Source of the DNA: Macrostomum lignano
Lineage: Eukaryota
Assembly: GCA_002269645.1 (NCBI GenBank)
Contig: NIVC01000708.1
Coordinates: 186,001 to 250,000 of the forward strand
DNA: 64,000 nt
Reading direction: 5' to 3'
Shown here: positions 1-64,000 of the stretch, piece after piece
Layout of the letters: every line of letters starts with the position of its first letter
Numbering within the stretch: the stretch's first letter is position 1
Made by a program: the position numbers and the translations under genes
The notes under the pieces: generated by a model
What the model was told of the DNA's origin: nothing
Database searches by the model: none
What the model saw: only the letters and a program-made list of their open reading frames with translations

Positions 1-60
1 ATTGTTACTGGCAGCACTAAGGCAGAGAGCCCGTGTGAAAGGGCAAGCCCAGGTTCAGGT

Positions 61-3000
61 TTGGCTGAACAGTCGATTGGGGCTGAGGTGGGTGTAAGCG
101 CTGCGCCAGACAGGAGTGAAAAAGCTGATTGGACTGCCCACGAAGGGGGGTCAGGCGAGCGATCGATAAAACAAAACCCTGCACCCAGGCCAGCCACCTC
201 ACAGTCAGCCAGTGTACAGTCGCAACTCAGAGAGCCAATCGTTCAGCAGGAGTGTACACAGAGGGTGAGAGAAGAAGCGGAGAGGCAGGTCAGTCAGGAC
301 ATGTGGCGGCAATTGCAGCGGGTGGCGATTCCCAGTTTCTCAGGTGATAAGCGTCAATACGAAGGGTGGAAGGCGGCCTTTTACGCGTGTGTAGATGCTG
401 CACCCTCCTCTCGAGTGTACAAGCTATTGCAACTGAGGCAGTGTCTGCAGGGCGATGCGCTAAAGCTAATAGCCAACCTAGGGCATTCTGAATTTGCGTA
501 CAAGGCGGCTCTGGATAGGTTGGAGAGAGAATATGGAGGAGAGAGGCGCCGGCTGGTGCTAGTGTTGGAGGACCTGGACCGTTTTCGGCCCATTGTGACG
601 GAGAGTGCGCCTCAGTTGAAGAAGCTGGCTGATCTGGTGGATGTAGCGGTTATCAATCTGATGGAGGCGGGTCGTGAAGCTGAACTAGACAGCAATGGAT
701 TGCTTCATCTTCGCGTGCAAAAGAAATTGCCGACTGACACCTTGGCACGGTACCACCGATGGGTCGGGGAGAATGGCAGAAATGACACGCTCAGCGCTCT
801 TCATCAATGGCTGCTGCGGGAGGCTGAGTATCAGACGGTTGCTATGGAGGCAGTGCATGGAGTTGCGGCACAGAATGGGCCAGGAGCAGGGAAGATGGAG
901 CAAAGTAAGAAATTCAGCGGGATGCAGCGCACGGAAACAGCTCGAACGCATTTTGGCGCTGTCGCGGAGTCAACGAGAGCCGATGAGCAGCGCAAGAAAA
1001 ACTGCCGTGTCTGTGAAGGAAGCCATGGCGCCTGGGAGTGCCCGAAGTTTGCGGAGATGGATGTAGTGAAGCGATGGGCCGTTGCTCGTGAGAAGAAGCT
1101 GTGCTTTCATTGTCTCGGCGTCAATCACTCTGGTTTAGCTTGTCGGCGGTCTAGAACCTGTGGCGTAGATGGTTGCCAGGGAAAACACCATCGAATGCTT
1201 CACCAGAAGCGGGAGCCGAAACCAGCAGCTGCAGTGACGAGAGGCGGCGAAGGAGAGGCACGAAAACCCGCGGAGGACATATCAGCGGCGACGAAGAAGG
1301 AGCGCACTATGCTGGCCGAAGTCGTAAAGGAAACTGCGTTGAGGACGGTGCCGGTAATATTGGTGGCTGGTGAGCGCCAAGTTCGGATCAACGCGTTGCT
1401 TGATGATGCGAGTACGCGCACGTACCTCAATGCGGACGTAGCAGCAGAGCTGGGACTCGAAGGTAAACTTCAGCGCATAAACGTTAAGGTGCTCAACGGA
1501 GGAGTCGAGTCGTTTGAAACAGCGCCTGTAGAGGTGACAGTCCGGAGTGTCGATGCAGCGTTTGAGACAAAAATTGTTGCTTTCACAGCGGAGAAAGTAA
1601 CCGGCGGAATGAAGGCAGTTGATTGGAGTCAACTGGCGGAGCACTGGGCGCATCTGAGAGGCATTCCGTTTGAGTCAACATCAAGCCGGAAAACGGTTGA
1701 CATGCTTATCGGTGTCGACAATGCTGAGATGCATCTGGCTTGCAAAGAAGTCTGTGGAATGCCAGGGGAACCAATAGCTCGACTGACTCCTATTGGATGG
1801 ACCTGCATCGGGCAGTTAGGTTCGGATGAGGGAAGCAGCAAGAGCGGGGAATCGTTCCTCTGCCACGAGTGTCAAGATCAGGTCGACAGTCAGGTTCGAA
1901 GGTTGTGGGCGATCGAGGAAGTTCCTGATGTAGCTGAGCTGAACCGCGAAAGAGGGACGTTAACAGCGGATGAGCAGCGTGCTGTGGCGGTAGTCAAGGA
2001 GTCGATGTCGGTGGTGGAAGGAAGATATCAGGTAGCCATTCCATCGAAGTCTCAAAATCGTGCTCTGCCGAGCAATCGTGAAGCTGCGGAACGCAGACTG
2101 ATCAGCACGGAGAAGCGACTGCAGAGGAGTGAAGGATTGCCAAAAGCGTATCAGGAGGTGTTGGAAGGTCAGTTGGAAAAAGGTTATCTCAAGAAGGTCG
2201 AAGACAGCAGTGAGCTTCAAAACACCGAATGGTACCTGCCGCATTTTCCGGTAATCAGAGAAGACAAGGACACCACCAAGGTCCGTATCGTGTTTGACGC
2301 TTCCGACTGTGTTCCGACATCGGTTGACGGAGATCAAGAAGTTCAGCGAGACGCGAGCAAGAGTAGTAAATCGGCGGCCGTAACTCTGCTGTCGAACGAC
2401 ACCACAGACAACGATTGGCGTTTGAATCCAGAGCGATTTTCGAGCTACCGCAGGCTGCGTAGCGTGACAGCATGGGTTCAGCGCTTCATCAGTAATTGCC
2501 GACTTCCGCGAGATGAGAGACGACTTGGTGACCTCGAGGTCGAGGAGCTGCAAGAAGCTGAGGATCGAATCCTACGCGTGGCTCAGGAAGAAGCTTTCAA
2601 AGCAGAAGTTCAGCAGGTGCGTAGGGGAAAGCCAGTCTTCTCCAGCAGTCAGCTTCGCTGTCTCCAACCATTTCTTGATGAAGACGGACTGCTGCGAGTG
2701 GACGGAAGACTGAAGTTCGACCAGAATCTGTCATATCAGTCCAAGCATCCGGTCATTCTGCCGAGGCGAAGTTGGGTCACGAAGTTGTTGGTGAAGCACT
2801 ATCACGAAGATCAAGGACATGGCGGAACAAACCAGACGCTGGCAGCGATGTCGACGAAGTTTTGGGTGATCGGTGGGCGCGAAGCCATTCGAGAATGGGA
2901 GAAGGAGTGCGCGCGATGCAGAAGGCAAAAAGCAGGACCGGAGGTGCAGCAGATGGCGCCGCTGCCAGAGGCCAGGCTGAAGAACTCTCTCCGAGCGTTC

Positions 3001-3894
3001 AGCTTTGTGGCAGTCGACTTCGGTGGTCCGTTTGAAACGGTACAAGGACGCGGAAGACGGCGAACGAAGAGGTATTTGGCCCTGTTCACCTGTTTGGAGA
3101 CGAGAGCCGTGCACCTAGAGATGGCGTATAGCTTGGATTCTGACTCGTTTCTGAATGCTTTCGCGCGCATGATCAACCGTAGAGGCCGGCCACTCGAAGT
3201 TTACTCGGACAACGGCGGCAACTTTGTCAAAGGCGAGCGAGAACTACGAGAATTCGAAAACGAGCAGCAGAACAAAATCCAGAGAGCGGCAGCTGAGCGC
3301 GGCATCAAGTGGCGCTTCCAGCCTCCGTCGGCGCCCCATTTCGGCGGCGCCCACGAAGTTATGGTTCGCGCCGCTAAGCGAGCTGTGCGCGCCATCCTTA
3401 GCAACGCTGACATCACCGACGAAGAGCTGCATTCCACCTTCACCGGTGCGGAAGCGCTTATCAATTCCAGGCCGTTGACATACCAAACCGCAAGCCCAAA
3501 GGACGACACGCCGTTGACGCCAAACCATTTCTTGCATGGACAGCTGGGTGGTGACTTTGCTACGGAAGTCTCGACCGAGGTCAGCCGCGACCCGCGCCGG
3601 CGGTGGCAACGTGTCCAAGAGCTGGTGCGGCACTTCTGGCACCGATGGCTGCGTGAGTGGGTGCCAAGACTCAACGCCAGATCCAAGTGGGTCAAGGAGC
3701 AGCCGGATCTCGCCGTCGGCGACATCGTCTTGGCGCTACGAGCGGATGCGCCTCGAGGACACTGGCCGCTCGGGCGAGTTCTCGAGGTATTTCCTGGACG
3801 AGACGGCCATGTGCGCGTGGCCAAGGTGCGGACTGGCGGTGGGACGGTGCTGCGACCCGTGACGAAGTTGTGTGTGCTGCAGCGAGGTGAATAG
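61..3894 (+). mobile_element. BEL/Pao LTR-retrotransposon polyprotein ORF (Gag-PR-[RT/RNase H deleted]-IN); LTRs not identified in window
   Basis: Uninterrupted 1277-aa ORF. It has a DUF1759-like region, three BEL-type Zn knuckles (CRVCEGSHGAWEC, CFHCLGVNHSGLAC, CGVDGCQGKHHRMLH) and the protease motif LLDDAS. The RT start WYLPHFPVIREDKDTTKVRIVFDAS is present, followed by an integrase with HHCC finger (H..GH...CARC), DDE core (VDFGGP, SDNGGNF, GGAHE) and a C-terminal DUF5641-like region. No YXDD or RNase H motifs are present. Confidence 0.92.
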
Positions 3895-4754
3895 TGACTG
3901 TTGACTTATTGCTAAACAAAACTTTTCAAATATGTAGTTTTTTGACGGCTAGTTTATGGTGTTTGGAATTATTTATCTTTTTCGTGTCATTATTTGCCGT
4001 TTTTTGCTCCTAATAGCTGAAGTGGTGATGGATTGCTTATTTTTGCGTATTTTGTGTTTTTTTATTTTGAGTAAAAAGACTTGTTGCTTGCTTGAATGCG
4101 AGTTCTTTTAGCAGATTTTGTGCTTTGATATTTTTCATATGTTTACAGTTAGAGATTATTTAAGTTTTCAAGACATTTTTCATCCCGTGTTATTTCACTA
4201 ATTATCGTTTGAGCATCTTTGAGTTCGTTTGTGTTCGTTTCTTAGCAGAGATTTTTTGTGTTGGCTAGCGATTGCAAAGGTTTATATTTGGCACACTATC
4301 TTTTGATCCCAATTGACACTTCACATTGCATGCGTTCTTAATGTTAATTTCTGATTTCGCGCGATTTATTTTTTTGTTTACAGGAGTTTACTGTTTTTTC
4401 GAATTATGCTTGCAACCGTTTCAATTAATTGCACGTAAGTTTCAAGGAGGCAATTTTTTTTTCTGCTTTTTTGCTGATTGGCCCCAATCAGGAAGGGGGG
4501 AATGTTCTGGAGGTTCATTTTTTGTCATATTTTTGGGGTTTTACTTATTTAATTGTACATGTATTTGCTCTTTATTTAATGTACATGAGCCAACCCCCCT
4601 CAATTTGCTAACCCCACCCCACGTTAAATAATAATTAAAAAGGGCGTGATTTTTGGTCAGCGTGTTTTTTGCTAGGTACTTGGTTGTTTTGTTTTGCCTG
4701 CGCGAGAACGCAGAGGTATTGAAGCCTACAAGCATCCGATTTTTGCCTACTTAG

Positions 4755-7700
4755 TTATTTTTCGGTTTCGAAGAGTTAGTCGATTTAACACCGAGAACGA
4801 CAGTTTTGCAGTGAGCTGCACGCTGTACTTCAATGGCTCGGAGATCATTGGTAACAACACAAGCGGCATGCAGCTGTGCCAACCAGATGGGAACTGCAGT
4901 GCGGGCCCGGAGCTGCGGATCAACAGGGCGCTGCGGCAGCACTCCGGCAGCTACACCTGCCAGGTGAACTCCACTCGAGTTTCAACCTTCGTTACCGTGC
5001 TGTGTGAGTTTCATTTCAATTTGAAATTGAACGGATAAAGAATGGCATTTTAACTCATCTGAAATGTTTGTCGTTAGCCCTACAAAAAACTTAGACAATA
5101 AGTTTCCACTTGACTAAAAAGCTTGCGATACAGATAATGATGTCGTTGTGTTGTTGTTACTGCTGCTGTTGTTGTTGTTGTTGTTGTTGTTTTTTGTTGT
5201 GCTTTTAAACCAATGAGATATAGTCAAGTCAGTTGGCACGAGACGGGCAGGTTCGAGCCTGGCCCAATCCAAACCAAGAAAGTTCGACAGAGAGAGAGTT
5301 GGAGCGCGCTAACCCGGCGAGACAAGCCATGCACAGCCGCCCTTGTATCCGAATCCCGAACAGATAGGTAGCGAAACACCGAGTTGTCCTTCCAGTCGCC
5401 CAGCTTCTTGATGATCATCGGCAGTGGAACACCGAGCTGCATGGCTGCTGTAGCGCCGCGCCGCCGCAGCCTGTGGCTAGTGAACTCACGTGGTGACAAA
5501 CCCGCCGATGTGTACAGAGTGCGAAGCCGGCCATCAAACCTGCTAGCCGTCAGAGGCAAACATCCCGTTGCCGACCACGTGGAGAACAGGTGAACCGGAC
5601 GCGGCGCCTGGCCGACTCGGTTTGTCCGTAGCTGCCGCTCGAGCGCACGGAACGGGCACAGGACACCCAAGCTCCCATCAGGCAGTTTCGCAAGAAACAC
5701 TCGCTGAACTCGGTCGCCAAACTGGTTGGTCTTTGAATGCCGTACGGTGAGCTCACAGTCGCACTTTGAAAAGACGATGTTTGATGCCGCCAGGTTGCAC
5801 CACAGATCTAGCCGCTCCGATTGCATCCGATCACATTCGCTTTCCGCAGCATACCCCACCAGGCTGCCAGAACAGCTGCCCAGAACGCGATGTCACTCTT
5901 CTTTCGTTGGTCCAGGTGGGCGTTCAGCTTGAGGAGATCTGCGATTCTGAGGGGCTCCCTTGAGCGCTGCTACCGACTGAGACATCAGCGAAGACCACAG
6001 ACCACAAAGCACCAGCTTAACCATCGGCGACTCACACGGGTCCGGCCGACCGAGGGCTCTGAAGTACAGCGAGACCGCGTTAGCGTACGCCTGGCAGCTC
6101 CGAAAGACTGACAGCCGGGTGGACAACTCGGCCACTTACACGGCCACGTGCACCGGCTGCGCGCGCACCGGTGTCAAGTGCTAGGAGTTGCAAAAACACA
6201 GCCAGGACGCGAGCTGCGACCGGTAACTCCGCTTTGTGTGGGGCCAGCAGGGCCGAACGGAGACAGCAGGGCAGAAAGCATGGCTGGCGATTTCATTAAA
6301 ACAGCAGTTTACAGTGCCATACACTCAAAATAAAAAATCGCGCATCTTGCCTACCGCGTGCAGCCGAGAGCACGGGTCCGCAAAAACGAGGCACCAGCCA
6401 GGCATATGAAAAGTGTGCACATCAACCCCACGCCTAACAGCAATGAGCATGGCAGTCTGGAACAGCGGCTGCAACTCAGGCTGCCGGCAGCAACCTCTGT
6501 TATCATACCAACAGCCGCGACTACGACCGTAGTAGACCACGACCGAACCGTCATTTAAAAAGACACTCCAGCGAACAATAGCCAATAGCGGAACAATAGC
6601 TTCTTTGTACGTAATATGCTTGTCTTTAAACTTTCCTCCAGCATCCAGATCCCAATTGACATACAGCCAATCCATCATTCCGCTACCATTGCGCAAAATG
6701 GCACCACCACCAGCACTGCTGGCATCGGTTTCGATGATCCAGCCGTTTGTGCGACTTCTCCAAAGCTGAAAATCAGGCAGCTTCAGAAGGGCACCGCGCC
6801 ACCAGAGTAAAATACGCACAGTGTCAGCGGACACTCGTACTTTGTGATGTGGCTTTTCCAGCGCATTAGGCAAGTCGAACAGGGGCCTGAGGAAGCAACT
6901 CCCAGCGTGCACCACTTGGACGACCCAGCTGAGCTTGCCACAAAGCGACGAAAGCTGGCGTTTCGAGAGACGCCTGCTCTGCGAAAAATTAAGCAGTGTG
7001 GTGCGCATTTCCTCACAATTTTCCGCCGGCACACTAAGAACTCCACGGACCGTATCAATCTTCACACCGAGATACACCAAGCATTGCGTAGGTTCAACCA
7101 CTTTGTTCCAATTGACACCAACACCCAACTGGCGAACCAACTTCATCAGTTCTTTCAGGGCATCTATACACTCCTCCTCGCTCTCGGCCGCAACCAGAAA
7201 ATCATCCAGGTAGACCGAACTATTGGCCACACCGGTCGCACCATCATCCTCTTGACCGCTTGAGTAAGCCGGTAGAAAATCTCGACCGAGGCGCAGCTAC
7301 CAAAGGGTAGCCGGGTGTCGATTAGCCATGTCAGATCACGGTTGCCTTTAAAGCGCCAACCAATGCCAGTCGCATGGTAATCATCCGGATGGATCGCCAC
7401 ATTTCTGTAAGCTTGCGACAAATCAAGCTTTGCCATGAACCAGCCCTTGCCGATAGAGGCTGCAGCGTGCAGCCTTCTTGACGGACTCAAACTTAGGGCT
7501 CAGCTTCCTCGTATAAGTGTCTTTTACCGAGTAGCCCGGAGGCGTGCTGCAGTCATGAATAAATCGAACCTTCCTGTTATCCTTGGGAGTAGCTCCCAGA
7601 GGGCTGACCATCGTAGGCTTCTCAGGCACCACCACGTATCTGCCATTCTCAGTCTCTTCCTTAATTTGCAGCTTTGCAGAGTTCAGTTTTCGTCGGATGG

Positions 7701-10700
7701 TTCGCCTCATGGTGGGCCTCAAAACAGATACGGCAAACATGTCGGAATTTGCAGCTTGACAGGAAGCACCCCCGGCGATTAAAGTGCAAGTAGATCTCTA
7801 GCCCGTCTGCCGTTCTGAGGCTCTTGGGGTCTATTGGTTTTGAAAACGTTGCTGCCGTGGCTGGGGTAATAACTTGCTGACTCCATGGTTTGCTCGAGTT
7901 CCAGTTCTGATTAAGTGCTTAGCAACGAGTTGGAAAGACTCCTTGCCCCAGCACATACCAGTTTCAGCTTGCCTAGTGCGTTAGTCCTCGTCAAAACGGT
8001 TCACCTGAGCAAGGCCGAAGCCCGCGTCAAACAGCTCGCCTATCTGTATTGAGTAGCGTAGGTGATTCATCAAATCAGTCGTGTCGGCAATTCCATTCCT
8101 ATTAGTCACCAGGGCACCATCCTTGATTACGTCAGTTTGAGGCAGGTATCTGACTCTAACTGGTTTTAAACCCCCCCCGCGCCGGCCCGGCCTCGCTTTG
8201 GTGGGTTGGTGGGGTGCTGGTGCTCTGCGTGCGTGCAGGGCTTAGGGCAGCCTCCCCCCGCTCTGTGCTATTTAGTCACGCGTCGCGGCCGCTGAGTCGG
8301 CGTAATTTTGGCAAAATATTTTTAGCCTGCCTGATTTGCCAAGCACTGCACTCACAATGGACTCTACGTTGGGCAGCATGACCGTGCAGGCCCTCAAAGA
8401 TGCCTTACGCGAGAAGGCCTTACCTACAAGTGGCAATAAAGAAGAGCTGATAGGCCGCCTGCTCGCTGCAAGCCAGGCCGAACGAGCTCCCAGCGATGAC
8501 GACGGTGACGACGACCAGGACGAGGATGACGTGCGCCGGGCTGCGCCAGCGGAGGAGGCCACAGAAGCGCAGATTCGGCAGACTCAGAAGAGGATCGAGC
8601 TGCTTAAACTGCAGAAGGCTGAGGCCCAGTTGCGGGATGAAGTGCAGTCGATCCGCAGTGGCGCCGCATCGCCCCCGCTGGCCAGAGGAGGGCCGGACAT
8701 CTACGCCAGCCTGTTCGGGGACCAGAGCCGACAACCGAGGTTTGATTCGGCCGGAGCCCAGCGGCCCCCATCAGCGCTGCTCATCCCGGAATTTCTGGAC
8801 GAGAGGCAGCAGTCGGGAGGATGGCTGACACAGGAACGTGGTCGCCTGACTCTGAAAGGCGCAACGCCGAGCCTGTCCGGAGTCAACTTCGGCCAGTGGG
8901 TGGCTGCCAACGCGCGGATCATGCAGCGACTGCTGGAGACCGGCCAGCTGGTGGCGCCCGGTACGGATGGACAGCCCGACTGCAAGAGTCTGAACGCCTA
9001 CCTCAACTTTAACATCCACATCGGCGAGCTGCTCGACGCTGGCTACGACTGGAAGGTGGTGCTCCAGTACGACCAGGACATGAGGCTGCAGCAGCACTCG
9101 CGACAGCGCGACTGGGACAGCCCCGATCTGAACCTCATCATCAAGCATATGACGGCGCCCAAAAACCTGCGAGCTGCTGGCCCAGTCGCGGTCGGTCAAG
9201 GAGTCCAGGGTCACCGTAGCAGGGGCCAGCTGTCATCCGCTGGACAGGTCATCTGCGGCTTGTTCAATAGCAACAAAGGCTGTCACAGACACACCTGCAA
9301 TTTCGCCCACATCTGCCGCATCTGCGAAGGGAGCCACTCAAAGCTGCAACACAGCTCGGTGGCTGCCGAATCAAAAAACTGAGCAAAGAGGCGGGTCGCG
9401 GCGGCACCAGTTTTAGCCCTAAGCGGACGGCGTCTGATAGACAGTCCAAAATTTTAATTCCATGCGAGACAGCTGCTCGCACTGCCACTGGCCCTGCCGC
9501 TCGCCCTGCCACTCGCCTTGCCGCTCGACCTGCCACTCGCCCTGCCGCTCGCCCTGCCGCTCGCCCTGCCGCTCGCCATGCCACTCGCCCTGCCACTCGC
9601 CCTGCCGCCGGCCCTGCCGCCGGCCCTGCTGCCGGCCCTACTGCCGGCCCTGCTGCCGTTCCTGCTGCCGGCCCTGCTGCCGGCCCTGCTGCCGTTCCTG
9701 CTGCCGGTCCTGCTGCCGGCCCTGCTGCCGGCCCTGCCGCCGGTCCTGCTGCCGGCCCTGCTGCCGGTCCTGCTGCCGGCCCTGCCGCCGGTCCTGCTGC
9801 CGTTCCTGCTGCCGGTCCTGCTGCCGGCCCTGCTGCCGGCCCTGCCGCCGGTCCTGCTGCCGGCCCTGCTGCCGGTCCTGCTGCCGGCCCTGCTGCCGGC
9901 CCTGCTGCCGGCCCTGCTGCCGGCCCTGCTGCCGGTCCTGCTGCCGGCCCTGTTGCCGGTCCTGCTGCCGGCCCTGCTGCCGGCCCAGCCGCCGGCCCTG
10001 CCGCCGGTCCTGCTGCCGGCCCAGCCGCCGGCCCTGCCGCCGGTCCTGCTGCCGGCCCAGCCGCTGGCCCTGCCGCCGGCCCTGCCGCCGGCCCCGCTGC
10101 CGGCCCTGCTGCCGGTCCTGCTGCCGGCGCTGCTGCCGGCCCTGTTGCCGGCCCGGTGGCTGCACTCCGAAAACGTTGGCCGCTGTTAACTGCTGCTTGG
10201 ACACCAGTCCTGCTCGGAGACTCGGACGCGGAGTTTCTGATCGCGGGAATTCGCGATGGCTTTCGCATCACCGACGCGGCTCCGACCAGCGAATCCCAGC
10301 TCGAAAATCATGCATCCGCCCGCTGCGAGGCAAATCGGAATGCCGTTGAGCTGCAGATCAGAGAGGAGGTCGTGGCTGGCCGGTACATCAGCGCAACTGA
10401 CTTGGGCATCGCCAGGCCGACCATCATCAGCCCACTGGGCGCCGTCCCGAAGGCAGACGGCGCCATCCGCCTGATTCACGACGCGTCCGCGCCACAGGGC
10501 AACAGCCTCAACGATCTGTACAAGCCCCGCCAGAAGATGAAGTTTGCCAATGTCGAGGATCTCACCAGGCAGCTGGCACCAAGCTGGTTCATCAGCAAGG
10601 TCGACCTACGCCACGCCTACCGAAGTGTTCAGGTGCACCCAGACTGCTATAAGGCGACGGGGCTCCGGTGGACGTTCGAGCTGGACGGTCAGCCCACTTA

Positions 10701-13700
10701 TCTGGTTGACACGCGACTCCCATTCGGTGCGGCGGCATCAGTCAACATTTTCCACCGCCTAACGCAAGCTGTCAAGCGCTTTATGTACAGGCAATTCTCG
10801 CATCTGTCCAAATTCGTCGTCATCGCATACCTCGACGATTTCTGCATAGCTGCCCGGGACTACGAGGTCTGCCTGCAGCTGCACAATTTTCTGCTGGTCA
10901 CCCTGCAGCGCCTCGGCTTTGAGATCAACTGGGCCAAGACGCAGAGCCCAGCCACTTCGGTCACTTTCCTGGGTGTGCAGATCGACACATTGACTGGCCT
11001 GCTGTCACTGCCCGCCAAGAAGATGGACGGCCTTCGAGAACTTCTCCAGGACTGCGCCAACTCGAAGAGCCTGCAAAAACGTCGCCTTCAGCACCTAGTC
11101 GGCAAACTGAACTGGTTCTGCAAAGTGGCCAAACCTGCAAAGGCCCTGCTTCGCGCGCTCCTGGAGATAACCATCGCTATTCCTGAGCAGCATCATCGAG
11201 TACCGGTGCGCGGCGAGCTACTGGCCCAGTTGCAGTTCTGGCAGCATGCAATCCCAGTGTTCCCGACCGACAAGCTGTGGCGGCGTGCACGAGTGCTGGC
11301 AGCGGTCGAGACGGACGCCTGCGTCAGTGCCGGTGGCATGATCCTGAGCACCTCTGATGGCCAGCGCGAGTTCCGCCTCGTCGACTTCTGCAGTGACGCC
11401 GGTGGCATCTTCCTGAGCGAGCACATCAACGCCAAGGAGACGGTACTGCCGCTGCTCGCCATCATTCTGTTCCAGGAGCAGCTGGCCGGCGGCAAGGTGG
11501 CCTGCTACGTCGACAGCAGCGCGGCGGTCGGCACCATCAACCGCGGTGCCTCCAGCAACCCGATCGTCATGACCCTGCTCAAAACGGCCACTCTGGCAGC
11601 GCTGAGGCACGACTTTCAGTTTCGAGCTCACCATATGCCGGGGTCCTGGCAGCTGCTGAGCGACCCGCTGTCGCGCTGCCTGACGCATCCCCGCCACATG
11701 CTGCTGTTTCTGCTGCGCTACTTCGGCCGGGCCAAGGCGCAGCCGGAAGATCTGCGCAGGGCCTGCCTCAATGAGTCAACGGCGGCCCGGTTGCTTGAGC
11801 AGGCGTCGCTCGCGCTGAGCCCCGGTCTCTGGCGCAGTTCTCGAGCGGAGCGAGTTGCGACGGCTGAAGCAGATCCCGAGCTCAGGTACGAGTCTTAGAG
11901 CTATTGCTTGGACCTGGCTTTTTTGGCTTGGTTTAATTTTTTCTGCGGCTCGTTGATTTGATTTTACACGCTTGTCTCCTTCTCCCTCTTTCTGTTGGTG
12001 TTGGGGTTCGTTTTCCCTTTCTGGGCCGCGTCTGCCGGTCTTTTGTGCCACTTGCTTTTACTCTGCGTTAGTCTTTTGGGGTTTAATACGTCAGTTTGAG
12101 GCAGGTATCTGACTCTAACTGGTTTTAAACCCCCCCCCGCGCCGGCCCGGCCTCGCTTTGGTGGGTTGGTGGGGTGCTGGTGCTCTGCGTGCGTGCAGGG
12201 CTTAGGGCAGCCTCCCCCGCTCTGTGCTATTTAGTCACGCGTCGCGGCCGCTGAGTCGGCGTAATTTTGGCAAAATATTTTTTTCTTTTAAATTACAAAA
12301 TCAATATATTTCGTCGCTTAAGGGGTTCGTTTTCCCTTTCTGGGCCGCGTCTGCCGGTCTTTTGTGCCACTTGCTTTTACTCTGCGTTAGTCTTTTGGGG
12401 TTTAACATCTGCATCATCAGCCTGCCATTGCCTACCAAATACTGCGCTGCTGTGATGCTATTATGTTTTCTGCTCTTGTAAGTGATTCGGCTACCAAAAT
12501 CATTAGCCAGTACCTCTTTCTGCTCAAAGCCGTCAAGGAAATCACGAATCAGGAGAGCCTTACGCCTGCCCGAACACTCCATCCGTTCATTAGCCCTGTT
12601 CCGAGACAACAATCTACCAAGTTGCTCATTGCCATTATCTTCCTGGTCTAATCCAGCATCATCGCACACATCAGGAAGGCAACTGGGAGCAGCAGGCTTG
12701 GCACACTCACCGCGATTCATAGGATGGACACTCGCGCTGCAGATCTCCGATCTCCCTCTTGAGTTTAGCGGCTTCCTTGTGTAGCTGCAACAGTCTGATC
12801 TCCTTCTCTGCCTTCGCGATGTCCTCGTCCAGGCCCGCCGCCGACTCCCGAGCCGCCTCCGTGCTGATGTTGTCGTCTGCATTAACTTCTTGCTCAGATT
12901 ATTCCATGTTCTGCAACAGCGAGTCTGTTCACGACTGGTCTGGGGCCGCGAGCAAGGCGCTGACAAGGTCGGCCTTATTGCCCCGACTGCTTACATTAGC
13001 GTGGGCACACAAGGCTTGCAGAGCCATGCACCTTGCTCAGGTGCATGAGTTTCACCCGGTCCGCCATTGCAAAAAGAATCGATACGCACTTGGCAGGCCA
13101 TAGGCAGCCCGCCCCATTTTAGATAAAGGCACATAAACCGGGGGCACGTGAACAAAGGCCCGGCCCACCAACCCCCTGGACCAACGCACAAGAGCCACCC
13201 CCACTGGTTTAACACCCAACCAAGCTACGCCCGGCCGGACCAGTTATTATTTAAGCTCAATCATCCCTCATATTTGCAAAAAAGTTGCTGTGCAAACATC
13301 TGCCGTGCAGAAGTCTGGCCCAGCCAAATTAACCAATAAATCCGCCTTTATTCGATAACTGAAAAGCTTATTGATCGAACTTGATGAACTCCATTCCCCT
13401 TTTTAATATGCTCACAGACCCGCCATCAAGCGCATCAATTTCTGTACTCAATCTGCCAACCTGCGAGAACTCATCCGACGTATTGGTACAGTTCGCATCG
13501 TCTGCATCTCTACCAGTGCCCGAGCACAGATGCGGCGCTGTTGGTGGCGGATTGGAAGTGCGAAACCTCACGCAGCTGTCATTTGTAAATTGCTTGCATT
13601 TTGCAATTTCACACTATGAGTGACTATCCGCTGACATGCTGACCAGCGAGCTTCATCAATTCCAGAGCTCGAGTGGAGACGGTTGGGTCAGCACGTGGGC

Positions 13701-14275
13701 ACTGGCGATCGGGGGGAAGCTGAGCTCAGAGTGGCTTGTGGGCCTCGTCGAGTGCAGCGCAGTGCAGAATCTGCCGCCGGAGATCCGGTTCAAGACCGAG
13801 CACAGGGCCTCAGCTTGCTACAGCTGCGGCAATCACAAAGGTCTCATCAAACCTGATGTGCAGTCCTTACGCATGTACATTTCACAGTTCCTGTACGGAT
13901 TTCTAACAGCAACTGCTCTGCTAAGTGTGCTCTTGCTTGTCTTGGGCTCGGTGAGTAACCCCTCTCTCTACATTATATTTTCCGTCTCTGTGCTCTAAGC
14001 TGCCGTGTTGCATCTGCTAAATTCAGTTTTCAGTCATCAAATTCAGAGTAAAGAAGTCGTGGAAAAAACAAACTATTCCAATGGTAAGCTTTGGTTTTCT
14101 CATTCTGTACAGTCGACTCAAACTGTGACAGCTAAAGTTCGAACTCTTTGCGCTTTAGTCTGATCGATCCACGACGCCCGGATCTGGAGCACCGGTTGCT
14201 GCCGCTTCTGCTGCCATGGAGTATGAGAACTCTGGTTACAACCTGGAGGATGCTACTGGTGTCTACGTGATCTGA
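4755..14275 (+). CDS. IgSF type-I membrane receptor, paralog A, 5'-incomplete. Exons 4755-5003 (acceptor uncertain), 13418-13584, 13666-13950, 14027-14083, 14159-14275
   Basis: GT-AG exons with compatible phases (1,0,0,0). The joined protein reads Ig (VSC...QHSGSYTCQ...TVL) + YPP linker, then a membrane-proximal domain (VLVQF...NLTQLSF|[11 protein letters not shown]...[10 protein letters not shown]). The TM is [21 protein letters not shown]|FSVI, followed by basic [10 protein letters not shown] and a tail ending [19 protein letters not shown]. Each exon is homologous to one in the gene at 20885-38583. Confidence 0.75.
4791..5157 (+). repeat. ~367-bp near-identical copy of 22843-23209 (Ig exon plus downstream intron)
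   Basis: Direct comparison at offset 18052. Only a few substitutions were seen (ggctcg/ggttcg; aaattgaacgga/aaattgattgga). Identity ends at a (GTT)n tract. Confidence 0.95.
5224..6330 (-). pseudogene. Tyrosine recombinase of Ngaro element 1 (frameshifted)
   Basis: The SAM-like N-terminus [17 protein letters not shown] lies at 5893-6135. Catalytic motifs [19 protein letters not shown] (HxxR), LGDW and the terminal FRYL lie in ORF 5224-5859. Confidence 0.85.
6325..7740 (-). pseudogene. RT/RNase H of Ngaro element 1 (split over three frames)
   Basis: ORFs 7423-7740, 7164-7490 and 6325-7230 carry consecutive RT and RNase H motifs homologous to 10156-11898. Confidence 0.87.
8357..9382 (+). CDS. 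Ngaro gag-like ORF1 (SAP/HeH domain, coiled coil, C-terminal CCCH/CCHC finger)
   Basis: [30 protein letters not shown] (SAP-like) at the start and [28 protein letters not shown] at the end. ATG at 8357. Confidence 0.85.
   Translation: MDSTLGSMTVQALKDALREKALPTSGNKEELIGRLLAASQAERAPSDDDGDDDQDEDDVRRAAPAEEATEAQIRQTQKRIELLKLQKAEAQLRDEVQSIRSGAASPPLARGGPDIYASLFGDQSRQPRFDSAGAQRPPSALLIPEFLDERQQSGGWLTQERGRLTLKGATPSLSGVNFGQWVAANARIMQRLLETGQLVAPGTDGQPDCKSLNAYLNFNIHIGELLDAGYDWKVVLQYDQDMRLQQHSRQRDWDSPDLNLIIKHMTAPKNLRAAGPVAVGQGVQGHRSRGQLSSAGQVICGLFNSNKGCHRHTCNFAHICRICEGSHSKLQHSSVAAESKN
9373..11898 (+). CDS. Ngaro pol (RT + RNase H); frame open from 9271, likely entered by -1 frameshift at 9373-9379
   Basis: [32 protein letters not shown] and RNase H VETDAC/VDSS motifs. 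I found no stop and no ATG in this frame between 9271 and 10156. Confidence 0.85.
9490..10150 (+). repeat. 12-bp GC-rich tandem repeat (GGCCCTGCTGCC variants) inside Ngaro 2, reading (PAAG/PAAR)n in the pol frame
   Basis: Visible period-12 array with occasional 9-bp units and no frame-breaking indels. Confidence 0.9.
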
Positions 14276-14295
14276 GGGTTTTCAAGCTGGCAAAG

Positions 14296-17200
14296 TGATC
14301 CTGATCCGGATACTGGTCCTGGTCCCGATCCTGATCCTGATCCTGATCCTGATCCTGATCCTGATCCTGATCCTGATCCTGATCCTGATCCTGATCCTGG
14401 ATCCTGATCCTGATCCTGTCCTGATCCTGATCCTGATCCTGATCCTGATCCTGGATCCTGATACTGATCCTGATCCTGATCCTGATCCTGATCCTGATCC
14501 TGGATCCTGATCCTGATCCTGATCCTGATTCTGATCCTGTCCTGATCCTGATCCTGATCCTGATCCTGATCCTGGATCCTGATCCTGATCCTGATCCTGA
14601 TCCTGATTCTGATCCTGTCCTGATCCTGATCCTGATCCTGATCCTGATCCTGATCCTGGATCCTGATCCTGATCCTGATCCTGATCCTGATCCTGATCCT
14701 GATCCTGATCCTGTTCCTGTCCTGATCCTGATCCTGTCCTGATCCTGATCCTGATCCTGGATCCTGATCCTGATCCTGATCCTGATCCTGATCCTGATCC
14801 TGATCCTGATCCTGATCCTGATCCTGATCCTGATCCTGATCCTGATCCTGATCCTGATCCTGTTCCTGTCCTGATCCTGATCCTGTCCTGATCCTGTCCT
14901 GATCCTGGATCCTGATCCTGATCCTGATCCTGATCCTGATCCTGATCCTGATCCTGATCCTGATCCTCATACTGGTCCTGATCCTGATCCTGATCCTGAT
15001 CCTGATCCTAATACTGGTCCTGATCCTGATCCTGTCCTGATCCTGATCCTGATCCTGATCCTGATCCTGATCCTGATTCTGATCCTGATCCTGATCCCGA
15101 TTCTGATCCTGATCCTGTCCTGATCCTGATCCTGATCCTGATCCTGATCCTGATCCTGATCCTGATCCTGATTCTGATCCTGATCCTGATCCCGATTCTG
15201 ATCCTGATCCTGTCCTGATCCTGATCCTGATCCTGATCCTGATCCTGATCCTGTCCTGATCCTAATCCTGATCCTGTCCTGATCCTGATCCTGATGCTTA
15301 TCCTGATCCTGATCCTGATCCTGATCCTGATCCTGATCCTGATCCTGATCCTGATTCTAATCCTGATCCTGATCCTGATTCTAATCCTGATCCTGATCCT
15401 GATCCTGATCCTGATCCTGATCCTGGATCCTGATCCTGATCCTGATCCTGATCCTGATCCTGATCCTGATCCTGATCCTGATCCTGATCCTAATACTGGT
15501 CCTGATCCTGATCCTGATCCTGATCCTGATCCTAATACTGGTCCTGATCCTGATCCTGTCCTGATCCTGATCCTGATCCTGATCCTGATCCTGATTCTGA
15601 TCCTGATCCTGATCCCGATTCTGATCCTGATCCTGTCCTGATCCTGATCCTGATCCTGATCCTGATCCTGATCCTGATTCTGATCCTGATCCTGATCCCG
15701 ATTCTGATCCTGATCCTGTCCTGATCCTGATCCTGATCCTGATCCTGATCCTGTCCTGATCCTAATCCTGATCCTGTCCTGATCCTGATCCTGATGCTTA
15801 TCCTGATCCTGATCCTAATCCTGATCCTGTCCTGATCCTGATCCTGATGCTTATCCTGATCCCGATCCTGATCCTGATCCTGATCCTAATCCTTATTCTG
15901 TCCTGATCCTGATCCTGATCCTGATCCTGATCCCGATCCTGATCCTGATCCTGATCCCGATCCTGTCCTGATCCTGATCCCGATCCCGATCCTGATCCTC
16001 ATCCTGATCCTGTCCTGATCCTGATCCCGATCCTGATCCTGATCCCGATCCTGATCCTGATCCCGATCCTGATCCTGATCCTGATCCTGATCCTGATCCT
16101 GATCCTGGATCCTGATCCTGATCCTGATCCTGATTCTGATCCTGTCCTGATCCTGATCCTGGATCCTGATCCTGATCCTGATCCTGATCCTGATCCTGTT
16201 CCTGTCCTGATCCTGATCCTGTCCTGATCCTGTCCTGATCCTGATCCTGATCCTGATCCTGATCCTGATCCTGATCCTGATCCTGATCCTGTCCTGATCC
16301 TAATCCTGATCCTGTCCTGATCCTGATCCTGATGCTTATCCTAATCCTGATCCTGATCCTGATCCTGATCCTGATCCTGATCCTGATCCTGATTCTAATC
16401 CTGATCCTGATCCTGATTCTAATCCTGATCCTGATCCTGATCCTGATCCTGATCCTGATCCTGATCCTGATCCTGATCCTAATACTGATCCTGATCCTGA
16501 TCCTGATCCTGATCCTGATCCTGATCCTGATCCTGTTCTGATCCTAATCCTGATCCTGTCCTGATCCTGATCCTTTTCCTTATCCTGATCCTGATCCTGA
16601 TCCTGATCCTGATCCTGATCCTGATCCTGATCCTGATCCTGATCCTGATCCTGATCCCGATCCTGATCCTGATCCTGTCCTGATCCTTTTCCTTATCCTG
16701 ATCCTGATCCTGATCCTGATCCTGATCCTGATCCTGATCCTGTCCTGATCCTTTTCCTTATCCTGTCCTGATCCCGATCCTGATCCTGATCCTGATCCTG
16801 ATCCTGATCCTGATCCTGATCCTTTTCCTTATCCTGTCCTGATCCCGATCCTGATCCTGATCCTTTTCCTTATCCTGTCCTGATCCCGATCCTGATCCTG
16901 ATCCTGATCCTGATCCTGATCCTGATCCTGATCCTGATCCTGATCCTGATCCTGTCCTGATCCTGATTCTGATCCTGATTCTTTTCCTTATCCTGTCCTG
17001 ATCCCGATCCTGATCCTGATCCTGTCCTGATCCTTTTCCTTATCCTGTCCTGATCCCGATCCTTATCCTGATCCTGATCCTGATCCTGATCCTGATCCCG
17101 ATCCTGATCCTGATCCTGATCCTGATCCTGATCCTGATCCTGATCCTGATCCTGATCCTGATCCTGATCCTGATCCTGATCCTGATCCTGATCCTGATCC

Positions 17201-17360
17201 TGATCCTGATCCTGTCCTGATCCTGATCCTGTCCTGATCCTGATCCTGTCCTGAACCTGTCCTGATCCTGATCCTGATCCTGATCCTGATCCTGATCCTT
17301 ATCCTGTCCTGATCCCGATCCTGATCCTGATCCTGATCCTGATCCTGATCCTGATCCTGA
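14296..17360. repeat. (GATCCT)n hexamer array, ~3 kb, with variant units
   Basis: Directly visible. Variants include CTGTC, AATACTGGT, GATGCTTAT and TTTTCCTTAT. Confidence 0.97.
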
Positions 17361-17879
17361 GCCTAATTCGATTTATTGTTCTCAGTTCATGAGGATGTGT
17401 TTATCCCAGAGCTAGATTTACCGTACACATAGGCCAATATATTTTATTTTACTGCGCTTAATACACCTTAGAAATAATGACGCAACACTCCCGAATACTG
17501 TAAAACAGTTTTGAAGCCGACAGTTCAATTACCAATATCACGTGATCTGTTTGATGCGGCAGCAAAATTCTTTTGATAGCTTTTTTCAGAATTTATTCAC
17601 AATTTACTTTTTTGCCAATAAACCATATGATATATAGTATTAGCTAATGCTAAAGATTTGTCTGTGTCTTGAGCTACATCATATCTAGCCTAAAGTCCAA
17701 AAGCTAAGCACTGCAGGTCATTTGATGTTTTCAACAACAGTTTAATATTGGTCCAAGACGTTTTAAAACAAATTTATATTACCATACCTAATTTCATACT
17801 AAATTATATTAAAAAACAACCATGTACACTCTTGCCGGCCACAAGTGGTCACAGAGGGGGGAGGTGTCAGAACACACGT

Positions 17880-18760
17880 CATTGGGCCGCACTTCTCAAA
17901 AATTCATCTCCTTCAGTCAGAGTCGGAACGGGGGTTCTCGCATCCTTCAGAAGCAGCTCAGGGTAGCGCGTCGTTTGCCCTTGGCTTCGTCTCCGCGGAT
18001 CCTGCACCGTTGACAACAGCAGGTCGTGTAACGGCTCACGGCAGCGACTCTTCGACCGGATGACGTGGCCAGCCAGCTTGAGCCAGCTTGAGAGCGCAGC
18101 ATCGCAGAGTGCTCGGCGTAGAGCAGAGAAAAGTCTCGACGACTGTCCGAAACAGCTGAGCCCTGGTCGCGTCATCCAGAGCCTCAGATCGCAGCACTGC
18201 GAGTGCACCGAGCGTAAGGCGTCTCCTCAAGTCACAGGCGATATCAGGCACGAGTTCGCCGAGGTATACAAAATGGGCCCGTTCTATAAAGCCATCGTAA
18301 GATAAGATTGTTCTTAGCTCCTATCTCCGCAGTGTAAAAGTTCCGACGTACGATCGAACTTACGCTACGACAGCTTTATAGTACGACCCCAATGTGTGGA
18401 AGCGGGGTCTCATTCCTGACAGCATCTCGGCAGGTCCAGCGTCATAGTGAAGACTTCTGCGCGTGCAGCGTGAGGCCGACCATCGCTGCCGCTTTCGTCA
18501 AGCCATCCAGCAGCCGTTGGGCGCCTTCGACTGTTGAAGACACTGCAACGCTAGGTCATCCACGTAGCCGAGCACACAAAGACGCTTCTCCGGATGCCTC
18601 CGACTCATGCGACGTCTAAGCATGAAGCCATTGCCATCGTCCGACTCAGGCAGTCTGGTTCTCAGCACCCAGTACTCGTACGGTACCAGCACAGATAGAA
18701 AAGGCGCCAGCGTGTCAACCTGAAGCAGTAATAATCTGCAGTACATGTACAAAGACCAGC
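17880..18760 (-). pseudogene. Decayed non-LTR retrotransposon (RTE-like) RT and 3' region
   Basis: Minus-strand fragments LQVDTLAPFLS (QGDTLAP-like), LGYVDDLAL (YADD-like) and KLAGHVIR...EPLHDLLL...RRRSQG..TRYPELLLKD. Frameshifted, with approximate boundaries. Confidence 0.7.
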
Positions 18761-18928
18761 ATTAAAATTCGCATCTGGATTTTTGCTCTTCCGAATTCCA
18801 AATAGAGCTCTGTCAGGCGAAATTTCAGCTGTTCCTGGCTGTTTGAAATTATTGAGTTATAGTTTAATAAAAGTTTCATCATTAAGCAACGATGCTTTGC
18901 ATAAATGCAAAAGAAAACTCTATTTCAG

Positions 18929-19140
18929 CAATTCCTATACTGACTCGCGAGCAAGCCGTAAACCTATCTGTGACCTGCAGTTCACTGCATACTGCAACGG
19001 CTCAGAGTTCAACAGCAACTCAAGCGATCTGCTGCCCTGCCAACCCAGTCGCAGCAGCAGGGGAGGCCGCAGCCCAGTGGTCTCTCATGTGCCAGCGGCC
19101 CAGGCCCAGCAGGCACGATTCCCAAGTGCAGTCACAATAA
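18929..19140 (+). pseudogene. Frameshifted Ig pseudo-exon of the same receptor family (paralog B remnant)
   Basis: Acceptor tatttcag at 18928 in phase 1. It reads EQAVNLSVTC, then after a frameshift YCNGSEFNSNSSDLLPCQP...AQAQ, matching [24 protein letters not shown]...AQSQ of exon 22502-22738. Confidence 0.5.
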
Positions 19141-19584
19141 TTTGGGGCTAAATTGGAACCTCTTGGGTCTGCTCGTGAAATTAACGCCCTTGATGGCCAA
19201 CCCCCAAGGCACAGTGAAGTGTACATGCCTAACGATAAATAAAGTTAGGCCTGATGTACACTCCTGTTGTGACACAGAACTCGACACTTGCCAACTGGGT
19301 TCTGCTAACAGCTCACTGTTTTGATGGCATTCTGTGTTCTTAAATTTCCTGGACGCAATCATGCAATACAAAGGCCTTCAGACCCTCTGTCGACCTAGTC
19401 TATCATTGTGTTGAAACTTGTGTGAAATTTATGTCCTAGTCATCTGTCCTATGCAGCGCACCTGGCTCAGATAAAGTGGCAGCCGACTTTGCAATTTTTT
19501 TAAAGCCGCGCAGCAGCTGAGGATTGAGAGCCACAGGATGCTGACTCCGCCACCGTAAGTTTTATAGTATTATTAGTAAGCTTT

Positions 19585-20258
19585 ATCTGTCACCCGCTCC
19601 TCAATCTGTCACTCATTCCTCTATCTGTCACTCGCTCCTCTATTTATCACTCATTCCTCTATCTGTCACTCACTCATCTATCTGTCACTCATTCCTCTAT
19701 CTGTCACCCGCTCCTCTATCTGTCCCTCGCTCCTCTATCTATCACTCATTCCTCTATCTGTCACCCGCTCCTCTATCTGTCACCCGCTCCTCTATCTGTC
19801 ACCCGCTCCTCAATCTGTCACTCACTCCTCTATCTGTCACTCATTCCTCTATCTGTCACCCGCTCCTCTATCTGTCACCCGCTCCTCTATCTGTAACTCA
19901 CTCCTCTATCTGTAACTCATCCTCTATCTGTCACTCACTCCTCTATCTGTAACTCATCCTCTATCTGTCACTCACCCCTCTATCTGTCACTCACCCCTCT
20001 ATCTGTCACTCACTCCTCTATCTGTAACTCACTCCTCTATCTGTCACTCACTCCTCTATCTGTAACTCATCCTCATCTGTCACATTCCTTTATCTGTCAC
20101 TCACTCCTCTATCTGTCACTCACTCCTCTATCTGTAACTCACCCCTCTATCTGTCACTCACCCCTCAATCTGTCACTCACTCCTCTATCTGTCACTCACT
20201 CCTCTATCTGTCACTCACTCCTCTATCTGTCACTCACTCCTCTATCTGTCACTCATTC
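19585..20258. repeat. ~19-22-bp minisatellite (CTCTATCTGTCACTCACTC)
   Basis: Directly visible tandem units. Confidence 0.92.
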
Positions 20259-20884
20259 GTCCCTATGCTCGTATAAATGCTATCTCTTCATTTTAGCCAA
20301 CTCAATTAGTTGAAAGAAAGTATTCTTTTAGTACATCAATGTCAATGTCATATCACGTCAATGAGGGCTATGCATCAACTATGCATAACAGTTTGCTAAA
20401 TTTCATCTGAGTTTTCATCTCAATCATTTCTCATCCTATTTCATATTCATTTTTCTTTAAGCAAGCCATCACGTTCCAGCATCGCATGTTCAAATAGAGT
20501 CATTTTATGCGAAATATTTACCTGCAGGGTCAGAGACGGCCAAGCAAACTTAGTCCCCATCGGAGCCAGGAAACCCAAATATGATTTTCGTCGCTTATTC
20601 AAACCAAGTTCAGTTTGGCCAAGGACTTCTATTATCTAGAAGTCCTTGGTTTGGCTAAGCTGCAGCCAGAGAGTTTGTAAACATTTTATTTCAACTTGCA
20701 GTCTTATACACAGATGGAACTTGTAGTCACCACCTGCCGGAACAGAACTTGCGACTGCAGCCCTGCATCAATGGTTTCTGCAGCCAAATACAAAAGCCAA
20801 GACACAAGATCAAAATGGATTATTTTTTGCTGCGCTTGTTGTACTAACGACAGAATTGCTTTGAAGTGATCAGCAAGTGTCTGC

Positions 20885-23800
20885 ATGATGGAAGCTGCAG
20901 CGCTGATCTCCCTGTTAGGGGCTCTGCTCTGCATCGCTACCTGTCTCTGCGACTGTGAGTGAAAGCTTTTTAAACCCTCCAGGGTGTTTTTTCAAGCGAA
21001 ATGGATTTCTAACTTCTCAAGTTCCTATGTTGCAGGTGAGGTGCCGATTCGCAACAAGACTGTACTCAACGCCTGGCAGTCCTCTTATTCCTATTCTTGC
21101 TTTCACGAGAGAGACCAGCTGAATGAGAGCAATGTTCTGAACACAAGCCAAAGTTTTCAGTTCATTCACAGCAATGACAAAAAGCATTTTAACGATAGCG
21201 GATTTCACTGGTTCGCTGTGCAGCTGAGTGAGTCAGTGCTCATCGGTTCTGTGACAGTGAAGGGCAGCGAGGGTGAGTTACACCACAGACCAGTTTTATG
21301 AAGCACTGATTGACTAGTTGGTTAACTTACTTGACATAGCTTCAGGGGGTCCGGGCATCCGGATGCAGCGAGGCGTCGCCGCCCATTTTGCAAACCCCTG
21401 GCGACCAGGGAAGCTGGTGCTGCGGTGTTCTGCAGGGAGATCCGGTGGTGCCAGTGTCCGCAGCGCGGTAGCCCTTAGGTAGCGGACGAGCTGGCAGAGA
21501 TTCTCGGGCCTGAAAACGTCGGAGAGGTTCGAGTTTGGGCCGAGGTAGGTGAAGCCTGTCCTGAGTAAAGGCGGAGCATTCACAGATGAAGTGCTCCGCA
21601 TTCTCGACACCGGAGAGGCAGAAAGGGCATCATTCCTCGCTACGGATTTTTCCTGAAGGTAACGATGCCTGGCAAAACAGCCATGACCCGAGAGGTCCAT
21701 GGTCACCGCCCTGATGTCCCTGCGGTTGAGTCCAAGCAGGACTCTTGGCTAGTTGGTTGGTTTCATAAAAACAGCAGCTGCTTTTTGAAACAAAATAACT
21801 GAGGTAGCAGCATTCCTGAAACCCCCTTGCTTCCGGTATTTTTACAATCTCGTTGTTCTGGCTATAATTTCAGTCTTCTCGGATGCTGAAATGTTCCGCA
21901 GCTCAGCTGGCATCGAGATCTGGACTTCGAACTCGGAGGAGCAACTGTTTTCTGGCAACCATTGCAACTCAAAGAATATGAGCAAACAGTTTAATAAATA
22001 CCGGACCAGTTGGAAGCGTTGCGGTGTCACTACAAATAGGTCGATAAGTAGCACGCGTGTTGGGCTCTACATAGTGGACTGTCTTGCAGAGGTGAGCATC
22101 GATGCTACAGAGATTATGTGCTTAATTAGTTCATCTCACCCGGATCTCAAAATGTTGAGTGCAACATCCCAGGTCCGGTATCTGCTCCTCAGGAGAAACG
22201 TCAGCCTGAGCTTCTCAGCCAAAGACTACGGCTATCTGAGCGTCTCAGATCTGACGCTGCAGACAGTGCGCCTGGGTGAGGCTGTGGACTTTCCCAAAGC
22301 ACTTGAAGACCAGAGAAGCCTCAAAAGTGGCATGAAAATACCTGATAATATTGTGAGCTTTGGCCTGACTTTCTAGTCATCAGGCTTGTGCACTCTCTGT
22401 GCATTGGGGGCTGGCCTTCATGGGTCATGAATGACACGAGAACTCTCACGGTAAATAGCATTATAGCATTAAAGTATAAATTTATATGACTTGATTTGCA
22501 GTGCCATCGACAGACCAACTTGTTGCTGCAAACGAAAGCTTTAACGTGAGCTGCTCGTGCATTCTATGCAACGGCACGGAGTTGAGCACGAACTCAAGGC
22601 AGCTGCAGCTGTGCCAACCAGACGGAAACTGCACGAAAACCCGGAAGCTGTCGGTTGTGAAGGCACAGTCGCAGCACTCTGGCCTCTACACCTGCCAGCT
22701 TGGCTCTGCCGCAGAGTCAACTTCCATCACAGTGCTGTGTGAGCTGAGTGTCATTGCTTGTCTCCATATTTAAATACAATTAATAGACAAAAGCAACCAT
22801 AACGTGTTGCATTTTCAGCATCCTCGCATGCGCAAACAGCAGCCGAGAACGACAGTTTTGCAGTGAGCTGCACGCTGTACTTCAATGGTTCGGAGATCAT
22901 TGGTAACAACACAAGCGGCATGCAGCTGTGCCAACCAGATGGGAACTGCAGTGCGGGCCCGGAGCTGCGGATCAACAGGGCGCTGCGGCAGCACTCCGGC
23001 AGCTACACCTGCCAGGTGAACTCCACTCGAGTTTCAACCTTCGTTACCGTGCTGTGTGAGTTTCATTTCAATTTGAAATTGATTGGATAAAGAATGGCAT
23101 TTTAACTCATCTGAAATGTTTGTCGTTAGCCCTACAAAAAACTTAGACAATAAGTTTCCACTTGACTAAAAAGCTTGCGATACAGATAATGATGTCGTTG
23201 TGTTGTTGGTATTGTGTTTTTTATTTGTTGTTTAAAACTCAAACTCTCTTATTTGTAAAAAAATGTTGCACAAGCATCGTACTTGGATCTGGCTCAGCCC
23301 GATTAAAGCATCGAACTTGGATCTGGCTCAGCCCGATTAAAGCATCGAACTTGAATCTGGCTCAGCCCGATTAAAGCATCGACTTGGATCTGGCTCAGCC
23401 CGATTAAAGCATCGAACTTGGATCTGGCTCAGCCCGATTAAAGCATCGAACTTGGATCTGGCTCAGCCGATTAAAGCATCGAACTTGGATCTGGCTCAGC
23501 CCGATTAAAGCATCGAACTTGATCTGGCTCAGCCCGATTAAAGCATCGAACTTGGATCTGGCTCAGCCCGATTAAAGCATCGAACTTGAATCTGGCTCAG
23601 CCCGATTAAAGCATCGAACTTGGATCTGGCTCAGCCCGATTAAAGCATCGAACTTGGATCTGGCTCAGCCCGATTAAAGCATCGAACTTGGATCTGGCTC
23701 AGCCGATTAAAGCATCGAACTTGGATCTGGCTCAGCCCGATTAAAGCATCGAACTTGGATCTGGCTCAGCCCGATTAAAGCATCGAACTTGGATCTGGCT

Positions 23801-26800
23801 CAGCCCGATTAAAGCATCGAACTTGGATCTGGCTCAGCCGATTAAAGCATCGAACTTGGATCTGGCTCAGCCCGATTAAAGCATCGAACTTGGATCTGGC
23901 TCAGCCCGATTAAAGCATCGAACTTGGATCTGGCTCAGCCCGATTAAAGCATCGAACTTGATCTGGCTCAGCCCGATTAAAGCATCGAACTTGGATCTGG
24001 CTCAGCCCGATTAAAGCATCGAACTTGGATCTGGCTCAGCCCGATTAAAGCATCGAACTTGGATCTGGCTCAGCCCGATTAAAGCATCGAACTTGGATCT
24101 GGCTCAGCCCGATTAAAGCATCGAACTTGGATCTGGCTCAGCCCGATTAAAGCATCGAACTTGGATCTGGCTCAGCCCGATTAAAGCATCGAACTTGGAT
24201 CTGGCTCAGCCCGATTAAAGCATCGAACTTGGATCTGGCTCAGCCCGATTAAAGCATCGAACTTGGATCTGGCTCAGCCCGATTAAAGCATCGAACTTGG
24301 ATCTGGCTCAGCCCGATTAAAGCATCGAACTTGGATCTGGCTCAGCCCGATTAAAGCATCGAACTTGGATCTGGCTCAGCCCGATTAAAGCATCGAACTT
24401 GGATCTGGCTCAGCCCGATTAAAGCATCGAACTTGGATCTGGCTCAGCCCGATTAAAGCATCGAACTTGGATCTGGCTCAGCCCGATTAAAGCATCGAAC
24501 TTGGATCTGGCTCAGCCCGATTAAAGCATCGAACTTGGATCTGGCTCAGCCCGATTAAAGCATCGAACTTGATCTGGCTCAGCCCGATTAAAGCATCGAA
24601 CTTGATCTGGCTCAGCCCGATTAAAGCATCGAACTTGGATCTGGCTCAGCCCGATTAAAGCATCGAACTTGGATCTGGCTCAGCCCGATTAAAGCATCGA
24701 ACTTGGATCTGGCTCAGCCCGATTAAAGCATCGAACTTGGATCTGGCTCAGCCCGATTAAAGCATCGAACTTGGATCTGGCTCAGCCCGATTAAAGCATC
24801 GAACTTGGATCTGGCTCAGCCCGATTAAAGCATCGAACTTGATCTGGCTCAGCCCGATTAAAGCATCGAACTTGGATCTGGCTCAGCCCGATTAAAGCAT
24901 CGAACTTGGATCTGGCTCAGCCCGATTAAAGCATCGAACTTGGATCTGGCTCAGCCCGATTAAAGCATCGAACTTGGATCTGGCTCAGCCCGATTAAAGC
25001 ATCGAACTTGGATCTGGCTCAGCCCGATTAAAGCATCGAACTTGGATCTGGCTCAGCCCGATTAAAGCATCGAACTTGGATCTGGCTCAGCCCGATTAAA
25101 GCATCGAACTTGGATCTGGCTCAGCCCGATTAAAGCATCGAACTTGATCTGGCTCAGCCCGATTAAAGCATCGAACTTGGATCTGGCTCAGCCCGATTAA
25201 AGCATCGAACTTGGATCTGGCTCAGCCCGATTAAAGCATCGAACTTGGATCTGGCTCAGCCCGATTAAAGCATCGAACTTGGATCTGGCTCAGCCCGATT
25301 AAAGCATCGAACTTGGATCTGGCTCAGCCCGATTAAAGCATCGAACTTGGATCTGGCTCAGCCGATTAAAGCATCGAACTTGGATCTGGCTCAGCCCGAT
25401 TAAAGCATCGAACTTGGATCTGGCTCAGCCCGATTAAAGCATCGAACTTGGATCTGGCTCAGCCCGATTAAAGCATCGAACTTGGATCTGGCTCAGCCCG
25501 ATTAAAGCATCGAACTTGGATCTGGCTCAGCCCGATTAAAGCATCGAACTTGGATCTGGCTCAGCCCGATTAAAGCATCGAACTTGATCTGGCTCAGCCC
25601 GATTAAAGCATCGAACTTGGATCTGGCTCAGCCCGATTAAAGCATCGAACTTGGATCTGGCTCAGCCCGATTAAAGCATCGAACTTGGATCTGGCTCAGC
25701 CCGATTAAAGCATCGAACTTGGATCTGGCTCAGCCCGATTAAAGCATCGAACTTGGATCTGGCTCAGCCCGATTAAAGCATCGAACTTGGATCTGGCTCA
25801 GCCCGATTAAAGCATCGAACTTGGATCTGGCTCAGCCCGATTAAAGCATCGAACTTGGATCTGGCTCAGCCCGATTAAAGCATCGAACTTGGATCTGGCT
25901 CAGCCCGATTAAAGCATCGAACTTGGATCTGGCTCAGCCCGATTAAAGCATCGAACTTGGATCTGGCTCAGCCCGATTAAAGCATCGAACTTGGATCTGG
26001 CTCAGCCCGATTAAAGCATCGAACTTGGATCTGGCTCAGCCCGATTAAAGCATCGAACTTGATCTGGCTCAGCCCGATTAAAGCATCGAACTTGGATCTG
26101 GCTCAGCCCGATTAAAGCATCGAACTTGGATCTGGCTCAGCCCGATTAAAGCATCGAACTTGGATCTGGCTCAGCCGATTAAAGCATCGAACTTGGATCT
26201 GGCTCAGCCCGATTAAAGCATCGAACTTGGATCTGGCTCAGCCCGATTAAAGCATCGAACTTGATCTGGCTCAGCCCGATTAAAGCATCGAACTTGATCT
26301 GGCTCAGCCCGATTAAAGCATCGAACTTGATCTGGCTCAGCCCGATTAAAGCATCGAACTTGGATCTGGCTCAGCCCGATTAAAGCATCGAACTTGGATC
26401 TGGCTCAGCCCGATTAAAGCATCGAACTTGGATCTGGCTCAGCCCGATTAAAGCATCGAACTTGGATCTGGCTCAGCCCGATTAAAGCATCGAACTTGGA
26501 TCTGGCTCAGCCCGATTAAAGCATCGAACTTGGATCTGGCTCAGCCCGATTAAAGCATCGAACTTGGATCTGGCTCAGCCCGATTAAAGCATCGAACTTG
26601 GATCTGGCTCAGCCCGATTAAAGCATCGAACTTGGATCTGGCTCAGCCCGATTAAAGCATCGAACTTGGATCTGGCTCAGCCCGATTAAAGCATCGAACT
26701 TGATCTGGCTCAGCCCGATTAAAGCATCGAACTTGATCTGGCTCAGCCCGATTAAAGCATCGAACTTGGATCTGGCTCAGCCCGATTAAAGCATCGAACT

Positions 26801-29800
26801 TGGATCTGGCTCAGCCCGATTAAAGCATCGAACTTGGATCTGGCTCAGCCCGATTAAAGCATCGAACTTGGATCTGGCTCAGCCCGATTAAAGCATCGAA
26901 CTTGGATCTGGCTCAGCCCGATTAAAGCATCGAACTTGATCTGGCTCAGCCCGATTAAAGCATCGAACTTGGATCTGGCTCAGCCCGATTAAAGCATCGA
27001 ACTTGGATCTGGCTCAGCCCGATTAAAGCATCGAACTTGGATCTGGCTCAGCCCGATTAAAGCATCGAACTTGGATCTGGCTCAGCCCGATTAAAGCATC
27101 GAACTTGGATCTGGCTCAGCCCGATTAAAGCATCGAACTTGGATCTGGCTCAGCCCGATTAAAGCATCGAACTTGGATCTGGCTCAGCCCGATTAAAGCA
27201 TCGAACTTGATCTGGCTCAGCCCGATTAAAGCATCGAACTTGGATCTGGCTCAGCCCGATTAAAGCATCGAACTTGGATCTGGCTCAGCCCGATTAAAGC
27301 ATCGAACTTGGATCTGGCTCAGCCCGATTAAAGCATCGAACTTGGATCTGGCTCAGCCCGATTAAAGCATCGAACTTGGATCTGGCTCAGCCCGATTAAA
27401 GCATCGAACTTGGATCTGGCTCAGCCCGATTAAAGCATCGAACTTGGATCTGGCTCAGCCCGATTAAAGCATCGAACTTGGATCTGGCTCAGCCCGATTA
27501 AAGCATCGAACTTGGATCTGGCTCAGCCCGATTAAAGCATCGAACTTGGATCTGGCTCAGCCCGATTAAAGCATCGAACTTGGATCTGGCTCAGCCCGAT
27601 TAAAGCATCGAACTTGATCTGGCTCAGCCCGATTAAAGCATCGAACTTGGATCTGGCTCAGCCCGATTAAAGCATCGAACTTGGATCTGGCTCAGCCCGA
27701 TTAAAGCATCGAACTTGGATCTGGCTCAGCCCGATTAAAGCATCGAACTTGGATCTGGCTCAGCCCGATTAAAGCATCGAACTTGGATCTGGCTCAGCCC
27801 GATTAAAGCATCGAACTTGGATCTGGCTCAGCCCGATTAAAGCATCGAACTTGGATCTGGCTCAGCCCGATTAAAGCATCGAACTTGGATCTGGCTCAGC
27901 CCGATTAAAGCATCGAACTTGGATCTGGCTCAGCCCGATTAAAGCATCGAACTTGGATCTGGCTCAGCCCGATTAAAGCATCGAACTTGGATCTGGCTCA
28001 GCCCGATTAAAGCATCGAACTTGGATCTGGCTCAGCCCGATTAAAGCATCGAACTTGATCTGGCTCAGCCCGATTAAAGCATCGAACTTGGATCTGGCTC
28101 AGCCCGATTAAAGCATCGAACTTGGATCTGGCTCAGCCCGATTAAAGCATCGAACTTGGATCTGGCTCAGCCCGATTAAAGCATCGAACTTGATCTGGCT
28201 CAGCCCGATTAAAGCATCGAACTTGGATCTGGCTCAGCCCGATTAAAGCATCGAACTTGGATCTGGCTCAGCCCGATTAAAGCATCGAACTTGGATCTGG
28301 CTCAGCCCGATTAAAGCATCGAACTTGGATCATGGCTCAGCCCGATTAACCCACAGATCCGCCCTCAGTCGTGTCAACCCCACTGCTGCACGCTGCCAGC
28401 TGTAGTGACCTGTCAAATGTGACTGTACAATTCACTTTATCCGACTCTCAGCCGAAGCCTCAGCATTGGTGGTGTAAAATTTCATCTGATACAAGTGGAT
28501 TCGAAGCCCACAACCTGACCCTTCTGTCTCTGGTAAGTCTCTGTATCGGTACATTGTCGCTTGATGCGACAGTTTTTGCAGAATGTTGTAAAGTGAGTTT
28601 ACTCACTGGTTTGTTTTGCTAGTCGGTGTTTGGGGGTCAAGGGATGCGATTTACAAGCGTTCTCGAGTAAATATAAGAATAGCTCCACCCTTCGAGTGAG
28701 GGTTTGAAATTTTGTTTGTTGGACTAAACCTGACTGGTCTGTCTCTCGCTCACTACATTTTGGTGTCGTGCGGAGAAATCAATTGATTTGGGCTAGCGTG
28801 ACTCAGCACAAGCGCGAACTCTAAAATCTGCCAAGTCATGAGCAGCACAGAAGGCGCAAATGCAAGTGCAATGGGCGACCCACAGCGAGGGTCCCAACTG
28901 CAGACGGTGATCACTGCAGACGGTGAGCGATCAAGGATCGTCACTGCAGACGGTGAGCGAGTGCAGACAGTCGGCACGAGAGCCCTGCCTGACTGGATCC
29001 CAGGCCGGTTCGACCAGTTGACTCAGGGACTCGGACACATCAAAGGATTTCAGCACAGGCCGCGAGTCAACCCCACGGTGCAACCGACTGCTCAACCGTT
29101 GCGCAGAGTGCCGCTAAGCCTAAGGGATTCGGTTCAAAAGGAGATCGACCAGCTGCTGCAGCAAGGCATCATCGAGGAGGTCGACGCCTCAGACTGGGTG
29201 TCAAACCTAGTCGTGGTGCCAAAGGCGAACGGCTCGATCCGGATCTGCAACGACCTGAAAGGCCCAAACAAGAGCATCATACTGGACAGATACCCACTTT
29301 CGACCTTTGAGGAGCTCTCCGCCGAGTTCGCCGGGTTGCGATGCTTCTCCAAGTTAGACCTGAATTCGTCTTACCTGCAACTGGAGTTGGCCGAGGACTG
29401 CAGAAATCTGACGACGTTCGTGACGGAGCGAGGCCTATATCGATATCGGAGGGTGTGCTTCGGCCTGAGTAGTGCACCGGCTGCGTTCAAGAAGGTGATG
29501 GCTAAGATCCTCTTGACTTACTTTTGACTTAGCTGCAGGGCTGTCCCGGAGGGGACACAGCGGGAAGGCGCGGGCGCCCATTCCGCTAGTCCCTGAACGG
29601 CCGACGCGTCGCTATGGACGGAGGGTTGGCGCCGCCCAGGGAGGTCCCCCAGTGTCGCCAGCAGCTATGGTGCTCTCTGGAAAGGAGAGTTCAGACCTGC
29701 GGGTGGCCCGAAGGTAGCGCATGAGCTGATTAAAGTTTTCGGGTTTGCACGCTTCAGTAATAGATGTGTGTGGCCCGAGGTAAGTGAGTCTGGCCCGCGT

Positions 29801-32800
29801 GAAGGCGGGACAGATGCTGACGAAATGATCAGCGGTTTCGTCACCTGAGTTGCAGAAACTACAGGTGGCGTTGGTGGCGTTGCCCTGCAGGTACTGGTGC
29901 CTGGAGAAGCAGCCGTGACCAGAGAGGGTCATGGTGGCAGCCCGGATGTCTCTGCGCGAGAGGCGCAAGAGGAGCTTCCGGAGCTGGTGAGAGGGCTGAG
30001 GGACAGCGCCTCTGGATTGCCTGCAGTTCGTGCGGTTCGCCCAAGTCGAGCGGTGCTGAGTCCTGATCCACGCTTTGATGCGCGAGTCGATGACACAGCC
30101 AGGAATCGGGACAAGAGGTTCGGGGCCGAGAGAGGAGCCGGAGGCACCAACTTTTGCAAGGGTGTCAGCCAACTCATTTCCTCGGATCCCCACATGCCCC
30201 GGAACCCACTTAAGGGTAATTTTGTTGGCGGAACCCAACACATTGAGGAGTTTGATACAGTCAAGGACTGTAGCAGAGTTGGTGCTGCAGCCACTGATGG
30301 CGTGCAAGGCAGCTTGGCTGTCCGAATGGAAAATGATGTTCTTACCAGTAACGCCAGTGGCGAGAAGCTCTGCAGTGCAGGAGCTGATGGCCAGAACTTC
30401 ATTTTGGAAAACACTGGAGTTGACCCCAGTGTATTGAGCGTGGGTAGCGATGACCCTCCCGTTCAGAAAGATTCCAACACCAAAGCCGGTGTTGGCTGAC
30501 TGCTTAGAACCGTCGGTGTAGCAATGAAGCTCACCAGGGTTCCAATGGTCATTGATGTTATCGCGCGAGTCGATAGCTACGGAGTAGCGCTGTCTCAGGT
30601 TGAGCGTTGAGGCAATGCCATCGGTGAAGACGCGATTGGCCTGACACTCGTTGAGAAAGTTGAGGCACAGATCGCTATGCGGGACAAGGTTCCGCTTAGC
30701 AGGTGCTCTCATGTAAATGAATTTGACGCCGGCATCAATTAGACGCCGCGTCGTTCTAGCCGCCTCACCCCTGATGAAGAGGTCAAGAGGCGGAAGATTA
30801 AGGAAGGCCCCCATGCCAGCAAAGGGCGTGGACCTGGTGGCGTTGCAGATGAGCCTACACGCTCTGCCTTGGATCGTGTTGAGCAGGTCTGCATGGCTTT
30901 TGACCTGGGTAGCGCTAACCCAGACAACAGAGGCGTACGTAATGGCAGGTCTAACTACGGAAGTATAGATCCACCAAAGCCGCTTTGGGGATAGACCCCA
31001 AGAAGTGCCAAGTGCTCGTCGGAGCTGGGCCAGGATGGCTGAGGCACGCTTGGCTTTTGCTTTCACGTGGAGGACCAGTTGAGCCGGTGGTCAAGTATGA
31101 CCCCGAGACATCTGGTCTGGTGCGCGAAGGCAATATCTCTGCCGTAGAGCTGCAGAGGACGTATGTTCCAGCGTAGTCTGCTGGTAAACATAATGGCAAC
31201 GGTTTTGGGCTCAGAGAGTTCCAGACCATTGTCATTGGCCCAGGATTCTGCTTTGCGGATAAAGCTCTGCATCAGATCCCTGAGCGTGCTGGGAGACGGT
31301 CCTGCCACAATGGCCGTGACGTCATCAGCATACCCGACTTTGAAGACGGGGTCGGGTCGGGAGTCACTCAAAGAGCGTCCATGACCAGGTTCCAGAGCGT
31401 CGGGGTGAGGACTCCGCCTTGGGGTCCACCCTTACAGACTCTGGTGGAGGCAGTTTGCCCAAGAAGTTGGGCAGTGACCGTACGGTTGGAGATCATGTAC
31501 ATGATCCACCGTATGAGGGTAGCATGAGCTTTGCGATTTTGAAGGGCCCTCTGAAACGCTTCAAAGATAACGTTGTCGAAGGCGCCAACAATGTCAAGAA
31601 AGAGAGCCAGAGCGTAACCGTCACCCAGTACCGCCCTTTCAATCTTCTCGACAATCGCATGCAGGGCGCTGTCAGTCGACCTCCCGGTACGGAAGGCGTG
31701 CTGATTATTGCTGAGGGGCATCGCTGTCAGCTCGCAGGACAGCAGCCGCCAGAGAATAAGCCTCTCAGTGAGCTTAAGCATTGCTGACGTTAAGCTAATA
31801 GGCCGGAAGGCCTTGACGCTTTGGTAGTCACCCTTCCCAGGTTTGGGAATAAAGACTACCCGAGCTTCAGTCCAGCATTTGGGAACGTATCCCAGCTGGA
31901 TAGAGGCCCGCATAAGATTGCGGGTGAGTCTCAGGAACGAGGGTATCTTGGCTGCTTCACGAAGGAGAACAGGGTAGATACCATCAGGTCCAGGAGATTT
32001 GAAGGGTTTGAAGGTTCTGACCGCACGAGCGATTAGGTCTTCAGTGACAATGCCCGCCGCTAGGGTGGCTCCATCCATCGAATGGTTGGGCTCCGGTCTA
32101 GCAGTAGGTACCCTCGGGAAGAATGTGCTAAGCATATGCTGAAGCACTTCTTCAGGGTCTTTAGTAAGAGAGCCATCATCTTTTTTGATCATGGCTAATT
32201 TGGACATTTTGTCCATTGTAAGGGCCTTGACAAGCCTAGAAGTAGGTCTGTCTTGATCCAATTCATTGCAGAATTGGCGCCACTTACATTCCTTGGCCTT
32301 GCGCACTTCAGATTTGAAATTGCGGGAGGCTTGCCGGAAAAGCTCCATGTCCTCCGGGTTTCCGGTCTTCATGGCACGGCGATGAAGGCTTTTGGCCTTC
32401 CGCCTGAGTTTCCCCAGCTCCGGGTTCCACCACGGCGCCGAGGTCTTGCCTTTGTAGGCGCGAGCAGGACAAGCCGCTTCGTAGGCTTCAATAATGCAAC
32501 CTGTCAGCGTCTCAGCCATATGATCCACATCCTCGCAGGTCTCAATCGGACGTAAGTCCGTGAGTTCCTGCAGGTGCAGATCAAGGGCAGCCTTGTAGGC
32601 CGCCCAATCAGTGTTGCGGATATTGCGTCTCCAAGTGATCGGAGACTGGGTTTTAGTGTCCGCGATGTTAAAGGCGATAAAGCAGTGGTCAGACAGGGAG
32701 GGCTCCTCAGACCAGACTCTCCACTCCTCAACTCTGTCAAAGAGTCTTGGGGTAACGAGTGTGGCGTCGAGGACCTCGGTCCATCTGCCATTATTAAAGG

Positions 32801-35800
32801 TAGGAGTGCTGCCGCGGTTGCAGAGCATGAGGTTTGTGTTAGAGATGAGGGCCAGAAGCTCCTCTCCTCTAGTGTTGGTATCTTTGCTGCCCCAGTGCTT
32901 GTGGTGCGCGTTGAGGTCGCCCCCTAAGCACAGCTCAGCGTTCTGGGACTCGCAGTACTTCGCGAGGCGCAGTAAACTCTCAGGAGCAGGGTCTCTGTCG
33001 CCTGGGATATAAACCGAGGCAACAAGACACGTACGCGGAGAGAAATGATTAGATTGGATGACACAAAGGTCTCCATCAGAGAGATCAGTCCTCAGCCAAG
33101 CCTGGAGATGGCTAGCAGCGAGGATAGCCGCTCTAGGGCGGCTGTTCCCCGGGCCACACACATAAAAATCAGAGTAGCCAGAGGGAATGTTGGGCAACTT
33201 ACCGTTGCGCATCCAGGGTTCCTGGATCAGGATGAGGCCTGGCCTGTACAGCTCAGCAATCTTCATCAGATTTACTGACGCAGATACGCAATGCTGTAAA
33301 TTAATTTGCAGACAGAATGTCGCTCCTTTGGCAGCGTGGAGCTTAGTCATACTGTATTAAATGCAATTTCTGGCTAGAGCCCAGGGCCATCAAGGAGACT
33401 TGGACAACAGATCGTCCTCGTCCCAGGCCGCTGGGGCTTGACTGGGAGATGGGAGTTGGTCGACGTCCATGGCCTCCTCACCCCCACCGGCCCCCCCAGC
33501 AGAGTCCTCAGGCTCCGATGACAGGATGGAGGAAGCTTCCTCACCTGCATCTTTACCTTCAGACCCCACCAGGGTGGCCGAGGAGAGCTCGGATTCCGAA
33601 GACCCGGCCTCGTCCTCAACTCCTTCTCCGACTGGCAGGTTTGGTTCCCGGGGCTTGGCCGGAGCCGTTACCACGGTCGCCGAACTGCTGCTAGCAGAGG
33701 GGCGAGATGCAGCTTTGGCTTTGGGATCGGCTTGCGCCTTTCCTTGGGCCTTAGACTGCGCCCCGCTCTTGCCGGAGATGCCGGGGTTGGCAGTAGCCTT
33801 CCCTTTGGCAGACTTTCCTCGGCGCATCTTGAGCTTGAGGGCACCCAGCTGGAAAGAGGATCCATTAGGGTACCGACTCGCCCAAGTGCTGGAAAGGCCG
33901 AGGACAATTGAGTTGCCCGTCTCCCCCCTGCGGACTTTACGGTGATACACCAGTCCACTAGCAGGGAGGTCGGGGTTCAGACGCAGTAGGACCCGGCGAA
34001 TAACGTCTGGTCCAGCTGCGGTGCTCTTAGCAGGGACGAAAATCACATAGGGTATCGTCTTTGGACGCTGGCCCTCGCGAAGAAAAAGAGCTCCGCCAAG
34101 GTCAGCATCCAAGGAGACCGTCGGTAGCCGCTGGAGCAGCTGCCGAGCGTCCTCCTCGCTGCTAGGAGCAATAAGAACGAATGTGCTTCGCAGCACCATC
34201 CGCTCAACGCCGATGGAGATTCCCTCCTCGACAGTCAGCTCAATCAGATAGGAGTCAACAGCACTCCACACTTTTTGAAGCTGATCAGTGGTCCAGTCCT
34301 GGTCGCGACCTTGGATGATCACTCCCGGGATTTTGGCCTTGGCCTTCGCCGCAAAGGTAGCTCCCGAAGGAACCTCCTTGTTGGCAGTGGCCATTTGTTG
34401 CGCCGTGGTTTCGGCCTCAGCAGCCGCGGCAGCAGCTCCAGGGAGCGCCGCCGCTGAACTACTGGAGCTTCCACCGGCCGGCCCGCCTGGTTGCCTTGGG
34501 ACTCCAGTCGCTTCAGCATCCATGGTGGACGCCGCCGCTTTGGCCCCCGCAGCTCCCTTCTTGGCCTGCCTTTTGGCGCGTTGTTTAGCGCGTTTGCGCT
34601 CAAGCCGAGCCCGCTGAGCTTCATCGGATCTGCCAGATTTGGCCGGTCCTTTAGGCTCAGAGCTCGCGGTTCCCTTAGATCCACCAGCGGAGCTGGCAGG
34701 TCTTTGGGTATTATGAGTTTGGTAGCTCTGGTCGGATCTGCCAGCAGAGCCAGCCGGTCCTTCCTTTGCCACAGTTGAATCAGTCGGTTGGGATCTGCCA
34801 GCAGGGCCGGCCGGTCCTTCGGACTGAGGTTGGGGTTTAGAAGGGTCCCCGTCCCTAGAGTTAGCTTGATTATCCATAGACGGCTCGAAGGCCATGATAA
34901 AAGGTTGGTGGGCTACCCTCAAAGGGGCGCGGTACCCACCCGGCCGCTCCACCTGACCGGGCAGTAGGCCAATAGCACCCTCAAGGCTGGCCCGACACCA
35001 GGAGGGGGACCGCTTGCGACCGGACTACTCCCCGGCCTTCCAGCCCATCGGCACGGTCAACACCTTAGGCATTAGAGAGTACGTTGAGCAGTACCACGGC
35101 CTGCAGGTTGGCGAGCCAGACCCGCATACCCAAATTCGGCCGAAGCCACTGGATAGGGTCGCCAGCGCCGGAGCCCAGTCTGTCCAGCAGCCCTAGGGAC
35201 TGCCTTGAACACACGCGGGGACGAGTACCCTGGGTCGACTTGCGAGACAGCGTGGGGGGGGGGGTCTGCGGCTGCCAGAGGCAAATAGAGGGTGCAGACC
35301 TCCCACCAGCCTTGACCTGCTGAAGATAGGGGCAGGCGTGAAGCATCGCAGACCTTAGCCCATGGGCCTAGTCTGTCTCATACTTCACTGGCATGCTGAA
35401 TACGCCTTCGCGTGCGGCTAAGATCCTCAGTGGCATCAAAGGCGCAGTGCACTTTATTGACGACATCGTAGTGCACGCGGCATCAATAGAAGAGCACGAC
35501 AAGCGCCTGTTCAAGGTGCTGCAAGCTCTGATGACGCACAACGTGACTATCAATACGGCCAATTGCTTGCACCTGGCGCCAGGAAAAGGTCAACTTCCTA
35601 GGCTATGAGCTGAGCGCTTCTGGAGTCCGCCCGTTGCAGTCACACGTCGAAGCTATCGAGAAGGTACAGCCGCCAACGAACACCAATGAAGTGGCTGCGT
35701 TTCTAGGCGTCGTGAAGTACTTCGGCAACTTCATTCCCAGCCTCTCCAGCACGGCGGAGCCCCTCATGAAACTGCTGAGGAAGGACGAGTCGTGGAAGTG

Positions 35801-38583
35801 GACCAGTGAGTGCCAGCAGGCTTTTGAGCAGCTGAAGGCAGGAGTGTGCAAGCCACCTTGCCTCAAGTTTTTCGACGCAGATCAGCCGATCATCGTCAGC
35901 TGCGACAGCTCAGCATCAGCTCTCGGTGCGATGCTCCTCCAGCAAGACTCCGACGGCCAGTGGCGCCCGGTTGCCTTTGCGAGCCGAACTCTGAGTGCTA
36001 CGGAGCGCCGCTACTCGGCGAGCGAGAGGGAAGCCCTGGCCTGCATCTTCGCCTGTGAGCGCTGGAACTTCTTCCTTTACGGCCGACGGTTCGAGCTCCA
36101 CACCGATCACCAGGCTCTCACCACGCTGCTGTCATCATCTGGGAGCGGACACCGGCCACTCAGACTGCATCGCTGGGCTGATCGTTTGTTAAACTACTCC
36201 TTCACCGTCAAGTACGTCCCGGGTGCCAAGAACATCGTGCCCGACTTTCTGTCGCGCTGCCAGGACATGGCCGAGCCGACGGAAGGCGATGAAACAGACG
36301 ATCTGGAAGTCCAAAGAGTGCTCCTGGCCGAGGCGCTGACCGTGGTCACCGAGGACGAACTGGCGGAGGCAACGTCAAAGGACGAGCTCCTGGCACGAGT
36401 CGCAGAGTTCACAGTTTCCGGTTGGCCAGACAAGAAAAAGCTCGATGAGCGCCTGCTGCCCTACTGGAGTGTCAGGAACGAGCTGACTGTTTGGAGCAAC
36501 GGCAGGTGCTTGGCCATGGGAACTCGTGCCGTCATACCGGAAGAACTGCGCCAGCGAGTGCTCGACTTAGCGCATCAAGGTCACAAGGGAGTCAGCAGGA
36601 CCAAGCATCACTGCCGAGACACCGCGTGGTGGCCCAAAATGGACAGCGACATCGAGAGGTTCGTCAGCAGCTGCTCTGCGTGCATCATCAGTGAGAAGAC
36701 CTTCAAGCCGCATCGGACAGTGCTGACCCCGACCGAGTGGCCGAAGGAACCGTGGACAGAGCTGCAGATCGACTTGTTCGGAGAGCTGCACGAGGGTGCG
36801 CCAGAGAACTGCCGCTTCATACTCGGTGTACACGACCTGCATTCAAAGTGGCCCGAACTGGTCTGCCTCTCTTCAGCGACGTCTGCGACTATCATCAAGA
36901 GTCTCATGGCGCTGTTTTGTCGCTGGGGCATTCCGCGCGTAATCACCACCAATGAAGGACCCCAGTTCATCTCCCAGGAGTTCAACGACTTCCTAAAGGC
37001 GTACGGCATCAATCATCGTCAGACTCCGTTCTACCACCCTCAAGGAAATTCCGGAGTGGAGCGCCTGAACCGCGTAGTCAAAGGGCTTGAAGAGCCACCT
37101 TCAAGACGGCTACTCGTTCCTGGAAGCGGTGCAGTCCATCCTGTGGGCGTACCGATCGACACCGCACGCACTGACCGGCGTGACGCCAGTGGAGCTGATG
37201 CTCGGCCGCAAGATCACCACGCCGCTGTGGACGCTGCAGCCGAAGCGAGAGACTCGAGAGCACCCACTGGCCGATCAGATCCAGGAGCGGCAAAGACGGC
37301 AGTTCAAGCGGCTCAACAGATCCCGGCAGCCGCCGCGCCAATTCCGGGTTGGCGATCTTGTGCGAGTGCGATCTCCGCGGATGCGAGGCAAGCTGCAGAG
37401 CCACGTGTCACCACCTCTACGGGTCAGCGACGTCATCAGCCCGACGATCGTCAGGTTAGAGGACGGCTCAAGGTGGCACACCAGCCTCTGTATGCCTCAT
37501 GCGGAGCCCGAGGGTGCCAGCACGACTTCGGCAACGGCAATGCCGCCACAACCGCCAGTGGCTGCAGAGCCGGCAGCGCCAGAAGGTCCGACAGACCCGC
37601 CGCCGGCGACCGCTGAGGCCGACGCGGAGCTGCGGCGCAGTACGCGACTGCGGGCACCACCGTTGTGGTACGGCCAGGTCGTGACGCATTGATTGCCAGC
37701 TGTGAAGGGAATTAGTGGCTGTTAAGGAGGAGGGTGAATGTTGTAAAGTGAGTTTACTCACTGGTTTGTTTTGCTAGTCGGTGTTTGGGAGTCAAGGGAT
37801 GCGATGTACAAGCGTTCTCGAGTAATATAAGAATAGCTCCACCCTTCGGGTGAGGGTTAGAAATTTTTTTTGTTGGACTAAACCTGACTGGCTTGTCTCT
37901 CACTCACTACACAGAACTCAAGCGAAAACGGCTCTGTCAGCTCGTGGCAACTCAACATTGATAAGGAGCAGAGACCGGGATCGATGCAGGAAGCCAAGCT
38001 CGAGTGCAGCGCTGTGCAGCTCCTGCCGCCGAGAGTCGGGCTCCAGTGGGTGCACTCAGCCACAGCAGAGCTGGACTGCAGAAGCTCAAACAAAGCTCAG
38101 ACCTCCATGCCGACAGTGCTGGTGGCAGCATCGGCCACCATTGCCATATGCGTTGGTCTGCTTCTGGCAGCAATGGTTAGCGCTTGAAACTGCCTAAAAT
38201 TTGGTATCTTCGCTGGCTGCCAATCTCTCCGCTTTCTAAACTGATTGATGGCTTTGAAAACAACCGATTTTTTTCGTACTTTTAGCTGATGAAGCATCGC
38301 GCTTTGGCCTACAGCCCGGTGACAGCAACGGCAGCCGCCACCCGAGAGAGTGGAGTGAGCCGCTTCATTTTTTCCTTTTCTAGTTTTTATGCACTTTTAC
38401 ATAAAACCTTACTCTGCAATTGCCGCTCAGTCTCAGCACGAGCAGGAACTGGTAGAGCTCGGCTGCCCACCAACTGGAGCTTCTGCCACAGCTTCCGGTC
38501 CAAGTACGGAGTGCCTAGTCCGCCACTGCCAATACGGGAGCGAGTGCACCGTGTACTTGGATATTGTTGCCACGGGTCCGTGA
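20885..38583 (+). CDS. Lectin-like/Ig-superfamily type-I membrane receptor, paralog C (~586 aa). Exons 20885-20954, 21036-21272, 21874-22091, 22173-22275, 22502-22738, 22819-23055, 28357-28532, 37915-38175, 38286-38354, 38431-38583
   Basis: All nine introns are GT-AG with matching phases (1,1,0,1,1,1,0,0,0) and the joined 1761 nt contains no internal stop. The protein has signal peptide [23 protein letters not shown], a galactose-binding-like fold pattern (AWQSS...WFAVQL...IGSVTV...IEIW...VRYLLL...LSVSDL), two Ig exons (..SG.YTCQ..TVL) and a VLYPP linker. The [22 protein letters not shown]|LM is followed by KHR. Many NxS/T sequons are present. Confidence 0.8.
21324..21748 (-). mobile_element. 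5'-truncated LOA/R1-group LINE fragment in intron 2 of receptor C
   Basis: [43 protein letters not shown] matches the ORF2 C-terminus at ~29700-29990. It is flanked by the 10-bp direct repeat CTAGTTGGTT (21314-21323, 21749-21758). Confidence 0.85.
23272..28349. repeat. 34-bp satellite (GAACTTGGATCTGGCTCAGCCCGATTAAAGCATC), ~149 highly homogeneous units, within an intron of receptor C
   Basis: Period 34 checked on the ruler. Variants are mostly 1-nt losses in GG or CCC runs. No spacers. Confidence 0.98.
28584..28757 (+). repeat. Gypsy 5' LTR (174 bp)
   Basis: Matches 37739-37911. Confidence 0.95.
28838..29512 (+). pseudogene. Gypsy pol, N-terminal part (protease remnant + RT N-half)
   Basis: ORF 28838-29527 reads ...[10 protein letters not shown] and resumes after the LINE as [12 protein letters not shown]. 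Confidence 0.9.
29612..33350 (-). CDS. LINE ORF2 (APE endonuclease-RT-RNase H-Zn knuckle), split by two single-base deletions
   Basis: QINLQHC, LIQEPW, GDLNAHH and SDH (APE); QGGVLTP and GYADD (RT); YTDGSK, SDSQAAL and [15 protein letters not shown] (RNase H); [14 protein letters not shown]. Frameshifts near 31371 and 31068. Confidence 0.9.
33390..34895 (-). CDS. LINE ORF1 (DUF4780-like core, low-complexity flanks)
   Basis: Open frame 33390-34952 with first ATG at 34895. The core [13 protein letters not shown]...[16 protein letters not shown]...[13 protein letters not shown] resembles LOA-clade ORF1 (family assignment by eye). Confidence 0.75.
   Translation of the reverse strand: MAFEPSMDNQANSRDGDPSKPQPQSEGPAGPAGRSQPTDSTVAKEGPAGSAGRSDQSYQTHNTQRPASSAGGSKGTASSEPKGPAKSGRSDEAQRARLERKRAKQRAKRQAKKGAAGAKAAASTMDAEATGVPRQPGGPAGGSSSSSAAALPGAAAAAAEAETTAQQMATANKEVPSGATFAAKAKAKIPGVIIQGRDQDWTTDQLQKVWSAVDSYLIELTVEEGISIGVERMVLRSTFVLIAPSSEEDARQLLQRLPTVSLDADLGGALFLREGQRPKTIPYVIFVPAKSTAAGPDVIRRVLLRLNPDLPASGLVYHRKVRRGETGNSIVLGLSSTWASRYPNGSSFQLGALKLKMRRGKSAKGKATANPGISGKSGAQSKAQGKAQADPKAKAASRPSASSSSATVVTAPAKPREPNLPVGEGVEDEAGSSESELSSATLVGSEGKDAGEEASSILSSEPEDSAGGAGGGEEAMDVDQLPSPSQAPAAWDEDDLLSKSP
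35429..37692 (+). pseudogene. Gypsy pol, C-terminal part (RT C-half, RNase H, integrase); two frameshifts, second integrase Asp replaced (TTNEGPQF vs TDNGPQF)
   Basis: ORFs 35393-35608, 35634-37616 and 37087-37692, with frameshifts near 35578 and 37082. Confidence 0.9.
37739..37911 (+). repeat. Gypsy 3' LTR
   Basis: Matches 28584-28757; preceded by the PPT and followed by the TSD. Confidence 0.95.
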
Positions 38584-38625
38584 CACCTTGTCGTGCTGAT
38601 TGGCAATACCTCAATTTCTCAGCAT

Positions 38626-38781
38626 GTCAATCTTGTGATTGTCTCTGTCAATCTTGTGATTGTCTCTGTCAATCTTGTGATTGTCTCTGTCAATCTTGTG
38701 ATTATCTCTGTCAATCTTGTGATTGTCTCTGTCAATCTTGTGATTATCTCTGTCAATCTTGTGATTATCCCTGTCAATCTC
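38626..38781. repeat. 21-bp tandem repeat (TCAATCTTGTGATTGTCTCTG), ~7 units, just after the stop of receptor C
   Basis: Directly visible. Confidence 0.9.
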
Positions 38782-39231
38782 ATGAATATGCTCGAGAATT
38801 CGAATGATTTACTATTTAAACTGTTATTAAAATAGTATTCTAGAATTCGTTTAAATGCAGATGTTCAAAAATAGTACAAAAAAGTTAAAACCAAAGATCA
38901 TGCCTCCATTGCTAGGAAATTCGCTCATTTTGCTGCTTGCTGGCGACATTCAATTTTTATCGATTTCTGGACTGATGTTAAATATACTTCTGCAGTTTGA
39001 AATATTCGTGCCCGCATTGCACTACTGTGAGCAGTAGCGTGTCACGCTGCTTTGCTGTGATATTCACGATACTGCAACAAGTTTAACGCGTTCTAATATG
39101 AGTAACCGCAGGTTGACCTGCGCTGAGGCAATGCTGCCCATTCCGCTGGCTCCCGACTTTTTAATTACAGAAAAAGGAAGACTAACTGGATGAGAGGAGA
39201 GTGCAGGTAGAAGAGTAAGGAATGTGAAGAG

Positions 39232-39577
39232 AGATAGGTAGGAGAGGTAGGGAGAGGCAGGGAGAGGTAGGGAGAGGTAGGGAGAGGTAGGGAGAGGTAG
39301 GGAGAGGTAGGGAGAGGTAGGGAGAGGTAGGGAGAGGTAGGGAGAGGTAGGGAGAGGTAGGGAGAGGTAGGGAGAGGTAGGGAGAGGTAGGGAGAGGTAG
39401 GGAGAGGTAGGGAGAGGTAGGGAGAGGTAGGGAGAGGTAGGGAGAGGTAGGGAGAGGTAGGGAGAGGTAGGGAGAGGTAGGGAGAGGTAGGGAGAGGTAG
39501 GGAGAGGTAGGGAGAGGTAGGGAGAGGTAGGGAGAGGTAGGGAGAGGTAGGGAGAGGTAGGGAGAGGTAGGGAGAGA
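39232..39577. repeat. (GGGAGAGGTA)n 10-bp array
   Basis: Directly visible. Confidence 0.97.
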
Positions 39578-41104
39578 TTAGTGCGACCATTTTTTACTTT
39601 TAAACGCCTTCCAGCCTTTGAAATCGATCAGACGCACAACTCCAACACGATCCGTTTTTTTTCTATTTTTTTTCCGTACAAAAATGTCCTCAGCTGGGAT
39701 ACGGCAAGATTTCATAGAAAATTGATGCCAGTAGCCAAGCAGGAGCCATGGCTTCCCCAGCCCCTGTCCCTGTGGAAGCTGCTCAAGTCTCAATCGGTGA
39801 AGCGAGCCGGAGAGCGGTGTTGAGCGCCCTGCAAAGCAGAGCTTGTTGGCTTTGCAAAAATAAATGAAAAAAATATTTATAATAATTTGAGCCGCGGAAA
39901 GCCGGGCGGGACTCGAGCCTGCCGGTCGAACTCGAAATCTGCGCTAATCTCTGCTTAACAGAGCGAGACCATGCTGAGCAGGGAGCCCCCCTCCAGAGGC
40001 CCCAGGAGACCCCGCGTGTCTGACAAGAGCCTTCGAGTTATGCGGTTCGCTTTTCCAACGATTGAGCGGCCTGTGGAGGCTGGCCGTACAACTTCATCAT
40101 GTATCGCCGCCGAGTCCCCAGGGGGAGCCGAGTTCGAGTCCTGCAGCTCCGTATAGGGAAGAATTTCCCCGAGATAAATCCCTGCTCAAGGAACAGATGA
40201 GGCCCCAAGTTAACGGAATCAACTGCTCCGCTCTAACTTCTTCTTCTGCTTCTTCTAGAAAGGAAATTATTCAGCAAAAGAGTCAAAGCCAGCAGCAACC
40301 CAGGGGGGGGGGGGCAACAACAATCCATTTTGCCTGCAATCGGCAGGAAGCGATGGAGCGGATTCTGGGTGATGGAGAGAGCAGAGTCAGACCCCTTTGT
40401 CACCGCAGAACGCTGGCACAGCCCGAGCATTTGATGGCTATCTGTTGAGCTTTGTCAAACTGTGCAGTCCGGGATGGCAGGAAGTTGCCCGACTGCCAGA
40501 GCAATGAATGAGCTCCTTGGGGGAGGAGGGGGGCACAACAGAAAATATCGCGTGAGGACAATCATCTGATTAAATGAGGACTCGCACAAGCTGAGCAACA
40601 ATGGGCTCCCTGGCTGATCCCCAGCTGAGGCACGCCGGTATGGGCAGGAAGCCGCGGCCTGAGTGGAATTCCAGAGCCTTGAATCTGATTTTTTGGTTAA
40701 GTATTATGGTTAATTCCTCTCTGGGGAATTACCTGCGCGTGTGTCAGACGGGACCCTGGCCTGGGCCACCAATGGGAAAATCACTGTTCCGTTCTGGACC
40801 CCCGCTGAGCCAATGAGTCCATTGTGGGAACAGGAAGACTCGCTGCTGGAGTCCGCATCCTGGAGCTGAAGCTTTGCTGAGCAGCAGACTCCCCTTGCAC
40901 CGCCTGTTGCTTTGGGGGGGGTCTTCTTTCTTCATTTCATCTCCACATTCTTAATTGTGTTTAAACAGACCAAACTGGGGCTTGGCTACCTACCCACAGG
41001 CTGGAAACCCGGCACTGAACTTCGGGCATTCAAGTATTCTGAGGGACTGTGGCATTCAAGTGTTCTGAAGAATTCATCAAGCTCAATAACTTTGATTCAT
41101 TAGC

Positions 41105-42445
41105 CCGCAACAATCCCGTAACACTCCCGTAACAATCCCGTAACAATCCCGTAACAATCCCGTAACACTCCCGTAACAACCCTGTAACAATCCTGTAACA
41201 GCCCTGTTACACTCCCGTAACAATCCCGTAACACTCCCGTAACACTCCCGTAACAATCCCGTAACACTCCCGTAACAATCCCGTAACAATCCCGTGTCAA
41301 CCCTGTAACCCTGTTACAATCCTGTAACAATCTCGTAAAAACCCTGTGACAATCCCGTAACAATCCCGTTACAATCCCGCAACAATCCCGTAACAATCCC
41401 GTAACAATCCCGTAACAATCCCGTAACAATCCCGTAACAATCCCGTAACAATCTCGTAAAAACCCTGTGACAATCCCGTAACAATCCCGTAACAATCCCG
41501 TAACAATCCCGTAACAATCCCGTAACAATCCCGTGACAATCCCGTGACAACCCTGTAAAAACCCAGTAACAATCCTGTAACAGCCCTGTTACACTCCCGA
41601 AACAATCCTGTAATAATCTCATAAAAACCCTGTAACAATCCCGTAACAATCCCGTAACAATCCCGTAACACTCCCGTAACAATCCCGTAACACTCCCGTA
41701 ACAATCCCGTAACACTCCCGTAACAATCCCGTAACACTCCCGTAACAATCCCGTAACAATCCCGTAACAATCCCGTAACAATCCCGTAACAATCCTGTAA
41801 CACTCCCGTAAAAATCCTGTAATAATCTCGTAAAAACCCTGTAACAATCCCGTAACAATCCCGTAACAATCCCGTAACACTCCCGTAACAATCCCGTAAC
41901 ACTCCCGTAACAATCCCGTAACAATCCCGTAACAATCCCGTAACAATCCTGTAACAGCCCTGTTACACTCCCGAAACAATCCTGTAATAATCTCGTAAAA
42001 ACCCTGTAACAATCCCGTAACAATCCCGTAACAATCCCGTAACACTCCCGTAACAATCCCGTAACAATCCTGTAACAATCCCGTAACAATCCCGTAACAA
42101 TCCCGTAACAATCCCGTAACACTCCCGTAACAATCCCGTAACAATCCCGTAACAATCCCGTAACAATCCCATGACAACCCTGTAACAATCCCGTAACAAT
42201 CCCGTGTCAACCCTGTTACAATCCTGTAACAATCTCGTAAAAACCCTGTGACAATCCCGTAACAATCCCGTAACAATCCCGTAACAATCCCGTAACAATC
42301 CTGTAACAATCCCGTAACAATCCCGTAACAATCGACAATCCCGTAACAATCCCGTAACAATCCCGTAACACTCCCGTAACAATCCAACAACAATCTCGTG
42401 ACAATCCCGTGACAACCCTGTAAAAACCCAGTAACAATCCCGTAA
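41105..42445. repeat. (ACAATCCCGTA)n 11-bp minisatellite with variants
   Basis: Directly visible. Confidence 0.95.
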
Positions 42446-42927
42446 TGACTTCGTAATAATTTCGTAAAAAAGGTTCACCCCCTAAATGCTTGAACTAGAA
42501 TGTACAAAAGCTTTTTGTATATTTCTCCGAAATCGAAACCTCACACATAAACTACATAAACTAGAGACAAATTATTCGCATTGTTTTCGGCTGCTCATTT
42601 CAACAAACTGAATCGAGCTAACAGCATCATGAAGGTTTGATGCTGCCAAGAGACAGGCAGACAGGCTGGGATCAGGGGCTTATCGGGCCTCTCCATTGGC
42701 TGGAACTGCTGGGCATCGCTGCATCCCGAGCCAATTGGGGAGAGGCAGGAGGCTGGCGGAGGCTCCTCATCGTGTTCTGCATCCCCAGCCGCCGACATCA
42801 AGTGTTCCGCGAGTCTGGGCGGACAAGCGGGGGGCCGAATAAATAGGCTGGAGCAGCGGCAGACTCAGCTCAACTTCAAGCACCAAATTCTACTAAACAC
42901 TCCGACAGTTCGCATTGATAACACACA

Positions 42928-44885
<1,958 letters not shown>

Positions 44886-44977
44886 GGTGCGGTGGGACGC
44901 TGGGAAGCAGATCTGATAGGGGAACCGGAGAGGCTGCAGGCTTTGACCCAACAACGTGGGGTCACTTTCCTATAGGC

Positions 44978-45251
44978 ATCAGTTTGGAGTCATTGAGAAT
45001 CAGTTTGGAGTCATTGAGAATCAGTTTGGAGTCATTGAGAATCAGTTTGGAGTCATTGAGAATCAGTTTGGAGTCATTGAGAATCAGTTTGGAGTCATTG
45101 AGAATCAGTTTGGAGTCATTGAGAATCAGTTTGGAGTCATTAAGAATCAGTTTGGAGTCATTGAGAATCAGTTTGGAGTCATTAAGAATCAGTTTGGAGT
45201 CATTGAGAATCAGTTTGGAGTCATTGAGAATCAGTTTGGAGTCATTGAGAA
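44978..45251. repeat. 21-bp tandem repeat (TCAGTTTGGAGTCATTGAGAA), ~13 units, downstream of the irx stop
   Basis: Directly visible. Confidence 0.95.
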
Positions 45252-45555
45252 CTCAATCCTTAATTCAATATGTTTCAGGCGCGAGTACTGATGAAGCTGG
45301 AATATTCGATTGAGATGAAGCGATACAAAGGAAGTCTCAGTGCCATGAAGCCTGCACCTGTTGAGCCTGTAGGCATGCACACTGCTTACAAACATTTACA
45401 ACTCACTGCTTGTCAACTGCCCTGCTGTAATTCCACTCCTTTAGACTGCATACCGTAATCTTTTTTTATATTGTTGTTTGAGCAAATGATCTCTTTTGAA
45501 TCACTTATGTATGATTTTTATTAGTCCTTATTGACAAAAAGGATTGAAAAAATTA

Positions 45556-45561
45556 AATAAA
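45556..45561 (+). terminator. Candidate polyadenylation signal AATAAA for irx
   Basis: AATAAA in an AT-rich stretch ~670 nt after the stop. Motif only. Confidence 0.35.
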
Positions 45562-45769
45562 ATTGCTTAGAGTAGCAGCATTACTGATTAAAACTCGATG
45601 CTTTGCCCATCTGGCTGTCATTCTTCTGAACTTTTCAATTGTCATCAATGATGAGTTGCGAGAATGGGCTCTGGACTACAGGGGGCTCGGGCTCGAACAA
45701 CTTGAACAAGAAGGAGATGGAGGGATGGAGAGGCCGCTGTAGGGAGAGGATGCAGGTAAAGTAGACAGG

Positions 45770-46352
45770 CAGAGTAGACAGGTAGATTAGACAAGCATAA
45801 GAGACAGGGAGAGTAGACAGGCAGAGTAGACAGGCGGAACAGACATGCAGAGTAGACAGGTAGAGTAGACAGGTAGAGTAGACAAGGAGAGTAGACAAGG
45901 AGAGTAGACAAGGGAAGTAGACAGAGAGAGTAGACACATGCAGAATACACAGGCAGAATAGACAGGCAGAGTAGACAGGCAGAGTAGACAGGCAGAGTAG
46001 ACAAGGAGAGTAAACAAGGAGAGTAGACAGGAAGAGTAGACAGGGAGAGTAGACAGGCAGAGTAGACAGGCAGAATAGGCAAGGAGAGTAGACAGGCAGA
46101 GTAGACAGGCAGAGTAGACAGGCAGAGTAGACAGGCAGAGTAGACAGGCAGAATAGGCAAGGAGAGTAGACAGGCAGAGTAGACAGGCAGAGTAGACAGG
46201 CAGAGTAGACAGGCAGAGTAGACAGGCAGAGTAGACAGGCAGAGTAGACAGGCAGAATAGGCAAGGAGAGTAGACAGGCAGAGTAGACAGGCAGAGTAGA
46301 CAGGCAGAGTAGACAGGCAGAGTAGACAGGCAGAGTAGACAGGCAGAGTAGA
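45770..46352. repeat. 13-bp minisatellite (GGCAGAGTAGACA)
   Basis: Directly visible. Confidence 0.93.
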
Positions 46353-46504
46353 CATGGTGGCAGTCGCTGCATGGCCAGTTTTAATCAGATGTCGATTTGA
46401 AGGGAGCTCAGTGGGGGTTTCAGCAGCCCGAGGCCCTTCGGGCCGGAGCTGAGTAGGCAAGCGGGCAAGACTTTGGGATCTGAGAGCTCGGCAGAGTGAA
46501 AGGA

Positions 46505-46507
<3 letters not shown>

Positions 46508-46562
<55 letters not shown>
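46508..46562. repeat. (GA)n microsatellite
   Basis: Directly visible. Confidence 0.95.
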
Positions 46563-46565
<3 letters not shown>

Positions 46566-46969
46566 TGGCAAGTCTGAGTCGGTCTGACGAGATTAATAAA
46601 ATGGATTGGCGAGTTGCAAGTGATTGAGGAGGGGAGTGCGATAGGGGGGGGGGAAGGGCAAGCGAGACGGAAGAGAAGGGATAATGGAAGTGTTTAACAC
46701 TGCCTGTAAACAGGCCGGGAATCTGCGCGGACCCCATTGCTATGCAAATCAGGTGTCACGGATTCAATTACGCGTGCCTGGGCTGCTCGGCCACCAAATT
46801 GGATTTTTACACTCCACGGCACTTCCGCGTCCCCCCCCCCGCTCCGCCTCATCCGCGCCAATTCCGCCGATTGGGAAGCTGGGGGAAGAAAACAAACTTT
46901 GTATAACTGGCTGCGGGAGGGGGGATCTCGGGCTGGGGAAACGACAGAGGAATTTGCAATTGATGAATG

Positions 46970-47556
<587 letters not shown>

Positions 47557-50146
47557 GTCGGTCTATCTATTTGTCTATTGAATCGATTTCAAAATATTCC
47601 CTATCCTGTTTAGCGGGTATCAACATATCAACATGCGTCACTTAGCTGTCCAAGTTTCCACCAGAGTTGAGGTGCCATCTGTCTATATTTAACACCCCGC
47701 TGGGATGCTGATTTCGACAAAAAAGCTGTGAAAAAAAGGTGATCCCAGACCCCCTTGGCATCGGCGGGAGCTGTTGGTCCCCGAAGGAGAAGGGGTCTGA
47801 GTATCGGACAGCGTGTTTACGCAGCCTACCGGGCTCTCCAGATGGGGGCAGCAAAGTGGAAGCTGATATGAGCAAACAGATGGTATCTGAGCGGTCAGGC
47901 ACCGGGCTGCTGCCGCAAACTTTGCTTAATCGAATGCTATAAGCTGTACGAGTGTTGCTGAATGAAATAAATTTGTGTCAGGTGCTTTCGAGTCAACAAT
48001 TCTAAGAAATTTGTGAGCAGATAGGGAGCTTTGCTAAAGATATGCAGATCTGATCTGTGCACCTCAGCTAATGGATGTGAGCTCAGGTGGGGCGCGCTTT
48101 ACTCAGAATCAGCTGGCATGACGTTGAGCTTCCTGTTGAGCAGGGGTTCCGCTGGTCCCCGAGCATCCCCGAGTCAAACCAAGAAAATGGCGCTGCCCTG
48201 AGCAGTCACGCCACCGGGCGATCCGTTCTGATTTTTTTGGCTTCGATGGCAGGAAAGGCTGTGAATAATGTTCGGCAAACCTGCAGGCGGGGGTTCTGAG
48301 ATCTGGACTTGGGAACAGCTGCTCAGAGCTCTGCTGGAAGTGGAAACATGCGAACCAGGAGCTGAGGAGATGCATCATGCAGTCTCTCATTGAGTAGAGT
48401 TGGTCCTGGGGTCGTCCGTCCGTCAATCTTAGGGCATGAAGAAATCAAAATATTGAATGGAAAAGGCTGCATTACCAAATAGTTTTGAGACGTGACAGTT
48501 CCAGTTAAGCTCAATATCCATAGACAGATTGAGGTTGGCGTAAACATAAACACCCTTTTCAAAATAATTTAGCACCCTCACGGGGCTCCTCTTGCGTTGA
48601 ATTGATTCTTCAATTATCCTTCAGCTGACAAGCATTGAGTTTGAGCTCGCGATGAGCGCTTGGTTGCGTCAGCGTTCCGCTCGGAAATACGAGCTGGGAC
48701 TCCGCCGTGACAGGCGAGTCGCTTCGGGCAACCCTTCCTCTTTTAACTTTTCTTTCTTCAGCTTATTACGGACGTGCGACGGACGGATTGAAGAGACACT
48801 CCCCACTGGGGTCACCGACCCGTGAGACATTCCTGTCACGGCTGGGAGCGGCAAGGCGCTGGGGGCTGGAATCCCGGGGAATAAAATTAATCTTTGCAAA
48901 CAGAATTCCAATGGATAAACAACTGGCAGAGGGAGGCCGTTAACTCCAATCAGGCGGGCGGCTGGGCGATTCAATATTCGACGGGGCGCGCATGTGCTTT
49001 GTCCTCGGCCGGCTCAGCTGTGAGAAAAGTTTTGATTAAAAAACTCGGATTGGGAGGGGGCGGGCCCGGCAAAAAAGCAGCAGACAGGGGCAGGCTGGGA
49101 AAGGGGTGCTTTGAAGAGGTTGCAACTGTCTGCAGGCGTCCCATGGGCACCCGCCCAATTCTTAATTCGCTGGGACAAGCAATGATTTAAAAAAGAGGGA
49201 GGGAGCTTTCAATTCTGAGTCACTTCACGCGAGTAGGGAAATAAATATCCATTTAACAGGTTCGGTAGGGTCGGGGGGCGATAACGGAGCTCAAGCCCGT
49301 GATAAGGCCGCTGGGTGTCGGGCGCTGTTCTCACCCGTGAAAAACTCACCCGTTTCAATTTGCATACCAGCAGGCGGGCCTATCAATGGCGCCCATCTAT
49401 TAGGTATCAAAAATATACTTAGCTGAGAGAGAGGAGGGGTGACAAGAGTTAAGTGTGCCGCGCGCGACCCGCAGTCAGCCACCTGCTCAAAAGTTCCGAT
49501 CGGGGTGGGGACTCATGTGTGAGGATCAGAAGCGGCAAACAAAGTCTGAGGGTTCCTCTCCCTCTCTGAGAGCTCCTCTTAGGAGGAGATGTTGATAAAA
49601 GTTAAGCGATTTACTAGCTCATAGCCCAGCAGAATCCCTCTGCCCCCAGGCCCAAGGCTCAGCGATTAGGATAAATCAGGTCAGCCAAGCAGCAGACCAT
49701 TGTAAGCCGCAAACTGCAAACTGAACGAGTCACGAGGGCGGGCTGGGAGATAGCAGGCGGGGAATTTCCATTCCACTGCAACCTTATCTCGCTCCGGCCA
49801 CAACTCGAATTGACTTTCGCTTCGGTCAGCAAAGTCGGAGAGTCGCGGTTTTAGCTTCCCGAAAAAAATTATTCGAACTCATCGATAGGTCTCAAAGCAA
49901 ACTAGTTGCTCAGCGATGCGGCGGTGGCATTATCTCCTTCTCCTGTTTCTAATTTAGTGCCCCGAGACTCGAGTCCCAAGGTTCACTGGGGTGTTCAAAT
50001 GTGATACAAATTTCACTGTGTACGGGGCTCGCCCGCATTCTCTGACTCTTTGATGAAGCTTGAAAATTATTTCAATCCCAGCTAATACGAACTTCTCCAT
50101 AGAATTCTTTATGTTTTAGGCTCGAAATTGGATTTAAATTTTCCCG

Positions 50147-50928
50147 CCGAAATCATATCTCGGACACTTCATATCTCCAACAAGCTTAACCCTATCCCTA
50201 AACCTAATCCCTAAAGTGTCGGAGATATGAAGTGTCGGAGATATGAATTGTCGGAGATATGAAGTGTCGGAGATATGAAGTGTCGGAGATATGAAGTGTC
50301 AGCGGAGCTATGAAGTGTCGGAGATATGAATTGTCGGAGATGTGAAGTTTCGGAGATATGAATTGTCGGAGATATGAATTGTCGGAGATATGAATTGTCG
50401 GAGATATGAATTGTCGGAGATATGAAGTGTCGGAGGTATGAAGTGTCGGAGATATGAAGTGTCGGAGATATGAAGTGTCGGAGATGGGAAGTGTCGGAGA
50501 TATGAAGTGTCGGAGATATGAAGTGTCGGAGATGTGAAGTGTCGGAGATGTGAAGTGTCGGAGATATGAAGTGTCGGAGATGGGAAGTGTCGGAGATATG
50601 AAGTGTCGGAGATGTGAAGTGTCGGAGATATGAATTGTCGGAGATATGAAGTGTCGGAGATATGAAGTGTCGGAGATGCGAAGTGTCGGAGATATGAAGT
50701 GTCGGAGATATGTGAATCGTCGGAGATATGAAGTGTCGGAGATGGGAAGTGTCGGAGATATGAAGTGTCGGAGATGTGAAGTGTCGGAGATATGTGAATC
50801 GTCGGAGATATGAAGTGTCGGAGATGGGAAGTGTCGGAGATATGAAGTGTCGGAGATATGAAGTGTCGGAGATATGAAGTGGCGGAGATATGAAGTGTCG
50901 GAGATATGAAGTGTCGGAGATATGAATT
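50147..50928. repeat. 16-bp array (AAGTGTCGGAGATATG) preceded by two inverted units and a telomere-like CCCTAA core; possible non-autonomous element
   Basis: Inverted units at 50154-50182, core TTAACCCTATCCCTAAACCTAATCCCTAA at ~50186-50214, and the direct array at 50214-50928. Confidence 0.85.
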
Positions 50929-53199
50929 ATCTGATTATAAACTGATTGCTATGCTTTCTCGTTTTACGTAAATGATAATTTCGTAATATTACATATAAAT
51001 TAGCTTGGTTAAAGTTCGCTCACTCGATGTTATGACCTGGGTGATCTTAGAGTCGTTGTGGAGCCTAGAGATTTACTGACAGTGTATATATTACATGTAC
51101 ATCCATGTACTTGAGAATTATGAAACTCGCGCTGCCTAAATTTTCATTGCGAATAGTAAAAAGTCTGGTTTATTTCAAAGTGACATATCATCGATTCACT
51201 ATACAAATTACAATTAAATTTTCATCGCTATAATAAATTTCCGTAAAACACGCTGCGATACAGACCTACTAAACAGTAGCGAGATGCGGGATTGCAAGCT
51301 CAATTTGCTATGAAGTTCTAGAACAAAATGGCCATGCCATTCGCATGGGCAGGGCAGGGGAGGTTGAACAGAGGGGCCTTCCTTTCCTTTTGCCACCTCT
51401 AAACTGGCGACCACACGCGTGGCCTCCTTCCTACCCTCCTGTTCAACCTCTGCCCCCCTGAAAGGGAGGTGGGGTGGTGCGGCGCGATGGCAGCCATTTT
51501 ACGATCATCAACCCCACAGCACCCCTCCCACTCCGCGCAGGAGAGGTTTGAGGCTTGTAAATAGCATTCCTGCCTATATCTGCACGGCCTACCCCTCGCT
51601 TGCCCACAAACCCCCTTTCCAATGGGGAAATGTACATATCCACAAACTTGGCCGCTCCACACCCAACCGATAAGGAAATGGGGAGGGGGAGGCGTTCCGT
51701 GCTTGGTCTCACTTTGTAAAGAGCAAGGAGGGAAGAACTTATTAGTAGAGTGGGGTGAGAGAGTGGGGGGAAGAGCTACTCACTCGCTGAGTTTCTAGCA
51801 TTAACTCTCCAGCAAGCTCTCGTGTATGGCGCCCGTGTAATGTATTAGGCCATTTTCTTTCACCCAAAAATGCCTTCACGGCCCCACGGCACGACTCGTG
51901 GACAAATCAGAGCGAAGTGGGCCCTTATTCCATTGGCTGGGATGGGGGCAGGTGCTGGGACGCCTGTGCTAAGGGAGGGAGACGGAAACAGAACGAGGCA
52001 AACCTCCCCCCTCCACTAGCCATTGAACGTTTCTGGCCAGGCACAAGAAAGTCAGCACTGGTTGTACCGATCTGCAGATCTATCAACATGAAACCCCCTT
52101 CCTTTCCTGTGTCTTCCCCCCCCCCCTCCAACCCTTGAACTAAAGAGCAAAGCAGCCCCTTCTCTCTCTCTAGATTCCAAACCGTTCCCCCTTTCTCTCC
52201 AGCCCAACTGCCTGTCCCTTTCTCTCCCTAAGCGTCACCCACCTCCGCCCCAATTCGCATCTTGTGGCCTCCGTTTGCGATCTGCGTGGCCCTGGGGAAT
52301 GGGGCGGGTCCGGGAGACATACTAGCCTGACTACTTACTGGGAGACTATCGCGCTCGTGTGTCTCCGGGTTGCGGAGGAGGAGGAGTCCAGATCGAGAGG
52401 GGGGAGGTGCGCGGCTCTCCGCGGACCTCTCCTTTCCCAGCACTTCCCAAAGCCCCGACAAAGAAGACAAGTAGAAATGAGGGATAGAGACTTAAATAAC
52501 TTTAACTTGCGCGGCTCTTACCTAATGTCACAGGAATCCCTGGTTGGGATATCTTAATTCTCGTGAAAAAAAATTAAAAAAGTCTTCCGATTTTCGCGAT
52601 GATCGACTATAAAGACAGCATTCTAGGAAACTTCCAAGCAAATCTTATTTTTCTCCTCTTGGTGCGATTGGCGCTCTCTACAGAGGGTGCGACCCAATTA
52701 TAAGACACTTTAGTGTGTTCGAACTGAATGGGAAAGTTGCCAGTTAATTCTCTATCTCTAGTGCGCATTGTTCAGATGCTTTACCCAAGGCTTAAAAAAA
52801 TTGAAAACAGCGCCATGCAACAAGTTGCTCGGATTTGCCTGCCTTCTTCCCCATCCGATTTCCCTGGAATGTTGCGAATTATTCCCACTTTTCTTAGAAA
52901 GTACTACTAATGATGCATTTTGTTTGAAAGATTAAGCCAACTGTGAAATAATATCTCGTGGGTTTTCTCTCGCAAATCAGCTTCCGTGGCTGTGGCCTTC
53001 TTTCCTCGTCCTTGTTACGGCCGAAATCCAATTTAGTACATGTATTTTGCTAATATCTATCACATACCTTAGATACCTACCGACAGACCATTTTTAGTAT
53101 ACGGAAGTCGTAAGAGGTTGCTGGTGGCGCCTCTGCAACCCAGTGGCCGCCCCAAACAGAGTGGTGCCGTAAGCACCCAGACTGGCGCCTCAAATACCC

Positions 53200-53945
53200 A
53201 GATTGGCTCCCCAAAGATCCATATTGGCACCCCAAATACCCAGATTAGCGCCCCAAATACCCAGATTAGCGCCCCAAACACCAAGATTAGCGCCCCAAAC
53301 ACCCAGATTGGCTCCCCAAATACCCAGATTAGCGCCCCAAATACCCAGATTAGCGCCCCAAACACCCAGATTAGCGCCCCAAACACCCAGATTGGCTCCC
53401 CAAATACCCAGATTAGCGCCCCAAATACCCAGATTAGCGCCCCAAACACCAAGATTAGCGCCCCAAACACCCAGATTGGCTCCCCAAATACCCAGATTAG
53501 CGCCCCAAATACCCAGATTAGCGCCCCAAACACCCAGATTAGCGCCCCAAACACCCAGATTGGCTCCCCAAATACCCAGATTAGCGCCCCAAATACCCAG
53601 ATTAGCGCCCCAAATACCCAGATTAGCGCCCCAAACACCCAGATTGGCTCCCCAAACATCCATATTGGCTCCCCAAATACCCAGATTAGCGCCCCAAATA
53701 CCCAGATTAGCGCCCCAAATACCCAGATTAGCGCCCCAAACACCCAGATTAGCGCCCCAAACACCCAGATTGGCTCCCCAAATACCCAGATTAGCGCCCC
53801 AAATACCCAGATTAGCGCCCCAAACACCCAGATTAGCGCCCCAAACACCCAGATTGGCTCCCCAAATACCCAGATTAGCGCCCCAAATACCCAGATTAGC
53901 GCCCCAAATACCCAGATTAGCGCCCCAAACACCCAGATTGGCCCC
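53200..53945. repeat. 21-bp minisatellite (ATTAGCGCCCCAAATACCCAG)
   Basis: Directly visible. Confidence 0.95.
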
Positions 53946-54231
53946 CCAAGCACCCCAGTATGGCACCAAAAGCATTTTCCTCATGCCAAGGACTATCAAC
54001 AAGTCAAAAGTACACATACCAGCAACCAACGCATTTGATGAACAATCATAAATTTGAAATAAATAATGTTATTTTAAGCGCAAAAATTTTATTTACTGGA
54101 TTATTTCTGCACATAGTAGCGAAGAAATATTAAACAGCGGTTTAAGGGTAAGAAGAAAATTTTGGTGTAACTTTAATTACTTGTTTAAGTAATTTTAGAA
54201 AACAACGCCAAACCGAAGGTCTGTACTGACG

Positions 54232-57200
54232 CTAGTCTCTTGAGTGCGCCCGGAGAGGCACCCGAGCCTTTAATCTGGCCTGGGTCAGTTCGGTCAGATT
54301 GGGGCAGATTGGGGCAGATTGGGGGGGCAGATTTGGGCAGGTTGGGGCAGGTTGGGGCAGATTAGGGCAGGTTGGGGTAGGTTGGGGTAGGTTGTGGCAG
54401 ATTAGGGCAGGTTGAGGTAGGTTGGGGCAGATTAGGGCAGGTTGGGGCAGGTTGGGGCAGGTTGGGGCAGGTTGGGGTAGGTTGGGGCAGATTAGGGCAG
54501 GTTGGGGCAGGTTGGGGCAGGTTGGGGCAGGTTGGGGTAGGTTGGGGCAGATTAGGGCAGGTTGGGGCAGGTTGGGGTAGGTTGGGGCAGGTTGGGGCAG
54601 GTTGGGGTAGGTTGGGGCAGATTAGGGCAGGTTGGGGTAGGTTGAGGTAGGTTGGGGCAGATTAGGGCAGGTTGGGGTAGGTTGGGGCAGGTTGGGGTAG
54701 GTTGGGGCAGATTAGGGCAGGTTGGGGCAGGTTGGGGTAGGTTGGGGCAGGTTGGGGTAGGTTGGGGTAGGTTGGGGCAGATTAGGGTAGGTTGGGGCAG
54801 GTTGGGGTAGGTTGGGGCAGGTTGGGGCAGGTTGGGGCAGGTTGGGGTAGGTTGGGGCAGATTAGGGCAGGTTGGGGTAGGTTGGGGCAGGTTGGGGCAG
54901 ATTAGAGCAGGTTTGGGGCAGGTTGGGGCAGGTTGGGGCAGATTGGGGCAGGTTGGGGCAGATTGGGGCAGATTGGGGCAGGTTGGGGCAGATTGGGGCA
55001 GGTTGGGGCAGATTGGGGCAGGTTGGGGCAGGTTGGGGCAGATTGGGGCAGGTTGGGGCAGATTGGGGCAGGTTGGGGCAGGTTGGGGCAGATTGGGGAA
55101 TCAAACAAGTTGTGCTGAAAGACGGCCCGATCAAAAGTACAACTCGATCCGTTTGTCCCTGACGTCACATCCCGTTTACTTTGCTAAACTGGGCCAAAAG
55201 TCCTTCGAGTTTCTTCTCTGCTCGGCAATTTTTCTCCACCAGCAACTGGCGCGTCTGCTCCTGGTTGAGCAGACTCCGTTCCCACCGCTCAGCCTCCTGC
55301 ATCAAGGATTTGTTCTCCATCTCGGCTGCAGCAACGCTGTCCGATGGGGATGCGCTGGCCGCGTCTGGTAAAAAATTGCATATTTTTAATATTAAAACAC
55401 TCAGCAGCCAATCAAAAATCAGAAAAGTATTCACTAGACAATCAGAAATCAGAAAAGTATTCACCAACCAATCAGAAATCAGCAAAACATTCATCAGCCA
55501 ATCAGAAATCAGCAAAACACTACCAGCCAATCAGAAATCAGCAAAACATTCATCAGCCAATCAGAAATCAGCAAAACACTACTAGCCAATCAGAAATCAA
55601 CAAAACACTACCAGCCAATCAGAAATCAGAAAAACGCGTACCAACCAATCAGAAATCAGAAAAACACTCACCTGCCAATCAGAAACCAGCAAAACATTCA
55701 CCAACCAATCAGAAATCAGCAAAACACTCTTCAGCCAATCGGAGATTAGCAAAACACTCTTCAGCCAATCAAAGATTAGCACAATACTCTTCAGCCAATC
55801 AAAGATTAGCAAAACACCCTTCAGCCAATCGAAGATTAGCAAAACACTATTCAGCCAATTAGACACATGTGGAAAGCTCAGCAGCCAATCAGATGTTGAC
55901 AAAACACCCCTTAACCGGTCAGAAATAATTCATTAAGTTTTTAGCTAATCAGAGCAAAGCTATTTCAATACCTATTGCTGAAGCAGAGCTTTCTTCCGTC
56001 GCAGTGGCGGGTTCCGCTGCTGCAGGCGCATCAGCTGATGCTGCTGCTTTCGCCGCCGCGGCCGTTGGCAGACCGATGGCGCCTGAAGCTCGGAACTGTC
56101 GCCGACCGCTGCAGGCGGGGCAGAGACCCACCGAGGAGGAGGCGGCAGTGGCGGCGGCATTCGGCGGTTTCGGCAGGACTCGCAGGCAGGCGGCACAGCA
56201 GAATCGGCAGTCGGTGTCTGAGGCGCTGCCAGTCTTGTGAGAGGATTCGAGGGGCATGTGCAAGACATGTAGTGTGAGCTGCAAATTGCTGCAAAACTAC
56301 CATCTAAAAACAAAAACCTGACTGTTGTTTATTTATTCTTAGCCTCATCTATCGACCACAAAAGCTACCGATCTATCATCTGCCACAAAAGCTACCGATC
56401 TATCATCTACCACAAAAGCTACCGATCTATCATCTGCCACAAAAGCTACCGATCTATCATCTGCCACAAAAGCTACCGATCTATCATCTGCCACAAAAGC
56501 TACCGATCTATCATCTAACACAAAAGCTACCGACAGTCTGCCACAAAAGCTACCGACAGTCTGCCGCAAAAGCTACCCTGAGTCTGCCACCCACCTCTTG
56601 CTGCGCCTCTGAAAAATGCGTCGGGGACTTGTCGACGCCGTTAGTCGCCGAAGCGGATGTCGAGGCGGTGGAGTCGCGGCCACGAGTTCGCCGCGACGAC
56701 CTGGTGAGGATGCCCAACGCTGACGAAGTGCTGGTAGCCGCTGTGTCAGCAGCCTTCGACGAGGTGGCAGTCGTCGCAGCCGCAGTCGCAGCAGCAGCAG
56801 CAGCAGCAGAAGCCGCAGCAGCAGTTCTGAAACGTTTGCATCCGACGGTCGGAGCATTGGGATCAATTGGATGGCCCAGCAGCACGTTGAAGTCCGTGTT
56901 CACCAGCTCCTGCCGGCGCTTCCGGTGCGGCGCCTTCGACTCCACGATGTCTGGGTTGGGGAAGAGGAGCGGGTGTGTCTCGATCTTGCCTCCGGTGTGT
57001 CTCTCTTGCCTCCTGTGTGTCTCTCTTGTCTCCTGTGTGTCTCTCTTGCCTCCTGTGTGTCTCTCTTGTCTCCTGTGTGTCTCTCTTGCCTCCTGTGTGT
57101 CTCTCTTGCCTCCTGTGTGTCTCTCTTGCCTCCTGTGTGTCTCTCTTGTCTCCTGTGTGTCTCTCTTGTCTCCTGTGTGTCTCTCTTGCCTCCTGTGTGT

Positions 57201-60200
57201 CTCTCTTGTCTCCTGTGTGTCTCTCTTGCCTCCTGTGTGTCTCTCTTGCCTCCTGTGTGTCTCTCTTGCCTCCTGTGTGTCTCTCTTATCTCCTGTGTGT
57301 CTCTCTTGTCTTCTGTGTGTCTCTCTTGTCTCCTGTGTGTCTCTCTTGTCTTCTGTGTGTCTCTCTTGCCTCCTGTGTGTCTCTCTTGCCTCCTGTGTGT
57401 CTCTCTTGTCTCCTGTGTGTCTCTCTTGCCTCCTGTGTGTCTCTCTTGTCTCCTGTGTGTCTCTCTTGCCTCCTGTGTGTCTCTCTTGTCTCCTGTGTGT
57501 CTCTCTTGCCTCCTGTGTGTCTCTCTTGTCTCCTGTGTGTCTCTCTTGTCTCCTGTGTGTCTCTCTTGTCTCCTGTGTGTCTCTCTTGTCTCCTGTGTGT
57601 CTCTCTTGTTGTCTCCTGATTCTCTCTTATCAATTATCACTTTATCGCTTCACTGAGCCGCTAAAAGTCTTTCTGATCCACGCAGAGACCACTTGGAACC
57701 GAAAACTAATGTTGCCAAAATTGATAGAAAATACGCAAAACAAAAAAACTCACCATTGCTAAGCTTCGGGGTGACCAAATCAAATAGTGCCAAGAAGTTC
57801 ATCTTCTGCAATGTTTGAGCCATTGATTTGGGATTTTTTGTGCCAGCTTTAGACAGTTTAAAGGTATCAGGGATTTTTTGGTGCTACCGGAACAAAATTT
57901 AGGGTTGGAAATATGAGCATGATAGTTTTGTGCGAGAAAATCTAATAGTTGTGTGGGGGAGAGATTCTGGTTTCGCCGAAGATGAACTGGTAGTTTTAGG
58001 GTAGACAATCGGGTAGTTTTGGAGCAGAAAATCGGGTAGTTTTAGGGTAGAAAATCGGGTAGTTTTGGAGTAGAAAATCGAGTAGTTTTGGAGTAGAAAA
58101 TCCGGTAGATTTAGAAAAGAAAATCGGGTAGTTTTGGAGTAGAAAATCTGGTAGTTTTGAAGTAGAAAGTCCGGTAGTTTTGGAGTAGAAAATCCTGTAG
58201 TTTTGGAGTAGAAAATCCAGTAGTTTTGGAGTAGAAAATCCTGTAGTTTTGGAGTAGAAAATCCGGTAGTTTTGGAGTAGAAAATCCTGTAGTTTTGGAG
58301 TAGAAAATCCGGTAGTTTTGGAGTAGAAAATCCAGTAGTTTTAGAGTAGAAAATCCGGTAGTTTTAGAAAAGAAAATCGGGTAGTTTTGGAGTAGAAAAT
58401 CGGGTAGTTTTGAAGTAGAAAATTCGGTAGTTTTGGAGTAGAAAATCGGGTAGTTTTGGAGTAGAAAATCCGGTAGTTTTGGAGTAGAAAATCGGGTAGT
58501 TTTGAAGTAGAAAATCCGGTAGATTTAGAAAAGAAAATCGGGTAGTTTTGGAGTAGAAAATCCGGTAGTTTTGGAGTAGAAAATCCGGTAGTTTTAGAGA
58601 AGAAAATAGGGTAGTTTTAGAGAAGAAAATCGGGTAGTTTTGGAGTAGAAAATCGGGTAGCTGAGCAAGTTCAGTGCAGACTCACCCTTTTCTTCTCCGG
58701 GCTGAGGCTCCCAACGCTGTTGCCAAGTCGTTCAAGAGTTGACGGGCAGAAGTGATGACGCACCCCGTCGTCCAACACTTCGTCAAGCGACTTTGCCTGG
58801 TCCTGCTCGAATGAGGGAGTTAATTTCGGTTTGAAAAGCTGTTTCAATGTTCTGATTTTTGTCTTTGCAGAATGTGCGCAGTGCTGCTACCTTGATGACG
58901 CGATGCCCGTGGGTCGCTTTTAAGGCTGCGCGTTTCCGTTCACATTCCTTCTTGTACTGCTCCAGCAGCGGCTTCTGCGGAATGGTCATCAGCTTTGTTT
59001 ACAGGTGAAGCGTGCGATCGAGTAAGGTGAAGAGTAGAAAGAAGAGTAGAGTGGAGAGTAGAGTGAAGAGTAGAGTGGAGAGTAGAGTGGAGAGTAGAGT
59101 GGAGAGTAGAGTGAAGAGTAGAGTGGAGAATAGAGTTAAGAGTAGAGTGGAGAGTAGAGTTAAGAGTAGAGTGGAGAGTAGAGTGGAGAGTAGAGTGAAG
59201 AGTAGAGTGGAGAGTAGAGTGGAGAGTAGAGTGGAGAGTAGAGTGGAGAGTAGAGTGGAGAGTAGAGTGGAGAGTAGAGTTAAGAGTAGAGTGGAGAGTA
59301 GAGTGAAGAGTAGAGTGAAGACTAGAGTGGAGACTAGAGTGAAGGGTAGAGTGGAGTGAAGAGTAGAGCGGAGAGTAGAGTGGAGAGTAGAGTAGAGTGG
59401 AGAGTAGAGTGAAGAGAAGAGTGAAGAGTAGAGGAAAAGGTGGAGAGTAGAATGAAGAGTGTTGTGCAGTGACTCAACATTTAGGGTGAGGAGTAGAGTG
59501 AAGATAGAGGTGTAGATGGAGAGTAGGGTAAAGAGTAGAGTGATGAGTAGAGTAGAGAGTAGGGTGAAGAATAGACTGGGAAGTGAGGTGAAGGGCAGGA
59601 TGAAGGTAGGAGTGAAGATGGGGAGTAGCTTAAGAGGATTGGAGATGATGAAAAAGTAGAGTGAAGAGTAGGGTGACAAGTAGAGTAGAACGGAGAAAGT
59701 AAGCTGGAATAGATTGGAGTAGAGTATCAGTATACTATACTCGTAGAAGTAGATGGAATAGATTGCAATGCAGTTATCTGCGGCAGTAGAAATAGTCGTG
59801 ATTGGCAAATTGAGGACAGCCACGTGTCAGCCAGACAGCCAGCCAAGCGAGGCCTCACCTGAGCCTGGTAGATGCGCACAATCAGCTTCTCGGCAGACTG
59901 CACTTTGGCCTGCAGACTCTGGTCGTGCGGACTGAGGCTGGTGCGGCCCACCAGGTTCTGCATGACATTGGTTTGGGGTCCGCTTAGTTGCTCAGTTTAT
60001 TTAAGGATTTTATACTGGATTAGGTGAGGAGGTTGGGGCGCCATTTTGGAATCTCAGGTGAGGAGGTTGGGGCGCCATTTTGGAATCTCAGGTGAGGAGA
60101 TTGGGGCGCCATTTTGGAATCTCAGGTGTGGAGAATGGAGATTGGGGCGCCATTTTGGAATCTCAGGTGTGGAGAATGGAGAATGGGCGCCATTTGGAAT

Positions 60201-61762
60201 CTCAGGTGTGGAGAATGGAGATGGGGCGCCATTTGGAATCTCAGGTGTGGAGATTAGGGCGCCATTTTGGAATCTGAGGCGTGGAGAATGGAGATTGTGG
60301 CGCCATTTTGGAATCTCAGGTGTGGAGATTGGGGCGCCATTTTGGAATCTCAGGTGTGGAGATTGGGGCGCCATTTGGAATCTCAGGTGTGGAGATAGGA
60401 GATTGGGGCGCCATTTGGAATCTCAGGTGTGGAGAATGGAGATTGGGGCGCCATTTGGAATCTCAGGTGTGGAGATTGGAGATTGGGGCGCCATTTGGAA
60501 TCTCAGGTGTGGAGATTGGAGATTGGGGCGCCATTTGGAATCTCAGGTGTGGAGATTGGAGATTGGGGCGCCATTTGGAATCTCAGGTGTGGAGATTGGA
60601 GATTGGGGCGCCATTTGGAATCTCAGGTGTGGAGATTGGAGATTGGGGCGCCATTTGGAATCTCAGGTGTGGAGATTGGAGATTGGGGCGCCATTTTGGA
60701 ATCTGAGGCGTGGAGAATGGAGATTGGGCGCTATTTTGGGATCTGAGGCGTGGAAAATGGAGATTGGGCGCCATTTTGGAATCTGAGGCGTGGAGAATGA
60801 AGATTGGGGCGCCATTTTGGAATCTGAGGCGTGGAGAATGGAGATTGGGGCGCCATTTTGGAATCTGAGGCGTGGAGAATGGAGATTGGGGCGCCATTTT
60901 GGAATCTGAGGCGTGGAGAATGGAGATTGGGGCGCCATTTGGAATCTCAGGTGTGGAGATTGGAGATTGGGGCGCCATTTTGGAATCTGAGGCGTGGAGA
61001 ATGGAGATTGGGGCGCCATTTTGGAATCTGAGGCGTGGAGAATGGAGATTGGGGCGCCATTTTGGAATCTGAGGCGTGGAGAATGGAGATTGGGCGCCAT
61101 TTTGGAATCTAAGGCGTGGAGAATAAAGATTAGGGCGCCATTTTGGAATCTGAGGCGTGGAGAATGGAGATTGGGCGCCATTTTGGAATCTGAGGCGTGG
61201 AGAATGGAGATTGGGCGCCATTTTGGAATCTGAGGCGTGGAGAATAAAGATTAGGGCGCCATTTTGGAATCTGAGGCGTGGAGAATGGAGATTGGGCGCC
61301 ATTTTGGAATCTGAGGCGTGGAGAATGGAGATTGGGGCGCCATTTCGGAATTCTGGGCAAGAAGCCACCTGGGGCGTCATTTTGAATAAGTTTAGAGTTG
61401 GCCAGGATGAGAGGTGGAAGTAAGCGGCAAACAAATAAACAAAAAATAGAATTCATTTCGTTTGGTCCAAAAATAGAACGAATCGGTGACAGTGAAATGT
61501 AAGTTTGGAAAAGCGAAAACTTAATAATAGGTAATCAAATCAGCTTCTAATTTCCCTTATTTTAGTGAAATGGCGATTTTGACAGCGATTTTGCAGATAA
61601 ATTTTATGCGGTGCGGCATAGACTGAGCTCAAAATACAATAGAAAAAAACAGGATAAAAACCTAGAAAGTAGCCAAGTTTATTAAACTCTTACCCGGTGC
61701 GCTCGAATGGCAGCGTTTAGTTGATCCTGCCAGTTGCGCAAATTTGCCGGCATTGGATCCAT
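54232..61762 (-). CDS. PHF21: PHF21A/BHC80-like chromatin protein with degenerate PHD finger. Exons (minus) 61762-61694, 59957-59859, 58974-58891, 58802-58686, 57805-57754, 56950-56595, 56278-55972, 55364-55180, 54279-54232 (last tentative)
   Basis: All introns are GT-AG with matching phases. The N-terminal LRNWQDQLNAAIRAHR|NLVGRTSLSPHDQSLQAKVQSAEKLIVRIYQAQ|KPLLEQYKK parallels the PHF21A N-terminal coiled coil as I recall it. KMNFLALFDLVT...DIVESKAPHRKRR..N parallels the FMVALGLVT...EEIQSKRQERKRR..N block. A Cys cluster CRFCCAACLRV...LCPAC and a C-terminal coiled coil follow. Alignment is from memory, not computed. Confidence 0.72.
54296..55098. repeat. (GTTGGGGCAG)n 10-bp G-rich array, PHF21-like intron 8
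   Basis: Directly visible. Confidence 0.95.
55405..55895. repeat. ~30-bp minisatellite carrying AGCCAATCAG (CCAAT box) in most units, PHF21-like intron 7
   Basis: About 16 CCAAT-containing units counted by eye. Confidence 0.88.
56355..56575. repeat. 27-bp tandem repeat (CCACAAAAGCTACCGATCTATCATCTG), intron 6
   Basis: Directly visible. Confidence 0.92.
56983..57610. repeat. 20-bp tandem repeat (CTCTCTTGCCTCCTGTGTGT), intron 5
   Basis: Directly visible. Confidence 0.96.
58005..58660. repeat. 23-bp tandem repeat (GGTAGTTTTGGAGTAGAAAATCC), intron 4
   Basis: Directly visible. Confidence 0.93.
59020..59720. repeat. 12-bp tandem repeat (AGAGTGGAGAGT), degenerating rightwards, intron 2
   Basis: Directly visible. 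Confidence 0.9.
60030..61345. repeat. ~34-41-bp minisatellite (GGAGATTGGGGCGCCATTTTGGAATCTGAGGCGTGGAGAAT), intron 1
   Basis: Directly visible; period 41 checked near 60781. Confidence 0.93.
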
Positions 61763-63474
61763 CGCAGGCGGCGGACAAAACAAGAGCGGAACTTGGAAGT
61801 TAATAGGCCGTGGGGAAGGATAAAAGCGAAGCTCGCCCGCAAACCCTGTGCTCCAAAGACTCAGTGGCTGTGCTATAGTAGGAAAGTCTGGCCCACTAAT
61901 CAGCAAGCTGTTGGGGGCCCCATCCACTTTTTATGGGACGGGCCAGCGCTTATGGGGAGGGGCTGAGAGCAAGAATAACTCGAATGTAATATGGAAAGCT
62001 TTTCTCCCTGTGAAGTCTTTTAAACTTATTGGACGAATAATACTACTTAAATCGTAGATGCAAACATTAAAAACGTCTTTAAATAGCAGGTTGAACTTTA
62101 ATTTTCTAAATAAAAAAGTTTTCCAACTAGGATCTACTTCGTTTTGGAACAGTAGTATACATGGCGCATTTAGAAACCCATATCATTCTGGGGGGGGGGG
62201 TACGGAAGTAAAAGACTAGAATTCTAGCCCTTCCAGTTCAACCCCGCCTCGCCTCCGCCACCCAAACCCCCAACCTCCTCGCACCCACCCAACCTCCGTT
62301 AGATAGAACTGCCGTCCAATGCGAGCCTCTTGGCTCAGTGCGCTGTGTATGCGTATGACTAACTATATGAACCCAAAAAGCTCAAGCCTTTCTATCCGAA
62401 CCATAGCTTTACTTTACTGCCTGCAAGTCCCGTCGTCTTCTTGCCACCCCAACCTTCTTTGATGCGGCCCAGGCCTATTCTTATTGGCTGGGCCGACTTT
62501 GACACAAGGAGGGTCCCGAGCGAGGGCAACCTGCCCCTCCCCTCACCCCCACCAGATTCGGGCATTAGGATAGCAAGGGCCCCAAGCATGAGCGCCTCAT
62601 GGTTCGCTTTTAATCGTGCTGCGACCAATGAATGTATTATTTCCTCCCCTTAAGCCCAGACTACAATTTGCATGCACCGTACACTGATTAAAGCGCAATT
62701 ACCTTATTTTTAAACGTTTTAAAAAGCGTATCAGATGGCCACATTTAACTAAAAATTAACTGGCAAAATGCTCCACAAACTGTCTTCTTCTTTTTGTTTC
62801 TATGAGTAGCAGAAAACTTATCGATAGAACATTGTTATCTATCCTTGCAGATTCACGTCCCTCGTATCTAAGCTAAGCCATGTCCGTCTCACAATTATTG
62901 GCTTGGTTGGCACAGTCACAGATGATCGCTGCACAACTCTTCCGGATTCTTCAGCAATATCTGCCGATTTCGATCGTCTCTGAGCACTATTTTTCTGCCC
63001 CAATATTCTCTCCCCAATTGCTGCTTTTATCTCCTCTATCCGCTGGTTCGTTTCATATAGATTTATGGAAGATCCTAAATAAACCTATAGCCTTAATTCT
63101 TAGCGCAAGATTTATTAAACCCTTTTATGCTGACCTTTATCACCGCAAAGCCACACCAATATGTGTGGTTTCGGGGTTGTGACTCATCTCTTTTCTGAGG
63201 TAATTTGCTTTTAAAATGATTTTTCAATCAACCAATTCTTCTTGTTCACGAAACCCGACAAAAGCAGTTTAAAAGTTTAAAAATGAAAATAGGCTTGCTT
63301 GATTATTTCAGACTTTGAGAGGGCTGAGCCTTGCATTGGGTTCTGAATTCTGATTCGGTGGTCTGGCTCAGGGGTCGGCAAACTCCCAAGCGAAGTCTAC
63401 TCGTGTATCCGGCCCTTCATGTTCTTTGAAACTTCAAAGTAGCAATCCGGCCCGCTCAAACTCGCTTCTCCCTT

Positions 63475-64000
63475 CTCGTTCCTATCCTCTTATCTCCCTT
63501 CTCTCTCCTCTCTTGTCTGCTCTCGTCTCTCTTGCCTGCTCTCCTCTCTCTTGCCTGCTCTCCTCTCTCTTGCCTGCTCTCCTCTCTCTTGCCTGCTCTC
63601 CTCTCTCTTGCCTGCTCTCCTCTCTCTTGCCTGCTCTCCTCTCTCTTGCCTGCTCTCCTCTCTCTTGCCTGCTCTCCTCTCTCTTGCCTGCTCTCCTCTC
63701 TCTTGCCTGCTCTCCTCTCTCTTGCCTGCTCTCCTCTCTCTTGCCTGCTCTCCTCTCTCTTGCCTGCTCTCCTCTCTCTTGCCTGCTCTCCTCTCTTTTG
63801 CCTGCTCTCCTCTCTCTTGCCTGCTCTACCTCTCTTGTCTCCCCTCCTCTCCCGTCTCTCCCCTCCTCTCCCATCTCTCCCCTCCTCTCCCATCTCTCCT
63901 CTCTCTTCTCTCCCCTCCTCTCCCATCTCTCCTCTCTCTTCTCTTCCCTCCTCTCCCATCTCTCCTCTCTCTTCTCTCCCCTCTTCTCCTCTCTCCTCTC
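63475..64000. repeat. 19-bp pyrimidine-rich repeat (TTGCCTGCTCTCCTCTCTC) grading into a CT-rich tract
   Basis: Directly visible. Confidence 0.93.

Follow-up and report, generated by a model that had tools for sequence, protein, structure and literature searches.

The window analysed here, a stretch of 64,000 nucleotides, holds two tandem paralogs on the plus strand, genes A and C, as a preliminary description had proposed (Table 1). For gene C we predict an open frame of 586 amino acids with canonical donor/acceptor pairs (9/10) and a weak donor at exon 8 (GTTAGC). The 3' half of the gene A model is likewise an open frame with canonical splice sites. Tandem arrays make up about 30% of the window.

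Table 1. Positions of gene models, the shared tract and inserted elements in the window.
Feature	Positions	Strand	Basis and remarks
BEL/Pao-type LTR retrotransposon, gag-pol ORF	1–3894	+	Pfam and ORF list; runs off the window's left edge
Probable 3' LTR of the BEL/Pao element	3895–4790	+	Directly after the pol stop; putative, 5' LTR and TSD lie off-window
Gene A Ig exon remnant	4791–5003	+	70 codons, ENDSFAVSC...FVTVL; 212/213 identical to gene C Ig2
Gene A intron part of converted tract	5004–5156	+	2 mismatches; ends at (GTT)n microsatellite 5157–5195
Retroelement sequence in gene A intron, ~8.0 kb	5211–13249	-	Tyrosine-recombinase (DIRS/Ngaro-like); Pfam
Nested 4.15-kb element in gene A intron	8128–12282	+	197-bp terminal direct repeats (pair 99%); SAP-domain and RT ORFs
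Gene A intron, 3' part	13250–13417	+	Old-diverged (~70%), homologous and colinear with gene C intron; local alignment
Gene A exon, membrane-proximal domain first half	13418–13584	+	Predicted; ...NLTQLSF
Gene A exon, stalk and TM segment	13651–13950	+	Predicted; acceptor picked for frame, giving a 66-nt intron
Gene A juxtamembrane exon	14027–14083	+	Putative model from splice sites and phase
Gene A last exon, A-type tail	14159–14275	+	Motif kept in M. lignano P0129, P0237, P0238
Degenerate Ig pseudo-exon relic with frameshifts	18950–19150	+	VNLSVTCS / CNGSEFNSNSSDLLPCQP
Gene C exon 1, start codon and signal peptide	20885–20954	+	Phase-1 GTGAGT donor
Gene C exons 2–4, N-terminal non-Ig domain	21036–21272, 21874–22091, 22173–22275	+	tblastn with M. 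lignano family proteins; model; includes LLLRRN
Gene C Ig1 exon	22502–22738	+	237 nt, phase 1-1; 69% nt and ~50% aa identical to Ig2
Gene C Ig2 exon	22819–23055	+	237 nt, phase 1-1; 22843–23055 inside the shared patch
Gene C copy of converted tract	22843–23208	+	Exon part and 153 nt of intron
34-bp minisatellite	23272–28349		150 copies, 99% matches; fills gene C intron up to 7 nt before acceptor
Gene C exon 7	28357–28532	+	Predicted; ...NLTLLSL
Ty3/Gypsy-like LTR retrotransposon	28584–37911	+	LTRs 28584–28758 and 37739–37911; TSD CAGAA
Nested non-LTR element within Ty3-like element	~29600–35050	-	Endonuclease, RT, RNase H
Gene C exon 8, including TM segment	37915–38175	+	Predicted
Gene C exon 9	38286–38354	+	Predicted; LAYSPV fits ITIM consensus
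Gene C last exon, C-type tail	38431–38583	+	Fits ITSM consensus; kept as CTVYLEIVADAN plus stop in M. lignano P0240, P0241

A profile of Ig1 and Ig2 found, among 1.84 billion proteins, six matches over most or all of its length, 6/6 from Macrostomum lignano; most other matches at E ≤ 0.001 cover only part of the profile, i.e., restriction to M. lignano refers here to the full-length matches looked up. A query with M. lignano protein P0129 returned M. lignano proteins only. By sequence similarity, genes A and C are assigned to an uncharacterised, lineage-specific family otherwise found only in M. lignano. Its members are predicted to be heavily N-glycosylated type-I membrane proteins, in which a signal peptide is followed by an N-terminal non-Ig domain, by 0–3 Ig exons and by a membrane-proximal domain rich in Cys, and then by a TM segment and a tail with tyrosine motifs. 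At least three members lie in tandem on M. lignano contig NIVC01002544.1, their Ig exons numbering 0, 3 and 2, respectively, and the N-terminal domain is the sole module found in every member. In gene C this domain may be discoidin-like: Pfam F5_F8_type_C was sub-threshold, and neither the N-terminal nor the membrane-proximal domain matched a class in domain searches. The Ig assignment of the window's exons lies just under the Pfam threshold (Ig_2, 25.5 vs 27 bits), and these exons lack the canonical strand-C Trp. Allorecognition had been suggested from likeness to Hydractinia Alr genes; we found no such link, and the full-length profile matches looked up were from M. lignano. The sequence points to a macrostomid flatworm as its source, Macrostomum or a near relative: Irx has its best named matches in M. 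lignano, including motifs outside the homeodomain, and a 16-bp minisatellite is common to the window and an M. lignano contig (~88%).

Each tail type is found again among the M. lignano homologs, which makes the two conserved classes. The A-type tail reads YENSxYxLExAxGxY-COOH, its terminal stretch being encoded at 14216–14275; as described before, it contains a YxN motif (YENS, conserved in four genes) and no ITIM. YxN motifs are of the kind bound by the Grb2 SH2 domain. The C-type tail, CxY ... CTVYL[ED]IVA, matches the ITSM/YxxPhi consensus. The ITIM/ITSM-like motifs reported earlier for tail C are present, LAYSPV fitting the ITIM and TVYLDI the ITSM consensus; TVYL[DE]I is kept between the window and M. 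lignano homologs, and homologs do not share LAYSPV. YxxPhi motifs can equally serve as endocytic signals, and the tyrosine motifs here are short.

Self-BLAST of the window aligned 4791–5182 with 22843–23232 at 97.2% identity over 392 nt. Within this alignment, 4791–5156 and 22843–23208 differ at 3/366 positions, i.e., 4837 in the exon, a synonymous GGC/GGT difference, and 5031–5032 in the intron. The near-identity of the Ig exon/intron patch, comprising 213 nt of exon and about 153 nt of downstream intron, is confirmed and cannot be due to chance. In 50-nt sliding windows, identity was 0.96–1.0 and dropped abruptly to 0.38–0.56 past the 3' edge; the first divergent position on the gene A side is 5157, where the (GTT)n microsatellite begins. 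The near-identity starts at 4791, 24 nt into the exon if its limits are taken from gene C, and not at the acceptor 4755 given earlier; 4755–4790 is unrelated to gene C sequence. A 4.8-kb copy, also mentioned earlier, does not exist as a duplication: the 5.1-kb object adjoining the gene C copy is the 34-bp minisatellite. Query 1–9000 had as further dispersed repeats only the older Ig1 exon (69%) and the 197-bp terminal repeat of the transposon. Patch divergence is 0.8%, vs about 4.6% between the LTRs of the Ty3-like element.

Downstream of the patch the two genes are anciently diverged, again as first described. The remaining exons have 35–43% protein identity, with 24/56 identical residues in exon 3, where identity at third codon positions, 32%, is about that of random sequence, and 29/82 in exon 4. 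TM segments and tails (11/56) are unalignable. The scattered motifs YPPS, V.VQF, NLT.LS and ECSAVQ.LPP do occur in both genes (A, 13418–13779; C, 28357–28532 and 37915–38031). Matches to NLT.LS at 28727 and 37881 were rejected as translated LTR sequence. The exon-by-exon incongruence that had been predicted was observed: the Ig exon of A equals gene C Ig2 at 100% amino acid identity, vs 46% to P0129, and the membrane-proximal domain of A is nearer to P0129 (51%) than to C (41%). The claim that the ectodomains are kept alike holds for one Ig module; because this is the single module of at least four common to both genes, the ectodomains are not alike overall.

After removal of inserted elements, the introns of A and C are colinear and homologous. 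The gene A remainder 13243–13331 aligns with 23224–23305 of gene C at about 70% identity (z = 7.5; the score was reached by 0/1000 shuffles, and TE-internal controls gave z ~0), and 13250–13417 holds a single-copy progenitor of the 34-bp minisatellite unit. Given the colinear introns, the patch therefore arose in place, by ectopic gene conversion or by a crossover between tandem paralogs of old standing. Conversion or recombination between A and C is well supported as such; the fuller reading, in which old paralogs of two tail classes recombined in place and transposons disrupted both genes, we consider probable.

In a repeat-rich, possibly polyploid genome, an allelic or homeologous copy of the gene C Ig2 region could instead have been joined to gene A during assembly, at a stretch of low complexity. 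M. lignano is a neopolyploid, and its assembly has been described as difficult (PMC10733133). The share of tandem arrays in the window, a divergence within the allelic range and the position of the patch between a transposon and a microsatellite would fit such an error. However, strand, order and splice phase of the patch are correct for gene A, and identity decays in unique sequence (5157–5210) ahead of the insert, the decayed part being colinear with the gene C intron. As a chimeric join would have to hit a microsatellite of about 40 nt and also recreate the paralogous position, we regard an artefact as very improbable. Transposons no more than about 50 nt away on either side, and the combination of a partial exon with a partial intron often seen in captures, could also suggest that the patch was moved by the BEL/Pao or DIRS-like element, or is filler DNA at a break, and is not part of gene A. 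This is extremely improbable, since the sequence past the 8-kb insertion is significantly homologous to the gene C intron and colinear with it, which puts the patch at the paralogous position, and its strand and phase match gene A. Moreover, LTR elements normally do not transduce flanks.

The BEL/Pao ORF extends over 1297 uninterrupted codons to a stop at 3892–3894, with Pfam matches to DUF1759, Asp protease (weak), Integrase_H2C2 and DUF5641 (residues 1200–1293 of 1297). The interval 3895–4790 (35% GC) has the termini TGTTGA (3899) and TTAACA (4790), which form an imperfect inverted repeat; its 3' end reads ...GATTTAACA, with the final TTTAACA exactly at the start of gene C homology. No similarity was found between this interval and gene C upstream sequence. 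Since it directly follows a complete pol C-terminus, carries these termini and does not resemble gene C, exon A is probably truncated by the retrotransposon. Compared with gene C Ig2, the remnant is missing the acceptor and the initial 24 nt, and the acceptor 4754/4755 of the preliminary description, which falls within the probable LTR, is doubtful. The gene A donor GTGAGT at 5004 is phase 1 and compatible with the exon at 13418. The intronic insert between them, flanked by TTTAAAC and TTTAAGC, contains RT (6328–7797), recombinase (5227–5892) and possible gag (12304–12990) sequence; Pfam matches, including those of the nested element, were RVT_1, Phage_integrase (sub-threshold) and SAP.

Alternatively, gene A could be intact, with 4754/4755 as its native acceptor, 4755–4790 as its own diverged exon start and 4791 as the 5' end of a 366-nt tract, the BEL/Pao LTR ending upstream in the intron. 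TTAG/TT at 4754/4755, with a pyrimidine tract before it, can be used as an acceptor, the exon would then measure 249 nt and keep phase 1-1 in a frame open from 4676, and introns here (33% GC) are as AT-rich as 3895–4790. However, 4755–4790 has 33% GC vs 50–58% at the starts of Ig1 and Ig2, its product is without the family's conserved ..LVAEN.SF lead-in and, in contrast to the sequence beyond the tract's other end, no similarity to its gene C counterparts could be detected. With the pol ORF ending at 3894, the 3' LTR must moreover lie in the interval 3895–4790, and LTRs typically end in ...ACA, as the sequence does at 4790. We hence consider it rather unlikely that gene A is intact.

In the preferred reading, A and C are a tandem pair of anciently diverged members of the receptor family. 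By recent non-allelic homologous recombination, one gene would have received from the other its Ig exon together with the initial ~153 nt of the next intron. The exchange could have been gene conversion over a short tract, or an unequal crossover giving a C-5'/A-3' chimera. Its 3' end would coincide with the (GTT)n microsatellite, some 60 bp away from the 5-kb minisatellite of gene C; its 5' end would be hidden because the young BEL/Pao element probably lies inside exon A. As this boundary is not visible, the sequence fixes neither tract length nor conversion versus crossover. With the element in its exon, gene A in this haplotype is probably a copy that has recently become inactive or mis-spliced. 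In gene C, the Ty3-like insertion point is exactly the 3' splice site of exon 8, the TM exon, and the acceptor is duplicated; splicing would need to skip the duplicate. The LTR boundary and the splicing of both genes are predictions that we infer from sequence features.

The preliminary description had proposed an activating/inhibitory or allorecognition-type cluster. A and C would then be co-expressed receptors for the same ligand, one with an inhibitory ITIM/ITSM tail and one with an activating or adaptor YxN tail, recurrently converted under selection and acting in immune, self/non-self or mate recognition. Paired receptors have precedent in vertebrates, i.e., Siglec-11/16, Siglec-5/14 and CEACAMs (PMC5701461, PMC4042635, PMC2832619). 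The conversion indeed links two conserved tail classes, with TVYL[DE]I and YENS each kept, the sole exonic difference is synonymous, and the family, like vertebrate receptor clusters, is arranged in tandem with variable Ig exon number. A signalling role of the tails is suggested by their motifs. However, only one module is common, and the domain most likely to bind ligand, the N-terminal one, lies off-window for A. Neither an ITAM nor a charged TM residue is present in A or its homologs, which argues against an activating partner. Exon A is probably interrupted, the TM exon acceptor of C is duplicated, and the M. lignano cluster has no patches comparable to the one in A and C. Macrostomum is solitary, and allorecognition is accordingly not known from it. 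We therefore consider a functioning paired receptor improbable.

From the initial interpretation, conversion stands, and activating/inhibitory pairing and allorecognition are not supported. The evidence documents a single conversion event and not a cluster undergoing exon-level conversion. With the patch, recombination between paralogs is genuinely attested, and retrotransposons occupy critical positions in both genes.

Gene A, the left receptor paralog whose 3′ part alone lies in the window, and gene C, the right paralog, share a short near-identical patch. Self-BLAST of the window aligned 4791-5182 with 22843-23232 at 97.2% identity over 392 nt. Base-by-base alignment found three mismatches within the first 366 nt, i.e., a synonymous GGC/GGT change in the exon at 4837 and two intron changes at 5031-5032. 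From 5157 on, within a (GTT)n/T-rich run, identity was lost sharply, and 50-nt windows stepped from 0.96-1.00 before this breakpoint to 0.38-0.56 beyond it. The left edge was equally sharp: identity began at 4791, equivalent in gene C to a position 24 nt inside the Ig2 exon (acceptor 22817-22818, exon start 22819), and the alignment gave no gene C counterpart for the 36 nt from 4754/4755 to 4791. The preliminary description had rightly reported near-identity of both genes across an Ig exon and intron. Its exon start at 4755 is doubtful, because 4755-4790 is unmatched in gene C, and the 4.8-kb duplicated copy to which it referred was absent by self-BLAST of the window.

Exon coordinates of genes A and C and positions of two retrotransposons in the window
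Feature	Position	Strand	Remark
Gene A exon	4791-5003	+	Ig remnant
Gene A exon	13418-13584	+	
Gene A exon	13651-13950	+	TM segment
Gene A exon	14027-14083	+	
Gene A exon	14159-14275	+	
Gene C exon 1	20885-20954	+	
Gene C exon 2	21036-21272	+	
Gene C exon 3	21874-22091	+	
Gene C exon 4	22173-22275	+	
Gene C exon 5	22502-22738	+	Ig1
Gene C exon 6	22819-23055	+	Ig2
Gene C exon 7	28357-28532	+	
Gene C exon 8	37915-38175	+	
Gene C exon 9	38286-38354	+	
Gene C exon 10	38431-38583	+	
BEL/Pao element	1-4790		Left end beyond window, right end probable
Ty3/Gypsy-like LTR retrotransposon	28584-37911		Hosts nested non-LTR element

Splice sites of the gene A exons in the window are canonical, and the frame stays open. 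The ten-exon model of gene C has AG acceptors, GT donors and consistent phases, with the exception of a weak exon 8 donor (GTTAGC), and yields a 586-codon open frame. The predicted protein begins with a signal peptide, followed by ~185 aa of N-terminal domain and the products of two Ig-like exons; each of these exons has 237 nt and phase 1-1, and their mutual identity is ~50%. Next comes a Cys-containing membrane-proximal domain that extends across two exons (YPPS...NLTLLSL / NSSENG...). Its C-terminal part is predicted to consist of a TM helix and a 73-aa tail with LAYSPV and TVYLDI, and twenty N-glycosylation sequons were found in the ectodomain of the predicted protein. The 81-nt intron at 22092-22172 is in frame and stop-free, exons 3 and 4 thereby mimicking one 195-codon ORF (21789-22373), and it was recognised through homolog comparison alone. 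Without a Pfam match this ORF had been taken as non-coding, which was overturned by the homologs: it is coding sequence plus the in-frame intron. A 21-bp tandem repeat (caatcttgtgattgtctctgt, 38600-38790) starts ~40 nt past the gene C stop codon, in the presumed 3′ UTR.

Right of the patch microsatellite, gene A carries ~8 kb of retroelement sequence (5211-13249), a minus-strand tyrosine-recombinase retroelement that has RT and a Phage_integrase-like ORF. The gene A intron at 13243-13331 was ~70% similar to the gene C intron just past the patch (23224-23305). This alignment had z = 7.5, with 0 of 1000 shuffles scoring as high, and transposon-internal controls gave z ~0. Once the insertions were removed, the A and C introns were colinear, with the first ~153 nt ~99% identical and the remainder old-diverged, and the patch is hence at its paralogous position. 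The colinear intron homology beyond the 8-kb insertion therefore excludes that the neighboring transposons captured or transduced the patch. Nested in the tyrosine-recombinase retroelement we found an element of 4.15 kb (8128-12282, +) between 197-bp direct repeats, identical save two gaps in a 197-column alignment. One of its ORFs codes for a SAP domain and another for an RT, the latter with a 12-bp tandem array (9482-10154) within the reading frame.

On the left side, the window begins within an uninterrupted ORF of 1297 codons (stop at 3892-3894), for which Pfam reported DUF1759, an aspartic protease, Integrase_H2C2 and, at the extreme C-terminus, DUF5641; RT was unreported by Pfam for this ORF. 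This domain set is the signature of a BEL/Pao polyprotein. Given the stop of the pol ORF, the 3′ LTR must come directly after 3894. The segment 3899-4790 (35% GC) begins with TGTTGA and ends with TTAACA, which form an imperfect inverted repeat at the termini (TGT...ACA type), and stops exactly where the patch starts. It had no detectable similarity to the sequence upstream of the gene C Ig exons. The 36 nt previously read as exon start have 33% GC, and the family lead-in ..LVAEN.SF is absent from the encoded peptide. The ORF end, the termini, the missing gene C upstream similarity and the absent lead-in together argue that a young BEL/Pao element probably lies within exon A.

Downstream of the Ig exons, A and C share 24/56 identical aa in the YPPS exon, where third codon positions agree at 32%, about random, and 29/82 in the exon after it; TM segment and tail gave no alignment. 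Of the motifs earlier listed as common to these divergent exons, the NLT.LS matches at 28727 and 37881 had to be discarded as homology evidence, as both are LTR sequence. We compared the exons also with P0129, an M. lignano family protein of the same tail class as A. The membrane-proximal domain of A was 51% identical to P0129 and 41% to its neighbor C, whereas the Ig exon of A was identical to Ig2 of gene C (C2) and only 46% to the P0129 Ig exon. As the preliminary description had anticipated, the Ig exon groups A with C2 and the membrane-proximal exons do not. From this per-exon incongruence we conclude that A and C separated no later than A and P0129 did and that the Ig identity is secondary.

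Conversion between A and C is thus evidenced by the step from ~99% to ~50% identity in colinear homologous introns and by the per-exon incongruence. The best-supported explanation is that two old tandem paralogs of different tail class recently underwent non-allelic homologous recombination, either as a short conversion tract or as a crossover making a C-5′/A-3′ chimera. An assembly chimera at the microsatellite would be conceivable in a genome that is repeat-rich and possibly polyploid (PMC10733133), and is very improbable here given that strand, phase and colinear paralogous context of the patch are all correct. The recombination tract ends on its 3′ side at the microsatellite; about 60 bp away is a minisatellite of 150 highly homogeneous copies, and these repeats may have had a role in initiating the exchange. 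The minisatellite (34 bp, 23272-28349, 99% matches) fills the gene C intron and stops 7 nt short of the acceptor. Gene A has the 34-bp unit only once in its homologous intron, as a diverged copy (13290-13331), hence the array expanded in C after the A/C split. Minisatellite and microsatellite arrays with periods of 4-81 bp make up ~30% of the window (~19 kb of 64 kb) and swamp a plain repeat search. A further 16-bp minisatellite (AAGTGTCGGAGATATG, 50214-50934) is ~82-89% shared with positions 7718-9184 of L001, an M. lignano contig that carries family genes.

The Ty3-like element in gene C has an LTR pair with TG..CA ends, a target site duplication (TSD) CAGAA, a purine tract before the 3′ LTR and Pfam matches to RVT_1, RT_RNaseH, Integrase_H2C2 and rve in RT-RNaseH-integrase order. 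Its LTRs are identical at 165/175 positions (8 mismatches and 2 gaps). Compared with 0.8% divergence in the patch, this makes the exchange younger than the Ty3-like insertion. Its insertion point coincides exactly with the acceptor of exon 8, which encodes the TM segment, and the AG of this acceptor was duplicated by the insertion. The original acceptor survives at 28581 with a 49-nt intron, and its use would lead to a protein ending in ...LSLNVVK before a stop codon; a full-length product requires the duplicated acceptor at 37914. The LTR also contains a GTGAGT donor at 28593, 11 nt beyond the proximal acceptor (28579-28598 region; the distal copy is at 37912-37916). Judging from these splice sites, the insertion may result in an isoform that is truncated and secreted, or in a micro-exon with a frameshift. 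Retrotransposons are found at critical positions in both genes of this haplotype, the one in gene A being probable.

The exon shared by A and C is Ig-like on several counts. In Pfam the window protein remained below the cut-offs for Ig_2 (25.5 bits, cut-off 27), Ig_3, ig and I-set, and its homolog P0122, an M. lignano family protein, was above them for V-set (33 vs 26), Ig_2 (29.5 vs 27) and ig (26.6 vs 21.8). When an Ig1/Ig2 profile was searched against the PDB, the best 60 matches were all Ig-domain proteins (best E = 1e-4). A cysteine pair typical for Ig domains, ~45-60 residues apart with L.I....D/HSG.Y.C before the second, is present: A/C2 has VSC, 46 residues, and RQHSGSYTC, and C1 (Ig1 of gene C) has SQHSGLYTC. 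The shared exon has an extra conserved cysteine pair, LCQPDGNC. Between the two cysteines, there was no strand-C Trp in A/C2, C1 or the M. lignano Ig exons. Some Ig-like domains lack this residue, its absence hence weakens the Ig assignment and does not exclude it. The membrane-proximal domain found no class match in the PDB, with insignificant Fab light-chain matches alone (E >= 0.012).

For the N-terminal domain, the strongest Pfam match was F5_F8_type_C in the family protein P0240 (E = 0.0054, 17.3 bits vs cut-off 28.2), and a profile search against the PDB gave no match. An AlphaFold model of the family protein P0237 from a 6-sequence alignment had a mean pLDDT of 35. This domain (~185 aa; 21036-22275 in the window) is the sole extracellular module in every member, including the Ig-less P0240. 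It is probably the ligand-binding part.

A word-indexed homology search with a 377-aa gene C model gave no match. An exhaustive HMMER search with the Ig1+Ig2 profile returned 111 proteins at E <= 0.001, most of them partial matches. The relatives described here are the full-length matches that we looked up: six cover most or all of the profile, and all six are uncharacterized M. lignano proteins. A search with one of these found five more, again all from M. lignano. Among the relatives are UniRef A0A1I8GJD6, A0A1I8H7P4, A0A1I8JJS2 and A0A1I8H6J6, and NCBI BOX15_Mlig012084g1, uncharacterized 'Ig-like domain-containing proteins'. They have in common with the window genes the N-terminal domain (CEFPIRRSRVLSTWQSS...IEIWTS...LFSGDHC...LLLRR...SFADL.LQT), the Ig exon type (LC.P.G.C ... 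HSG.YTC) and the YPPS/NPPS...CSAVQ.LP domain. The relatives are true homologs. Protein identity between the window genes and any of these members was 34-55%, and we therefore regard them as other genes. A-type tails with the C-termini ...DYENSEYKLENAAGVYID and ...EYENSEYKLENATGIYIL stand beside the tail of gene A, and C-type tails (...ECSYLSV...DCTVYLEIVADAN at the C-terminus) beside that of gene C; one gene (gene 2 on contig L001) ends in CTEFLKIVADGD, with Phe replacing Tyr. The family is apparently restricted to Macrostomum, and a search retrieved no relevant literature on ITIM, immunoglobulin or gene conversion in this genus.

On contig NIVC01002544.1 of M. lignano, at least three family genes stand in tandem within 12 kb; they have 0, 3 and 2 Ig exons. 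Tandem organization is the same as in the window. The examined loci of M. lignano are compact, their introns being short, whereas the window cluster is swollen by transposons and minisatellites. Several database models look like annotation artefacts: in P0234 and P0239 the end of one gene is joined with the beginning of its tandem neighbor, P0237 and P0238 have mutually exclusive Ig or NPPS exons, and the P0129 model is without the second half of the N-terminal domain. In the window, a frameshifted third Ig exon relic (CNGSEFNSNSSDLLPCQP, ~18950-19150, +) lies between genes A and C, a sign that the cluster undergoes birth-and-death turnover. An Iroquois-class (TALE) homeobox gene (43400-44900, +) follows gene C at a distance of about 5 kb on the downstream side, with its homeodomain split by an intron after ...TLTQ (donor 43680, acceptor 43949) and abundant poly-Q, poly-A and acidic runs in its C-terminal half. 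Its best named matches were M. lignano Irx (only 73-75%), motifs outside the homeodomain included. Together with the family identities and the 16-bp minisatellite, this places the window in a macrostomid flatworm, and it corresponded to none of the annotated M. lignano loci. Rfam and tRNA scans found no RNA genes in the window.

In the tail of gene C, LAYSPV fits [SIVL]xYxx[IVL] and TVYLDI fits TxYxx[VI], both as consensus matches only. The ITIM/ITSM-like motifs proposed earlier are thus borne out as consensus fits, and the second is conserved (TVYLEI in the family proteins P0240 and P0241); LAYSPV is unconserved. The tail of gene A has a conserved YENSxYxLExAxGxY C-terminus. As in P0129 and P0237, it contains no YxxL/I-x6-8-YxxL/I (ITAM), and there is no charged residue in the TM segment. 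The YxxPhi tail motifs may equally be endocytic signals. Identity between the ectodomains of A and C is confined to 70 codons of a single Ig exon, so that they are not near-identical overall, the N-terminal modules of A being beyond the window.

The preliminary description had seen here an activating/inhibitory or allorecognition-type cluster undergoing exon-level conversion. For the family as a whole, a paired-receptor arrangement agrees with the two conserved tail classes, one of them with ITSM consensus, and with an exchange that joins different classes. At this locus it is countered by the sharing of one of at least four modules, the missing ITAM and charged TM residue, the unconserved LAYSPV, the equally possible endocytic reading of the YxxPhi motifs, the probable interruption of exon A and the compromised acceptor of the gene C TM exon. 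Moreover, the sampled M. lignano cluster (NIVC01002544.1) had no near-identical patches between family genes, and what is documented is a single event. The full-domain relatives returned were M. lignano proteins only, and a link to Hydractinia Alr allorecognition genes was not upheld. We hence consider it unlikely, from the motifs and modules at hand, that this is an activating/inhibitory or allorecognition system.

Of similarly low probability is that macrostomids evolved paired receptors independently, with ITSM-type and Grb2-type tail classes that exchange extracellular modules by gene conversion. The clustered lectin-like/IgSF receptors would then comprise an SHP-recruiting or endocytic ITSM-type class and a Grb2-type class with YENSxYxLExAxGxY. 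Both would thereby see the same rapidly evolving ligand, such as a pathogen, symbiont or mating partner, and the patch described here would represent an exchange of this sort while under way.

Hydractinia Alr genes are clustered type-I IgSF genes with tyrosine-motif tails, and their host is colonial with fusion and rejection, whereas flatworms of the Macrostomum type are solitary. Like them, the window genes belong to an invertebrate, form a cluster and encode type-I IgSF proteins whose tails bear tyrosine motifs. They differ in that no sequence relationship was detected, that the window family has a non-Ig N-terminal domain and that its host is solitary. Closer in kind are vertebrate paired receptors homogenized by gene conversion, i.e., Siglec-5/14, Siglec-11/16 and CEACAM pairs (PMC4042635, PMC5701461, PMC2832619). 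As in these, adjacent IgSF type-I receptor paralogs have differing cytoplasmic tails, one with ITIM/ITSM-consensus tyrosines, and a recent conversion tract covers an Ig exon and adjoining intron amid far older divergence. Unlike in these, only one internal Ig module is shared and not the N-terminal ligand-binding region, and gene A has YENSxYxLExAxGxY instead of an ITAM or a basic TM residue for DAP12/FcR-gamma-type adaptors. Also, there is no sequence homology past the generic Ig fold, and the converted copy in the window is probably disrupted. The short, sharp tract ending at a simple repeat is like ectopic conversion near mini- and microsatellites in multigene families.

The patch is real, a cleanly delimited conversion or crossover. 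The phenomenon is of a well-known kind, and the flatworm receptor family that shows it had not been described before. The firm result is ectopic recombination between old tandem paralogs, with its 3′ breakpoint placed at a microsatellite beside a minisatellite. The analysis moreover offers an initial account of this unstudied family, whose Ig exons are modular and whose tyrosine-motif tails fall into two conserved classes. Macrostomum is open to RNAi and transgenesis (PMC5730564). Paired immune receptors have so far been documented mainly in vertebrates. If the tail classes did signal oppositely, paired immune receptor logic would extend to a lophotrochozoan.

Follow-up and report, generated by a model that had tools for sequence, protein, structure and literature searches.

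CD33-related Siglecs and PD-1 carry an ITIM proximal to the membrane and an ITSM distal to it, with a spacing of about 18 to 25 residues between the two tyrosines. The molluscan VIgL proteins (FREPs, CREPs, and GREPs) are secreted and possess an N-terminal IgSF part followed by a C-terminal fibrinogen, C-type lectin, or galectin domain, and DCBLD2 signals through tyrosines in its tail. In flatworms, almost no surface immune or recognition receptors have been characterized to our knowledge. The VIgL proteins form lophotrochozoan multigene families that combine IgSF with a lectin-type domain (cited in PMC11999971). F-type lectin domains occur fused to other modules and to transmembrane (TM) segments, with HX24RXDX4(R/K) as fucose motif and h2DGx as calcium motif, and a pairing of an F-type lectin with Ig domains and a tail containing tyrosine motifs was not found in the review of these lectins (PMC5712786).

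The window analyzed here is a stretch of 64,000 nucleotides of Macrostomum lignano DNA (assembly GCA_002269645.1, contig NIVC01000708.1, positions 186,001 to 250,000). It contains a gene for a putative receptor with the order signal peptide, N-terminal domain (N-domain) of about 185 amino acids with predicted disulfides, two Ig-like domains, membrane-proximal domain of about 120 amino acids, TM helix, and a 73-amino-acid tail with three tyrosines. The searches turned up no named family with the same architecture, as the initial annotation had suspected. A genuine M. lignano receptor gene, the product of which would bind a ligand by its jelly-roll domain and signal through its tail tyrosines, is the reading favored here with moderate confidence.

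Gene model and the retrotransposon at exon 8

Ten GT-AG exons had been joined in phase into an open protein of about 586 amino acids, and an independent reconstruction arrived at exactly this length, with 10 exons between 20885 and 38583 on the plus strand and a coding sequence of 1761 nt (Table 1). All nine introns start with GT and end with AG in good consensus, and their phases are compatible.

Table 1. Exons of the receptor gene and repeats within it, with positions in the window
Feature	Position	Strand	Remarks
Exon 1	20885..20954	+	Start codon and signal peptide; phase-1 end; donor ACT/gtgagt; ATG is the first after an in-frame stop
Exon 2	21036..21272	+	First part of the N-terminal putative jelly-roll domain; 96-98% identity to P0050/P0007; F-type lectins 1k12 and 3cqo align here
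Exon 3	21874..22091	+	Middle of N-domain (GIEIWT, GNHC, CGVT, IVDC); junction 2/3 (GSE/VFSD) also in P0050 and P0007
Exon 4	22173..22275	+	End of N-domain (VRYLLLRR ... DLTLQTVRL); preceding 81-nt in-frame intron 22092-22172 spliced out in P0050
Exon 5	22502..22738	+	Ig-like domain 1; 237 nt, phase 1-1; from family Ig profile vs PDB
Exon 6	22819..23055	+	Ig-like domain 2; 237 nt, phase 1-1; 48% identity to Ig1
Exon 7	28357..28532	+	First half of the membrane-proximal Cys-containing conserved domain; P0003 and P0002 alignment contiguous over 6/7 and 7/8
Exon 8	37915..38175	+	Second half of the membrane-proximal domain (CSAVQ..P) and TM helix (residues 492-513)
Exon 9	38286..38354	+	69-nt phase 0-0 cassette; basic stop-transfer LMKHR and ITIM-like LAYSPV; strong acceptor and donor
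Exon 10	38431..38583	+	Cytoplasmic tail, ITSM-like TVYLDI, stop TGA
LINE 3' fragment	21314..21706	-	Within intron 2; 39% identity (E 9e-20) to the C terminus of the nested LINE ORF 29612-31066
34-bp satellite	23272..28349		150 copies, 99% identical; fills intron 6 (5301 nt); Tandem Repeats Finder
Original intron 7	28533..28581	+	49 nt; native acceptor tttttgcag/AA intact upstream of the insertion
LTR retrotransposon	28584..37911	+	LTRs 28584-~28757 and 37739-37911; Pfam RVT_1, RT_RNaseH, Integrase_H2C2, rve
Nested non-LTR (LINE) element	29612..34952	-	In the RT region of the LTR element; Pfam Exo_endo_phos_2, RVT_1, RNase_H; ORFs 31368-33350 and 29612-31066

Annotated M. lignano proteins back five of the nine junctions. 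Junctions 2/3 and 3/4 are present in P0050, an M. lignano protein with 96% identity, and in P0007, junction 4/5 is spanned by the alignment with P0001, and the alignment with P0003 runs contiguously over junctions 6/7 and 7/8 (residues 297 to 481, 42% identity, E 8e-37). The frame and the stop of exon 10 are fixed by the conserved CTVYL[DE]IVA end of P0005. Junctions 1/2, 5/6, 8/9, and 9/10 were based only on splice consensus, phase, and the analogy with a paralog upstream in the window. In this paralog, too, a TM exon is followed by a small basic cassette in phase 0 (57 nt, 14027 to 14083) and by a tail exon; exons for its N-domain were not found within positions 1 to 13400. P0007 uses an alternative donor near 22059, and the annotated fragments end by read-through into intron 4. 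A nine-exon model of 613 amino acids, with 22092 to 22172 as coding sequence, was dropped because the alignments to P0001 and P0050 become gapless when these 81 nt are excised. Judged by these homologs, the ten exons are a genuine protein-coding gene of M. lignano.

The leader encoded by exon 1 has its KD hydrophobic peak at residue 4, and homologs possess equivalent leaders. There is a single TM helix, all 21 N-glycosylation sequons are located on its N-terminal side, and K/H/R residues follow it. These features uphold the type-I topology proposed at first and show the predicted product to be a heavily N-glycosylated type-I membrane protein.

The gene covers 17.7 kb instead of about 3 kb because of the LINE fragment, which brings intron 2 to 601 nt, the 5-kb satellite in intron 6, and the 9.3-kb nested retrotransposon in "intron 7," and it looks hidden since these repeats occupy the long introns. 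Its description as a hidden gene does not apply to the first approximately 210 residues, which exist in UniProt as the near-identical M. lignano UniRef fragments P0050, P0007, and P0039; the N-terminal third of the receptor is present there under wrong names. The C-terminal half as a query in a word-index search matched no database protein. With the whole protein, the word-index search matched P0001 and P0002 only. Negative results of this search are weak because the index was patchy.

"Intron 7" is really an insertion of the LTR element inside exon 8, a point that the initial annotation had overlooked. The element resides 2 nt into the exon and is flanked by a 5-bp target-site duplication, CAGAA, at 28579 to 28583 and at 37912 to 37916. 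Alignment of the two LTRs gave about 8 differences in about 174 bp, which indicates that the insertion is not new. The target-site duplication recreates a cag/AA acceptor after the pyrimidine-rich end of the LTR. If this acceptor is used, the locus illustrates how a retrotransposon that interrupts an exon can become an "intron" by way of a splice acceptor copied in its target-site duplication. The insertion inside exon 8 together with the survival of the native acceptor nevertheless casts doubt on full-length expression from this copy. Splicing to the native acceptor reads AAT GTT GTA AAG TGA, which is ...LSL-NVVK-stop. The copy may have been disabled in this way: exon 7 would be spliced to 28582 and the frame would run on into the LTR, yielding either a secreted ectodomain that is truncated or, via an 11-nt micro-exon ending AAA/gtgagt, a frameshift, and the full-length receptor would come only from other, uninterrupted genomic copies. 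The untouched 49-nt native intron and its acceptor argue for a disabled copy, as do the near-identical copies elsewhere in the genome (P0050, P0007, and P0039) and the 76 to 226 nt of the other unexpanded introns, which mean that the near acceptor should outcompete one 9.4 kb away. On the other hand, the duplicated cag/AA with the pyrimidine-rich LTR end offers an acceptor, and all 586 codons are open and the splice sites intact although the insertion is old, which would not be expected for a long-dead gene. A disabled copy is possible on this evidence but stays the less probable outcome.

Cytoplasmic tail and its proposed signaling

LAYSPV (38304 to 38321, residue 520) and TVYLDI (38548 to 38565, residue 576) had been assigned as ITIM and ITSM, and both are located at these positions and fit [SIVL]xYxx[IVL] and TxYxx[VI], respectively. 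An ITIM together with an ITSM occurred in shuffled tails with P = 0.002. Conservation in part of the family was found for only one of the two motifs. The ITSM-like TxYL[DE]IV is kept in P0005 and P0047/P0048, with the comparable C-terminal tail ends CTVYLEIVADAN (followed by the stop) and VTEYLDIVSIG, and is missing from P0001, P0003, P0012, and the upstream paralog, but none of the other family tails examined contained LAYSPV. TxYL[DE]IV is common to three branches of the family with N-domains that are only 28 to 44% identical, and it is positioned close to the C terminus in all three. In a second tail subtype, EYENSxY[KN]LE..G.Y, an acidic residue occupies Y+3, the position of the I in the ITSM.

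Phosphorylated tail tyrosines, chiefly that of the conserved C-terminal T-x-Y-L-[D/E]-I-V, may recruit an SH2 domain protein. A SHP-type phosphatase as putative partner would mean an inhibitory signal; an inhibitory function in self/non-self recognition is purely hypothetical.

Alternatively, the protein may serve adhesion or recognition, for instance in cell-cell adhesion, in epidermal or gland function, or in reproduction; it would then have no part in immune inhibition, and Y-L-[D/E]-I would be an endocytic or sorting signal of the YxxPhi type. Y-L-D-I fits YxxPhi, the sorting signal bound by AP-2 mu2, as does every ITIM or ITSM, and its position near the C terminus in the three branches is compatible with such a signal. 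The ITIM is not conserved, and adhesion proteins often contain Ig and discoidin-type modules; Robo, contactin, titin, and CEACAM are among the PDB matches. However, conservation extends to the threonine at Y-2 and to the positions past Y+3 (I-V), none of which YxxPhi needs. Moreover, Y-E-N is a known type of SH2 site (Grb2 class), and the sister tail subtype that contains it suggests phosphotyrosine signaling in the family. Adhesion and sorting with no inhibitory function are possible on this evidence but less probable than tail-tyrosine signaling.

Extracellular domains

The N-domain had been described as a divergent F-type lectin or F5/8 type C fold. A search of the PDB with the family profile returned F-type lectins as the best four matches (3cqo, 1k12, 2j22, and 2j1r), with E-values of 0.016 to 0.46. 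Pfam F5_F8_type_C matched 4 of 12 family members below threshold (best E 0.0034) and F5_F8_type_C_2 matched 2 of 12 (best E 0.024), while the N-domain of the receptor itself yielded nothing in Pfam up to an E of 10. Structure comparison used AF2 models of the homologs P0050 and P0002 in place of the spliced receptor. Foldseek aligned the P0050 model with 3cqo (E 1.8e-4) and 1k12 (E 9.6e-4), and the P0002 model with 3cqo in first (E 5.2e-5) and 1k12 in third place (TM 0.50). With both models, all matches with an E below 1e-3 were galactose-binding-domain-like folds (EndoS CBM, CBM32, SUN, muskelin discoidin, F-lectins, XRCC1-N, and DOC-like), and those other than F-lectins obtained scores similar to the F-lectins with these low-pLDDT models. 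The fold assignment is provisional because both models are of low confidence (mean pLDDT of 58 and 51, respectively). Weakly but consistently, these data point to a galactose-binding-domain-like jelly roll with F-type lectins as the nearest relatives, so that the proposed fold stands in this sense, although no Pfam model reached its threshold.

A glycan-sensing function, which had also been proposed, was not sustained. The N-domain contains no match to the fucose motif HX24RXDX4(R/K), even by a relaxed regular expression, no calcium motif ([VAI][VAI]DG[NDS]), and no vicinal Cys-Cys, and glycan binding is therefore not established. The residue aligned with Arg79 is a Ser in the receptor (VKGSE), while other members have VKGRE. 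A His (KKH, residue 75) precedes the W of HWF by 8 residues, and in the alignment His52 of eel agglutinin likewise precedes WW. This His and the leading position of F-type lectins in sequence and structure searches would agree with a bona fide fucose-binding F-type lectin receptor as a true member of that family. Such an assignment is very improbable, since the E-values are marginal throughout, the Arg79 equivalent is replaced, the His varies across the family, and the motifs are missing. In the favored reading, the distal jelly-roll domain, carried on Ig and stalk modules, would bind an extracellular ligand, and with the canonical fucose and calcium residues missing, both a glycan and a protein are conceivable as this ligand.

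Exons 5 and 6 represent predicted Ig-like domains with a B-F cysteine pair and a Y-x-C motif, a conclusion supported by comparison with known structures. A family Ig profile (A6) matched Robo2, titin, contactin, CEACAM1, and Fc receptors in the PDB (E 3.6e-10 to 1e-5), with C18, C38, C44, Y63, and C65 as invariant residues (C...C, G.C, Y.C). The second domain scored 24.9 bits with Pfam Ig_2 (E 2.5e-5), slightly short of the threshold of 27, and the models ig, I-set, Ig_3, and V-set fell on the same stretch; several homologs are named "Ig-like domain-containing" in UniProt. Two of the Ig domains that had been announced are thus supported, but the third extracellular module, encoded by exons 7 and 8, could not be demonstrated to be Ig: its profile matched nothing in the PDB or Pfam, and AF2 gave no usable model (pLDDT below 50). 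By these searches, Pfam covers neither the N-domain nor the membrane-proximal domain.

The receptor family and its relation to known systems

By homology, the receptor is a member of an unnamed multigene family known almost only from M. lignano. About 17 clusters at 50% identity were obtained, 16 from M. lignano and 1 from a metagenome contig of another organism, on which an equivalent N-domain is followed by an Ig exon. P0001 to P0012 and P0016 are paralogs. A profile search yielded 4 proteins, and some members of its own query alignment were not among them. No contig record was found for P0001, and the literature searched gave nothing relevant on ITIMs or lectins in Macrostomum or on F-type lectins of Platyhelminthes. 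That open frames and GT/AG dinucleotides fell into line by chance, with no gene behind them, is already refuted by homology, since protein homologs are available for all exons but 1 and 9, that of exon 10 being a short tail match to P0005, and several junctions are spanned.

One gene of each tail type is located side by side in the window. The family may have evolved in Macrostomum as a clustered set that combines a lectin-like jelly roll and Ig domains with two kinds of tails (TxYL[DE]IV versus EYENxY...GxY), the members of which would pair up, one inhibitory and the other activating, to recognize self and non-self or mates and sperm. This is unlikely and offered as speculation; if true, flatworms would have invented such receptors in convergence with Siglecs and NK cell receptor clusters. 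The family would provide a concrete set of candidates for surface recognition receptors of flatworms, and these candidates can be tested because RNAi and transgenesis work in M. lignano. The automatic UniProt names for the N-domain (fibrinogen C-terminal, LamG, CUB, MATH, and Sushi) contradict each other, so that a definition of the family would also correct this annotation.

F-type lectins, represented by eel agglutinin (1k12) and striped-bass FBP32 (3cqo) and including membrane-bound chimeras such as Drosophila furrowed, share with the N-domain the pattern aromatic-W-x-V-x-L, V-T-[IV]-x, a basic/acidic loop, and I-E-[IV]. Unlike these lectins, the N-domain lacks the fucose triad, the calcium motif, and the vicinal disulfide; its cysteine pattern is different, and it carries an extra N-terminal segment of about 40 residues (WQSS...CF). 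DDR1/2, neuropilins, and DCBLD2 are likewise single-pass receptors whose ectodomain includes a galactose-binding-domain-like jelly roll, but the M. lignano protein lacks kinase, CUB, MAM, and LCCL parts, and its match to discoidin is weaker than that to F-type lectins. With the VIgL proteins, it shares membership in a multigene family that joins IgSF with a lectin-type domain; it differs by the N-terminal position of the lectin-like domain, by its membrane anchor, and by its putative signaling tail. CD33-related Siglecs and PD-1 display an analogous layout of a distal binding domain, Ig spacers, TM helix, proximal ITIM-like motif, and distal TxYxx[IV]. In contrast to Siglecs, the N-terminal domain is a predicted jelly roll with neither a V-set Ig nor the sialic-acid Arg; compared with both Siglecs and PD-1, sequence homology is absent, the tyrosines are 56 residues apart, and the ITIM is not kept among paralogs. 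The resemblance to Siglecs and PD-1 is one of design, not of membership.

Gene model and its support

The repeat content of this eukaryotic window is very high. A ten-exon model on the forward strand, rebuilt independently of the exon list of the initial annotation, contained only GT...AG introns with compatible phases and an open frame of 1,761 nt, or 586 aa, identical in length to the gene proposed before; the motifs LAYSPV (38304-38321) and TVYLDI (38548-38565) were also where they had been placed. A nine-exon version (613 aa) with 22092-22172 as coding sequence was dropped, because excision of these 81 nt, which begin with gtgagc and end with cccag, gave a gapless alignment to the homologues at IVDCLAE/VRYLLLRR (slashes indicate boundaries).

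The closest protein matches were all from Macrostomum lignano, and these family proteins or fragments are designated by "P" and a number. P0050 (218 aa, 96% identical), P0007, and P0039 from UniRef are near-identical copies of exons 2 to 4, which subsequently run into intron 4. Junction 2/3 was present in both P0050 and P0007; junction 3/4 occurred exactly as modelled in P0050, and the P0007 donor differs (near 22059). Junction 4/5 was spanned by the P0001 alignment. The single continuous alignment of P0003 from Ig2 (exon 6) into exons 7 and 8 (residues 297-481, 42% identity, E = 8e-37) links exons that are 5.3 and 9.4 kb apart. The ending CTVYL[DE]IVA, common to P0005, anchored the final exon, and the upstream paralogue, a second family member in the window, displayed the same 3' layout of TM exon, small basic phase-0 cassette, and tail exon. 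As judged from these alignments, chance is excluded as the origin of the frame; junctions 1/2, 5/6, 8/9, and 9/10 are predictions.

No N-domain exons for the upstream paralogue were found within 1-13400. This region is packed with transposons. The partial copy of exon 6 begins 24 nt within the exon, is therefore without an acceptor, and is probably a dead fragment; it is very recent, with a single, synonymous mismatch over 213 coding nt. The weak Ig-like remnants look like a decayed family exon immediately upstream of the gene.

Features of the window and of the long introns
Feature	Position	Strand	Remarks
BEL/Pao-like polyprotein	61-3894	+	mobile element with DUF1759, integrase zinc domain, and DUF5641
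Exon 6 (Ig2), partial copy	4791-5182	+	with first ~130-180 nt of intron 6
DIRS-like element	5224-7230	-	tyrosine recombinase, RT
Mobile element with SAP-domain ORF and RT	8336-11898	+	includes GC-rich 12-bp repeat, 9482-10154
Upstream paralogue, 3' half	13417-14275	+	canonical splice sites
Its stalk exons	13417-13584, 13666-13950	+	second includes TM
Its cassette	14027-14083	+	57 nt, basic
Its tail exon	~14159 to stop ~14275	+	tail subtype of P0001, P0003
(TGATCC)n microsatellite	14296-17364		3 kb, ~517 copies, directly 3' of paralogue stop codon
Ig-like exon remnants, weak	18984-19320	+	CNGSEFNSNSSDLLPCQP ... DTCQLGSA, split across frames, one stop
Ten-exon receptor gene	20885-38583	+
Intron 2			601 nt, contains LINE 3' fragment
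Intron 6			5301 nt, 34-bp satellite, 150 copies
"Intron 7"			9382 nt, LTR retrotransposon (RT, RNase H, integrase), LINE nested on opposite strand
21-bp repeat	38625-38780		after stop codon of the gene
10-bp repeat	39236-39576		after stop codon of the gene

Ectodomain modules and fold of the N-terminal domain

Residues 1-23 form a hydrophobic leader, the one strong hydrophobic segment lies at 492-513 with K, H, and R after it, and 21 of 21 NxS/T sequons are N-terminal of this segment. By these sequence features, the predicted product is a type-I glycoprotein. The Ig domains claimed in the initial annotation gained support: two 237-nt phase 1-1 exons encode one Ig-like domain each, several Pfam Ig models matched them slightly under threshold, and a PDB search with a profile built from eight Ig exons of the family matched Robo2, titin, contactin, CEACAM1, and Fc receptors (E of 4e-10 to 1e-5). 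The conserved stalk module encoded by exons 7 and 8 has ~120 residues, PPS...C...VQF...H.C...NLT...S.W...CSAVQ..P...H...C; PDB and Pfam yielded no match for it, no AF2 model was obtained, and it is not called Ig here.

A Pfam search of the gene's own N-domain (exons 2 to 4) gave no match. With a profile of 12 family sequences, the top four PDB matches were all F-type lectins (3cqo, 1k12, 2j22, 2j1r; E of 0.016 to 0.46), the alignment covering the core HWFAVQL...VTVKG...IE.W. Four of the 12 members matched Pfam F5_F8_type_C (best E, 0.0034) and two matched F5_F8_type_C_2. Foldseek searches with AF2 models of P0050 and P0002, which were of low overall confidence with pLDDT values of 70-89 in the core strands, matched exclusively galactose-binding-domain-like jelly rolls; for P0002, F-lectin 3cqo was first and 1k12 third. 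The agreement of these three independent lines bears out, at moderate confidence, the earlier proposal of a divergent F-type-lectin/F5-8 type C fold, and the N-domain is probably a galactose-binding-domain-like jelly roll. F-type lectins are defined by a fucose motif, HX24RXDX4(R/K), and a Ca motif, h2DGx (PMC5712786). Neither was found in the gene's protein; the position aligned to the key F-type lectin Arg is Ser, and the aligned His varies across the family. The sequence thus gives no support for counting the protein among the F-type lectins, and glycan binding is possible but not implied.

Cytoplasmic tail and family variation

Among the readable family tails, TxYL[DE]IV is located near the C-terminus of the gene product, P0005 (TVYLEIVADAN, then stop), and P0047/P0048 (TEYLDIVSIG...), and the N-domains of these proteins are just 28-44% identical to that of the gene. 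This sequence conservation is the best evidence for the importance of the motif, which fits a YxxPhi sorting signal equally well. A second tail type, [DE]YENS.Y[KN]LE[ND]A.G.Y.., in P0001, P0003, and the upstream paralogue has the tyrosine position unchanged, E at Y+3, and a YxN site. LAYSPV comes from exon 9, a 69-nt cassette, and was not seen in any other readable family tail. Consequently, the refuting condition set in the initial annotation, tyrosine motifs that relatives do not share, gave a mixed outcome: the ITSM-like motif is conserved, the ITIM is not.

An exhaustive HMMER search of 1.84 billion representatives with P0001 as the query yielded 37 proteins, ~17 with the N-domain. The N-domain carriers were all from M. 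lignano with one exception, a 1.6-kb metagenome contig (L001, positions 1-1598, JGI metagenome 3300040801) of AT-rich genomic DNA from another organism. On this contig lie the last part of an N-domain and a second N-domain that is complete within one 211-aa ORF, followed by an Ig exon ending at a VVC/gt phase-1 boundary, as in the M. lignano family. This indicates that the family and its order of N-domain, then Ig, occur outside M. lignano. The automatic UniProt names for the shared N-domain conflict (fibrinogen C-terminal, LamG, CUB, MATH, Sushi), and a literature search found no paper on the family.

Family ectodomains possess zero, one, or two Ig domains, with the stalk module present or absent. 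Within the annotated M. lignano isoform pairs P0001/P0002, P0003/P0040, and P0047/P0048, the differences concern entire modules: an Ig exon versus a stalk exon, or the presence of a juxtamembrane cassette or of the TM exon. They point either to alternative splicing among exons of compatible phase, perhaps with soluble forms among the products, or to annotation artefacts.

The insertion at exon 8 and the overall reading

The gene looked hidden, and three of its introns are long, because of repeats. The LTR element is bounded by a 5-bp duplication, CAGAA (28579-28583 and 37912-37916). The pre-insertion sequence, tttttgcag/AACTCAAGC, indicates that the element entered 2 nt inside exon 8 and that the original intron 7 had 49 nt. 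Since the target-site duplication also copied the acceptor AG of exon 8, the element has a usable acceptor (cacag/AAC) at its 3' end, so that an exonic insertion could be removed by splicing like an intron; this acceptor is the one taken in the initial annotation. The gene may be a copy crippled by the retrotransposon: the native acceptor (28580-28581), 9.3 kb upstream of the recreated one, is also intact, and splicing to it would read LSL-NVVK-stop. The two LTRs differ at ~8 of 174 positions, which indicates that the insertion is not fresh, and the whole frame is open despite it, mildly favouring continued function.

The initial observation was confirmed, and the architecture first proposed was largely right, with fold, Ig domains, and type-I topology supported. 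Most likely, the distal jelly-roll domain would bind a ligand and the conserved C-terminal tyrosine would carry phosphotyrosine signalling. That the product is an inhibitory self/non-self receptor which senses glycans is a hypothesis; one fact supports it, the conserved ITSM-like motif, and it has several gaps. The likeness to Siglecs is one of design alone, and the gene compares, as a variant, to the known kind of IgSF plus lectin-fold receptors.

Follow-up and report, generated by a model that had tools for sequence, protein, structure and literature searches.

The takeover of a target-site duplication (TSD) as a 3' AG is documented for the introners of Micromonas, Aureococcus and dinoflagellates (PMC11282704, PMC9860276), in which the TSD gives the AG, the element gives the adjoining intron sequence, and precise removal is possible in principle. 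Introners are short, multi-copy and mostly DNA transposons, and they create new introns in exons. A second precedent is retrotransposon 412, which is spliced from precursor RNA when inserted in an exon of the Drosophila vermilion gene (Fridell, Pret and Searles 1990, Genes Dev 4:559; cited in PMC4691828). As that work is related in the citing article, an exonic LTR retrotransposon can be removed by the spliceosome via sites at or in the element, with partial gene function, but cryptic sites are used, the removal is imprecise and, outside su(s) mutants, its efficiency is low. Sense-oriented intronic LTR elements, for their part, are the class that is selected against, fixed intronic endogenous retroviruses showing an antisense bias (PMC1794541). 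A sense LTR element within a transcription unit, such as the mutagenic IAP and ETn insertions of the mouse, is expected to cause aberrant joins into its own sequence and to end transcripts prematurely.

Here, we describe a gene, termed gene B, in a window of 64,000 nucleotides from Macrostomum lignano (the whole stretch of DNA analyzed), which compares with each of these systems only in part. In contrast to introners, a single 9.3-kb LTR element carrying a nested LINE lies next to a pre-existing intron whose old acceptor is still there to compete, and removal of the element is a prediction from the DNA. In contrast to 412 in vermilion, a precise in-phase junction is at hand, but only if the native acceptor is skipped. 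The orientation is that of the counter-selected mouse elements, but these belong to mammalian exon-definition systems, whereas the host of gene B is a short-intron flatworm with spliced-leader (SL) trans-splicing, and the quantitative behavior may differ.

Gene B and its paralogs

Gene B was modeled as ten exons on the plus strand with a 1,761-nt coding sequence encoding an Ig-like type I membrane protein of 586 amino acids. With borders read from the sequence and a consistent frame, the model comprises a signal peptide exon (20885-20954), three exons for the N-terminal domain (21036-21272, 21874-22091 and 22173-22275), two Ig-like exons, both of phase 1-1 (22502-22738 and 22819-23055), an exon named X, which runs from phase 1 to 0 and ends in NLTLLSL (28357-28532), a phase 0-0 exon containing the transmembrane (TM) helix (37915-38175), and two cytoplasmic-tail exons (38286-38354 and 38431-38583). 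All ten exons are open, with canonical GT-AG borders and neither stop nor frameshift over the 1,761 nt; the TM and tail exons had already been described as open. The intron before exon X, of about 5.3 kb, is filled by a 34-bp minisatellite of 150 copies (23272-28349, detected by TRF) that stops 7 nt short of the acceptor AG.

Every part of the family architecture is present, namely a signal peptide, the N-terminal GFHWFAVQL domain, Ig-like exons, a Cys-containing membrane-proximal domain (ECSAVQ.LPP), a TM segment and a short tail ending in a motif, and gene B retains both the cysteines conserved across the family and the C-terminal motif CTVYL[DE]IVA. A degenerated tail, suggested by the lack of the YENSEYKLEN found in paralog A and in protein P0121, was considered and rejected, the CTVYLDIVA ending matching a second subtype that is represented by P0132 and P0133, with which gene B has its C-terminal motif in common (DCTVYLEIVADAN, then stop). 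Pfam returned no domain for the N-terminal and membrane-proximal domains of gene B, and its Ig matches were sub-threshold only.

Relatives of gene B were found among M. lignano proteins only, which places it in a family of Macrostomum Ig-like type I membrane proteins (the A0A1I8GJD6 / BOX15_Mlig012084g1 group). They were recovered only by exhaustive profile search, with an E-value of 1e-22 against P0121 and of 2e-38 in the N-terminal search; a word-indexed search of protein sequences gave no match to the peptide joined from exon X, the TM exon and the tail. Look-ups by exact sequence of window ORFs (part of LINE ORF2, the tail ORF) and of P0121 in public assemblies returned no record. Exons 1-6 are homologous to P0121, P0122 and P0132, and exon X to positions 13418-13584 of paralog A as well as to M. 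lignano proteins. No protein covering gene B was present in the 5.8 billion sequences and 1.84 billion representatives searched.

The family is multi-copy and arranged in tandem: the window contains two members, and another M. lignano locus, L001, at least four within 22 kb. Paralog A offers an uninterrupted site for comparison (13418-13950, plus strand): its exon X (13418-13584) and TM exon (13666-13950) are separated by an 81-nt phase-0 intron (13585-13665) at the codon homologous to that of the 49-nt intron of gene B, and one L001 paralog has a 73-nt intron at the same place and phase (L001 21039-21111). In the three copies the intron is of phase 0, has GT-AG borders and precedes [SN]SS[EG][ND]G. 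Since paralog A and the L001 copy both have an intron there, the position in gene B is, judged by this sequence comparison, not a chance pattern of open reading frames. Gene B is the more divergent of the two window copies relative to M. lignano proteins. The two share a 392-bp tract (4791-5182 and 22843-23232) that is over 99% identical across the Ig exon; with one exonic and two core intronic differences, it holds too few changes to give power to a test of selection. Repeats are common at these loci: the region surrounding gene B consists mostly of transposable elements (TEs) and satellites, a BEL/Pao 3' LTR terminates inside the Ig exon of paralog A at 4790/4791, and a (GATA)n repeat occupies the homologous intron of one M. 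lignano paralog.

A Ty3/Gypsy element with a nested LINE

The interruption of gene B is a Ty3/Gypsy LTR element of 9,328 bp (28584-37911), oriented in sense relative to the host gene. Its 5' LTR (28584-28757, 174 nt) and 3' LTR (37739-37911, 173 nt) start with TGTTG, finish with CTACA and differ by eight mismatches and one indel (about 95% identity), a divergence of some 5% that suggests an old insertion. CAGAA flanks the element on both sides (28579-28583 and 37912-37916), in agreement with the duplication reported in the preliminary description and with the 4-6 bp that characterize Ty3/Gypsy integration. A polypurine tract, AAGGAGGAGGGTGAA (37724-37738), directly precedes the 3' LTR; on the primer-binding side, a TGG begins 4 nt past the 5' LTR (28761), and scanning the entire window with Rfam and for tRNAs gave no hit, hence no tRNA matching this site.

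The pol reading frame begins about 80 nt (81 nt) past the 5' LTR. Its N-terminal part, covering the start of the reverse transcriptase (RT), spans 28838-29512 (Pfam RVT_1; tblastn with P0001 residues 84-277), and the remainder, with the C-terminal part of the RT, RNase H, integrase and a C-terminal extension, spans 35429-37689 (Pfam RT_RNaseH, Integrase_H2C2 and rve; tblastn with P0001). The domain order, RVT_1 followed by RT_RNaseH/RT_RNaseH_2, Integrase_H2C2 and rve, is colinear with P0001 residues 84-1022, and the frame shifts twice, near 35567 and near 37082, and is free of stops. This pol is 45-59% identical to database members of the 'K02A2.6-like' Ty3/Gypsy group of teleosts and sea urchin, with which the element shares the order RT-RNase H-integrase, a 5-bp TSD and short TG..CA LTRs. 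It differs from that group in that Pfam gave no match to gag or protease within the element and in that the best match reaches only 59%; it apparently represents a distinct, non-autonomous, pol-only family. Within the window there is one copy only, with neither further copies nor solo LTRs, so no multi-copy family that repeatedly generates introns is seen there. The element also contains, in sense, four canonical poly(A) hexamers (at 29729, 31848, 32793 and 33356), a donor-like GAG|GTAAGT at 29780 and, in the 3' LTR, a TATA-like TATAAG.

The RT is split by a non-LTR (LINE) element on the minus strand (29513-35415), with ORF1 followed by an APE-RT-RNase H ORF2. Its Pfam domains (Exo_endo_phos_2, RVT_1 and RNase_H) are those of the LINE class, ORF2 is spread over three frames by two frameshifts, and a 13-bp TSD, GGCTAAGATCCTC, flanks it at 29500-29512 and 35416-35428. 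When the LINE is removed from the sequence, the motif FIDDIVV of the Gypsy RT is rejoined. An assembly chimera was considered and rejected, as the TSDs are exact at each level of nesting.

Duplication of the splice acceptor

Exon X ends with the donor CTG|GTAAGT at 28533, which opens an intron of 49 nt and phase 0 (28533-28581; GTAAGT...TTGAT...TTTTTGCAG), just as had been proposed for the reconstructed empty site. Its acceptor, TTTTTGCAG|AA, has the AG at 28580-28581. The preliminary description held that the element landed on this acceptor and that the TSD rebuilt it. The first TSD copy does straddle the intron-exon border, but the insertion point, 28583|28584, lies 2 nt within the TM exon, and for this reason the native intron, its branch region and its AG are untouched: the original acceptor was never lost but copied. 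Identical CAG|AA acceptors are consequently present at two places about 9.3 kb apart, the distal one carried by the second TSD copy with its AG at 37913-37914.

Around the distal AG, the original observations hold. The 3' junction reads TTGTCTCTCACTCACTACA|CAG|AAC in the original phase, and the end of the 3' LTR supplies a CTGAC branch motif (37884-37888), whose branch A lies 27 nt 5' of the G in the acceptor AG; the tract that comes after this motif is about 70% pyrimidine, and no other AG intervenes before the acceptor. Together, the second CAG|AA and the LTR-derived branch and tract form a plausible in-phase acceptor. Two marks of a TE-derived or TE-expanded intron are thus found, a splice signal coming from the TSD and adjoining intron signals coming from the element. 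A third, the absence of a competing original splice site, is lacking, as the native AG remains intact and its use leaves the LTR exonic.

The consequences of this competition can be read from the DNA. Splicing at the proximal acceptor continues into the 5' LTR as AAT GTT GTA AAG TGA (LSLNVVK, then stop), reaching the in-frame TGA at 28594-28596 after four codons, so that the product has 430 amino acids and no TM segment or tail; a full-length protein requires the proximal site to be skipped for the identical CAG|AA 9.3 kb downstream. The LTR also contains a strong donor-like site, AAA|GTGAGT (28593-28598), 12 nt 3' of the proximal AG; its use at 28593 would create an 11-nt microexon and shift the frame, and its proximity could sterically hinder the use of the proximal AG. 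The proximal acceptor resembles the T-run plus CAG acceptors usual in the family. Two scores, both crude, rank the sites in opposite order: a matrix built from 15 family sites gives 5.8 for the proximal and 3.4 for the distal acceptor, and a generic pyrimidine-tract matrix gives 4.0 for the distal and 0.7 for the proximal one, the latter value still being inside the range of the other acceptors of gene B. These opposite rankings make both acceptors plausible, nothing more.

Probable truncation of gene B versus removal of the element

On balance, gene B is more likely to be truncated than rescued, and most likely represents a truncating allele that is tolerated in a tandem family of redundant genes. 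A sense-oriented, pol-only Ty3/Gypsy element integrated 2 nt inside the TM exon of this lineage-specific gene, copying CAGAA and so adding a second CAG|AA acceptor to the intact first, and the LINE entered the Gypsy RT later. Because short introns are recognized across the intron, and because transcription reaches the proximal site 9.3 kb earlier than the distal one, most transcripts probably keep splicing the 49-nt intron at the proximal acceptor. They would then enter the LTR and stop after four codons, yielding the protein without TM segment and tail or being degraded, or would alternatively use the GTGAGT of the LTR and lose the frame after the microexon. Redundancy would presumably allow the allele to be tolerated, in a tandem family lying in a TE- and satellite-rich region; that disruptive hits are tolerated at this locus is suggested by the BEL/Pao LTR within the Ig exon of paralog A. 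The distal, TSD-borne acceptor nevertheless looks competent, and may give rise to a minority of full-length mRNA.

The preliminary description had instead concluded that gene B is rescued by the incorporation of the element into its intron. The whole nested 9.3-kb element would be spliced out in a 9,382-nt intron, from the donor at 28533 to the acceptor at 37914, restoring the original mRNA, keeping the gene functional and expanding the intron from 49 nt to 9.4 kb. We regard this outcome as unlikely, although the quality of the distal site, the introner and 412 precedents (the latter as reported by the citing article), the complete 586-aa reading frame with conserved motifs 3' of the insertion, and the long persistence suggested by the LTR divergence and the later nested LINE all point toward it, and although gene B already holds its repeat-filled intron before exon X in a family that tolerates repeat-expanded introns, as does the M. 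lignano paralog with (GATA)n. The argument for rescue overlooked the competition from the intact native intron and acceptor; the proximal acceptor, native, transcribed first and closing a complete 49-nt intron, must be skipped. The element moreover lies in sense, with its poly(A) hexamers and the donor-like site at 29780, and no junction-spanning protein of gene B occurs in the collections searched.

The open downstream exons had also been put forward in support of rescue. The TE reading frames, which are of the same age as the Gypsy insertion or younger, provide a neutral yardstick: about 8 kb of them carries no stop and four frameshifts, or about 0.5 per kb. At this rate, the 483 nt of host exon have a probability of about 60-80% of remaining open by chance, so that the open exons have almost no power as evidence for rescue. 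For the entire intact 1,761-nt coding sequence the corresponding chance is only about 0.3-0.4, which, combined with the LTR divergence, constitutes mild evidence for continued constraint.

A further reading is that gene B was already silent or decaying when the element arrived, or that its expression is limited to a truncated, secreted protein, in which case the position at the acceptor would be coincidental and no effect on splicing would have been selected. Such a history would suit a region made mostly of TEs and satellites, the roughly 5-kb minisatellite ending just before the exon X acceptor, the exonic hit in paralog A, the greater divergence of gene B and its absence from all protein collections searched. 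It fits poorly with a coding sequence without stop or frameshift and with intact splice sites, signal peptide and cysteines, and the near-identical Ig-exon tract shared with paralog A points to an exchange or duplication that is recent, not to decay long ago; we consider this history quite improbable.

That the distal acceptor serves mainly for SL trans-splicing, or for transcripts started in the element or its 3' LTR, giving 5'-truncated RNAs with the TM and tail exons only, is a purely inferential and very improbable reading. In its favor, about 39% of the genes of M. lignano undergo SL trans-splicing (PMC5730564). The typical substrate is an acceptor that combines a good branch with a pyrimidine tract and has no committed donor nearby, and the TATAAG could serve LTR-started transcripts. 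Against it, the first in-frame Met downstream (GSMQEAK) would yield a protein without signal peptide.

As it stands, the locus presents a well-resolved TE insertion, most likely a truncating allele, in one gene of a lineage-specific and redundant family of receptors. Its two acceptors share the CAG|AA and differ in what lies upstream and in their distance from the donor; this makes the locus of practical use as a test case, a natural competition experiment in 3' splice-site choice. It is conceivable, if doubtful, that this Gypsy family carries at its U5 end a complete 3' splice region, with the CTGAC branch motif and the pyrimidine-rich tract, which with an AG-containing TSD would make acceptor insertions self-healing and turn a 49-nt intron into one of 9.4 kb in a single step with the gene still functional, an LTR counterpart of introner formation. 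LTR elements account for roughly 21% of Macrostomum DNA. If the distal acceptor is efficient, gene B would be a clean natural case of an LTR retrotransposon neutralized by its own target-site duplication, and of intron expansion in a single step, in a genome that combines short introns with a heavy TE and satellite load, with a bearing on how genes survive at such an LTR content.

Host gene and family

Gene B, the host of the insertion, was modelled with M. lignano relatives as a guide and comprises 10 exons encoding 586 aa, with GT-AG at every border and, in order, a signal peptide, an N-terminal domain, two Ig-like exons, a membrane-proximal domain, a TM segment and a tail. Its introns span 76-601 nt, save one of 5,301 nt (34-bp minisatellite) and one of 9,382 nt (TE). 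A tblastn search of the window with the two exons flanking the insertion found the same exons in a second copy, gene A (13418-13584 and 13666-13950), where the intron at the homologous codon is 81 nt long, GT..AG and phase 0; the two proteins share 36% identity, with cysteines and the ECSAVQ.LPP motif conserved. An exhaustive profile search yielded only three convincing relatives, all M. lignano "Ig-like domain-containing proteins" spanning the junction, and an N-terminal query again returned M. lignano proteins only (~40% identity). Judged from its sequence, gene B is a real gene.

The family is multi-copy and arranged in tandem, with at least four members on contig Mlig_3_7 NIVC01002544.1. 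One of these has a 73-nt intron at the site of the 49-nt intron of gene B, and another (15945-16400+) carries a (GATA)n array of >400 bp in the homologous intron, which has therefore undergone repeat expansion more than once in the family. The same contig shares a 16-bp satellite, AAGTGTCGGAGATATG, with the window (7718-8615 and 50214-50944, respectively; ~88% identity). Genes A and B are absent from every protein collection searched, for which repeat filtering during annotation may be one reason.

A 392-bp tract that spans one Ig exon and runs into the next intron (4791-5182 in A, 22843-23232 in B) has a core >99% identical, whereas outside it exons are only ~36-40% identical at the protein level, which points to a recent gene conversion or patch duplication. 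The intron preceding the exon that ends at 28532 is filled by a minisatellite (23272-28349; 34-bp unit, 150 copies, 99% match) that stops 7 nt short of the acceptor AG; GGCTCAG, which might serve as a decoy acceptor, recurs in each unit.

Disruption is apparent in gene A too, provided that its phase 1-1 Ig exon is not skipped: the 3' LTR of a BEL/Pao element breaks into this exon at 4790/4791, and the window lacks the exon's first 24 nt and acceptor. The element (61-4790, sense) comprises an ORF at 61-3894 with DUF1759, Integrase_H2C2 and DUF5641, a PPT (4490-4503) and a 3' LTR (4504-4790) terminating within the exon. The large intron, or gap, in gene A contains a minus-strand DIRS-like fragment (5224-7230), in which a sub-threshold Phage_integrase (tyrosine recombinase) match adjoins the C-terminal part of an RT, and a 3-kb (TGATCC)n array (14296-17364) begins ~20 nt past the gene A stop codon.

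Anatomy of the insertion

The inserted element is a Gypsy copy of ~3.4 kb with a nested 5.9-kb antisense LINE, totalling 9,328 bp. The upstream exon, whose end reads ...CTGTCTCTG, stops at 28532, directly before GTAAGT; the native intron measures 49 nt, the first downstream AG, at 28580-81, ending TTTTTGCAG. The 5' LTR (174 nt, from 28584, TGTTGTAAAG...CTCACTACA) and the 3' LTR (173 nt, 37739-37911) differ by 8 mismatches and one 1-nt indel, the polypurine tract AAGGAGGAGGGTGAA lies directly 5' of the latter, and the TSD CAGAA stands on either side of the element (28579-83 and 37912-16). These borders agree with the preliminary description. The plus strand codes RT, RNase H and integrase; APE, RT and RNase H are coded on the minus strand, between the plus-strand pol parts. 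The LINE (29513-35415) is bordered on both sides by a 13-bp duplication, GGCTAAGATCCTC, and its removal in silico makes the Gypsy RT motif ...VMAKIL/... whole again, hence the assignment as a Gypsy with a nested LINE. Neither gag nor protease was detectable in the Gypsy copy.

The Gypsy has the same orientation as gene B, and same-orientation elements in introns are elsewhere under negative selection (PMC1794541). Within the nested element lie four AATAAA or ATTAAA hexamers in sense and a GAG/GTAAGT site. Two features of the LTRs are coincidental: an in-frame TGA together with a consensus GTGAGT donor in the first 15 nt (28584-28598), and a last stretch of 18 nt (37897-37914) reading LSLTTQ in frame, whose likeness to LTLVEQ at the exon junction of the M. 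lignano relative P0121 makes the tblastn alignment run on into the LTR.

Competing acceptors and fate of the transcript

The preliminary description took the acceptor to be rebuilt by the TSD. Integration occurred two bases within the exon (between 28583 and 28584), so the acceptor was duplicated instead, and nothing in the native intron is altered, neither the branch-like TTGAT motif nor the T-run nor the CAG/AA. Splicing to this proximal acceptor reads on AAT GTT GTA AAG TGA to a stop at 28594-96, with a predicted product of 430 aa ending LSLNVVK* and devoid of TM segment and tail. Short introns are recognised across the intron, commitment is co-transcriptional and the first AG past the branch point is used; for these reasons we infer that the proximal acceptor is the default choice. 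A truncating allele is the likeliest outcome of the insertion, with a slightly better than even chance. That such a disruption is tolerated is favoured by the sense orientation of the Gypsy, the sense hexamers and donor-like site inside the element, the cut Ig exon of gene A, the tandem, multi-copy nature of the family and the absence of both genes from the protein collections.

The alternative, a genuine rescue by long-range splicing to the distal acceptor (AG at 37913-14), has a plausibly workable site in its favour: the A of CTGAC (37884-88) lies 27 nt upstream of the acceptor G and is followed by TGGCTTGTCTCTCACTCACTACAC without AG, then by CAG/AA in the original phase, a junction of LTR-end tract and TSD already correctly read in the preliminary description. 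A crude generic pyrimidine-tract PWM scored the proximal site 0.7 and the distal site 4.0 (about 0 to 4.9 for the other acceptors of gene B); a PWM built from 15 of the family's own acceptors, which favours a T-run right before CAG, gave 5.8 and 3.4. With opposite rankings, we conclude only that both sites look competent. The protein is restored only by a direct 28533-to-37914 splice, for which the native acceptor, closing a complete short intron and transcribed 9.3 kb earlier, would have to be skipped. The donor-like AAA/GTGAGT in the LTR, 12 bases past the proximal AG, would if spliced to the distal acceptor yield an 11-nt microexon and a shifted frame. Rescue is unlikely. SL trans-splicing, widespread in M. 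lignano (PMC5730564), is a further possible fate of the distal acceptor.

The open downstream exons, previously taken to favour rescue, barely separate the models. TE reading frames, neutral since insertion, served as the yardstick: compared with P0001, its best homolog, Gypsy pol has 0 stops and 2 frameshifts in ~2.9 kb; in the LINE, ~3.7 kb of ORF2 contain 2 frameshifts, and the 1.56 kb of ORF1 are open. At ~0.5-0.7 frameshifts/kb, exons 8-10 (483 nt) would be open with a chance of ~0.7, or ~0.6-0.8 counting stops. The chance of the whole 1,761-nt CDS being intact at this rate is ~0.3-0.4; its integrity mildly suggests some continuing constraint, which could equally bear on a truncated secreted form.

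Repeat landscape and known systems

The window contains LTR elements, LINEs, DIRS-like and BEL/Pao elements and many tandem arrays, a mix that fits the published genome description (21% LTR elements, 15% simple or tandem repeats; PMC5730564). A retroelement at 8128-12282 looks young; its 197-bp direct repeats (8128-8323 and 12087-12282) are 99% identical and enclose ORFs encoding a SAP domain (8336-9382) and an RT (10156-11898), with a 12-bp tandem array between them (9482-10154). Downstream of gene B, ~38600-64000 consists mostly of chained unrelated minisatellites (periods 4-81 nt), with no recognisable genes.

Co-option of a TSD as 3' AG is the documented mechanism of introner-derived introns (PMC11282704, PMC9860276), and the 412 LTR retrotransposon in an exon of Drosophila vermilion is taken out by splicing (Fridell et al. 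1990, as cited in PMC4691828). The geometry here resembles both, with a TSD offering a 3' AG and an LTR retrotransposon in an exon, but differs in that the original acceptor still competes, where a self-healing insertion would have no such rival, and in being a single copy. The insertion and TSD structure first described are confirmed, and their interpretation holds in part, rescue of the gene being unlikely; with its TE inserted where intron meets exon, the locus is of a kind already known.
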